Origin: Pocillopora damicornis
Lineage: Eukaryota
DNA: 64,000 nucleotides
Direction: 5' to 3'
NCBI RefSeq assembly: GCF_003704095.1
Contig: NW_020844929.1
Location: 1 to 64,000, forward strand
The translations under genes were made by a program, and so were the position numbers. Below are positions 1-64,000 of this stretch, piece after piece. Positions within the stretch are counted from its first letter, which is position 1; the number at the start of each line of letters is the position of its first letter. Under the pieces are notes generated by a model that made no database searches, had not been told where the DNA came from, and was given only the letters and a program-made list of their open reading frames with translations.

Positions 1-12600: not shown

Positions 12601-13193
12601 AAGATATGCTTGGTTTCAAGCCTCGCAACAGATAACAAGGACTCCGTAATAAAGATACGCATTAAAAACATAACAGATAGGATGAGCGTAAGTACCCTTG
12701 TGTCCTTTTTGGACGGAAAAGTTTTGATTACCTTCATATCAATATTATATCTTGTTTCTTTATCCTTTAGCAAACTCTCTCCAAAGTCATTCAACTCAAG
12801 TAAGCCTCGCTCAAAAATCTGGTGATGACCACCAAGAGCTTGATATGGTGAAAAGCAAAGTCTAACATTAAGGAGCTGGTGCATTGAGAAGTAAATTGTA
12901 GAAATGTAAACGTAGTTATGACGCATTATTGCGTCCACATTGAAACTGCTAAAAGCTCTGTGTTCCTGCTATCTGTTCATTACTTTATGCCGACATTAAG
13001 GGACTTGGTGAAGTTTATAACTAATAAGTAAATGAAAATAAGTACGTAAATAGTTTCAAGTAGTTTTGCTGTCTAGTGGAAATACGAATGCATAAATTTT
13101 GTAGATACCCGCCCGAGGTCAACAGCGAAAAGAATCTCAAATTCAAGCGCTGTCAATACAGCTCCTAGAAACTTGGACGAAAATTTAAAATAG
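7578..13193 (+). CDS. GluR0-like K+-filter ion channel with iGluR-type topology (signal peptide, M1, pore loop, M3, extracellular domain, M4); 6 exons, 506 aa
   Basis: Exons 7578-8207, 8565-8659, 9366-9522, 11348-11417, 11593-12072 and 13105-13193, all GT-AG and phase-consistent (1521 nt). Spliced core: ...LSGMIIWLLDHRSNPETFSSRFWKGIADGMWWAIVTMTTVGYGDKAPKSWFSRLFAVVWMIAGIVLLSMFTAQVSSRLTTQELKGEDHLFGKKIGV...; late TM YLVPFGALMGAIVLAFIFGSIY; aataaa at 13255. The last exon is the least certain. Confidence 0.85.
9161..9193 (-). repeat. Minimal-hammerhead-like repeat fragment (core C3 mutated) in a channel intron
   Basis: Reverse complement is ctttgacgaagggatatcgctcgaaacgtcagc, matching the 23648-23681 motif. 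Confidence 0.6.
9603..9662 (+). repeat. Compound (CAC)n/(TAC)n microsatellite in channel intron 3
   Basis: Directly visible trinucleotide runs. Confidence 0.9.
10727..10872 (+). repeat. 19-bp tandem minisatellite (aaagttgtaacacgagtgt), about 7.5 copies
   Basis: Contiguous near-identical units with no spacers. Confidence 0.9.
10953..11082. mobile_element. MITE-like element with ~24-bp imperfect TIRs
   Basis: ataagtaataacatgatttcgagt (10953-10976) pairs with acttgaaatcatgtcattacctat (11059-11082). Confidence 0.6.
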
Positions 13194-13992
13194 ACGTCTG
13201 AGTGAAATGTTCTCAAAAGAGTTTGGTTTTAGCTTGATCTGGAGGCTAGAAAGTAATAAATGGCAAGTTTAAACGGCAAATGTATTTAACCGAGAAGTGC
13301 TATTCCATCATGTTCGTGAAGTCTGATCTTCCGGGTGAGAGTTGACCTAACACCAAGGAAGAGATGCCGCTAATAGTAACTGACGTTTGGACAACCTTAA
13401 CGGAAGTAATCTTTAGAGTCTGATGATGACTTCTGGTGATCTCTTCTCTCCCCGCATTTTCCACTCTAAAAAAAATTGACTGGTCGGATAAAAGATTGCG
13501 AGCAAGTATCAGCAACCTGTCATAATAAGACGCCTCTGCTGCCCAAACCGTACGAATAGGCTAATTGATGTTATTGATAACAATTTAGTAAGCAATTTTT
13601 ATAGGTTTTTGGATTGTAAATTAAGCTAAGGATAGTATTAAAATGTATGTAAGTAAATCCGCCTCGCTTATAATTGTATTGCAACGAATACTAGCTGTTT
13701 GCAAATAAAACGAGTGAATCCTCCAAAGAAAGGAATAATTAAACCTTTCGAACGTAATTGTAGGAATGTAATAATGACAATAATGATAATTTCCTTTATT
13801 TAAACACGATAAGGATTTAAGCTTTCCAGCGTGTGGGGTCGTGTTAATGTGCCAGCATGAATAAGGATCATTTCTACCCAATTTTTCACAATTTGCATGC
13901 AGTCGAAAACCCTCCTTTTTTGCTATGTCCGAGGAAAGGACCGGGAACGACAAAAAAACAGAAGACAAGACAAAGGACTGGGTCTCACAGTG

Positions 13993-14005
13993 GTTACTTA
14001 GCAAC
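13993..14005. promoter_or_regulatory. RFX X-box upstream of RSPH14
   Basis: GTTACTTAGCAAC fits the X-box consensus (RYYNYY-N-RRNRAC) and ends about 70 bp before the ATG of an axonemal gene. Confidence 0.7.
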
Positions 14006-14072
14006 AATTAGACCGCCATTTCTGTTTTGTGGAGACTGAACTATATCGTGAGCGAATTATCACTGATAAAAT

Positions 14073-17000
14073 ATGGCTCATACTGTCATATCCATGAAGT
14101 TACCCCCAAACATAGATCCTACGAAAGCACGTCTTGCTTATGGGGACCGTGCACTACCCAAACTAGTGAGTATACATCATATCGTTAATCATTTAATGCA
14201 GTGCATATAACAATTTTTAGACCTGTCGATCGTACTCGAATCGAACGTGCCCCTAGTTGGCTTAGAACCTCGCATCACTTCAGAATAACTTTCGTCTGTA
14301 GGCCTGCACGTTAAGTAGCTGTTTTGTAAATGTAATAATTTTAAAGGAAACGTTTTTTGTGATTGACTGTTTTATTAATAATCCTCTTCGATCAAGTACT
14401 CTATCACTGTGCTCTATAATTAGGGTTAATTGGACTTGCTTATTTATTGATTCATTTCTCCAAAGGAGAAAGGCTTGATTAATATGTTGATTCTTTTAGA
14501 ACCGTGAACTCAACAGTCCTGACCTGTTGACGAGACAGAGGGCATTGATGTCACTTTGTGATGTGATGCACAATCCTGAACATATATCTGAGGGGTTGAG
14601 AGTTGGTAAGTGGGACTGATAACTTGAACTGGATGTTTGAAGTATGCCTCTTCATGGAAAAAAGCTCTGTGTTCTTCACGGCTGTGTATTCTGGTACCAC
14701 ATTCTTGTCTACTACAGTGGTCTTGTGGCTCATATTGTTCGAATGGTATCTTGGTTTCCATAATGAAGTTGCTACATGTACTTCTGTTCTTTCCACTTTC
14801 AGCTTTGTGTTATTCAAGAAACAGAGCAATGTTTCTGTGTTTAAGTAGACTTATCTAGAACTTCTGTGTGTGACCCATTATATAATGTCTCATCAGTGTA
14901 AATGTATCTACTGCAGGTGTTGGTGCAAGTTTAAAGTCTCTGCTCAAAGACTCTGATGGTACAGTGAGGCATAAAGCAACAGAAGTGCTAAGCATCATTG
15001 CAGGTACTGTCAGTGCAAAAGAGTTTAATATGTATGTTTATTCTTGGAAGTATCTGCGTGAGCTGAGGTTTACAATGATATGGGACATATTGGAACATTA
15101 CATGGTAGTCTATGGAATTTTAACACACAGTGGTACATGTTTTCAGTAGTTACTTATCCATACTTACATGCATACTGTGACCTGTTAGGGTACATGTAAT
15201 TTATATACAGTGCCAGAAGCAGCTGTTTACCAAGTGAAGGGATAGAACAGGAAATTGAAAATTACCAGATTTACTGTAACTCTAAACTATTGTGATTCTT
15301 AATCAAATTGGAAGGTCATGCAGTTGGACGTGATGCATTTGTGGATCACAAAATGATTGTACCATTATCAGAACTGGTAAGTTATTATGTGAAAAAAATG
15401 AATTGAAATGCTATATTTTTAGATTTAAAATGAACCCTAAAGGCATAGCTTTCACTTATTTGTCCTTTTTCTCTCTTTTTATATGTACCTTCATTACAAA
15501 AAAAACTCTGAGTTGAGACTTACATGTTTAAATGAGTACAACCAGTAGATGGACTCATTGGTTCAGTGCAGATCTTGAGTCATTAACTTCATGTTATTAT
15601 TTACACGTCTAATTTTGTATACTTCATGACTGTATACTGTACAAAGGTGCATGCTTGTAAGGATGTATCATTATTTTACCAGTCTTTGAATGAATGAATC
15701 TATTGCAAATTATAGTTTGATGACAACGTCTATCAGGCCAGAAGGAATGCTCACAAGGCCATAGAGATGTGTGTACACATGAGTCCAGGTACTGAGGGAG
15801 TTGTTGATGCAAAGCTTGTTCCAGTTTTGGTGGGAAGACTTCTCAAAGAAGAGGATGAGATCAAGGTTAGGAAAAACATGAAATTGTTTCAGCATGCCTG
15901 TAAAGCCATATTAATACTAATAAAGAATTTTAAAAATTGTCCTTATACTCATTCTGCTTCCAGACTGACATGAATGTACAATACTTGAGCTCCATTTCTA
16001 TTCAGAAGTCAGTTGCATAGAGCTAGATGTTGTAATTTGTTTCAGTCTAACTTAAGAAATTGCTCATGCTGACAATAATGACATTAATCAAGGCATAGGC
16101 TGTAACTTTGGCATGCTTAGACCCTGTCACATAATGATTACCTACCTGTAAACTTGCATACAGACAAGTGTATCTCCCTAGCATTCCTGTTGTTTAGAAT
16201 ATTAAATTTGGTGTGAGGTGGGGAGGGGGGGTGATGTCTTGTGAAGGAGACTATGGACTTGTAGGAAAGACAAGAAAATACTGTCCATTGCCAATTAAAT
16301 GAGGTTAAATGCCTCTGGAAGGAGGGGGTTTAGTTTGGGTCTGTGGTTTCAGGGAGGGTATTTGTTGGCATAGTTTACGTTAAAATTACATTGTCACAAC
16401 TATTTGATAAGTACATGACATTTTCACAAGTATGCCACACCTTGACAGCTATGCTACAGGCTGTACACATGTAGCTTACATGAACATGTAGTTACCTCAC
16501 TGACCTCTACACTAAAATCAGTTTCTTGCTGCTCAGAAGAGAACTCAGTCCTCCTCTGTGGCTACCTAGACTTGTGTATAGACTACAGACCTTGTACCGT
16601 CCAGTTCTGTTAACAATATATGAGTGTTTCAATGATGTCTACACATACCTGCATGTGCGTTACATCTGGCATGTTTCCCTTTTAGGAACTTATTTTAGAC
16701 ACCCTACACTACTGTATGACAATAGAAACCCAGTCTGCACTAGATAGTGGAGCAATGGAGAGTTTCACAAAATTACTGTCCCACAAGACAGCAGCAATCA
16801 GAGCAAAAGCTGCCAGGGATGTCATGGATTTAAGGTAAATTGACATGAGTGTATTTCTTTTTTTATCAACACATTTCTTGAGAGGTCTAGAACTGACCCT
16901 GGGCAGCGTATTACATGATATTTCAGTGCACCGACTCCAAATCAGCTGCATTCACAAGTCCTTGAATCTTGCTTGCTGCTTAAAAGCACAGTAACTGACT

Positions 17001-18938
17001 GTTACTGACTGTTTGTTTCTGTATTACTAGGTTAAAACAAATCTTAAGTTTAACACAGTTATAAGCTGCAATGTCTTTGAAATGAGAAGTTTCCTTTCAA
17101 TTTGACAGTTTTCCTCTTGATGGCAAGGACAAAGCAGTAGATGTCGGAGCAATTCCTGAACTGGTGTTGCTTCTTGAAGATGATAACACTGACGCAAGAG
17201 CACAAGCTGCTGGTGCTATTATGACGTAAGTTAAACTTTTTATTTATTTATGAGGAGCTGAATGTATTGGAAAAGGTCTTATTCCTGACAGGTACAATTG
17301 ACTGTTACACCTATCTACAATTAATGTGATGCAGTAGTGGTTGGACTGTCTACAACCTTCAACTCCAAGCAATTTACATGTATTTCTGTTAACTTAAAAT
17401 CATTTGAAATTACTGTCAAAAAAGAAATAATTTTCCATCCATCCTGCTTACAGCGATGTGCATTCCATAGAAATTTTATCATAATGTCATGTGGCCCTGA
17501 TGTAGGTCATAAAGTTATTGTTTATGTTGGAACCCATGAGTAAAAATATATGAGCTACATGTAGGTAAATCACTCAAAACTGAAGTCAACATCCTCCATG
17601 TCTAAATAATTGATTCCTAATTGCTCTTACAAAGGGCTAACATCAGCCTTTAAACTCTCTATAGCAGTCAATTTACGTTTCAACTCAGCCGTTAACACTT
17701 TAACTCCCATGACCAAGGCAGAATTTCTCCTTACAATATCAATACAATATCAACCAGATAAGTGATGGGAATAAAGAAAAATATCAATTTGGGGATGATT
17801 AGTCGATCCCATACTAAATTCTCTGAACTAACATTATAAGAATTTTATGGTTGACAGTAAGGAGAATTACAAATTCAATCTGGGAGTTAAAGGGTTAACA
17901 CTAAATTACCTGTGATACTCTCCCACCAATGCAGCACCACACAGTTTCTTTAGAAACTTACCCCCTTGATTCTTAAATTTAGTTTGGCAGGGCATTCATT
18001 AATCCACTGATTAGCACAGGCTTAAGACTAGTGAAAAGTGAAAGAAAGGATAATACAGATTTACAGGTGGAAAATACATGATGCTGGTAATATTAGTGTA
18101 TTGTAGATGGTTGTCTTTTTTTGAGTTACAGGCTGAAACTGTTGTTTTCTTTACAATCATCTTGATCCTTCTCAGAATTACAATAACAACTAAAGGGAAG
18201 TACGCAGCAATAGAGGAGAATGCGATTCCTAACCTTGTGAAATTGCTAGACGACCCTGAAAGTGAAGTTAGACTCAATGCTCTTAAGGTATCAGTATGTA
18301 AACTACTATGTAAAGTTGTAATGTGCAGTATCCTGTCTTTGTTCAATGTCTACATAAGCACTCCAATGTCTCCAAAAATGTTATCCAATTTCCTGTGCAA
18401 CCATGAATTTCTTTATTAGTGTATCACAAATGGTGTCAATGTGTGTAACCAGCAAAAAATTTGTGCACAAATTGGTTGATCTTCTAGAAGTATAAGTAAC
18501 TAATTGAGAACAGTGGTAGCAACTTTTTAAAACTGGTTTGATCTTGTTGTAACTTCTTTTTTTTACTGTTACTCTGCTTCTTTTTTGATGTACAAACAGG
18601 CCATTACAACTCTTGCAGAAGCCCCTATTGGCAGAACAACACTGCTGGCTTCGGTTAATGAGGTAAGAGTCTCCAAGCATATTTGTAAATAAACAAGTAC
18701 TGTCTACGTGTACACTTCTGTTATAGTTATGAACCTTAACTTTGATAGCAGAGTCTACATCTTTCATTTTGAATCTTTAGGTTATCAATCCAGTCAATTT
18801 TGACTCAGTATTATTCAAGAAGTGACTTAAATAATTATTATTTCTTTACAGGTATCCAAGCTTATTCAGGATCATGACAGTCCAGCAGTCAGAAAGGCTG
18901 CACAGATAGCTGTTCAAGTCATCACTTGGAAGCCATGA
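14073..18938 (+). CDS. RSPH14: Radial spoke head 14 homolog (RTDR1), ARM-repeat protein; 10 exons, 341 aa
   Basis: Exons 14073-14165, 14500-14605, 14917-15003, 15315-15376, 15716-15865, 16686-16834, 17109-17225, 18176-18287, 18600-18662 and 18852-18938 (1026 nt, GT-AG). Begins MAHTVISMKLPPNIDPTKARLAYGDRALPKL...RQRALMSLCDVMHNPE and ends ...VRKAAQIAVQVITWKP*, matching RSPH14 as I recall it. Confidence 0.95.
17696..17894. mobile_element. piggyBac-type MITE (TTAA TSD) nested in a hammerhead-family repeat in RSPH14 intron 7
   Basis: ttaa|cactttaactccca...tgggagttaaaggg|ttaa. The flanks (~17631-17695 and 17899-17965) rejoin into the same repeat as 23805-23945. Confidence 0.75.
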
Positions 18939-19741
18939 TTGATTAATATCAATTAGTTTTAATATTGATACAAAAAGAAACACTTGTACTTTATATAAAT
19001 ATTTTGTATATAGTCTCTTTGTAAAGTTACTTTCATGTTGTGTATACAATATGTCTGCAGTCTTTTTAAAACAGAAAAATGCAAATAAAACTAGTTTGCA
19101 ATCATTGTAATCTAAAATTGTTAATATAAACAATAATTGATTGAAATTTGGTGTCACTGATGTTTAAAAAATGGCATAGTTCATGAAAACTGAAAAGCTG
19201 CATGCATTATAAATTTAAAGAATTTCATGAAAAAAAAAAAAGTGAAAGGCATTTTGGAATAAAGCATGCAAGAATGTTACAACTGGAAGAACACAGTACT
19301 TAACTGATTAAGGCCTGCATATGGTGCCCGATTAAAACACTGCAGCAAATACCCTGGTAGACAGATATGGAAAACTCTGAGAAAGGCCTAATGCATGAAA
19401 TATTAAATTTTCTTTCTTCTTTCATGGTAAACTGACGCTGGTAGCTGGCAAACTCTAAGAAAGGGGGTAATGCACAAAATATAAGTACAGAGCTTCATTT
19501 CTCTTCATCGACTCCTGTATGAACCAGTAAACTGTGTTGTAATACTACTTAAGTGTACAAAATGTATATGTGTAAAATTACAATGGTACATCTGGTCTTT
19601 TAATAACAGCCTCAGACCTTTCAATTAGAGTTCTCACTAGCTTTATATGTTCTCTAGCACCATATTGTATCTACCAGGATCTTAATATTTTCCATTTTTT
19701 CAGGGGGAGGGGTATATCCAAGCTTGACAATTTCTTTACAA

Positions 19742-21535
19742 CTATGTTGATGTTAAATCATATGATGATGGTGGGGGTGGGGGTGGCTCGTCTTCATCAG
19801 AATCAAACTCTGCATTTTCATCTTTCTGCCACTTTCCATCCAAGCCCATGATCCACCCAGCCTGTCGGAGGCGAGAAAAGTGTTTCCTCCTAGCCAGCTC
19901 TCCAGGACTTAACGGTGTCTTTTTCTGACTTTTTGGGCCAGGTGTATCAATTGATGGCTTCATGGATTGTTTAGTTTTCTCAAAATGATTGCTTTCCGAG
20001 TCCTTCACTGAATTTGACAAGTTTTTGCTTGATTCGGTCCTCTGCACATGTTTATAACCTGGTTTGTCATTACAGATGTCCAGGTCAATGGGCTTTCTGC
20101 GCTGAAAGAAAGGCAGCTGTTTTGATGTCCTTTCTTTGCTTTCTTTATGTTTTATTGAGCTTTTTGAGCCTTGAAGGGCCAACTCCTTTTTTTGTTGTGT
20201 AATCTTCAGCAATGGTGATTCATCTTCATTCGCATCATCCATAACCTTCTCCATGTATTTCATGTGTTCTCTCTTTTGCCGTATTTCAGCATCTTCTATC
20301 AGTTTCTCAAGTCTTACTTTGGCATCTGGAGGTTAAAGGGAAGTGAAGCAAAAGTAATTGTTGTGGAGTTGAATAAATCTTTTAGAAATACAAAATAGGA
20401 TAATACAAGAAAGTAGCTCCATTTTCTGCATATAAACACACACACACAACCCACAATTCAACCATCTGCTCTGAAGATAGGCTAACACTCAAAACATCAG
20501 CTTTGAAGCTCTTTAGCAGTGGCCAATTTACATCACCAACTCAGTTGATAACACCAAACGTTCTAATTTATACTCGCCCACAGATGTAGCACTTAAGTTT
20601 CTTTAGAAATTTACAGGTTACTAATCTGCGATTGGTAGATAAAGTACAAAATGACAGCTTTAGGAAAGAGAAAAAAGACGTTTGCCTGAAAAACATGTAA
20701 AATTCATGATGATTATAAATTAACTCCCCTTATCAACAGACTTTTTGTGATTGTGGAACATACACCACAGTTATACACAAAGTAAACAAACAAATGAAGG
20801 GAAAAAACAAACAAAAATTATAAACAAAACTAAACCAAACAAATTCTGGTTAACATGAAATTCTCTATCATCTCATGCTATTTAATTTGATTTGATTTGA
20901 TTTTTACACTTACATGAGAAATGTTTCTTCCCTTGCCTGTGAATTCTCAGTACAGCAACAGTGTCAAAAACTGGGCAGTGTTTACAAACTAGACAGGCAA
21001 ACCTAGAAAGAGCAAAACGAGTCTAAAATAGATTTGCAACAGACTAATAATAATTGTATCAATGCATACAAGTGTTCTGCATGCCCTGCTCGCTAGGATC
21101 AGTAATTTCGAAAGCGTCGACGTCGTGGGTCGAGAAAGATCGAGGAAGATGTACAGCTATACGTAGATGGTAAATTTTGAGTTCAGCCGTTGGACTGAGG
21201 AAGATGTTTTCTCAAGAGCTAAGCTTATCAAGTGGAAGTTAAAAGATAATTGTTACCTGCCATTTTTCGTGAGTGTGGCTTCGTCTTCGGGAATTTCTTC
21301 CAACAAAAGTTCGGATACTCGCTGTCTCTAAGACAGAGTAAGAACATGCAATTCATAATCAATGGAAATTTTCGTATTTTCGCCTATGTTTCGGCCTGGC
21401 AAACTGTTCACTAGGCCCAAATTAAAGATTAGTGTCGAGAGGGATTTGATTACTAAAGAAAAACGTTTTCACGAGTCTACGCACCTTTTGTACTCTTAAT
21501 GCAGTGGGGTCATCGCCAACTCTTTTAAATGACAT
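19742..21535 (-). CDS. SCNM1: Sodium channel modifier 1 (minor spliceosome zinc-finger protein); 4 exons, 264 aa
   Basis: Exons 21535-21485, 21327-21257, 21002-20914 and 20325-19742 (795 nt). MSFKRVGDDPTALRVQKRQRVSELLLEEIPEDEATLTKNGRFACLVCKHCPVFDTVAVLRIHRQGKKH (C2H2 finger) and the acidic C-terminal motif GWIMGLDGKWQKDENAEFDSDEDEPP. Confidence 0.95.
20468..20615 (+). repeat. Degenerate hammerhead-family (Penelope-type) repeat in SCNM1 intron 3
   Basis: gctctgaagataggctaacactcaaaacatcagc...aactcagttgataacacc...gtttctttagaaatttac. Confidence 0.65.
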
Positions 21536-23590
21536 TTTAAAACTTAGAAGTTTTCGTCTCAAGTAGTACGAATTTGTGATTATATCCACTTGTCGGAGCG
21601 CTATTCGTCGTATTCAATACCGTCCACCATGTTAACGCCCGCGTATATTTGTGTTAGCGCCTTTGCGTATTATAATAAATATTGTGGTGTATCCAGTGTG
21701 AAATAAATCCTATAGCAGAATGTTCATTAATCAAGTACGTTCTGTTAAAAACGCACTGATCTGGTTCAATCCCTAAATATTCGTCTCCAGTCATTCCATA
21801 ATCATTTCCCTTGACGATTGACGGCTGTAAAACCAACACTCCCAGTTTTAATTGTTAAGAAATCGAAGACAAGCCGGCCAGATGAGCTGAAACCACGAGA
21901 GAACCGATTCTACATTGCCTAGAGTTAAATGAGGACGCATTGATATCTAATGAGTTGCAGAATTTTATAACAATGAAAACATGAAAACAAATTATGACCC
22001 AAACTTAAGGAAAGTGAGAGACCGAAACACAAAAAAACAAAAGCAAAAACGAAAAAACGTTGAGCATTGCTGGAACGAATTACGATTCAAATCATATTAA
22101 TCAAGTAATCGAGTACTTTTATCATCTCTAAAAGAAATCAGAAAAGTCAACTTACATTCGAGTGAACTCTTTTACCCCTGTCACATCACCCCTATTATCA
22201 TGTAATGAAATCATATGTTTGATGGCAGAACGTAGCAGAATATATGAACTTCCGGCATAGAGCACATTTCGCGCATTTTAGTTTCCTATCGTGCCAGTCT
22301 GAGTGAGTTTATCTCAAGATTTTCTGGCGTTTTGGCTTAGTTATCAATAATTACCCACGCAATTGTTCACGTTCGCAATCTCTGTTCTGAGAGAGCTTAA
22401 TCTCCCGTGACTATTTCTTGAAATTCCCTCAAGGGGCGTACTCATCATAAAAATGTTGTTGCTGTCGTTGTACTTTTCTTTTTTTTTCTTTTGTTGCTTT
22501 TTATATTTGTTGTAGTTGTTCTTGTGTTGTAGGTTTTTTTCTATGCAAGGTCGCCACTTAATTTATTCATTCGTTTGGTACATCGTTAGAGGCGTGACGC
22601 TCCTTAGGAAAAAAAGGTGGAGGGAAATGATAACATTTGAATTCCTATGGCTCTTCAACTGACAATGCAGAAACACAATAAAATGTATATTTACGACTCG
22701 ATTATCGGATGCTCTTTAATTTGCTTTTCCAGAAATTCTTTACGTTCTTCAGCTCCAGAGCCTCTTTTTCATGAATGAATAATTCATTTTTCATTTTTAT
22801 CTAACTGATATATAAATATGTGAAAAATTCCAGGCTGGAATTTACCCAAAGTTTACAGTTACTTGAACTAGGTTGGTATTTAACGTAAAACGATGTATCA
22901 CCATGATAACCTTAACACTAGTTTCATGGATATGAAGAGTTTGGAATTGATGTTATTGTTGCAAGTTAGGTTAGCATATGGTGTTTTTCTGTCAAGCTCG
23001 GGTCGTTTTGCTACTAACGTGCGAGTAAGGTCTCGTCAGCACTAATGGGGGATTATCCACTGGCCTTTTAGAAAAAAGTTAAATATGATTATTCAGTTTT
23101 TATACTTGTGACTGTTTGCTAGTAAAGTTACCGAGCTTAAGCTTCATCTTGAGCTAGCTTACCGAGACTGTTATTTCGCAGTGGTAATGCTCAGTCATCC
23201 TTCGATCTGAAATGATACGTCGAATAGGTTATCACAGTTATTTGACAACCCCTTCTTATGAAGTTTTGCATGCACATAGATAATTAAATCCTGATCAGAT
23301 AACTATAATGAAGATAAAAGTGTTTTGTCTTGTCTCACTGATGTTGAGGCGCATGACAATCAAGAACGAATTTCATTGATGCGTACCAACCATGTACGTG
23401 CTTTAGATTTTATCACTCTTAGTCATAGACTATTTTTCCAAATAAGAAATTCTCAGTATTTTGACCGATAAATCAGTTCAGGCTCGCGAACTTTTCAGTC
23501 TAAAACATCAGCCAAAGTCCTTATTGTTTAGCTAAGAAAGGTTTTTTTTTTAAAATCTGGATTGACGCAACCGATTGCCATTAGCAGTTC

Positions 23591-23897
23591 ATTTAGTGCT
23601 AACAACTGAGTTGAAAACGTAAATTAGCCACCGTAAGGGGTAAAAAAGCTGACGTTTCGAGCGTTAGCCCTTCGTCAGAGCGATTGGATTCCTCCAATCG
23701 CTCTGAAGAAGGGCTAACGATTCCTCCAATCGCTCTGAAGAAGGGCTAACGATTCCTCCAATCGCTCTGAAGAAGGGCTAACGATTCCTCCAATCACTAT
23801 GAAGAAGGGCTAACGCTCGAAACGTCAGCTTTTTTACCCTTTACGGTGGCTAATTTACGTTTTCAACTCAGTTGTTAACACTAAATTACCTGCTATA

Positions 23898-23942
<45 letters not shown>

Positions 23943-23950
23943 TTTATTCG
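23591..23950. mobile_element. Penelope-type repeat arranged as a ~98-bp inverted repeat around 32-bp tandem units
   Basis: Arms 23591-23688 and ~23789-23886 are near-perfect reverse complements. The centre has three exact copies of ttcctccaatcgctctgaagaagggctaacga (23689-23784) plus a fourth, mutated copy. Confidence 0.85.
23648..23681 (-). ncRNA. Minimal type I hammerhead ribozyme motif (PLE-associated)
   Basis: Minus strand gct-CTGACGA-a-gggc-taac-gctc-GAAAC-GTC-agc: CUGANGA and GAAA core boxes, stem II, palindromic ACGU at stem III, GUC cleavage triplet, and gct/agc stem I. Confidence 0.7.
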
Positions 23951-26900
23951 ATTGGCATTAGACAGCTTATAAAGTTGTGCATGTTTGCGACAAAATCAAA
24001 GCCAGTCTCTATCATGATAGCTGACAAGAAGCTAGAAAAATACCAGGCTAAAGGTTATTTCAGCTTTAAACTGACGATGGATAAGTTGATTCAACTTGGA
24101 AAAAGAACTATTCCAATTCATCAAAAAGAATCGCAAGATTAATTCTAATTAAAGGTGTTAACTGATGGTTTGAACTCTGGTTTTAAGAATAGGTGGGTAT
24201 GGAATCTTTTCAAATTTGTTGTTTTCCAGTGCGCGCCCATTTTACGTACGTAATCGCGACCTATTTAGGTTCAAACATGATTTCGAAACTTAAAAACATA
24301 TTTTTCATGAATTAGAATACTCATTGACTGAGTTTCAGTCGAGTTGGACGGGAAATTACTTGGCTCTCGGTCATGACGCACGGTCTTTGGAGCGCTTAAT
24401 CCGTATGCGGCCCTCCCATTCAGTCATTAAGTACATAATCTATTTTAATGCAATTATGGTCAATTATTGCAAAAAATAATAGTGGCCTTATAGTCTAGAC
24501 AGGCCTGTGCAATAGAAGCACGTTATCTTAACTGATGCAGGCGTAGATGTTTGAAATTATAATCTTATTATTTCATTGCACGTAGCTAATCACCCACGTA
24601 GAGAAAGTATTCATTGTGTTTTATATAATATATATAAGCAAACTCGAGAACAATGCAAAGTCTTATTGTGCTTCGGCCGAATTTGTTGGGAGATAAATAT
24701 GAGTATCGATATGTTTGAAAAGCTAAATATCCAAAGATTCTGATAGGTCATTTCGTCATTTATTTGCCTTTCTACCAAAAAAATAACAAGAAAATTCCGA
24801 ACGAGATGGTGGAATTTCACCCTAAAAACAACATATATATTACCTAAGCTAACCCCTGATAAGCTGCAGTTTGGCAGAATTTCAAATCATTACTCGAATT
24901 TGAAGAGCTCAAATTTACTGTTTAATTGCGGGCTGACGACAAACTGCGTTTTTCGTTATTAAAGTAAAATCGCGGATTTGATTGATACCACGTGTAGTCA
25001 TATTAGCAGGCCTTACCTTGATCGAGCCTAGTTAAGGATGCTCTATAAACTAATTGATTTGAGTAACCACGGGTATCTATTTCTCGGTTTGCGTGGGCTT
25101 GGAGGCACGAATATTTGGTCGTGATATTGCAAATAAATCACGACGGCACTAGTGCTTTGAGTTTGTTTCGTTTTGTACTTGGCAAGGAGAGTGTTTTTGT
25201 TGAATATTTGTTCTTGTGATACCACGTACTCTAAATTTCATTGCATCTATCTTGCAAAGCCTTCAAAAAACATGATACTCGACAGCTTTTAAGAAAGAGT
25301 CTTTTTAATTTTTTGAATCCTTAGTCTGTATATGCATCTGGGTCAGCTTCAAAAAAATTGCAGACTGATCATTTTATAGCCACGCTAACGAAGTCTTCTT
25401 CTTCAACACCTGTAAATCGTGGCCATGGTTACTGAGTGTTTTCAGACTGGAATGACGCTACCGACTCAGGCATTTGACCATTCTATAACTAATATAAATG
25501 ATTAAGACCAGTAATATAAGACTTTGGAGCATGCACATCAGCTAAAGTTGACGACGGACGAAATACTATTCATACATGGCAACTAAAAGGATTAGAAGTC
25601 TGAGTATATGATTGAAATGCACCGCCACAATCACCACATCTGCAACTTTTGTCTTTTTAAAATACATTTGTGACGACCGATTGTGTCGGTTCATATCCCT
25701 AGTTTCTACGACGTTGTAAACCTTTTCGTCAAGAAACGTCATGTTACCAATCAGTGTTGCCTCTTAGTTCAAGCCTCGAGAGGTTGGTGTTTGGCAATTA
25801 TGCCGAATCACATGATCTCAATCTATAACTAACTTCTGTGCACACCAATACATACCTATCAGAGACATGGCTCGAACTTTTCCGCGCTTTATGTTTAAAT
25901 CTGATACAAACTACGTTAAGAGTTAATGTCAATTTGTTCAATTTTTGGAGTTTTGCTCATGTTCATTGAAAAAGCGAGTCCCTCGTATAGTACTGATCCA
26001 TCGTAACTGTAACTAAACAGTTTGAATAAACTTTTAAACCTATTGACATTGTTTTTGCTCTAAACAAAGGCAAGGAAACAGAGAAAAAAGAATAAAGGGC
26101 GACAGAAGGATTATATACCGACGGGAAAGCTTTGCTAAAGAGATCAAAGAGAAGTTAGCGAAAATGACAAAGAAATAAAAGACTTAAAGTTTGATAATTA
26201 TTTTTGCATTAGTTATAAACTTATCTTATTAATCTTCGCGAGCCATCCTTTAATCCAATTGAAAGAACTTGGAATTTATAAGTTCATTTTCCTTATGATA
26301 GATTTTTCCTTTGTTAGAAGATGTGTCTATACTGCCGCTGGATCCACCGTGCGGCAAGTGAAATATGGCTAAAAGTTGGAAGAGCACAAAAGTTGAAAGA
26401 ACAAGTTGACTCGAGCGTTTGGCCGGATCTGTCAACAGGGGAGAAGTCCGGGAGAGAAGATGGTATATAATCCAGTTATGAGTCCTCGTGCAATTTAGCA
26501 CTCACTACACTGCCGGCAAATGATAGCCACACATTGCGTGATGTAAAAGGGGATTTAATCTTGTCTGATGCAATTATTGCAGCCGGCATCACCGTCAGGC
26601 TTGCGTTGCACTGGAAGATTGGATGACAATAACTATCTCTTCGTCTAGTGTTGTCGGGCGGAAAAGACAACAAGTTTATCTTGGTCCGATTGAGAGAATC
26701 TTGCTATTAACTCAACTTTTTAGAGGAGTAAGAGAAAATAACAGAGTGTTGGGGACAGAAATTACGATAATATTAGAAGAAATTACAGTAAAAGTTTGAG
26801 CAGAGACTTAGGAAAACAGTAGTGACGTTAAAGACCTGAAACACTCTTGTGTTTTCACAAAATCACAAAAACTGATCAGAAGTCATTTTGAGCAACAGCT

Positions 26901-29508
26901 TTGGATGCGAACTGACCTCAGCGGATAAACTGGAGAACTCATGTCTTAATCAACGATTTAAAATCAAACTTTATCGAAATATTAATGATAATATAAAAGA
27001 CTGGTATTAGAAGAAAAAAATTAAGGTGTCATCTGTGCTACCAGATCGACAATCTTGCATTGAGGAGAAGTTTTGAAATCCGGTAACTTAATTCTGTTTT
27101 CGTAAAACCTTTTTAACCTGATTCTGCTTTCTCGTGATGCGAAAGACATCGTCGAAACGCCTGCATGATGTTAAAAATTTTATTGTCTTTCCCGTATCCA
27201 CGAAATGACGATCGATATTAGCGAGTTAAGAGAAGCCTTTAAAGAGCCACAGTTGGAATTTATGTAAACAATGAATAAAGAAGTCACCTTGAGTTTTAAA
27301 GGAGATCGATTGAAATCGAATTTGCGATGAAAATGGTGAAACTACAGAGTTCAAGTGCACGCGTACAGTTGACTCCAACACTGCGAAACACGTCAGGATT
27401 ATCCGAACAATCGTTCAATCAATAATCTGTTTAATTTCATTTGATTTTAAACCAATTACCCTAATGAAACGAATAAAGTTTCAATCCTTGTGGACAGCTG
27501 GAAAAATGTGTGAACCGATATAAAACGATTAATTTAGGAAGACCTACGCGTGAATGGAAGAAATTGAGCGGATTGGCAATAGCTACTGATAATCGATTGT
27601 TAACTTAGCCCTTTTTTGTCTTTTTAAAATGTCTCTTGCAATTTCAAAGTGAAAAATTAGACGATAAGATTGCAAAATATTCCGTTAAGTCAAACATGAG
27701 ACTATCATTTTCGACATTGCCATCTTTATGCTTAGAAAGCGGCCGTCTTTCAGTCAAATTCCCGTTAAAACAGAACCTGCCCGGCGATGATACAACTTTA
27801 TGCCTGTTGTCAATTCCTTATGTCTAACCTCTCACGTCGTCTTGGCCCAGATATCGTCTTTCAGTTAACCAACAACAGCTTCGCCGTAACTTTTTGATTA
27901 GTGTTTGATTGAGTTCGTTAACGAGCGGCGATCTAGAAATTTTCAATTCAAGTTAATTGAAACGTTATAGGTTCCACATCGTCTAAAAACTCTGAAACGG
28001 GAGCTTTTTATTTTTAAACGTTGTTCCAAATTCTCCTTGGAGGCAATCTCGAAATACCAAATATTTACCGCAGGCTATAGCTTATGATTTTGTTTACGTA
28101 ACTGATGTCCCGCCCTGGGCTAAAATGAAACAAAACCGTCTGTGTTCAGGGTGCCGAAATAAAGCAAATTCCTAGTTTTACGTGAGGTTGAAAAATTGCT
28201 CGAATTTTCAGTAGAGGATAGAGTGAGTTTTGCTGAACAAATACTTCACAACTTCTGCAACAACCAGTTCCGTTATGAAGTGGTGTGCTTTGCAATCTCC
28301 TTAAATTCGCGGACCTCAATAACGCAAAACATAATTAACCAATTTTACTCGCAAGTTATGCAGAACGAGACACGTCTTCATAAATCAAGCAATGACTTGA
28401 CGTACTTCAAGAAGCCAATTAACGCATGTTTAAAATACCAAGAATCTAGGAAAAAAATTCAATGCATGGTCGAAACTTAACGGAGAATGTGGAAAATAAT
28501 TCCTTTTTCATCTGCGTCACTTATCTCGGGGACAATCACGGTGAACATCGTCTTTCTGGAACGAAAAGAATATAATATGTATAACTCATGCTTCCATGTT
28601 AGGCCCAAATTAGGTTATATTGTTTGGGGACTTTGGCACGTACTTGCCGAGTACTGTGTTTCTTATAACAACATGTTTTGATCTTTTGATAGCTTTCTTC
28701 TTAATTTTATCGGATTTTCGGTGGGTTTTTTCGAAGCTTGGCTTGGTTTTTCTGTCTATCTTTGAGATACACAGTCAAATAGCTTTGATTTTTCTCCACC
28801 CGGATTAGGTCCGGGAGATACTCGCACGAAGACATAATCTTCGAGAACGCGGCCAGGAAACTATACTAAAGTCCATGGCATTTTGTTTCCGATAATCCCT
28901 TTTCAAGCAAAGTGACCGTTATAAGGCGATCAAATGCTTTAAGAATCGGTCACCTTTATACCATCAGGGGAACACTTTGCCTTTGGGCGAAAGTTCGGTA
29001 AGAACTCGGTTAGAGGCAAGAATTTTGAAAAAATGTCATGCAGCAGCTGGTTAGCGAATGTGGAAGGAATCTCAGTCATGCTCACGATTATGTTTTACAA
29101 GTCATCTGTCAAGACTAAACAGTTGTTTACAAGCCTGATCTACCAGGTACTTCGATACTGATCGTAATAGATCTTAGATCCCTGTTGAATGATCATCACG
29201 TACAATGTTAGAAAATCGTGTATGTTGTACAGACTGCGTGTTAATCCTTCCCCGCCACCGTGAACACGACATAAAGAAAACCATTGTCTGATTTCTTCCT
29301 TTTGAGTGTTTGGGAAAGTTTGGACCAATCTTTTGATCGAGCTCAGATAACGCACAGAAACCGACATTTTTCATTACATAATCCTCATCTCCGTGTGGTG
29401 CAAAGGTTAAGAGTAAGGCTGTCTAGCTAGTTGAAAAACACACCGTTGATTATCCGGATTAATGTTAGAACTAAGGCGTACTTCACATACTTTACGAAGG
29501 CGAGCGCA

Positions 29509-29515
29509 TATAAAA
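29509..29515 (+). promoter_or_regulatory. TATA box of the sFRP gene
   Basis: gcgca-TATAAAA-g with a GC-rich 5' flank, ~80 bp before the ATG. Confidence 0.6.
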
Positions 29516-29594
29516 GCAATCAAACAATTTAGGGAAGTGCATAGTTTTTTTAAGTCGTGAATTTTCATCTCTCGTCCACGAAAAAAATTTTTTC

Positions 29595-32500
29595 ATGTAT
29601 TCTGTACGGCTTTTGGGTCTACTCGCAATGGGCCTCTTCGCAGCCGACGGATTTCGGTTCAGTTTTCAGCCGAAGTGCGGCAAAATTACTAATCCATTAT
29701 GCAGCCGTGTACTCCCGTACAACTTAACGCGTTTTCCAAACATATTTGGTCATCAAAGCGAATTTATAGCCAACAGAGCCATTCAGCTATTTAGCCCTCT
29801 GGTGAAGCAAGCGAACTGCTCCAAACACGCCGAGTTTTTCCTTTGCTCCTTCTATCTGCCGATATGCTTGCCAGGAATCGAAGAAGAGAACGTAATAAGG
29901 CCCTGCCGTTCCTTGTGCGAGCGAATCAAGGCGGACTGTTCAGCCGTAATACAGTACTGGCCGAGCTTTGTGAAATGCGAAGAACTACCTCAGTTCAAAG
30001 ATAGTGTGTGTATTCAGCCGGAATCTTTCATTGCTGAGCCAAAACCAACAAGTAAGTGATTATGAGATTCGTTTTGTATTTCAAGCGCGGTTTATAGCCT
30101 TTCAGTAAGGGCCAATTTGTGGCTTTGATATCAGAGATAACAAATTACGTTGAAGAGCATTAGCGCGCAAGTTACCCGCTAGGTAGACTTAAATGATGCT
30201 CTCTCCATTTCTCCGCAAGAAAACAGGTCGAAGAGTTGTGATAAAGCACTTTAAGATCTTAAAAGCTGTCTTACAGAGGCTGCTTGCGATGGCTGCTGAT
30301 CGTAAGACAGATATTTTCAACAAGACAGCTTCCTGAAATAATGAAGAAATGCGAAGTTACTGGTGTGTACTAGCGACGTGGCCGAGAGTGAATTTTTGCC
30401 GAAGAATCGACTATCATCATTTTCAAGACCTATTTGTCGTAATTTTGAGGGAAATTAACACTAAGGTAACGATGATAAAACAATTTTCATGGCACTTAGC
30501 AGGAAAATTTGAACTAAAAGTTATTTTCGTCGGTTTTCATGATCGTGAAGACATTTTGTGTGAAGTCGGTTAACGGGTGAAGAGTGGGTGTAAACAACAC
30601 AGCGGTGAGCGATACCACTATTTCATAGAGTCAAAGTGTGCTACCATTCTTTTTCCTGAAGCTCGAGTGTTTATTTGGAATCAGTGAACAAAAGCAATAG
30701 CTCTCGTACATCTTACACTGGGATTGAAATGATTCATCGTTTCTAATTTTTGGAAAATTAAACTCTTCTTCATTTATTATTCGTAAAGAAAACAAAGTTT
30801 CTCTTGATCATTCTCTCGCGAGAACAACTTCAAAAGATCACGTCGAAAATCTGACTCAAAACTCCATTGAAAATCTCAGGGACAAATGTTTTAATTTCCA
30901 TTACTGAGATAAGCGCTATCAGATACGATAAGATGAGATCCTTCAGCAAGTATCTTTGAAATTTAAAACAGGAGATTTCAATGTGTGCGTCTGCTCATTA
31001 AGAGGCCTGAGACACCCACTTCATTACAAGATTTATCCCACGGATGTTGGCAAATTGATTGGTGGTACTTAATGAATGAATACGCTGAAATAATTTCCTG
31101 AATGTACAGCCCACCTTGCGAATTTCTTATCCGGCTCATCCGGAATGTTTGTTTCGGATTTACGTTCATATGTTGTCGGAACTCTTCTGAAAGTGTCAAT
31201 TTTTCAACATTCTCCCGATAAAATTTTTCATTTGTCAGTGATTGATAGTGTTGTGTAAGATAGATACAATAACCACAGATGATTATTAAGATATCATTGA
31301 TAGAGACGGCGGCCATTATGACCTCATTGTCGCTTACTTTTCACGCAATGATCATGTGGGGATCAAATAGGGTCAATTATAACAAAGTGAATAAAACAAA
31401 CAAAGCATGACAAAAAACACAAACTCGAACAGACCAAAAAACAGTGTTTTAGGGTTAAGGTAAAGTTAAAGCATTTTCAATTTGGCCAAACGTTTTATAT
31501 AAACGTCAATTTTGTAGACAGTGTCAAGAAGGCTTATACCTAACACCTGAAAACAAGAAGGAAAAAAATTACCCTTGAACGTATCACCCATAAAACTGAA
31601 AACTCGAGGTCCGTGGATTTTCTAAAACGGCACGTTACTTCAGACGTCGTTTAAATCATTATCCCAAAACCTGAATGCATTTATTCGATTATTAGGCTGT
31701 TTCTTTTAAGATATGATTCGTGCAATTGCCGATATGTCACATCACAGACCCTCGGAAAGACGATATCCGTGACAGGACATACACGAGTCAAAGCTTATGT
31801 GACGTTGGAAAAAGTCAAAGGAACACTGTCATCCGTGCATGATACCCTTGAAGCTCGCTTACAAATAAAAATCAAGCTTCACACACGGAGAAAACCGCAA
31901 GAACTATGAACGGATGATCGGCAGGGCGGATGTCGTTTGTTGTGGGTGGATCAAAGCAACAGTGTACATACTAACTAACAACTTTTTTTGTTTTTACATC
32001 AATTTTTAAGACATCCGTTTTTTTTTTATCCAATTTCAGAGATCGTTAATGTCGCTCCGTGCGAGAGTAGACCTCCAGCTGATTACAGGTTTTATGCCAG
32101 CGGCCAGTATGATTATGGTAAGAATGTACATATGCTTGAAACTGAAAAAAAGTGTTTTTTTTTATCAAGCAAAGCGAAACCTTCAGGTTAGGTGACTAAA
32201 ACAGCTAAATACCACGATTAGTTTTCCCTGTTAAATATAGAAAAACAAGATCTAATTCAGCTTTTTCGACTGAAAATGACAATTCACCCTTCCAGTGGAT
32301 TTCAATGATGAAGAAAAAGCCGCCATTGTAACATATGTGTACTTATCACGGTTAACTTCATCGGCAATAGCGATCCCAATGCAATTGTAGGGAATAGCCA
32401 TGAAGTAGATTTTTAAAGCTGTTGGACTCTCTTGAAAACTCTGATCTTAAAATTATCTTATATAAATTAAAGGTTCACAGGCTTCCACATCAATGATCTC

Positions 32501-33438
32501 TGTTGTAATCTTTCAGCCATGAAATTCAAGGTAATTTTGATTGAAAAACGTGAAAACCAAGAGACGATATTCCATGGGAAAGCCGCCAAAGTTTATAAAC
32601 AAGGTTATGTTCCAATCCACAAAGGGCGTGTGGAGATCTGGAGTTATACCAATTCGACGTGCCCCTCTCTTAGGGCAGGGCGGGCATTCCTGATCAGTGG
32701 ACACGAGGATGTTCTCAGAAAAAAACTACTCCTGTCGTCCACTAGCTTGATAGAAGCCTGGAGCGGAGAGACAATGCGCAAAGTGAGAAAGTGGCTCAGA
32801 ATTGAGAGCAAACTTGCCATGCAAAAAAATAGAAACAGGTAAGTTTAGCACTTGATTGTTTTGACTTAACACCAATTGTAGATAGACCAGTGGATAGACA
32901 GGTAGATAGACCAGTTCTCTGCCCGACTGCACCAGCAACAATAATAACAAACAAAAACCAACTTACGAAAAGACAATAACACAAGATAATTAAATGGTAA
33001 CAACATGAAACATGGCAAGAGATTATGAACAGTTTATAATGTCTTTAACATGCCTAAATTGAATTGTACATTATATAGTTTAGATACATTTGCCAACTTT
33101 CCCGTTTGCAGCTTCAGGCGATAATTTTGTAGCGTAAATATCTCAATTTCTAAATAAGTCTATTTCTCTTGAGCACCGACAGCCAATACCTTTAGGTTGA
33201 AATTGATTGACGCATATAAATCAAACATACAAACTGTAACTAACAAGAAACAGGCCCGCAGAAAGCTTGTCTGTTATTTAAATGAGTTACTTTTTAGCAC
33301 CAGTTTTGTGTTGCATATAATATAAAATTCAGGGGACATGACATGAAATCATTGTCATGAGCATCACATTCCTAAGACATGCGTTTCCTTTTTTTCTCTT
33401 ACAGTGTGCCAAACAAAGAGATTCGAGAAAAACTGTGA
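29595..33438 (+). CDS. Secreted frizzled-related protein (signal peptide + Frizzled CRD + netrin/NTR domain); 4 exons, 296 aa
   Basis: Exons 29595-30051, 32040-32117, 32517-32838 and 33405-33438 (891 nt, phase-consistent). The CRD has 10 Cys (PYNLTRFPN, FFLCSFYLPIC, PCRSLCE); NTR-like YDYAMKFKV...TCPSLRAGRAFLISGHED...IEAWS; no TM segments. Confidence 0.9.
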
Positions 33439-36400
33439 ATTTGCAGAACTCGTCAAGAAGAGGATCAAAGATGTATTCAGTCTTAGATGTAAACATAAGA
33501 ACGTACTATTTAAACTAACTTAAACCAAGAGAGGATCCTTTCTAGCTTAACCAAATAGTTGAAAGGTAAACTCAACTAGTAGCATATTTTTAGAGGTAAA
33601 TTGAAAAAAAAATAGTTTAGCTAAGAGGCAAAATCCTTCATTGCCTTTCCTTTTTCGCCATTTATTCAGTTGTAAGTCATGGCTAAAGCTCAACCATCTT
33701 CGGTCTCTGAAGTCTTATTTCTTGGGAGCTGATAATTAAAATTGCAGCTTTATAACAATAACAGTCAATGGTGCATTTTCAAAGAGAGGAAGGGAGGAGG
33801 GTGGGGGAGGGGTCCACGTGTTACGAATTTCTGCACCCTTTATGTGAAGTACTTTCGACGGGCGCTTATTCCCGCTTTTTTTGCAAACCTTCATAGTTAA
33901 TAAGTGGCTGCAAATATATGAAAATCATATATATATATATGTGAACTGCGGTTGAAGAGAGGAATGTGGATAGTTAGTTGACTAAACGAAACAATTTTCT
34001 CGCAAGATTCACCCTTTATTTCCTGTTCTTAAGCCGACTTTTCTATGCTGCGAATTCATTCTGCATTTTTCTTCGATCAGAGTTCTGCATTTTCATTCAT
34101 AAGGCGAGCAGCATTCATGATGCGAATTCCTCGGTGTTACCGCTCAGCCATCTCAAGTTCGTCCTAAGGTACAACTTAAGAGTTACTCCAAGAAAGCGAG
34201 ACGAGGAAGCACGAGGTTCCGTTTGTTTGTCAGTTTGATTAATTAACATTAGATTTATGAGGCGAGAATTCGACTGGCCTGTACTAGGCTCTCAGTGAGT
34301 TGAAAGGGGCGAAAAAGTGGGCGCGGGAGACATGACGCTTGCGATTGAAGCGAGCCTCCTTCATAGCTCTTGGCATGTCCCAGAGGTCTGTTCGGGCGAG
34401 CATTGCAAAACGTCCCAAAGAACAGCCGCGATGGAGGCTAGAAATAAGGAGAGTGTGGCTAAAAACGGCAGGAAAACGAGACGACTCTGTCTTTTCCCAG
34501 ACAAAAGAAATAACCGGGTCCTCTTGATTGCTTGCTTGACAGTTTAGCACAGCTTCGAATTCGACTAGGCATGATACAGAATTTTTTGTTCAAGCATTTT
34601 TAATTTTGGTGTACTCCTGAAGTTGTCCCTGATCAAATTCATAAGCTGACGAAGCAGCTGACTGGGTGATTCCCTGTCTGTGGTCAAATGTTTATGCGCG
34701 CGCGTCGGTAAAAGAGGTTGGAGACATTATATTATTTTGCTGTTTATATAAACTTGGTTACTGTTGCCTTCAACCCAAATTGACTGCTAAAAAAAACCAA
34801 ATTTCAAAAACCTGTCTGGGAATGGGTTCCTTTTTCATTTAGAAGAAAAAAAACCCAATCGGTTATCTGAGATCATCACTCAGTTAATCACAACAGATCC
34901 AGGCATTACTTGATTAAATGCTTAACCATTACTGGGAAAATAAAATTTACAAAAAGTGATCATGAAAGATAAGTACATTGGTCTTCCTGTTTATAAAGCT
35001 TTCAAAGACTTCCTCACTTTGCTCCGAAATAATAATGATACTAATTATATAAAATTATTTCGCTTCTACTGCGCTCTCTACGCATCTGGGATAAGTTTAA
35101 ACAAGGAAGTTCTTGTAACTCGGAAGTTGAAGTTTTATCAAAGAACACCGTCATGGAATTGCATCCTATGAAGTCATCTTTTAGTTGCAGAGATCTAGGC
35201 TCGTGTCTTAAAGGGTGAAGTGTCAGAGCTCCAAATAGGACAATCTCTAAAATTGTGAGATTAAATATTGCTTCTATACCTTGAAGCTGCAAAGGAAATT
35301 CAAACCAACAACTAGATTAGCGCACTGTATTTGGTAATCTTGCCAAGTTCGTTATAGTCCGGGTATTGTGTATTTATATAACAATTTAAGACCGCCATAA
35401 TTGTCGTGATTTAAAGACTTGCATTGAGCGTGACAAATAGTTTATACGTGACGCGTGAACTTCTCAGAAAGGTTAATCTATGAACCAGCATGGGGCGTAA
35501 TAAGTTATCCCCTATACGTGACCCGTGAATTTTTCTTTCGTTCCTTAAGAAGGAGAAATATTTCGTAACGTTTTCCTTTTACATATATGACGCGTGAATT
35601 GTCTAAAAAATTTGTACATGAAACGGGATCAGGCTCCCCCATTCCTCTCCTTTACTACCCTAGTGGCTTGAAGTTCTCAACCCTTTGTCTTTGAAGACAG
35701 CGTTACTTCCTGTGATATAACTGCGGTCGCCGTATTGGATTAACTTGCGCAGTTGGTGGATTTATTGATTACTTTAAAGCGTAATTGCCAGCCACGCAAG
35801 CAGAATTGGATAACTTGGGTCCTGGCTGTTAGTATCTTTGCTTGAAACGACTTCTTCAAATCCCACATCTGAGCGTTTAGGACCTGAACCAGTGGCTAGG
35901 GGCAATATCGTGAGGCAGCATCGTTAAGCTCAATTGGACAAGTGCAATTCTTGATTACGACATCCCAGTTTTTATTTCTATGAAATATATGGTTGCCTTC
36001 ATCAAATTAAATAATTCTGTGATTCAATTTGCGATATATACCAAGGATTAAGCTCCTGATAGAATCGGAAACTATTCTTATGCCTCAGTTAATTGGATAC
36101 TTATCTATAGATGTTACCGACAAATGGATAAATTAAGAACGCACAACCCAGATTAACGATCATCTATGGCATATTTTACCCGGTCCAATATTCACCACAA
36201 AACCTTACTAGGCCAATATCCATCCGTGATGTTGACCTCACGGTTAATCAGTTAAGGATGAAATATTTGGCTGAAAAAAAAAAATCTATTAGAAAGAACT
36301 TTGTTTCGTTGCAAGTTTACGGGTCTCATATTCCTATCCTAATTTTCTACGACATATGGCGTTTGAATGATAATTATTACAACACTTAAGTTGCTTCATA

Positions 36401-37507
36401 AATCGCGGTTGTATACAAGGAGAAGCTCTTCCACTGCTTATCAAGATTTGCATGAAACAGTAGGATTCATGAACAGCTGAAAAACATTGTAATGTTGCCA
36501 TTTGAAGAGCCTCACAGGAGAGATGTTTTGAATTATAACTTTTTTTAGTTAAAAAAGTAACTTCCCACGTATTTAAGCAATAAACAAATGGACTTCCCTG
36601 CAGCTTTCACAATGACTTTTTTGTTCATTGTTTTGATTCACTTTGTGAGTGGAAAGGAAGTTGTAACATTCTGTGTGAGCGAAAGACTCTTTTCATACCT
36701 CTTTAAGTAAGCTTTGGCTCAAAGTGATGAACGATTTCAATTGTTCATCGCATTCAACTCGACAAGTAATAAAGCAACTGATGTAGTAAATATACCACAG
36801 CGGAATTGCGTAGACTCAGTGAAAATTCATCTTATCTGATCATCTCTAAATCCATGTCTTCCTCAGCCACAAACGTCAATTTTGCTCTGCAAGTTAATTT
36901 GTGAAAGACGCAATTCGATGAGTTTGTTTGACCAGGCCTTTTTCCTTTCTGCACAGGAAAGCTGGCGTGAAATCGCATGCAAATTTCAGGGCAAACATGA
37001 TTTCTAATCATCAACAAAAGATCACAGAACGCTTAAACCAAATCATACAGGAACTTGTTTCGTGATTATAGTTACTTGTAAATCAATGGCAATCAGTTTA
37101 AAGGTATGATATGACATTTAATGAACGTGTGGGGAAAAAATGCAAAAACTTTTTCCGGAAAAGAGAAACATTTTCGTACATTTAGGTACACATGTTCTAA
37201 CGGCAAAAATCACAATACTAACGTAATTGTGTGTCAGATAAACATTACACGCTTAGGTCGGAAAAGCAAAATTTCATTCACGCAAAGTATGCCTCAAAAC
37301 GGGTCATTTAATCATCTAAGGTAGTTCTTAATGTACTTTAACAGGACAATAAAGTGTCGCCACAAAAGCGGATTTTATATCGCGAGCAGAGAAAATTTCC
37401 ATATAAGAGAAAAAAAAAAGAAACAGCTGTTGGCACTTACACCAACATACCCAAAGCTTTCATCGTAGTTCTTTGGTTTACCACATACTCTTTAAAACTA
37501 TTATCTG

Positions 37508-38158
37508 TCAATTCGTACCACTGTTACATCTTTTAAGCCATTTTTCAATTCTATGAATATTCCTCTGGTCCTTGTTGAGTTCTTCAGTCGAACACGTTCG
37601 CGATGAAGCGAGGGCATAATTCAAATTCATCTGAGTCAGATGCCACTGCCTGTCCCCTTCGCGGTCACAATATTGTATATTTTCATCTGATGCACTTCGT
37701 GGGACAATTCCAGATCCATTTTCCGAAAAATCCGCAGAACAGTTCAATAAATCCCTACTTACTGATATACCGACTGCAGTTGATAGATCACAGCAACCGT
37801 CCAATTCGGAATAAAGATCTGCGCTTGTATCAGCCAGAACCATGTGAATATAATCCATTGTTTTGTACCGGCGAGCCATATTAGTGATTCGATATCTCGA
37901 CCAGGCTTTTAAAAACTCTGGGCAATCATCGTACCAGATTTCTTTTTCGAGGTCGCATGGAAGACTCCGCCATCTTGGTATCCATACAGTATGATCACTT
38001 CTTTGGCTCGTTGTTAGAAACGAAATGCAAGAAAATCTATCAGTTGCCAATGAAGTCCTTGATTGTAGCTTCTTTTCGCGAAATTTCGTCGGATAGCTCG
38101 ACATATCTGGAGTGATAATTACCGGAGGAGACAAAGGCAACTCGTTTTCTGTCTCCAT
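37508..38158 (-). CDS. Orphan single-exon protein, 216 aa, ending in an IxxWL helix
   Basis: 651-nt ORF in AT-rich DNA with a good start context (acaATGg); Ser/Arg/Asp-rich; C-terminus NIHRIEKWLKRC. No recognisable domain. Confidence 0.7.
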   Translation of the reverse strand: METENELPLSPPVIITPDMSSYPTKFREKKLQSRTSLATDRFSCISFLTTSQRSDHTVWIPRWRSLPCDLEKEIWYDDCPEFLKAWSRYRITNMARRYKTMDYIHMVLADTSADLYSELDGCCDLSTAVGISVSRDLLNCSADFSENGSGIVPRSASDENIQYCDREGDRQWHLTQMNLNYALASSRTCSTEELNKDQRNIHRIEKWLKRCNSGTN

Positions 38159-40921
38159 TGTCGTTCATTTCTCGAAAATATTTCGGCACTTCAATTGTAA
38201 ATATTAACTTAACAGGTTTAGTGAAGAGAGCATCTGATTAAGGCTGAGCGAATGGCATTGACACGGGTGAATATTACAATATTAAGATGGCTTGCGCTTC
38301 ACATCGCTGGCGGTGTGTAATATATTCAGAAACAACAGTATTTTTGTAGTGTTACGTATGTGCGCATACTGGCCAAACTCGTAAATTGTATTCCAGCTAT
38401 AAACTGTCATGCTCTGTCCTCCGATTGGCTAGATTTAAAAAAATGGAATCAAAGCCGAAACGAATCCATTGAGCAGAACAACTTAAATGTGTTTTCCGAT
38501 CTCTTTTGCAGGGTGATTATCAACGGAAATACAGATTTCTGTCCGCGATTCCCTATTTGTCCACGCATTTGCTATATGGTTAAATGTCCGATGCTTTTAC
38601 CGTAATTTTGCCCATTTTGTAAACAATACGTCAAAAGATTGAACCTTTGACGCATTTTGTATTTAAATCAATAGGTGTACGGGAAGTCATAGATAGACTT
38701 TCGGTTGAATTTCCATACGTTTCTGACAGCGATTATCAATTATTAACAACATTTCAATTTCAATATGTCTACAATCAAAATGAAACGGAAGCGATTACTA
38801 AAATTAACATTTTCCTTCAAAAAAAAGAAGGAAAAAAAATGTTGATAAGGATTACTCAGCCTCTTCTATGATTGTGTTGGGCCAACAGCTGAAAACAAAA
38901 AATTTGCTATGCGATATATTTGATGTTAATTGGCATTCACGTGCATTCACTTTACCAATATTAGCCGCTTTCATCTGTCTTCCAATTTCTTTTTCATTCA
39001 TTTTTAAATTTCAGAAACGCAAACGATAATCAAAACTCAGGATAACCTAACATTTTTATGAGATAAAAAAAAAAAAAAGAAATTATCCTAAGAGAGATGT
39101 TATAGGTTTTTTATATCGTTATGAGTTAGTTGGAGTCGCTCAGACGAGAGACAATTTAATGCGGATTTCACTTGAAGGGAAAGATACTGGTCTCGCTTAA
39201 AACTGTATTGGCCTGTGATATCATGCTACTGTTAGTTGCTATATCGCTGACTCATGTCGTAATGCCACGCTGATCGGCGGCGTGCGTGTTCCGAACAGTG
39301 CAACGGAAAATCGGCCCGTTTTAAAGAGAACGGATAAAAACAGCCATAGCAGAATATTCCTACCAAAAAATGAAACTCACTTTTATTCGCCCATTTCTTT
39401 CGCCGGGGCTCATGAAATAAATGAATATACAAAATCTCAATGTAATCGAGTCATCCGTCTTCTGTCTGGTATATTTCTTCACAAAACTTCTTTGGCAATT
39501 TTGTTTTGTTTCCTTTTTTTTTAATCTAAAAGCAACCCTATGAAGTGAAGCAATCATGTTCCTTCCTGCGGTTAAACAAAACAAAATACATTTAAGAGCT
39601 AAATAGAAAACAATCAGTTTATTTATTTTTTTACTGAAAAACTGTTTACAGTGTTATTAATATCAACTTGAAAATATTTCAGTAGTGGCAAAAGCTGGAA
39701 GATAAGAAGTGCGTGCCCGGTTAAATGCCGGCTCGCATTACTGCTCTTCCACCGCAGAACTAATTTCAAAAAGTGATTAAAACTGTTTGGTTCTTTCGTA
39801 TGATGATTCAATGGATTTTCAAGGGGCATTACTCTTCTGACTGAAGCGATGGACGATGTAGTCATGAAGTCTTTTTACTTCTATCAGCCTGTTCACCTCT
39901 CCTTTCCAACTTTCCAAGTCTCCTTTCAGCTTTCCACGTCTCCTATGAAAAGAAGAAAAAAAAAAAAACGACATGACAATAAATTCAAATTCTAATTTTT
40001 AATAGAGTATTACCTTGCGTTGAAACAATCTAAATATTTTACTGGAATAGCTGTTGTTATCAATAATGTTACCGTTTCTGCTTCTTTTGGAACTCCTTCC
40101 TACTGACTGAAGTGACAGATCGTGTTTTTACCTCGTCGATCAATGGCAGGGTCTGCCAGTGTACGTAAAAGTGATAGAGCCAGAATTTGTCTTGACTTTA
40201 TTGACCTATTATCGTTTACGTTGGTACCTGTCTCAAGACGCTTTAACAGACTAAGCAGTTTTAGAACATATCAATGTCGCGTCATTTACACTTACAAAAC
40301 AAAAAAGTGTCTATCAGGAACCATGATTCTGTTCAAAATTTTACACTCAGGGTTAAATCACCCATCAAATGTTCTTGAAGTCAGTTAAAAACTGTCAACG
40401 ACATCAAAGGAAGTGGGAACGCTGAACTTAAGGCAATTTTTGTTTTAAGTTGTCTACTCTGTTTGAATTTGGCCCAAATGTTATCATTTTACGTTTGACT
40501 TTTTTATTGTAATGGCGCCATTCTACATAATTCACGCTAATTTTGAAGTATTATTGATTGTTAACTTGCCATAGCGCTGTTGTAATTAAACTCGCAGAAA
40601 CAACGCTTTTGAAACACCTTGTCGCAGTACTTTATCATTATTACTTTTCACTTACATGTTCGGCTAGCTCAAATGATGGTTTATTTTATTTCCTAAAAAA
40701 ATGAAAACTTTATAATGAAGAAAGTCCAAGAGAGTTTTTGCATCCACAGATATCTTTCGCCATCCAAGAAATCGACTCATTCTAACCAGTGGAATAAAAC
40801 TTCACAAACCCCTTTCCCACTAGCTACTAAAGGCAAATGTCCCTTTTCTGAAAAAAAATTGTAGCAGGTGAGCTGCAATTTTAGCCAGTACAGGAAAGAA
40901 GCCTGAATAAGAAATATTTAA

Positions 40922-40993
40922 GGCTTCGACGGGTTTCAAACCTGTGCCTCCCAGACACTAGTTAAGCGCTACTACCGACCGAGCTACGAAGCC
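40922..40993 (-). mobile_element. tRNA-derived SINE head
   Basis: Minus strand ggcttcg-tagctcggtcggt (A box)...ggtttgaaacc (B-box-like)-cgtcgaagcc, with a 7-bp acceptor-like stem but a degenerate anticodon/T arm. Confidence 0.65.
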
Positions 40994-42114
40994 GCAGGTT
41001 GGGAGCGAGGCAAATTTTAGCGAGGATCCTTGTGTTTTCTATTGTCCTTCATAACTGAAAGCGAAGAAAAGAGTAACGCGAAGGAAGTCTCTTTGCGTTC
41101 AAACTGTCCTTTCACCTGTTAGGAACTCATACAATGATGTCATATGCCATTGCTTTTTTTTTTAAATTTTAATCTTAATTTTTGTGAGAATAACTAAGCC
41201 ATGGTAATCATTTATAGATGAGTAGACTTACCGAAAAAAAAAAACCTTGATTCCTAAAATAACTAGTTGAATTTTACTAAACTGCGAATTATCTAGCCAA
41301 TAAAAAATGAAAACGAAAAAAGAAAAGAAAATTAACAAACATTTCGAGCCATGACCTCGTCGAAGGGTGTAGATTCAACACTACTTACTTAACTGAAAAT
41401 AATCACCGACGCTTAGGATCCAAGAGGAACTCTACACCGGGAGGATATTGTCACCAGAGAACCGGCGCTGATTGTAATATCATCAAATTAAGAAAACTGC
41501 ACGAAATATTTTTTAAAATATTCTTGCGGCTATCTCTTCCATAATGGAACTTCTCCTCATACAGTAGATATTTAAAAAGTCTTTTATTCGGCATGTTGAA
41601 TTCTATCCTCGGTATTTTTAGCCCTCGAGTTTTCGTGTGCTCTATATTGACACAGTTGATTTGTAAATATACGATGTGTATATGTTTTGTTTACAGCAAT
41701 GTTTAACAAGGATTGACACGATCATTTTTCTAATCTTTTTTCGACTTTTTGTCCTTTGGAAAATCTCCCTTTTACTGTTCCGCACCACATACGTACAGCT
41801 ATTATTGTTAATCATTACGATCATTTTGAAAGTTTAGAGTTGAAAAAAGACATTTTGTCATTAATTATTTAGCAAAACGCATTAGCCTGCGGAACATGCT
41901 GCCTAAACAACCATCAAAAAATTGAAGATTGTTTTTCATTAGAAAGACATACCTGTCACATTACTTAATTAGAGCAGACCATCAGGCGGTTATAACAATT
42001 AATAGCCATAGTTATAAATTATGTCGTGTTTTATGTTATATTTCATTCATTGAGGCACGCTCTCAGGGTTCATCCGATCTTGTCAGTCCGTTCGTCCGTT
42101 CATTTTTCGCAGTA

Positions 42115-43091
42115 ATGTACAGACTATCACTCGTTTTGGTTTGCGTTTACATCGCTGTTTCAGTAATGCTGTTGACTTGCCCTCGAGATACTGAAGCTTC
42201 TGCTCTAACACCCTACGGAAAGAGATCACAGGTAAAAGTAATAAATTTACCTTAGTAAAAATGAAAAGAAATTAAGGAGTCAAGTTTCTTAGCCATACCT
42301 ATAGTAGGAATTAAGATCCGCATGTTTGACTGTGAAAATCTTCAGTTGAAAGTTATCACGGGCTGAGGTCTTTAAAAACTGAACTTGGTATTGTTTTGAT
42401 AACTTTTTGGTGTTTAATTTCTGTATTATGATGGGGAAAAAATCTTTTGCAACGAGAATACATTGGAAACTTAGGACATTATCATTATAAAAAGATTCGT
42501 AAAACGTGCCAAAGTGCAGGATGGAGAACATCTCGGTGTCTGTCCAGATCAAAAAGAAAAAATAAATGAAGGAGATAAATGCTTAGCGATTTAAACAACC
42601 TTCGAAATTATAAATTACAAGAAATTGTTAAAAGAAACCTTATTAGGAACTTGCCTTTAAAATGTGTTTAAATGTTGGAAGTCTTTTTGAATGATTAGGA
42701 GGTTTATTTCTCTGAAACGGATTTTTAGTCACCTGCTTTGACTTATGTGCAATGCTGTTGTTGGAGTAAAATGCATAAAAAAAAAAAGAATGAAAAAAAT
42801 GGCGAAATAGTTCAAGTATTAATTAGCATTTAGATTTTCTCGTCATCTCAGCCGATCTAAAAGTTTCAGTAATTTAGGCTGATTTAAAACAATTTAGGGG
42901 CGGCATTTGACTTTTAATTATTTCTTTGACTTTATGACTCCACTAGTGCAATTAGTTGTGTTTAATAGCATGTTTATGTCTGTGTTCAGGTGTTTCGTTA
43001 CAAGAGAAGCATCTGTCAGGCAGCCAGAGCGCTGAGGTGCGACAGTGAAGAAAATCCGATGAGACGAGACCTAGGAGCAGATGACATTTGA
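42115..43091 (+). CDS. Neuropeptide precursor, 72 aa, predicted SALTPYamide; 2 coding exons
   Basis: Exons 42115-42231 and 42990-43091 (phase 0, GT-AG): MYRLSLVLVCVYIAVSVMLLTCPRDTEA-SALTPY-GKR-SQVFRY-KR-SICQAARALRCDSEENPMRRDLGADDI*. Signal peptide, amidation/cleavage site GKR, second KR, Cys pair, and aataaa at 43186. Confidence 0.8.
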
Positions 43092-45362
43092 TGGTGTCAC
43101 TGATAAATTGCGAGGCCCTTTACACTAATTATTATGTCATGAATCATGAAGTCTTTAAGTCAAATATTTAAATTAGTTTTACGCCAATAAAACAAGAACT
43201 CATTGGGTACCAGACGTGTGGTTCATTAAAAGTTCGTTGTCAATTTTTTTTCTAAAATATTTGTTCTTTCATCACGACGACAATAAGCCTCTTTGCATTT
43301 GATTTGTTTTTGTGTCCCTTTTTCTACCCATAACGAAAGCCAAGCTCTCTTAAATCCTGCTCTCTTCTGAAAAAACGGGCCAAAGCCATTACCTTAAAGT
43401 TTAGCTTAAAACTTTGATCATTAAAGCAGTCTTTATCAGACTGTTTATGTAAAGCTTGAGCTGCCACGATTAAAACCATCTTGAACCTTAAAAAAAAGGT
43501 TTGCTCTAAAAATAGGTTTCCAAACATGAGCAAAGTGAAAAGTGAATACATACGCAATACTCATTTTCTTGTCTGATCCTCATTTCAAAGGAGCTCTTCA
43601 CAATCAATCTTAACAATCAATCAGTAAATTGGAAGGTATTATTTTCATGCAAGAGATTATTTTCTTGATTCATTTAAACTCCAAAATTGGTAATTTTTGA
43701 ACTGTGCGAAATTACCTTTTGATTAAGAATAAAAGTAATGATAGAGATAAAATTATGCCAAAAAAAAAAAAAGAAAAATAGAAAATTGTCGACAAGTGTT
43801 CAAAAAAGTTCGTTAGGTTGATGAGCGTCATAATACAGAAGCATGAGACTGTTTACATATTCGTATAGCATCTGCATTTGTTATCATTAGGTCGCAAAGT
43901 AATCTTTACTGAGGCGAGCTCAGAAGCGATAATTGTGGCGCTTTTTTCGGGTTGTGGCGCTTTCTTCAGGCATCTCCGTTTGCAAAAACCGTTGTGACGC
44001 AAACTAATCATTCGGGGTACACCGATGACCTAGTTACACAATGATTATCTTGTTTACATCGTTTATTTGCTATTTGCCGTCATGATTGAACCACACAGAA
44101 ATTAAAATTTGTTCCAAATTTACACATAGAGAAGGCAATTGTTTACTTTACATGCGCTGGGACGACATCATACTCCTAAATTGGAAGTCCATGTTTATTG
44201 CATATTGGGGTATGGTGTAATAATTATATCAAGAAAGAAAAAACAATAACAACAAAAGAAACCAGTTATCGAATTTATGAGCAACATTAAGCCTGGTTTT
44301 CCTCACCTAAATAAGCATAATAGCATTCAACTCCTCTGCTCCCATCCAGACTTCTTGCAACGGCCGGACGCTCTCTCGTCTTCGCAGAACGCCTGCGCTG
44401 CAGGCTAATTTGGTAGTAGCACCCAGCTGGTATTTGGGAGGAACCTGTTCGAATTCTATCGAATTTTGAATTTATTCGGGCTCTCCTTAACAGAAGTTCA
44501 AGATGTCACTAGAGTTTCAACATTTTTACTTAAAAAGCCACCAAAGAAATTGGCAGATTATCAAAGAATTTGCGATCAGATCTTATGGCCTGCTCCTTTA
44601 TCCTAAGCAACCAATCCGATATGGGCGGGTCAAATGGATAGCTCCTCCTGATATTGAAAAGTTTTTGGCTTTCCGAAATTCCTGTTATTAAGCGCCTAAT
44701 AAAGAATAACACTTTGGAAACCGATTTAAACTGCTACTATTCTGAAATTTACTGTAACACCATGCATAAATAATGACAGTCTGTTTGTTGTCATGGAGAT
44801 GTGCCTTTACATCCAGTTATTTCATCCGCTGAAACGTTCTACAAGATTGCAATGGAAGTAGGTGCGGTGTTGAAACGCGAAACTGGCCGTGCAAGTAAAT
44901 AAAATGCTAATTATACCCAGCTGTCGGTTGATTTGTTTGCATTATGTCAATTTTTTACCTCAAAACGTAATGAATTGTACGCTTCAACGTATAATTTTGT
45001 CAAACCTTAAACAGTCAAATCTCAAGCAGTAGTGATCTGTACCGTCATCAACTTACAGCTAATATTAAAATGAAACAGTTTCTCTCGATCTCACTATCAC
45101 CGATTACAGCAATGTTCCGGTTGGGTTGACCTATTAACAGAAAGGCTTGAGATGAACAGTGATGCGTTTTTCATGACTGTTGTCGTAGAGGTTGACACTT
45201 CTTGTGCGACTGTCTGAAACGATCTTGAACTCGGTGCAAAGCGCTGACTCGCGTCACAGGTCAACTTGAAACAACCTTTTATCTTAATTACCCCGAAATT
45301 AGTTGGAATCCTTAAGCCACCATAAGACTCCAGTTGTTTTATTTAAGCTCAGTGGTAAAACA

Positions 45363-46320
45363 ATGGGCAAGCTGTGTACGTCGTCGAAGAAAGGAACCCA
45401 ACGTAAACACCAATTTTCAGGTAACTTCAAACTTGTAGATAAAACGACCTCGTTAGTCGTCATAACCCCGCTGAATCTAAATTTTTCTACTTAAAGTGAA
45501 GAGAACACCAGCTGGATCAAATGGATTTTCTGACAAATGGATTTGCGAGAACCAAGAAATTTCCGAAATACATTATGCTTTAAAGGGAAAAGAAACCAAC
45601 ATGAAAGAAAATCGTTGCTCTGAAGGTCATTTTCCTCAAGTGGTAGAAGGTCTGGAATCGCAGACCAGTCAAGCGGTAAGCACAAAACAAATGGAACATT
45701 CTGATCAAAGACAGGTGCAGAATCAAAGTACGATTAAGGAATTTCAGCTTAAACAAAAGCAACTAATTCCAAGGATAAAGCTGCCATTTCCACCATCTAC
45801 TCCTAAGAACAAGGACCACGATGCTATGCCTACATTTCGACAACGAAAGTTCAGAGTTGATTGCCCTGGCTCCCCGCTCAGTGAGGCGCGTGAAATAAGA
45901 GTTAAAAACCGTTTCCCTGTGACCATCTCCGTTGATACTTTCCCTGTTACCGGTAATCCGGCTCCGTATAGTTGGTCGACAGACTCTAATGACGAAGAAT
46001 GCAACAAAAATGACGTAGAAGGGGTAAAGGAAGTAAGAAACAATGTTGAGGGTCTCTTGGGTCTCAATTCTCCAATGTCACGCCTTTGGGATTCTGTCAC
46101 GACATCTGTCACGTCGATTAGTAACCCTCATATTTATAAGAGCCGTGGTCCCCATCCCATCGACTCTTTTGCGCAAAGACCTCTGGAATGGAACGCAAAA
46201 CTTTGTCGTCAAAAACTAGAGCTAGCGGACAGCTTTGATTCTCAGCGCGGTAAAGATTCCGCCCTGGCGAGACAGATGATCAAAAACTGGCTTACTGACG
46301 TTAATATTAGATCTAAATAA
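45363..46320 (+). CDS. Orphan disordered protein, 293 aa, with N-myristoylation-type start and C-terminal IxxWL helix; 2 exons
   Basis: Exon 45363-45420 (MGKLCTSSKKGTQRKHQFS + G), a 76-nt GT-AG intron (45421-45496), and exon 45497-46320 in frame with the 274-codon ORF; ends ARQMIKNWLTDVNIRSK*. Confidence 0.75.
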
Positions 46321-49300
46321 GTCCAGGGCACGAAGATTTCAGTTATTTTTGGTTTTGGTTTCGTTATTTTAAACTACCAACTAAAAGCTGAATTGTAACA
46401 TAGCTATTAGATCCGTTCTTCAAATTCAGAGGCGTGAGCGTTCTTCACATTCCCTTGTGTAGGCTGATGACAAGTACGGTTGTATCAGAAGTTTAATTAT
46501 ATCAGAGGAACTTTTTCACCGACCGTGCTTTCTGCCTAGGCAGTGCTTCTTTGAAGTCACCCTTCGTTTGGGTCTATAGAAAAAAAGTTGTTGTTACTCG
46601 ACGTATTTTTGCAGAATCGACACTAAATTACTCCTAAATAAGCCATTTTTAGCGGAAAACTCTATTTTGGAAAATACAAAATTGTTTGGAAAGCGTTGTA
46701 AATGTTTACTCTACCGCATTGAAAATGATCTTAATAATCGCATAATGTGTCGGCTGTGCGTTCATCGAGACATGAAGCACATGAAAAGTTCAAGCTGAGA
46801 ACCTCTGTTTCCGCGAGCTTATGCCTCGACGAACGCTTACGAATGAGCCAGTCGTTTGCATCTTATACACAAAAATACACGGTATTATGTATCTTTTTTT
46901 AAAACGGGGGACAAAGGGTTGGCTGGCACTATGGACCCTTTTGGATGATTGATATGAGGCAGAATAATCCGGTTCAGCGCTAGACACACTTGGCGGAGCA
47001 GAACCTCTTCTTCACTAAATACAGAAGGCAAAATAGGAGCTGAAATCTTATTTTGCACATTTATTTATTATCATTATTTTCAAGTACAATCCTGCAGCAA
47101 GATTGGGTACTCTGACTGTAATGGTATTCTTTTCTTTTTCTTTGCAACTAAGACGGATTAAGTATCCTCTCTTGGCAACATATTTTCGCTTAATCTCACA
47201 GATGCTTTTGTCCTTGTATTTTTCTTAGCTCATACGCACGCAATCTGCAGTCCCCTGATCTGCTTAATTAGCTTAGGGTTTGATGTTAAATAATCATTTA
47301 TCATCTCCTACTTTTGATGTCAACGTTATTTCTTTTAGCCTGAAAGAAATTGTGGCGCGGTTATTTTGCATTTCTTTTCAACTTATATTATTTTGCTGCG
47401 ATATGCAATTTTCACAAAAAAAATTTTATTTGTTGAGCATTGACATATCAGTGTTAATGGTTGTCGCTGTAGTAGATAAGGTAAGGGCAGCCTGTCGTTG
47501 CAGATCTGTTGTTACAGCCCGTGGTAAACTGTACCTCTCACTTAGGCAGTTTATTGTTATTTCAGCTTCACCTCTAGATCTGAGCCGTGTTACCCACCTC
47601 GAAGCCACTTAACCGTGGATTCACACACTTCAGTAGCTTGGAATGTTGCTGCACAGCCCCCAATCAAACACAAGCGTGTTTACTAAGGAAAAAAAAATTA
47701 TATGTTAGTCAGCTACGTAGTATCTACATGACGAATAATACCTTTTGTCATCTTAGTCTAACGTTATTGTTCTTTCTGAAAAATCTGTCATCATGCTATG
47801 TTTGAAACGAAATAAAGAAGCTCACAATACCTCGGATAATCTGAGCACAGGAACTGTATTTGTCCAGCTATCAAAGCAGAGAATAAGTCTCTGGAAAAAG
47901 TGATTTGTATTACTTTCTAAAATCCTCCTTTCAAATACTCAAACGTTTCCGGTAGCATTGTATTTCAATATACAGATTTAATTTTAAAAAAGTACATGCG
48001 GATCTTCATGACCACGCAGTTTTTATCCATTCTATGTTCCAGTGCTGATTCAAGCTTAAATTTGTTACACAAGACACTGGAAACAAATACATTCGTTGAA
48101 TTCAATCACCTAACACACCTTAAAGAAATGTAACCGTAGTACATTCTGCACTATACTGCTTGGCCGTTTTCTGCTCTTGTTGAGCAACACAACCGAAGCA
48201 AAGGCATCAGCGGAGACTGCACTTGTAGTGCAATACTTTCTTCTTCCAAATGAGATCATTCTACTTACGTGGTCTAGAACTGAACACATTCAAAATTAAT
48301 ATACGTTGTTAACTTTTTCTTCCAATACATGGATAGGCCGAGAACTTGAGGTGACGTCAAGATCAGGTAGATCGTGTAGGGGCTGGTAACTATACAACGC
48401 CTTATCGACTTTCATAGTCAATGAAGCATTCTGTCTTTCGTAAATAAGTGATGGACCCTCACAGGCTGTTTAAATGGCCTTTTTGTGAAATTGCTGTTCT
48501 GTTACCGCTTTTTCGTTCACAAACCACGTTTCTCTCAAATCTGTCCTCCGAGAATGTTTCTGTGATTGAAAGGGAGGGTAAACAGATTTGCTGCATCACA
48601 GGACTAACCAAAGTTGTGACATTCTCTTAATGAAGGATTAAATCGCCTCCGTTCATTCTATCTCTTCCCTCAAGCTGTTGATAGCACGGTGTTCAAACTC
48701 AAAAAGTATCCTTTTATAAAAAGATGGTTCAAAGTCATTTTGAAGTTAAGCGTGCCATGCTTCACGATCGAACCAGCGCTCACGACATCTAATAAATCAA
48801 GATCAAGAAAGATGACAAATTTTGACCTCAATTGTCCAATCAAGAATAATTTTTAAGAAGGAAGATGGATGAGGATTATTGTTTCAATTTACGTTTTTAC
48901 TCATACAAATCTTTCCATTAAGCCATGGAGATTACTTGCTTTCTCGCTTTGTTTTTTCGAGTTCTTAAGATTGGACTGCCTACAGCTCTGACTCGATGTC
49001 TAACTCTAAACTTGCTTTTCAGCGTTCCAGTGCAATGCAGCAATGTTATACAGAGATCAATATACTAGCAGATTACACATTTTGTTTATAAGGGTTGTTA
49101 GTCGAGTAACGAACTCCCTCCCTGCCATGCTTTTGACAGACCGCCAGTGCACAAAGTGTTCATGCATTCAATATGGGATGGAAAGTGAGCATGTATTAAT
49201 AGCGCTAAACAACGCTCATTGACTTTTAAGAATTTTATTCTTTCAAGTTTTGCCTCAAACATTTTCATATTATTATGAAATGAAATATATAAATCACACA

Positions 49301-50448
49301 TCGTTTTTTGAAACAAATTCCCAAACCGATAACCCACTTGACTCTTCATATGTCATAACAAGGATTTTGAGTATCATCTTCACAAAATACAAAGTAAATA
49401 CCACCCAGATACTCAGACCAAATAAATTAAATTTCAAGGAAGCTAAGCCCTTACACAAATACAAGCCGCTTTCCTGAGCGCGAATAAAACTTTCAAGGAG
49501 GCCTAACTCAGAGTCTAATTATGGTACAATCAGGCACTGTATAAATTAGAATGACACCATAGACAATGAAAAACACATGGTGTTTTGATAAAGAACTTTT
49601 GAGGGATTTTAGAATTTGGCAGTTAATTGTATCAATTTAGCTCTTCATTAGTTCGCTATATACACTCTCATTTCGCAGCTATGGACAATTATTTATAGGA
49701 CCCCGCGCCAGCCGGGGAAGACGTCTTGATTTCTCAGATCCGCTCCGGATTTGGAGGAATGCAGAGGACATTACGGGTCAGTAAAGAATCACGCGTGAAG
49801 CGGATGATTTCTGAAAGACCGTGAATAAATAACTATGGGCTGCAATTGTATTCGTTTTTCTTTGTTGCCTTACATAGGCGATGATTAAAGTGATACTGTG
49901 TAATCCTGAAGAATGCTCAGTCATCATATCGATTGATCGATCGTTATGGCATAGAAACTTCATGATACTGAAACGATAAGAAATAAATCGACAGCGGGGA
50001 ATAAAGATTATTTTCCTTCTTAAAAATAGTTCAAAGAAAGCTAACAACCGGCAATGCTTGTTCCTGTATCGCTGAAACGCCCATGTGTACTTCTTTTTTT
50101 TTCTTGTTTGTTAATCAACCAAAAAATTCAGATAATTTCTTAGGTTGTCGATTTAAACGAACAATCCAAATAGTGTTGTAGCCAGTTTTAAAGTTCAACT
50201 AAACCAAACAATTCGCAGCTTATAAGGTTGGCGTTCCTCCAGCAGACTTTTTATCATCAGTATGTATCAAAAGAACAAAGTACCGGTTAAAAGCTTTTCG
50301 TCCCAGGAACATCAGCTGGTTTGATAAATGATCAATAAAGTCAAACAGAGAGCTGATAACTTACGTGCAACATGCATGCAAAGTCTGCAAAGACTACCAA
50401 AGCGAATATTTACAGAGACATTTCCTGGAGTCTGTTTGAATCCAGCTG

Positions 50449-51312
50449 CTAAGTGATTTTAGCTTTTTCGCAGTCTTTCAGCCAATGGCAAATCATTGAG
50501 AATTTTTCGAATGTCTCCTCATCATCGTTCTGATCGATCACTCCGTCTTCGTCGCACAATTCTTCATCTAAATATTCATCGATCTTTACATTTTGAATGT
50601 GGTCGACGCATTCGTCTATTTTGTTTTCCTGGCTTGTGAACGCGGACTTTGTGTGCTTGTGGAAGGCGGAATCGTTTATACAGTCTGTTCCCGTTGTAAG
50701 AGCAAAGCCAGTTTTGATTAAAGGCAAAGAATTCGTTTTGCGAAGATGTTCTTTCTCAACGCCAATTGGTGTTGACATCCTTCTCCTACCTCCAGGTCCA
50801 AGAAGCAATGTGTTGTTATCAGGTGCAACTGGGCGGGAAAAGGCTCCATCGTAATTATTATTCATTACACCATTAGTTCCCTTCAGATCTTTAATATTCT
50901 TCTTGATAGCGTCTTCTCCTTGAGACGCATTTCGCAATGGAGGAAGACATGAGGCTGACAATACCTTAGGCAGCGTTTCCCTCGATTTATGTTCTCCTAG
51001 CACTTCAAGAAAATGTTCCGAAGGTCGTCTTACAAGGAACCCTTGATCCCCATTTGTATTGTTCGTCGGTGGTGTAAATGGAGGAGTCATGGATCTCACT
51101 TCAGACAAACTAGAGTCATGTTTGGAACTACAGGCACTCCTCGAAGATACAGAAAACATCCTTTCTCTTTTGGCAATATCATTAGCGGTTTCCTTATCGA
51201 GGTATGGTTGTTCATAGGCATGGTTGTCGCAGTTTAAAATCGTTGGAGGAGATATTTTGCCTCTTAATGGTAGGAGGCTTTTGTCTGACTTCTTCATCGA
51301 TATTTCCTTCAT
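50449..51312 (-). CDS. Orphan disordered Ser/Pro-rich protein (~287 aa from first ATG), acidic tail and C-terminal IxxWL helix
   Basis: Long ORF open from 51375, first ATG at 51312; a possible acceptor at 51366-51367 means an upstream exon may exist. Motifs RRPS, RRMS, RKTNS; ends DEETFEKFSMICHWLKDCEKAKIT*. Confidence 0.75.
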   Translation of the reverse strand: MKEISMKKSDKSLLPLRGKISPPTILNCDNHAYEQPYLDKETANDIAKRERMFSVSSRSACSSKHDSSLSEVRSMTPPFTPPTNNTNGDQGFLVRRPSEHFLEVLGEHKSRETLPKVLSASCLPPLRNASQGEDAIKKNIKDLKGTNGVMNNNYDGAFSRPVAPDNNTLLLGPGGRRRMSTPIGVEKEHLRKTNSLPLIKTGFALTTGTDCINDSAFHKHTKSAFTSQENKIDECVDHIQNVKIDEYLDEELCDEDGVIDQNDDEETFEKFSMICHWLKDCEKAKIT

Positions 51313-52966
51313 TGTGAGCAGAGCTGGAAATGTTTCCGTAATCCTTTCCTGGCTAAGCGCATCACCTATAGTCAAACGAAGTGAAATACAGTTTGTTATG
51401 TAATTCTTTAAACCTAAACATAGTCAACGGCCGGCAATGAGAACATTCAGGAATGTAACTCATATCGATTACTGCTCTGTAAAATAGCTTCCACTCAGTA
51501 AATAAATGACATTGTCATTTAAGTAGTATAATTCTAAGTTCCGGTTCACAGAAAGTAGGTTCACCCTAAGTTTTAATCCTAAGATAACTCCAAGATGACT
51601 CGATTCTGTGCCCTTAAGTTTATGTTTTTCTCTATTATAACAATGCTAAACTGAAAATTTTCGTGTTATGAATTTGAGTCATTATATTAAAGAAAAAATG
51701 TTTCCGTGCTCTCGTGCTCATTGCTGACAGCTCATCAAGTTAAGTGGTTCAAATAATTTCTGCATAGCAAACAAATTCCTCTATTGGCCTTTTGTTCTTT
51801 GTGGTCTGCCTGATTCTACCCGACCGGCCGGCGAGTTTACTTATACGTTCATTTACACAATTCAATTAAGGAAAGAACACAAAATACCTCTTAATAAACA
51901 GCCTTGTAATTAATGAACATGTTATGAGTCCTTTTTATGAAGTTTTGTTAGCAGAGAGAAGTGAATCCTTTTATTCGTTATAACAATGATGTGCTTGATT
52001 TACCTGCCTAGAACGTGTGTCTTATACTGATCAATAACTTCACACATGACGACCTTTGGTGGTAAAACTAAGAGGAATTGAATGATATTTTAAGATAGAA
52101 AATGAACTACTGGAAAACGGCCTACATCCCTGCCTCTGGCACTGCTTAAGATAATAGCCGGGTGAAGTAAAATTTATTCTAGATGAATCGAACAATTAGT
52201 TAAGTGCCTATTTTCTAGAACGTTTCTCTTACCTTAGTAAATACAGGGAGAGAATTGAACAATTGATGATAAATTAAACGTTAACAGCAAGGGTAACGCA
52301 GAGATCTGGGTTTCTTGTCCCATGAACCGTTTTAGTTGGCTTGATGGCGTGATTTCATTTCGCTGATAAGTTTTGTAAGTAAATATCATTAACACTCAGG
52401 AAGCAACAGAGAGATGCTGAAAGTTTGTCAATCAAAGTTGAACTGCTATGGTAATTAATCTTGAGCTATCAAGTGTCTCGCCTTATGGATCGACTCAGTG
52501 GCTCACGTGCACCTGGAGTGTTTCACGCGTATGCCAATGAACTACGCATGGCTTAACTCTAAAGATAGCTTTAGGTGTTTTGTATTATTTAGCATTATCT
52601 ATTTTCTTGCTACGTCAGGCCTCAAATTTGCTTTCGCTTCAATTTTAATTTTTGTAGACAGTCTTCAAGTGAGCACAATTACACAACTGGGAGCGTTTTT
52701 TATTTCAAACCTGACCTTGTTTCCTATTGTCTTGTTATTACAAGAGTTCCAAAGTCCATTCATTCCCTGGTAATTGCAGGCAGGGTTACAGAACAAAACA
52801 TATCATCCCAATTATTCAGTCCCAAAAGGAGCCGGGATTTTTAAAATAAAGTTTTACACCTATCGTCGTCACTTTCTGCTTTACGCGCATGATAACTGAA
52901 ATGTATAAATATTTCTTTTCCTTACGTATGCTTTCCTCTCGCTAGCCAATGGTTGGTAAGAGCACA

Positions 52967-53065
52967 AACGAGCTAGTTAATTCGCAGGTCAATTAACTAG
53001 CTCGTTAAAACACTAGACATCTCTGATGTCTAGTGTTTTAAAAAGGAAACCTTAAAAATGGTTTC
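52967..53065. repeat. Abutting perfect inverted repeats (16-bp and 17-bp stems) plus a small third hairpin
   Basis: aacgagctagttaatt-N8-aattaactagctcgtt (52967-53006); ttaaaacactagacatc-tct-gatgtctagtgttttaa (53005-53041); gaaacc-N8-ggtttc (53046-53065). Confidence 0.85.
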
Positions 53066-55842
53066 TGTGCTTGATTCAATAGCTGAGTAAATGAATGAAA
53101 TGAACTTCTTCTTTCACTTGGTGAAATACATGGAATATTTTCCTCAAAACACGTTTCGCATCAAAATAGTATGCTTCGATTAAACAAAGGCACGTGGTCT
53201 GAAACACTGACGCCCCTATGCGAAATTGCTAGTGGGACCAAAACAAGCAATAATTTAACAAAGATTGATTGAACCATTTTACCAGTTGCATCTTCTCTGT
53301 TTTTTTTTTTCACGGGGCAAAAGTTTAATTCATCCTAAGGAGCCAAGTCTCAAGAGATGAGAGCACCCCGCGGTGCCTCAGCACAAGTTCCAAATTTACA
53401 GACAGTTACTCGAGTGTTGATAATGAATATATGTCATCAGTTGTGCTACTTTATCTAAAAAGAGGTACCGACGAAAACATAATATTTTTTTTAATATTAA
53501 GAACGCTTTCTATTTTCCTTCCTCATTCAGCTATCACGTAAAGGAAATAAGTTCATGAATACCGATTTCCAGCTGCAAATGCATTGTACGAAGTCTTTTA
53601 GACTGAACTTAAACCTAAGCTACTTGTAGTGTTAGGTTTTCTTTAAAAATTTCCAGAATATTTTGAGTGAATGGGCTTCTATGTACATAAAAATCCTTGT
53701 GATATTTTTTTCCGTTGTTTTTATTTTTAGACGAGAAGTTCCTGAGAAGCGACCCTCGCTTTCTTATAAAGTCTTTCAATGACTTCTCGTTCAAAACAGC
53801 TTTCGAACCACTTTTTCATAAGTTGTTCAAGCATGAATGCAAAATTTCCTGACTTTAGGATTATGCTTTCATCGCAGTTTAGTTCTCTTAAAATAACCTG
53901 AAAATTAGTAGTGGTTGGAAGCATGGAGAAAGGATTGCGAATTGAACGGCGTAAGATTTTGAGCTCGTTCTTTGACGGTACTTAATGTACTCCTCCGGTT
54001 AGGACAAACACTTACTGTGGTGGCTAATACACCTGTTTCTAAGTGCCTGATAAAGGACGTAGCTGCTCAAAACGCCGGAAATTTTTGTCAAAACTATTTC
54101 GATTACTCTCTTTCCTTTCGCCTGGGATTATCATTTCTTTTAAACTCTTTCCTTTCGCCTGGGATTGTTAGTCACGATATCGAGAGAACCGTTTTGCTCG
54201 ATTTTTCAAGATCCTTAAACCAATATCATCTGCTGTTTTGATAGAAGACTCTTTCCGCATTCCGCCATAAACGACAGTAACAAGTATGTGAGCATCAAAC
54301 GATGCAATAAAGTTAGTTATAGCACAAAAACGTCCGTAAATGTTACACTTGATGGCGGAATGCTAAGTCTGAGCCACGATTTCACATAAGAATCGTAGAT
54401 TAAAGGCGACCACCGTGCGATGAGCGGGCTCAAAGTCTACTATCTTGCTGTCACTAGCAACGCTTCCGACGTTGCTGATTCAAGCAGTATACAGAGATCC
54501 TTGTTACACGTAGACCAAATTTCTCTCTTAACTCACAAACAAGTTCTTTGTTATTCGCTTAACGTTGCTTAGTCGCAAAATCGGAAGGTTTGAAATTTAA
54601 ATAATTACGGGAGACTAAGATTTTTTTGTTGCCCTCCTCCGACGATCATTCATGCGTGTTTATAAACCATTGCTGTGTTACGCTGGTGTTTTGAACGCCA
54701 AGTATCTTACATGCTACGCAATATAGGCACCAATCCCAAACTTACCGAAGGTTCTGGCAGATGATGAATCTTTAAAGGCTGCCGAAAACGCGGCGTAAAA
54801 ATCTTGTGAGTTGTCTGCTCGATATATTCAATTTGTTGATATGATGTATGTTCCGTTCCCTCTGGCGAAACGTAATCCAGCGCCGGATATCAATTGCTTC
54901 CTGGTGCACGTGATCAGGTCATGCACCAATCATGTACTCCGCGATCAAATATGCAAATGTATGAGAACACAGGACATCGCTGTCAAAGATATTAGGATTC
55001 TTAGCCTTATTTCATCTTGCTAAATGCATGGGAGGAAATTTATTAATAGGTTAAAATGGGTTAATAATGACATGCTGGCGAAAGGAACGTATAAAAGAAA
55101 AACTGTTTCGTAAGCAAGAGTTGATCGCAAAAGTGGACGTGATGCTATCATATAAATAAATCTTTCGTTTCGCTCTCCTAACCTGAGGTCATAAAAAAAA
55201 ATTCCTCCAGTTGGATTTAAGTTCAGTCTCCTGGGGCAGCCACAAAATTGGTTTAGAAAAATTATAAAAAAAGGAAAGCCGAAACCTCAAATCGAACGAA
55301 ATAAAGATTTTTTTATGCTTTTGAATACAGCCATGAAAGTGTCGTGAATGAGATGCCGACAATGTTCTTTTTGGCTGTTGTTCAAAACGCTGCTTTGGGA
55401 AAAGTCGTGGGTGGCGCTTGAAGGTGCACCTCTGTCATTTTGAAGGAGCCACAAAAGACCTCTTTCCTTATGTCTCTCCCCGCGAACATTGAGCTCTCAG
55501 AGTCATTTTAATCTAGTTCTCTACATTCATGTTTACTTTTACTCGTGAAAAGTATATCTGAATCCACATAATGTGAATATGTTTTTCATTCGCCTATACT
55601 AAGACACTGAATAAATAAATAAATAATCGAAAAAATAAATTATCAAGGAATGCCATCAAAATAAAATGCAAGTTACAAGGCATTTGCCCGACTATCAAGC
55701 CTATAAAGACTATAAAAGCCTTGGAATTTCCTCTCGAGTTTTCATACGTAATCTCTTTATATATATATTTCGTTTGTTCCGGTAGACTAAGAAAAGTTGG
55801 GAAAATGAAACAGCAAACAAACCATCCTAGATGCTCGAAAGC

Positions 55843-55960
55843 AACAATAATGATAATGATGATAATAATAATGATGATGATAATGTGCTAATAATGATAA
55901 TAAAAATATTAATAATGATGATACTCATGATCATAACAATAATGATAAGAACAACAACGG
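55843..55960 (+). repeat. Imperfect (AAT/GAT)n microsatellite
   Basis: Directly visible. Confidence 0.85.
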
Positions 55961-58900
55961 AATAAAGATTAACGGTTACTTATAGTAATAGACTGACAAA
56001 CAAACCGAGGAATGATTTTTTTCTTTTATATATTCATTTGTCGGAATTTTTCTTCCTGATTTGACCTGGCATTGTATGCATCGTATGCGTTAATCATCCA
56101 TCTCCTCTCTGATACTAAAAATAAAACAAAAAAAAACGAGGGTAAAATTCATTTTAAAGGTCATAGGCTGGCAGAAGTTTGCATCGTTATATCCGGCCAT
56201 TTTGTTGCTCCTTTTTCGTTACTTGTTTTTCACCTATTACAGTCTCTACTGTCTCATATTTTGCGTTTCCTCTTGTTCTGATCAATAAATAAAACATATG
56301 TCATGATCATTGTACATCACTTTAAGCCACTGGAAAGACGTGATCGTGTCTTTTTGTAGACAAGTAGACAAGCATTGACGCGACGATGTAATTGAAAACT
56401 ATCAAACCAATTAAAATTAAGTAGAACAATGAAAATTAGTGGATCACCTTGGATTCAAAAGATGTTTGATATGACCGACTGTATGTAACTACCTTCACGT
56501 ACACGATTCATAATTTCTCAAAACTAGAGTTCTTTCTTTAAAACGAGTGAATTCATAAAGCAAACTTGATGGCTTTACAGAGCTTTCATTTTTTCCTCAT
56601 AGGAGGATGTAGATACGTCGCAATTTTTAACACAAAGCTACTTACTCAAAGGTGTTCCTGAATGAAAGGTATTTGACTGTGTTGGTTTGCTTGCACACGT
56701 CATTCACCAACGCCTGTTGCTAGGATACCCCGTTATTATATCTTGGCAATCGATAAAGTTTAATATCTCAAACATTTTAGCCTTGAACTTGCCTTTCAAA
56801 AAAAACAAACCAAAACAAAAAAAATTGTCTTGTCAAGGTCGTTTATATATTGTCTTTCATTTCAGATTGTTCCGCAGTTTTTATGATATAAATGCTTCAC
56901 TTTTGTAATCGTCTTTGATGCCATTAGAAATAATAGTACTGCGGTTTTAGGAGAGTTTTAATTGCAAATCACCCGCAAATAACTCGAGGGCGACTACGAT
57001 TTGTATCCAAAGACACCCCTCCAAGTATCCTTAAAGCTTGTGGTAGATAATAATGTTTGTAAGCGCTCTAAAGATAGTTTTCCATTGTGAAAGGCAAAAG
57101 CAGTTTAGCAGTCTTACATACTAAATGCCAAGTAGGAAGTAAGCCGGTTAAAATTTTAACACATGAAATTCGAAGATAAGTAGACACGAGGACGGCGTTA
57201 GAGATTGAGAAAGAGTGAATGATTTATGAGACTGTGTTTTTTTTATCTGTTTTGTTTTGTTTTATTTTTTTCGATAGTAAATAGAGAGCGACTTTATGAA
57301 CACAACTTAGAAAAAGTTGGAAAATCTTACCAATAAAAGGAGCTAACTGCTGCCAAAAGAGCGCCAAAGACAGCTCAAGTACGTCAAATGCTAGCTAGCT
57401 GTGGCCATTAAAAAAGATGTGTCGATTTTATCGGTTCTTTCGAAAATCATGTAATCTGGAGAAATCATGTGCGGAACTTTGAGTGCTTCGAATGATTCAT
57501 TGAGGAATCCCAGATCATTTTAACAACAGCGCACTCTCTAGACATGAACAGACAACTGCTTGTAGAGCAGACAACCTGGGCCGTAAATGTTGAATGTTAA
57601 CGTTGCTTCGTTTGTGGACATGTCACTAAAGTAACTTAAGATATAAATAGATTAAGACGCGTTGTTTTCTTTTTATCGAATTTGGAGAATATTTTTGATA
57701 GACTGTAACTGCTGGAGAAGCAGGTGTCTACTAATGGAAAGAGAGAAAAGATAAAATGTTCTGCTGGCGGATCAAGAAAGCATGTTATTCATCGAAGAAA
57801 TTGTTGTCAGCTAATATTTACATTGAAAGTATGATAGAGTATCAATAAACTATAGCTTCAATAGCGTGAATGAGATGATAGGTGGAGCCATGTGTATGGT
57901 ATTCATGCTTTTCAAAGCGATATGCATGCAACCGGCCTTCATCTACAATAACGAAGACCTCTTAGTTTGTTTTCCACATACCCTACAGCATGTTTCTGTT
58001 CTTTACTTGCATTAATTAGCATACATATGTTTTCCCTAGATAGTATTCATTTGTTTGTTTTTTTTTCTCGCACATGCAGTATTCATGATTTGCCTTTTCA
58101 GTCATAGATGAACGATGAACGAAAGTTCAGTTGGTTTTAGCCGATTTTGTTTCCTTGATAATCTTACTTACTTTTTGTTTGGTTCAAAAACTGGGGATTT
58201 GAGCACACGGATAGCTCTCCTCTGTTTTCCAGTTCATACGATTCAAACCAAGATGCCGAAAATGCCGGCCTTGGAAGCTTCAAGCGTACATAGTGTCGGA
58301 AAATAGCTCATGGATATATTAAGTTTTGCTTTATGTGGAAAATAGAGTGTATACGGAACTGCTCATGACAAGGGATAAATGTAACATTTAGTATTATTCT
58401 GACTCGGAAAGAATCATTAGGTTGTACCTCCCTTTCCGGAGAAAGGAAATAACGCAAGTCAGTGAACAATCTCGTACACGCAAATGATCATAATTCTTTT
58501 CTTTAAGTGAATATTTTAGAAAAGATCGTCATTCAGTGAGAAGATGACAATAAAAACAAAGGAAGCACTTTAGATGCATTTTACTATTATCATTAAAACT
58601 ATCATTATTATTATCACTGATACTATTTCAAGAGGTAGATACTTCTAAATCGATCAATTTGGCCACTTCTAGCAAAGCAGCCGAAGCTATAGTCCATCTA
58701 ACGCTTGTTGGCAATGTCATTGAACGATCGTGACCATAAAAAAGAGGTCTCTTTGTTGCGTAGGACGACAGTTAAATGAAACAATTGCGAAATGCTCACA
58801 TGCTGACTCGACAAGGTAATTTTAAAATAACAATGAACTGAATCTTTCTTTTAATAAGATCAAACATGATTCCACTTCTGCTACCGGGAAAAACGCTTAA

Positions 58901-61218
58901 TTCTGTTTACTTTTTCCATAAGATCTCGACCACTCTGATAAACTATTTCCTCGTAAAAATAATAACAATGATATAACTTAATACACTCAAAATTAAGGAA
59001 ACTTGTGGTAAACGCTGTCATGGTATCTTGATTTTTGAAGGACAGAAATTTGATTTGTATGCATATATTTCGAAATGGCTCATGATCATGAAGCGAGCAT
59101 ATTAGACAGAGAGAGAAAGAGATACGGTTTTTAAAGAAAAGGGGAAAATATGCCGGTGCTAAAAAGCATGATTAAAATGTTGCTTTTGTATATATCTTAT
59201 AATTAAACAGTGGAGTAGAAAATGAAGTATTAATTTAACGCTCAGCAGGTGCCTCGACCATCGCAAAGTGTTATGAATTTGACCTGAGTAAATTAAAAAC
59301 TCCTTTTGAAGTACTTCATAAATAATTTTATCGTATTTATATCCACAAACACTCTAACCTTACTCTGATAAAAAAAAATTCATTTAAAATTCTTCGACCA
59401 TTTTAAAATATCGCCATTTGAGCAACCACAAGTGGGTAGGGGATTCACGATTATGTTACTGACTGACGTCAACTACGCGTTCAAAATGATGAGTCAGGAC
59501 AACTGCCGTTCTAAAGAATAACCTCAAAATGTTCATGTTAGTTCCGACTTTTGGGTCCAATTTCCTAATTTCTTAATCATTTACACATAAAGATAAATAA
59601 ATAGCGTCGTGCACCGGCTACTGATTCGATCTGCACAAAACTAAAAAAAGCAGAAGATTGATTCAGTGCCTTGGATCGGAAGGAAATTGATTTTATTCCT
59701 TCTTGTTTCGTTTCTTATATTGTTTGATTGGATTTAAGGAACGGATAATGACTAGAAATCGCGAAAACCTTTTAGCCAATAAAAATGAAAATAATGTGAA
59801 TTAAAAAATACTGATAATTGTTTGAAATTCCTTCAAACGTTTAAGAGATACCAAACATGGACGAAAGAAAGAAAAAAAAAACTCAAAAGCGATATGGTCT
59901 TAATTTAAAGCTAGATAAGATAAGACACTAAGTTAAACAAGGGGTCCAATTAAAAATTTTCTTATCACACTTAACTTTATGGAATGCGGGCAACCCTTTG
60001 TGGTGAACGAAACCAGACATTTGTTTGTTTAACAAATAATTGTTTTGGAGAGAAATTCACAGATATACAATTTGCTCTGCCGGTATTGTTATGAGATGAC
60101 CTTTGCCTTGCTAGAACGTAAACTGGAGCACGTACTCAACCGAAAAACGTGCAAAGTTGCAGGTAATCTACTACTATCTACGAATTATCGAGACCTAAAG
60201 GTCGGTAGATAACACGTAACTGTTGAAAGAAAAACAAGCCCGTCATTTAAAGACTTTGTCTAGCGCTGATTTATTTCAACTCCAAAATATGCAAAATGAT
60301 AGATGACACAAATGTCCGACATTCTGTCACTCCAGATAACGAATTCCTTTAAAATACCCGTAGATACTCGTTACGATTGATATATTCTTTTGATGAGTAT
60401 TGATGAAATGAAAGAGACACACTATAAGAATTTTAATTTAAACCCCCCCGAGTTAAAAATAATTTTCCATCTTTCATGAACGTGACTGCAAGGTCACGAA
60501 ATGGATCACTCGTTTTCCAAATTAGACAGTGGTTCAATAAATATTAATTAAAAGCGAACTTTAGACAGCGTCGAGATCCATTTGAACTTTAAAGTGTTGT
60601 TTCCTTTTCTGTTTTTTTTTGTTTGTTTGTTTGATCCATCTGAACGGTATCTTTCTAAAATTGTCTTATTCCGAGAACCAACCGGTTTCCATCTAAACCG
60701 AAGCTAACCCTAAAAAAACTTTGATTTGACTCGAATATATGGACAAACGCGAACCGACAAAATAGGAAAACCCAATAGGTTTTAAGTTAACAACAAAACA
60801 AAATATTTTCATAGTTCTGAACATTTATTAGAATATCCATCCCAATATTTAAGAATAGCTTTCTCACTTCAATTTCAAATCATACAAATACTTTCACACT
60901 TTAATATTTTACATCATGTCAAATCATTTTCAATAAGAGAATTGAGTTATTTAATTTATAACTATAAACCACCCTTTTTTAATAGATCAAGTATTATCTT
61001 ATTGATAGCAAAATATTAAATACCTTAACGCGTGTAAAGCCTTCCTTGCAGTCTTTCTTTTTCTTTAGTTTATAATTCTTTAACTTTCAGTCGCGATCTT
61101 GTCTTCTAACCCCGGAATTATTTGTTGTCACTTGAAATAAATGACAACCAGGCTAATTTCGTGTCCTTAATAATTTATACTTTACTGATCATACACATAT
61201 ATACATATGTGTATATAC

Positions 61219-61977
61219 CTAACTCTGACTGTTTAAAAAGCGCTCCAAAATTACAGCTTTAGTCGTGAATAAATCATAGTCCAACTCCTCTTTTTCGATA
61301 TGTCTTCTGAGGTCAGCTGAATGTTTTTCTTCGGTTCCTTTGCGTGGAGTCTCTCCGTTGTTGAGTTGAGGCAAACTGTTAGAGCATGTATCGTTTTGTA
61401 TTTTTGTGACGAGAGAAAATTTTCCATCGTTAAAAATGACTGGATGTGAAATTGTTCTAGTAAGTTCGTAGTGTTGTGGGCGATGTACTCTCTCTACCCA
61501 TTCAGATGAAGGCGCCGGCAGTAGTTGGACATTCTCTTTCAAGTCTCTTTTAATAAGATTTGGTAGCCAAGAGTTTTCGTGGGAGCTTCTTTTCTCTAAG
61601 GCCGATTTGAACAACTTCCCTCGTCTTGGATGTGAAGGCAATCCCACCAGTGCTATTATTTCGGTTTTTCCCTGTTCAGTGTCTGAAAAGGCATGAGGTG
61701 TTGTAATTCTTGACGGCACGTTACAATCCGAAGATCCCTCACGCAATGAAGGTAGATGCGATGAAGATGACGATCGTCTCGGTAGCATAATATTAGGATT
61801 TGGTAGTTCTTCGAGTTGGGAAGACTGATGAATTGGAGTGGCCTTCCTTACAGTCCTCATTGCTCCTTTAAAACTACAACGTCTAAGCTTCCACGGAACT
61901 TGTGCCGGTATCAAATTCGCGGATGTGTTTGCTGTGAAATCAGTTGCGATGTGATGGAACTTCACATGGATGTCAGT
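61219..61977 (-). CDS. Orphan disordered Ser/Pro/Arg-rich protein (~250 aa), C-terminal LxxFL helix; start uncertain
   Basis: Long ORF with RRCS, RRSSSSS, KRSS and RTIS motifs, ending EELDYDLFTTKAVILERFLNSQS*. The listed start is GTG; a possible in-frame acceptor precedes 61977, and a possible micro-exon MYVC lies at 62541-62530 (speculative). Confidence 0.7.
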   Translation of the reverse strand, partial: TDIHVKFHHIATDFTANTSANLIPAQVPWKLRRCSFKGAMRTVRKATPIHQSSQLEELPNPNIMLPRRSSSSSHLPSLREGSSDCNVPSRITTPHAFSDTEQGKTEIIALVGLPSHPRRGKLFKSALEKRSSHENSWLPNLIKRDLKENVQLLPAPSSEWVERVHRPQHYELTRTISHPVIFNDGKFSLVTKIQNDTCSNSLPQLNNGETPRKGTEEKHSADLRRHIEKEELDYDLFTTKAVILERFLNSQS

Positions 61978-63647
61978 CTTAATGCAGAGGTCACGAAATG
62001 GTGTTTGATCAAAGGAAATAATTACGATTAAAATAGAAAGACTTTGTCACTCAGTCAAACATTTATTGTTAAATGCGCGAATCACAGAATAGTTGATTTG
62101 TGCGCATTGTTCGATTATCATGGCGCAATTGAAAAGAAATCATGCCATGAAATCTGATGCTTTAACGACTGAGTGATTCTTTTCTTTTATTCCACGGTTT
62201 AATGCTCTAAGCTGCGCCAGATTAAAGCAAAAAAACGTGCATGTTAGGGGATGACCTTAAGGAACACGTTTCTTCAACTGCCCACTGTTGTAGAAGACAT
62301 CGGCGTCTTTCAATTTTACTGAAAAGCCGATTACGCTGTGATAGGAATTCATGTTTTTGTTAGATAAGGCGTTTAAATCTTTATGGGAAAGACCGAGCGT
62401 GTGTATTTGCACGCGCGACAGGGTGATGTAAAGTCTGTACGTGAAAACTCCTTTTACACTTGGATGGCCGACTGATCTGAATGTTTCAGGAAGTAACATG
62501 TCGATGGGTTGCCATGTGAACATGCTTACACACACGTACATACTTTATGACTAAACGCGAAAACCATTGGTTTAAATATCAAACCCGGCTAACGTTTGGT
62601 GACTATGGTTTGTGGGCCGATCGACCTCTAGGGGAGGAGGACTTAGGCACAGGTTTGAAGCGAATGGTGTTCATTTGTGGAAAGAACTTAAGGGGCCTTA
62701 AATTTAGAAATTTACAGTATTACGTATTGCATGGCCTTGCATTTAATCAAAAGAAGGCCAAGTTAATTTACTCTCAATTCATGAGGGAAGCTATATGGAA
62801 ACATCTGGAATCTTCGATTTTAAATTTTATGGCTGTATTTTTAATACGTTTATCTAAAAGTGTCATGCATCCTACAGGAACTTTTCTTTTCGTATTCGGC
62901 AAGAGAATAGTAAACTATAATCTCGTCTTCGATGATCTCCTTGATAAATGGACAAAGTGAACTACTGTTTCATTCTGGCATTAGATAAAACAAAATGATT
63001 GATAGCTTTTTTTTGTTTCTGAATTCTCCTGAACATAAAACAAAAAAAATTGTGTCGGTGTCAATCAGCCATATTTAGCTCTCGAAAATATACCATGTTT
63101 CCAACATGATTTCAAATGCGGTTTCAAAACTCGTTCAAGCGGCGGGCATCTTCACTCGAAGAAACCAGGAAATACAAGCAATGCGGATATGTTAGAAGAC
63201 CAGTTCTGTGCTTTTCCTTTTCAGTTTTCGAGGAACTAGCCCGCCGATATTTAATAGGGGTTGCTTTCTTCCGCTATGTAGGTCACGTTCAACGCAGATT
63301 ATTTTTATTTTGTCAACGTAACGTATATCTACTACTTCATATTTAGGTAATTATAATCACAGAGAGACTATACGCGTATTAATTATCACCCTTTAGATAT
63401 AAATCCTAGCGAATCGTTTAATTGATTTAGTATCAAAACCTCACAGGACAGGTAGTCTGAGTAATTCACAGCTTTGTGTACGCCTTCAACAATCCTCACT
63501 CCAAACCTGTCTCGATCTCACGCTTGACACCTAAAAGTGCACAAAACCGCAAGACACAAGACAGGCATGGGGGTGCTTTCTTACTACTTTTATCATTAAA
63601 ATTTTTATGCGCTAAATAGAACGCAGAGAGGCTTTTAATACCAATAC

Positions 63648-63694
63648 AATTATTATTATTATTATTAATATTATTATTATTATTATTATTATTA
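63648..63694 (+). repeat. (ATT)n microsatellite
   Basis: Directly visible. Confidence 0.9.
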
Positions 63695-64000
63695 TGCATC
63701 TATTTAAATATCCTCTATTTATTTGTTGTAGAAAGATATAAATTGGGTCAAGCCGTACGCGGATAATTGCGTGAATGATAAGAGTTTAACTGCTGATGAA
63801 TTTGGGATACCTCCGACGGGAGAAGATAAAGTGACAGGATTATCATTGCTTTGAAAGGATGTACATACGCATAAGGTTCATGACTCAACCAAGCACTATT
63901 TTGCAGTAGTTGCGATTTTCGACCTCTGTGGAATCGCTTCAAACTAATTAATTTGCGCTTATTTCCTTTACAGACAAATTGAACATGCAAATAAGTGACT

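What the first reader, a model, noticed from the sequence alone, without database searches (positions are those of the whole stretch)
37508..61977. Cluster of four orphan disordered proteins sharing only a C-terminal I/L-x-x-W/F-L amphipathic helix
Seen: four 216-293 aa ORFs (37508-38158 -, 45363-46320 +, 50449-51312 -, 61219-61977 -) lie in otherwise gene-poor DNA, each encoded almost wholly by one exon, rich in S/P/R and without recognisable domains. Their ends align: QRNIHRIEKWLKRC, ALARQMIKNWLTDV, EKFSMICHWLKDC and TTKAVILERFLNSQ, each preceded by acidic residues and followed by a stop 4-9 residues after WL/FL. Three carry several basophilic kinase/14-3-3-type sites (RWRS, RSAS, RRPS, RRMS, RKTNS, RRSS, RTIS). 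Inference: an old, tandemly expanded family of phospho-regulated adaptors or inhibitors that dock on a common partner through the terminal helix; I do not recognise a described family. The fourth member fits the motif least well.
Basis: partly seen in the sequence, partly recalled or inferred. Interest (0 to 1): 0.75.

Follow-up and report, generated by a model that had tools for sequence, protein, structure and literature searches.

The report
Ancient coral tail-helix gene array
Four real, expressed coral genes for floppy proteins sit directly beside eight more genes that end in a similar short helix; one of the four clearly belongs to that unnamed family, two likely do and one is doubtful, and the helix likely serves as a handle for a shared partner protein that is still unknown.

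Summary
The four ORFs are real, lie on RNA contigs and match no Pfam or PDB entry. This scan noted that array before on neighbouring DNA (e1-8592257); I re-tested it. ORF4, called the worst fit, is a clear member (hhalign 92.5%, E 5e-7). ORF1 and ORF3 share a shorter I-x-x-W-[LF]-x-x-C helix, kept in 18 of 18 and 30 of 30 aligned sequences. It matches the array's core above chance (leave-one-family-out 3 and 0 of 8355), but homology is not shown by HMM. ORF2 is weakest (86 of 8355; no relative beyond near-identical sequences). New here: ORF1 reaches Nematostella and the octocoral Xenia, so this tail type is likely pan-anthozoan; and ORF1, 3 and 4 keep a hydrophobic-x-R/K-x-x-S-x-P site of 14-3-3/AMPK-family type (22 of 22, 30 of 30, 21 of 21). 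Best reading: kinase-gated disordered ligands docking on one unidentified partner. FAM110, INKA and SOCS-box membership tests failed. Binding and function are untested.

The parts
37508..38158 (-). ORF1, 216 aa, single coding exon; oldest member (hexacorals and octocorals)
37523..37573 (-). ORF1 terminal helix, residues 196-212; I204, W207, C211 invariant
   Evidence: AF2 helix H196-212, pLDDT about 68-78; 18 of 18 in A6
37958..37981 (-). ORF1 site IPRWRSLP (60-67), 14-3-3/AMPK-family type
   Evidence: W[RK]SLP 18 of 18; full pattern 22 of 22 in A3, 15 of 18 in A6
37856..37870 (-). ORF1 second basophilic site R-x-K-[TS]-M (97-101)
   Evidence: 18 of 18
45363..45420 (+). ORF2 exon 1; starts MGKLCTSS, an N-myristoylation-like sequence (pattern recalled, not tested)
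   Evidence: joint in RNA contig X1; translation; regex
45497..46320 (+). ORF2 exon 2; doubtful member, no relative beyond its own 90% cluster
46201..46299 (+). ORF2 tail (255-287); aligns to the array helix only with a 5-residue insertion
   Evidence: hhalign P 0.046; 86 of 8355; missed by the combined HMM
50449..51312 (-). ORF3, 287 aa, single coding exon; relatives across stony corals including Acropora (38%)
50461..50505 (-). ORF3 terminal motif (270-284); I274, W277, L278, C281, E282 invariant; most conserved 15-mer of the protein
   Evidence: 30 of 30
50722..50745 (-). ORF3 site LRKTNSLP (190-197), 14-3-3/AMPK-family type
   Evidence: 30 of 30
51019..51030 (-). ORF3 RRPS (95-98), PKA-type site
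   Evidence: 29 of 30
51365..58364 (-). ORF3 upstream exons, apparently non-coding, with alternative joints (52231, 56114, 57331, 58172)
   Evidence: CT..AC joints and a loose end that matches the ORF3 exon start
61219..61860 (-). ORF4, 213 aa, single coding exon; clear member of the downstream tail-helix family
61228..61335 (-). ORF4 terminal helix-break-helix (176-211); KAVILERFL invariant
   Evidence: (21 of 21)
61441..61464 (-). ORF4 site LTRTISHP (133-140), 14-3-3/AMPK-family type
   Evidence: 21 of 21
61738..61755 (-). ORF4 LPSLRE (36-41), PP2A-B56-type LxxIxE motif after an RRxS site
   Evidence: LPxLxE 20 of 21; the miss lacks the N-terminus

Best explanation
The four genes are the near end of a 78-kb array of up to 12 coral genes for disordered proteins, and their conserved terminal helix likely folds onto one shared, unidentified partner while kinase sites in the body likely switch that binding through 14-3-3. 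Shown: the genes, RNA cover, the array, ORF4's membership, invariance of the tails and of the basophilic sites. Inferred: ORF1 and ORF3 are old, diverged cousins with a Cys instead of Gln at +4 and without the upstream half of the 30-residue helix; the conserved face K(-7), I/L(-3), W/F(0), hydrophobic(+1), C/Q(+4) is the binding surface; AMPK/SIK/MARK-, PKA- or CaMK-type phosphorylation at hydrophobic-x-R/K-x-x-S-x-P recruits 14-3-3 and takes the protein off, or away from, its partner; the unrelated bodies give each copy its own input (a membrane anchor in ORF2, a B56 phosphatase site in ORF4).
For: ORF4 vs the 8 downstream tails: hhalign 92.5%, E 4.9e-7; HMM 17-23 bits vs best background 3.9. 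A profile trained only on the 8 downstream tails scores the 13-column cores of ORF1, 2, 3 at shuffle P 0.025, 0.008, 0.001, while four non-member neighbours give 0.22-0.87. Tail-only hhalign: array vs ORF1 and vs ORF3 beat 60 of 60 column shuffles and 39 of 39 non-tail windows; ORF1 vs ORF3 50%, E 1.6e-4. Leave-one-family-out near a stop: ORF1 3 of 8355, ORF3 0, ORF4 0; accepted member d83 3. K(-7) in 8 of 8 downstream, 21 of 21 ORF4, 29 of 30 ORF3. The tail is the most conserved 15-mer in ORF3 and ORF4 and the only confident helix in AF2. The 14-3-3-type site is in 3 of 4 ORFs, kept in 22 of 22, 30 of 30, 21 of 21, and in 0 of 46 background ORFs.
Against: A gapped HMM of the downstream tails scores ORF1, 2 and 3 at background; ORF1 and ORF3 tail HMMs do not retrieve each other at E 20 among 17,463 segments. 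ORF4 vs ORF1 or ORF3 tails is not significant (46 and 17 of 60 shuffles reach it); array vs ORF1/ORF3 probabilities are only 4-5%. Beyond the three core positions the extra similarity is weak (P 0.02-0.23). The bodies show no homology. K(-7) holds in only 6 of 18 ORF1 sequences. In ORF1 the tail is only the sixth most conserved block. One search is partly circular: ORF1-3 help train each other's models and I chose the columns after seeing the tails. The 14-3-3-type pattern was also chosen after seeing the alignments, is absent from ORF2 and from 7 of 8 downstream members, and occurs in one non-member neighbour. The B56-type motif of ORF3 is kept in only 17 of 30.
Confidence: 0.5

Rival explanations
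1. Two separate things: ORF4 belongs to the downstream 30-residue family, while ORF1 and ORF3 form their own small WLxxC pair with a different partner and ORF2 is an unrelated fast-evolving neighbour.
For: ORF1-ORF3 is the strongest link outside the array (50%; P 0.0034); ORF4 does not match ORF1 or ORF3 directly; +4 is C in 48 of 48 ORF1/ORF3 sequences and Q in 29 of 29 ORF4/downstream sequences; ORF2 is missed by the combined HMM.
Against: The same register K(-7), aliphatic(-3), W, hydrophobic(+1) appears in ORF3 and the array; both tails beat all nulls against the array; adjacency to an array with a like tail is unlikely at a background of about 0.7% per ORF.
Confidence: 0.3
2. The tail is a self-association helix: the proteins pair with each other in homo- and heterodimers, as SARAH or leucine-zipper proteins do.
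For: Invariant residues fall at -7, -3, 0, +4, a heptad-like spacing on one face; ORF4 has about 35 helical residues at its end.
Against: Two of the four face residues are polar (K, Q/C); AF2 breaks the ORF4 helix at 195-196; ORF1 has only a 17-residue terminal helix; the hydrophobic moment is low in several tails.
Confidence: 0.1
3. They are strongly diverged members of a named bilaterian family of single-exon disordered adaptors, such as FAM110 or INKA.
For: FAM110A has a predicted C-terminal helix at 268-289 and is kinase-regulated (PMC11260166, passages); I recall that this helix holds an I-x-x-W-L motif (not seen in any call). The ESM Atlas ranks FAM212/INKA first for ORF1 at 0.84.
Against: No FAM110_N, FAM110_C or FAM212 hit for any of 73 alignment members or for the tails; no FxxxF motif in any of the four; the ORF1 profile finds 7 proteins in 1.84 billion, those with names all anthozoan; the Atlas hit is under 0.9 with 3 of 10 agreeing, which the tool calls probably wrong.
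Confidence: 0.07
4. The shared ending is chance among unrelated orphan genes.
For: The core is three residues; 1 of 24 background ORFs of 200 aa or more ends in IxxWL.
Against: ORF4's match to the array is highly significant; all tested tails are invariant in relatives; 0 of 30 genomic pattern matches end a long ORF.
Confidence: 0.03

Closest known systems
Coral tail-helix array noted by this scan (e1-8592257), contig 75-116 kb
   Same: Same contig, intronless disordered ORFs, terminal K-x3-L-x2-W-hydrophobic-x2-Q helix; ORF4 is a member
   Different: ORF1 and ORF3 have C at +4 and lack the upstream half of the helix; ORF1 reaches anemones and an octocoral; ORF2 fits only with an insertion
FAM110A-D (PMC11260166, passages read)
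   Same: About 300-aa kinase-regulated adaptor with conserved helices in a variable chain and a predicted helix at the C-terminus (268-289); terminal I-x-x-W-L recalled, not seen
   Different: No FAM110_N or FAM110_C match, no FxxxF CK1-docking motif
14-3-3-gated disordered regulators phosphorylated by AMPK/SIK/MARK kinases (CRTC, class IIa HDAC N-termini, Cdc25C, KSR1; recalled)
   Same: Hydrophobic(-5), R/K(-3), S, P(+2) site kept in a disordered chain
   Different: No sequence homology; no catalytic or named binding domain; binding not tested
INKA1/2 (FAM212), PAK4 inhibitors
   Same: Top language-model neighbours of ORF1 (0.84, 0.83)
   Different: No Pfam, PDB-sequence or own-genome match; below the tool's lead threshold
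'Dark' gene families of stony corals (PMC13044578, abstract and passages)
   Same: Conserved, unannotated, lineage-restricted, expanded by duplication
   Different: The passages I read describe the class in general and do not name this family or motif; supplements not read

Membership tests
Downstream 30-residue tail-helix family (e1-8592257) | Full 30-residue helix detected by profile | tested here: met
   ORF4 only: hhalign 92.5%, HMM E 1.7e-4 among 17,463 segments
Downstream 30-residue tail-helix family (e1-8592257) | Full 30-residue helix in ORF1, ORF2, ORF3 | tested here: not met
   HMM scores at background
Downstream 30-residue tail-helix family (e1-8592257) | Core K(-7), L/I(-3), W, hydrophobic(+1) near the stop in ORF1 and ORF3 | tested here: met
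   K(-7) in 29 of 30 ORF3 but 6 of 18 ORF1; +4 is C, not Q
Downstream 30-residue tail-helix family (e1-8592257) | Core in ORF2 | tested here: inconclusive
   shuffle P 0.008, 86 of 8355, 5-residue insertion needed, no relatives to test conservation
Downstream 30-residue tail-helix family (e1-8592257) | Single coding exon, disordered body, same cluster | tested here: met
   ORF2 has one short extra coding exon; ORF2 and ORF3 disorder from composition only
FAM110 | FAM110_N and FAM110_C Pfam domains | tested here: not met
   own-genome search for PF14160 found no candidate but had no positive control
FAM110 | FxxxF CK1-docking motif | tested here: not met
   absent from all four; 2 of 18, 6 of 30, 0 of 21 relatives
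FAM110 | Terminal helix homologous to FAM110's | not testable with these tools
   no FAM110 sequence came from a call; the paper's supplement could not be read
INKA/FAM212 | iBox (PF15342) | tested here: not met
SOCS-box proteins | SOCS box at the C-terminus (considered for ORF2) | tested here: not met
   no Pfam hit on the 50-aa tail at E 10
14-3-3 clients of AMPK/SIK/MARK-type kinases | Conserved hydrophobic-x-R/K-x-x-S-x-P site | tested here: met
   ORF1, 3, 4; absent from ORF2; consensus recalled
14-3-3 clients of AMPK/SIK/MARK-type kinases | Phosphorylation and 14-3-3 binding | not testable with these tools
   needs phosphoproteomics and pull-down
PP2A-B56 LxxIxE ligands | Conserved LxxIxE motif in disorder | tested here: inconclusive
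   ORF4 20 of 21; ORF3 17 of 30; none in ORF1

The most novel reading that the evidence does not exclude
All 12 genes descend from one ancestor older than the hexacoral-octocoral split and form an undescribed anthozoan signalling module: a bank of disordered, 14-3-3-gated ligands, each wired to a different kinase, phosphatase or membrane input, competing through one terminal Trp helix for the same groove on a single hub protein.
Probability: 0.3. Interest if true: 0.72.

Novelty: new variant of a known kind. Interest (0 to 1): 0.48.

Why it matters
Many conserved coral genes have no assignable function. Here a short conserved handle ties otherwise unalignable 'dark' genes into one testable group, and ORF1 has an orthologue in Nematostella (LOC5504086), where tagging and knockout are routine. 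One peptide pull-down could name the partner for up to 12 genes. It also shows how a family can hide from sequence search when only about 13 residues are shared. The design itself (disordered chain, kinase sites, docking helix) is familiar, and no function is shown.

Tried and rejected
Pfam on full proteins, 73 alignment members and tails: noise only. PDB sequence searches with five queries: best E 0.31. ESM Atlas: nothing for the ORF3 tail, leads under 0.9 for ORF1. Own-genome searches with ORF1, ORF3 and ORF4 found no paralogue (word-based, so remote copies are missed). Own-genome searches for PF14160 and PF15342 rang nowhere, controls included, so they show no absence. Two DNA-pattern scans: no new member among 60 loci inspected of 311 and 129 matches. 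A model of two ORF4 tails (172-213) gave no answer (score 0.02, alignment not used); this is no evidence either way. E-box and D-box counts: cluster rates are close to background (0.21 vs 0.14 and 0.12 vs 0.13 per kb) and ORF1-4 show no paired sites, so the light-switch idea of e1-9201043 does not extend to them (counted from the ATG, and ORF3's promoters lie further upstream). Considered from memory and dropped on pattern mismatch, without a call: BH3, MIM1, PIP box, AKAP helix, eh1, CPI-17, dynein LIC helix. An IQ-like stretch (15 of 18) and a PxIxIT-like stretch (14 of 18 by a loose pattern) in ORF1 are not kept in most octocoral rows and remain leads. Fold searches were not run because both models are low-confidence. 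No dN/dS: no orthologous DNA was at hand. Paper searches for the motif, the gene identifiers and an anthozoan cluster found nothing relevant; main texts only, supplements not searched.
Full report
1. The observation. Four long ORFs lie between 37.5 and 62 kb. ORF1 (216 aa) and ORF3 (287 aa) are as stated. ORF2 is 293 aa when 45363-45420 is joined to 45497; one RNA contig shows this joint and three runs show an acceptor 5 bases further on that shifts the frame. ORF4 starts at the ATG at 61860 (213 aa), not 61977. RNA contigs of four runs cover ORF1-3 and four runs cover ORF4; these are contigs, so strand and level are not shown. All four exact sequences are in the public protein collection; named cluster members are uncharacterised Pocillopora and Stylophora proteins. 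No Pfam or PDB match rises above noise.

2. Conservation. ORF3 has 36 hits among 436 candidates, down to Acropora at 38%; I aligned 29 of them with the query. I-x-x-W-L-x-x-C is present in 30 of 30 rows and the tail is the most conserved 15-mer. One search with a mixed alignment gave 49 hits that sort to ORF1, ORF4 and ORF2. ORF1 is 48% identical over its length to a Nematostella protein. Its profile, run on 1.84 billion representatives, returns 7 proteins; three distant ones carry the same tail, and one of their clusters is named from the octocoral Xenia. Across 18 rows spanning both groups, W63-S65-L66-P67, R97-K99-M101 and I204, W207, C211 are invariant. ORF4's KAVILERFL is in 21 of 21 rows (56-74% identity overall). 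ORF2 finds only its own cluster among 181 candidates and varies most within it (median 95.8% vs 98-99%), so it is young or fast.

3. The cluster is larger. I fetched the contig to 244 kb and found eight intronless ORFs of 175-319 aa at 75.3, 83.2, 88.6, 94.8, 104.3, 107.5, 111.2 and 114.9 kb whose ends align with K(-7), L(-3), W and Q(+4) invariant. ORF4 matches this helix over 40 columns (92.5%, E 4.9e-7), and an HMM of the eight scores 9 of 9 ORF4 sequences at 17-23 bits against a best background of 3.9.

4. Are ORF1-3 members? For: a profile built only from the eight gives shuffle P values of 0.025, 0.008 and 0.001 on the 13-column core, against 0.22-0.87 for four other neighbours. Tail-only hhalign of the array against ORF1 and ORF3 lands on the same Trp and beats 60 of 60 column shuffles and 39 of 39 non-tail windows; ORF1 against ORF3 gives 50%, E 1.6e-4. 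In a leave-one-family-out test near stops, 3, 0 and 86 of 8355 background segments reach the scores of ORF1, ORF3 and ORF2; an accepted member, d83, has 3. The background rate of a relaxed tail is about 0.7% per ORF, and 0 of 30 inspected genomic IxxW[LF]xxC matches end a long ORF. Against: the gapped HMM does not see ORF1-3; ORF1 and ORF3 tail HMMs do not find each other, and a combined HMM misses ORF2 at E 50; ORF4 does not match ORF1 or ORF3 directly; similarity beyond the three core positions is weak (P 0.02-0.23); the bodies are unalignable; one search is partly circular. My estimate: ORF4 about 0.97, ORF3 0.7, ORF1 0.6, ORF2 0.4.

5. Anatomy. AlphaFold2 models of ORF1 and ORF4 are low-confidence coils; the only segments near or above pLDDT 70 are the terminal helices. 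The invariant positions -7, -3, 0/+1, +4 fall on one helical face (geometry is inference). ORF1, 3 and 4 each keep a hydrophobic-x-R/K-x-x-S-x-P site (22 of 22, 30 of 30, 21 of 21; 15 of 18 with octocorals; 0 of 46 background ORFs; shuffle chance 3-6% per protein). From established knowledge this is the AMPK/SIK/MARK-type consensus with the +2 Pro of 14-3-3 sites. I picked the pattern after seeing the data, and only 1 of the 8 downstream members has it. ORF3 keeps RRPS (29 of 30). ORF4 keeps LPxLxE (20 of 21), a B56-type motif; ORF3's version holds in only 17 of 30. ORF2's long form starts with a myristoylation-like sequence.

6. Mechanism. Shown: genes, cover by RNA, array, conservation. Inferred: a fold-on-binding terminal helix that engages one partner, and phosphorylation with 14-3-3 as the switch, each copy bringing its own inputs (0.5). 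Rivals: two separate tail types with different partners (0.3), self-association (0.1), a hidden named family (0.07), chance (0.03). The partner is unidentified.

7. Comparison with the known. It works like kinase-gated disordered adaptors such as FAM110 (PMC11260166, passages read: predicted helix 268-289, FxxxF docking of CK1), but fails the FAM110, INKA and SOCS-box tests. It falls in the class of coral dark gene families (PMC13044578, abstract and passages). Searches of main texts for the motif, six gene identifiers and an anthozoan cluster returned nothing relevant; supplements were not searched and may list these genes.

8. Verdict. A real, unnamed, partly ancient gene array with a conserved terminal handle. 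The scan had noted the downstream part; this window adds a secure member, two probable cousins, a doubtful one, the anemone and octocoral depth, and a shared kinase site. Interest 0.48.

Noticed in passing
window 42115-43091 (+), intron 42232-42989: Spliced 72-aa ORF with a signal-peptide-like start, a short peptide ending in GKR, a second KR and a two-Cys stretch: looks like a single-copy amidated neuropeptide precursor. Joint seen in 3 of 4 runs. 'TPY' is not in the main text of PMC7523074 or PMC11087051 (passages searched).
   Followed up: partly
window 62652/62679 to 63732 and contig 67776: Spliced RNA, by its GT..AG joint on the + strand, starts just upstream of ORF4 and runs away from it; no long ORF across the joint. 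Possible divergent or antisense non-coding RNA.
   Followed up: partly
window 45420-45502: Two acceptors 5 bases apart would give ORF2 with or without its myristoylation-like N-terminus.
   Followed up: partly
window 47111-50449 (-): ORF3 RNA contigs extend up to 3.3 kb past the stop, towards the 3' end of ORF2, with further CT..AC joints: long 3' UTR, convergent pair.
   Followed up: no
window 29595-32842 (+): Fz and NTR domain exons: an SFRP-type gene directly before the cluster; useful synteny anchor.
   Followed up: no
window 2861-3856, 7578-12092, 18054-18419, 19742-20332: Galactosyltransferase; ion-channel-like gene; ARM/HEAT exon; SCNM1 last exon.
   Followed up: no
L003:2552-3172 (-) and L005:5111-6055 (-): Two more intronless basic disordered orphans (203 and 311 aa) inside the array that lack the tail; the second has the 14-3-3-type site and an RVxF-like motif.
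   Followed up: partly
L003:6152-7003 (-) and L009:671-1849 (-): An exon that by recall resembles the end of an RBM24/38-type RRM (no Pfam hit), and an LRR/F-box-like gene closing the array.
   Followed up: no
P0158: A 59-aa Logan sequence that looks like a degraded copy of the middle of ORF1; origin unexplained.
   Followed up: no

Follow-up and report, generated by a model that had tools for sequence, protein, structure and literature searches.

The most variable part of a small gene for a predicted secreted precursor in the coral Pocillopora damicornis is the part that encodes its predicted product. In an 18-base tract specifying a short cargo peptide, variation among samples reaches about 16 times the density found in the intron of the same gene (44% of bases against 2.8%), contrary to what is usual in neuropeptide-like precursors, which hold the mature peptide constant. 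The gene lies in a stretch of 64,000 nucleotides, here called the window, and its structure, its transcript, the variability of its cargo and a family of genes of the same design were observed directly. The TPYamide that the initial annotation of this DNA had predicted is likely one form of a hypervariable cargo, not a fixed new neuropeptide.

Reconstruction from the window DNA gave two exons separated by a GT..AG intron and a precursor of 72 amino acids containing SALTPY-GKR, SQVFRY-KR and CQAARALRC. The gene comprises the following features:

42013..42019, + strand: TATA box TATAAAT, found in the sequence, 32 nt upstream of the cDNA 5' end
42045..42231, + strand: exon 1 (5' end at about 42045, coding sequence 42115-42231), from the cDNA adapter in run X5; donor GTAAAA at 42232
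42115..42198, + strand: predicted signal peptide, residues 1-28, from hydropathy and the cleavage pattern in paralogs; 2 of 84 bases variable
42199..42216, + strand: hypervariable cargo peptide, residues 29-34, SALTPY in the window, from the comparison of samples and variable-site statistics
42217..42225, + strand: G-K-R, predicted amidation and convertase site; no variable bases listed across 42217-42231
42232..42989, + strand: phase-0 GT-AG intron of 758 nt, from the reconstruction, with the joint in run X10
42990-43091, + strand: coding sequence of exon 2, from reconstruction of the spliced reading frame
42990..43007, + strand: spacer VFRY and second dibasic site KR, which is KK or RR in other copies (including a loose end in run X6)
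43008..43040, + strand: conserved family module SICQAARALRC (C-x7-C), whose C, A, L and C are kept by all 14 paralogs in the alignment
43041..43091, + strand: acidic tail, containing RR at 43062-43067, together with the stop codon, from the reading frame
43186..43209, + strand: AATAAA at 43186 and poly(A) sites at 43207/43209, from the sequence and run X5

The signal peptide has a clear hydrophobic core (maximal hydropathy over nine residues, 3.1). Its cleavage is predicted after TEA (Ala28), with an alternative after ASA at residue 30, and most paralogs share the cleavage pattern small-[ED]-[AG] ahead of their cargo. The predicted splice junction appears in a contig of run X10, where precisely 758 nt are skipped at GT..AG, and contigs spliced likewise are present in runs X13 and X5. 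Run X5 also carries the cDNA adapter as a loose end at 42045, with poly(A) at 43207/43209; these ends fit the signals of the gene, the adapter agreeing with the TATA box at 42013 and the poly(A) with AATAAA at 43186. The evidence for transcription consists of assembled contigs, and the RNA origin of several runs was guessed; that these contigs derive from transcripts is supported by the intron-free joint and the untemplated A tail, neither of which would be expected from DNA. The gene is confirmed as real, spliced and polyadenylated in RNA contigs, and the two-exon model of 72 residues, with its splice sites and polyadenylation signal, has thus been borne out by the X10 junction, the spliced contigs of X5 and X13 and the poly(A) of X5. 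One contig of run X1 spans 42542-43182, taking in exon 2 and the 3' half of the intron but lacking exon 1; it could represent a retained intron, an internal start or DNA.

The predicted product agrees with the small secreted prohormone-like precursor described initially, in which a single GKR-flanked peptide follows the signal and a Cys pair stands near the C-terminus. The expectation that predictors would easily miss such a gene needs correction, since it did not escape them altogether. The NCBI model pdam_00015122, a hypothetical protein, contains the precursor as its C-terminal 72 residues, its start being wrongly extended at the N-terminus, and unnamed gene models exist also in P. meandrina and Stylophora pistillata, with a more distant one in Oculina patagonica. 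In a tree only the window, P. meandrina and Stylophora sequences were resolved (100/99), and the Oculina protein P0005 is a possible ortholog.

Near-identical copies of the gene, the window included, carry 11 distinct forms of the segment that follows the signal peptide. Before GKR, the window has SALTPY and P. meandrina AAPLPP. Reading of the runs by hand gave SALIPY (X22), VALIPS (X24), AAPLPYP (X13), AAPIPYP (X6) and AALTPY (X5), both AAPYPP and an AALIPY-like form in X10, and a cargo with a PLPP ending in X11; the forms taken from X5, X6 and X10 contigs rest on the differences listed, a few others being unlisted. In one unnamed cluster of ten members, five have IAPRP-GKR, one has VALTP-GKR and four stop short of the exon. 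Runs X10 and X11 each hold more than one form, and runs may pool colonies or mix cryptic species, so that the forms may be alleles or species differences. Eight runs were compared, of which seven cover the tract (X1 does not reach it).

The initial annotation had staked its neuropeptide on conservation of xxTPYGKR, and this did not emerge: PY directly before GKR is kept in 4 of the 11 forms, the Stylophora ortholog has PYK-GKR (cargo AAPWPYK), and exact SALTPY is absent from all seven runs that cover the tract. The residue before GKR is Y, P or S depending on the form, and the length of the cargo ranges from 5 to 7. What stays constant, in Stylophora as in each of the 11 forms, is Ala2, Pro5 and GKR, with the skeleton x-A-x-x-P; since these are kept throughout, the cargo does not look like a free spacer. 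The cargo of Oculina P0005, AASPPRYGLWG, contains GLW. Together with the RP ending of IAPRP, this indicates that cargos can come to look like known neuropeptide endings.

The variation is strongly focal. Of the 18 cargo bases 8 are listed as variable, against 21 of the 758 intron bases and 3 of 201 in the remaining coding sequence; by part, the signal has 2 of 84, GKRSQ has 0 of 15, exon 2 has 1 of 102 and the 3' UTR has 9 of 116. The comparison of cargo with intron, in which intron cover varies among runs, gives p 5e-8, or 6e-7 if 10 further unlisted rows are all assigned to the intron. A scan of random placements was used because the tract had been picked after inspection; any 18-nt interval with 8 sites arose in 0 of 20000 placements of 42 sites and in 3 of 20000 placements of 52. 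In a single X24 contig (42008-42691), 7 of 10 differences fall within the 18 cargo bases, which leaves 3 for the remaining 666, and two reading frames of 218 codons over the region differ at 3 residues, all within the cargo. Two of the eight listed cargo sites are silent, and the window differs from X24 by five replacement and two silent changes (hand count). Because silent sites in the tract vary too, the pattern is not one of plain dN/dS > 1.

Several smaller differences were noted elsewhere in the gene. The 3' UTR has a cluster of its own close to indels, with 6 variable bases within 18, which counts against simple selection. At 43138-43158, also in the 3' UTR, substitutions and small insertions are clustered among runs, which probably reflects alignment around indels. 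The change 43030 C>A in X13 and X6 replaces an Ala in the Cys module by Glu, the residue found in the C3883 and C33 paralogs. The P. meandrina model P0002 has a longer tail in a different frame after the Cys module, with one base fewer near 43074-43076 (43069-43125 in the window); we take this frame as an allele or an assembly error, and as a sign that the end of the tail is unconstrained.

The variability of silent sites would also agree with a more conventional explanation, namely that the gene encodes an ordinary single-copy neuropeptide, a ligand of a neuronal GPCR whose receptor reads x-A-x-x-P plus the amide, and that a local mutation hot spot combined with tolerant selection produced the different forms. 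Sequence scans of the cargo tract found no hairpin or repeat that could explain a hot spot, and the animal's own genome holds no near-identical second copy, exon 1 being present once. As in neuropeptide precursors, there is a signal peptide, a Gly with a dibasic site (in all 11 forms) and a spliced, polyadenylated transcript. Among 12 close paralogs, seven have Gly plus a dibasic site, in six of the seven after Pro; one form, IAPRP, would end in RP-amide, and the Oculina relative carries GLW. The language-model Atlas, which provides leads only, places the protein near prohormones of neuropeptides (GnRH, AKH, corazonin and spexin, 0.85-0.89). However, neuropeptide families are defined by the C-terminal residue before the amide, and here this residue is Y, P or S, in peptides of 5 to 7 residues. 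Moreover, the mature peptide is less conserved than its flanks (8 of 18 against 3 of 201 coding bases), being the least conserved part of the gene, the opposite of the usual situation. We consider an ordinary neuropeptide somewhat unlikely.

The likeness in layout is nevertheless real. In passages of PMC7523074, the hexacoral single-copy precursors (Antho-RWamide, -RNamide, -RIamide and -KAamide) bear one peptide after the signal and measure about 65-85 residues, an organization with which the Pocillopora gene agrees, since it too has a short peptide straight after the signal followed by Gly and basic residues; short Pro-rich amidated peptides are typical according to parts of PMC11087051. Yet those families hold the C-terminal motif fixed across species, whereas in Pocillopora the peptide is the most variable part, and the precursors in the passages of PMC7523074 are without its Cys module. 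The endings LRN, YRI, FKA and LRW (of the RN, RI, KA and LRW amides) occur in none of the 11 forms or the 12 close paralogs. Antho-RPamide resembles the present case in its Pro-rich amidated peptides with variable N-termini, one of our forms being predicted as IAPRP-amide; it differs in that 10 of the 11 forms, that of the window among them, are without an Arg-Pro end, and in that here there is one peptide per precursor. The annotated P. damicornis RPamide precursor is, in the passages of PMC7523074, a separate multi-copy sequence.

A comparison with SIFamide- and luqin-type precursors, made in the initial annotation, holds for the layout and fails for the peptide. Precursors of the SIFamide, luqin/RYamide and AKH/GnRH types share with the coral gene a signal-adjacent peptide and G-K-R, and several have conserved cysteines close to the C-terminus. 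SIFamide precursors have the Cys spacing C-x6-C, and here it is C-x7-C; no peptide motif is common to these families and ours. The likeness is one of layout alone. Peptides of the SIFamide/luqin type end in RF, IF, RY or RW amide, and no such ending is present in the window, the other forms or the paralog cargos.

The conserved C-terminal module marks a larger set of genes. Members were sought by protein and pattern searches of the coral's own genome, and gene models were then built from genomic DNA. The 12 close members consist of a signal exon, a phase-0 intron and a second exon bearing the motif R-x-[IVL]-C-x-x-A-[RK]-x-L-x-C, with the acceptor 18 nt ahead of the motif in ten of them and 24 and 27 nt in one each; TATA boxes are also present upstream of most paralogs. 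The tail is the sole element common to these 12 genes, their cargos being unrelated. In aligned paralogs C, A, L and C are invariant (14 of 14), and Arg occupies two further positions in 13 of 14. An amidation signal is absent from 4 of the 12. Six complete genes are clustered on C3130 (174500-199100), along with a seventh for which no exon 2 turned up in a region broken by assembly gaps; the cargos there are FGNSFPP, FCGGCPP, FGAGLPP and FNGVFPP, each followed by GRR, IGIFPP followed by GKGKR, and one without an amidation signal. Several of these members have a single Arg only ahead of the Cys module. Four of the cargos begin with Phe right after the signal, like phenyllactyl-peptide precursors of sea anemones. 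Further close members lie on C3735, C4316 (FTGTVP-GKR) and C3101, and about 13 more distant motif exons on C266, C3827, C3883 (five), C33 (three), C3735 (two) and C4316 (one), for ten of which an upstream signal exon was found.

The common design of signal, variable cargo, basic site and Cys module thus extends to as many as about 25 genes in the genome, where certain copies could be duplicates because they lie close to assembly gaps, and constitutes a coral cassette family that is apparently undescribed. Splicing has outside support for the gene studied here and for one paralog (67-residue product P0004), the remaining genes being models. Three pattern scans returned 46, 53 and 46 matches, against 32, 23 and 22 in reversed controls. 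Matches on C458, C3508, C2, C236, C799, C231 and others, for which neither an acceptor nor a signal exon could be assigned, or one of the two was missing, were dropped, and the single locus from a metagenome scan was discarded as a helicase frame of prokaryotic type that matched a word by chance. No sea-anemone relative appeared in sequence searches, which are weak for short split genes. Hypervariability is not a property of the whole family, since the FTGTVP-GKR paralog showed no change in either of two cluster members. P0013 and P0027, unnamed relatives whose cargo bears Cys, differ at three cargo residues and three upstream residues and at none in the signal.

Two tandem clusters, on C3883 (702000-747800) and C33 (8600-21200), have near-identical flanks and divergent cargos. 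The C3883 cargos bear a Cys pair of their own, and one C33 copy of exon 2 is broken. Between pairs of the three modelled C3883 genes, 2 of 60 signal bases and 2-7 of 78 bases of exon 2 differ, compared with 15-25 of 51 in the cargos. Variable columns number 26 of 51 in the cargo against 20 of 247 in the flanks (p 1e-11), and replacement changes amount to 1-4 of about 105 sites in the flanks and 13-21.5 of about 40 in the cargo; in the cargos pN is above pS, the excess not being significant (p 0.07, 0.32 and 0.47). The C3883 genes are counted as members by their gene anatomy and by motif scores of 20-22 bits, obtained at loci that the motif itself had picked.

A separate problem is whether the conserved tail might itself be the ligand, closed by a disulfide and freed between KR and RR as SICQAARALRCDSEENPM, the N-terminal peptide being a largely dispensable pro-piece. 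Conservation of the tail (the four residues invariant in all 14 paralogs, the two Arg positions kept in 13) speaks for this, as do the single variable base listed among the 102 coding bases of exon 2, the basic residues ahead of the tail in most members, and the four close paralogs whose cargo has no amidation signal. On the other hand, it would be hard to explain why at least a dozen genes should encode near-identical ligands joined to unrelated N-terminal pieces, and a dispensable piece would be expected to vary at the intron rate of 2.8%, not at 44%, and to be free of a fixed Ala2, Pro5 and GKR. The single Arg ahead of the module in several C3130 members also fits poorly with such release. 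That the tail is the ligand therefore appears unlikely to us.

The conserved signal and follower around a hypervariable core, with many cores being 5-7 hydrophobic residues ending in Pro, recall in addition the cyclic-peptide cassettes of plants and fungi, in which the tail would act as a follower for a prolyl-oligopeptidase-like enzyme that cyclises a Pro-ending hydrophobic core; MSDIN peptides, orbitides and the Pro-rich cyclic peptides of sponges are the relevant comparison. We regard this as highly improbable, as the Gly and dibasic residues right after the core form a canonical amidation signal and 5 of the 11 forms end in Tyr or Ser instead of Pro.

Fixed flanks around a fast-changing product are typical of recognition, venom and defence peptides, and less so of neurotransmitters. 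It is because the gene follows this pattern that we favour a diversifying cargo: the peptide, predicted to be secreted and amidated, is quite possibly a signal under diversifying selection towards a variable partner, not a fixed neurotransmitter, and other colonies, gametes, microbes or prey would be candidates for that partner. In conotoxins and in frog-skin peptides of the tryptophyllin type, near-identical signals and flanks accompany a fast-diverging mature peptide, the genes form tandem arrays, and some products are neuropeptide-like. The coral genes resemble these in their conserved signal and flanks, hypervariable mature peptide and tandem arrays; unlike in those systems, the conserved module comes after the cargo, and there is no sequence likeness. 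A more specific proposal would be that the cassette family comprises at least 20 genes of reef corals and that the present member is a polymorphic identity signal, with different short amidated peptides secreted by different colonies or species of Pocillopora, matched by a polymorphic receptor and serving self/non-self, gamete or larval recognition. We regard this proposal as unlikely.

If the diversifying cargo is the product, established processing rules suggest how it might be made. The precursor would enter the secretory pathway and be cut by signal peptidase after Ala28; a convertase would then cut at KR, and a carboxypeptidase and an amidating enzyme would convert G-K-R to the amide, giving SALTPY-NH2. 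LTPY-NH2 would be formed instead if an x-Ala dipeptide were removed or the signal were cut after Ala30, and the invariant Ala2 would permit either. Cleavage at the second KR would release the Cys module, which may close a loop or link chains and could be a common handle for folding or granule sorting. Disulfide loops act as sorting handles in some prohormones. Such a role for the tail, with the cargo as the product, is suggested by the fact that unrelated cargos share one tail; a fixed handle might let the family swap its cargo freely.

Pocillopora is a reef-building genus in which species limits and self-recognition are poorly understood. Cargos of 5-7 residues are cheap to synthesise, so that roles in recognition, defence and neuronal signalling are directly separable. 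The conserved tail offers a handle on a family of small secreted genes missed by peptide-repeat screens and by Pfam, and may correspond, in cnidarians, to the tails with cysteines of bilaterian single-peptide precursors.

Pfam searches gave no match beyond one sub-threshold hit among 9 and among 18 family members. Against PDB sequences, one search returned a single weak hit, on the signal peptide, and the other none. AlphaFold2 models, in which a helix ends before the second Cys, had low confidence, at a mean pLDDT of 63 and 66; fold searches with them gave no matches, and the prediction of a two-copy complex scored 0.02 and speaks neither for nor against pairing. The top Atlas match, again a lead, is an unnamed, mostly arthropod cluster of 74 residues (0.91-0.92), sharing 172 of 256 features with the Stylophora protein.

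With regard to novelty, the absence of a match among the described hexacoral precursors that could be searched stands; TPYamide as a conserved neuropeptide does not. A 2022 peptidomics paper on Nematostella reportedly names GGY-, GTE- and IVL-amides. In full-text literature we found no paper on TPYamide, IPYamide, LPPamide, PYKamide, TVPamide or PYPamide, nor on a cnidarian PPamide, and none with any of six gene or protein identifiers, and broader literature searches brought up none that treats this family, judged by titles and the openings of abstracts; supplements beyond those examined may contain the gene or family. The words AARAL, TPYG and VFRY had no hits in 10 of the 11 supplementary files of PMC7523074. 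Six family motifs had none in the Nematostella mass-spectrometry table of PMC11087051, the gene was not found in the examined part of the Nematostella peptide library of that paper, and files 1-12 of its 31 supplements (receptor data) gave no precursor hit.

As for the surroundings of the gene, long reading frames at 37511-38164, 45481-46317, 50452-51423 and 61222-62046 had no Pfam match. A galactosyltransferase is encoded at 2828-3853 (+ strand) and an SCNM1 exon at 19745-20332 (- strand), and a Frizzled domain and an NTR module, sFRP-like in combination, lie at 29514-30056 and 32471-32839 (+ strand).
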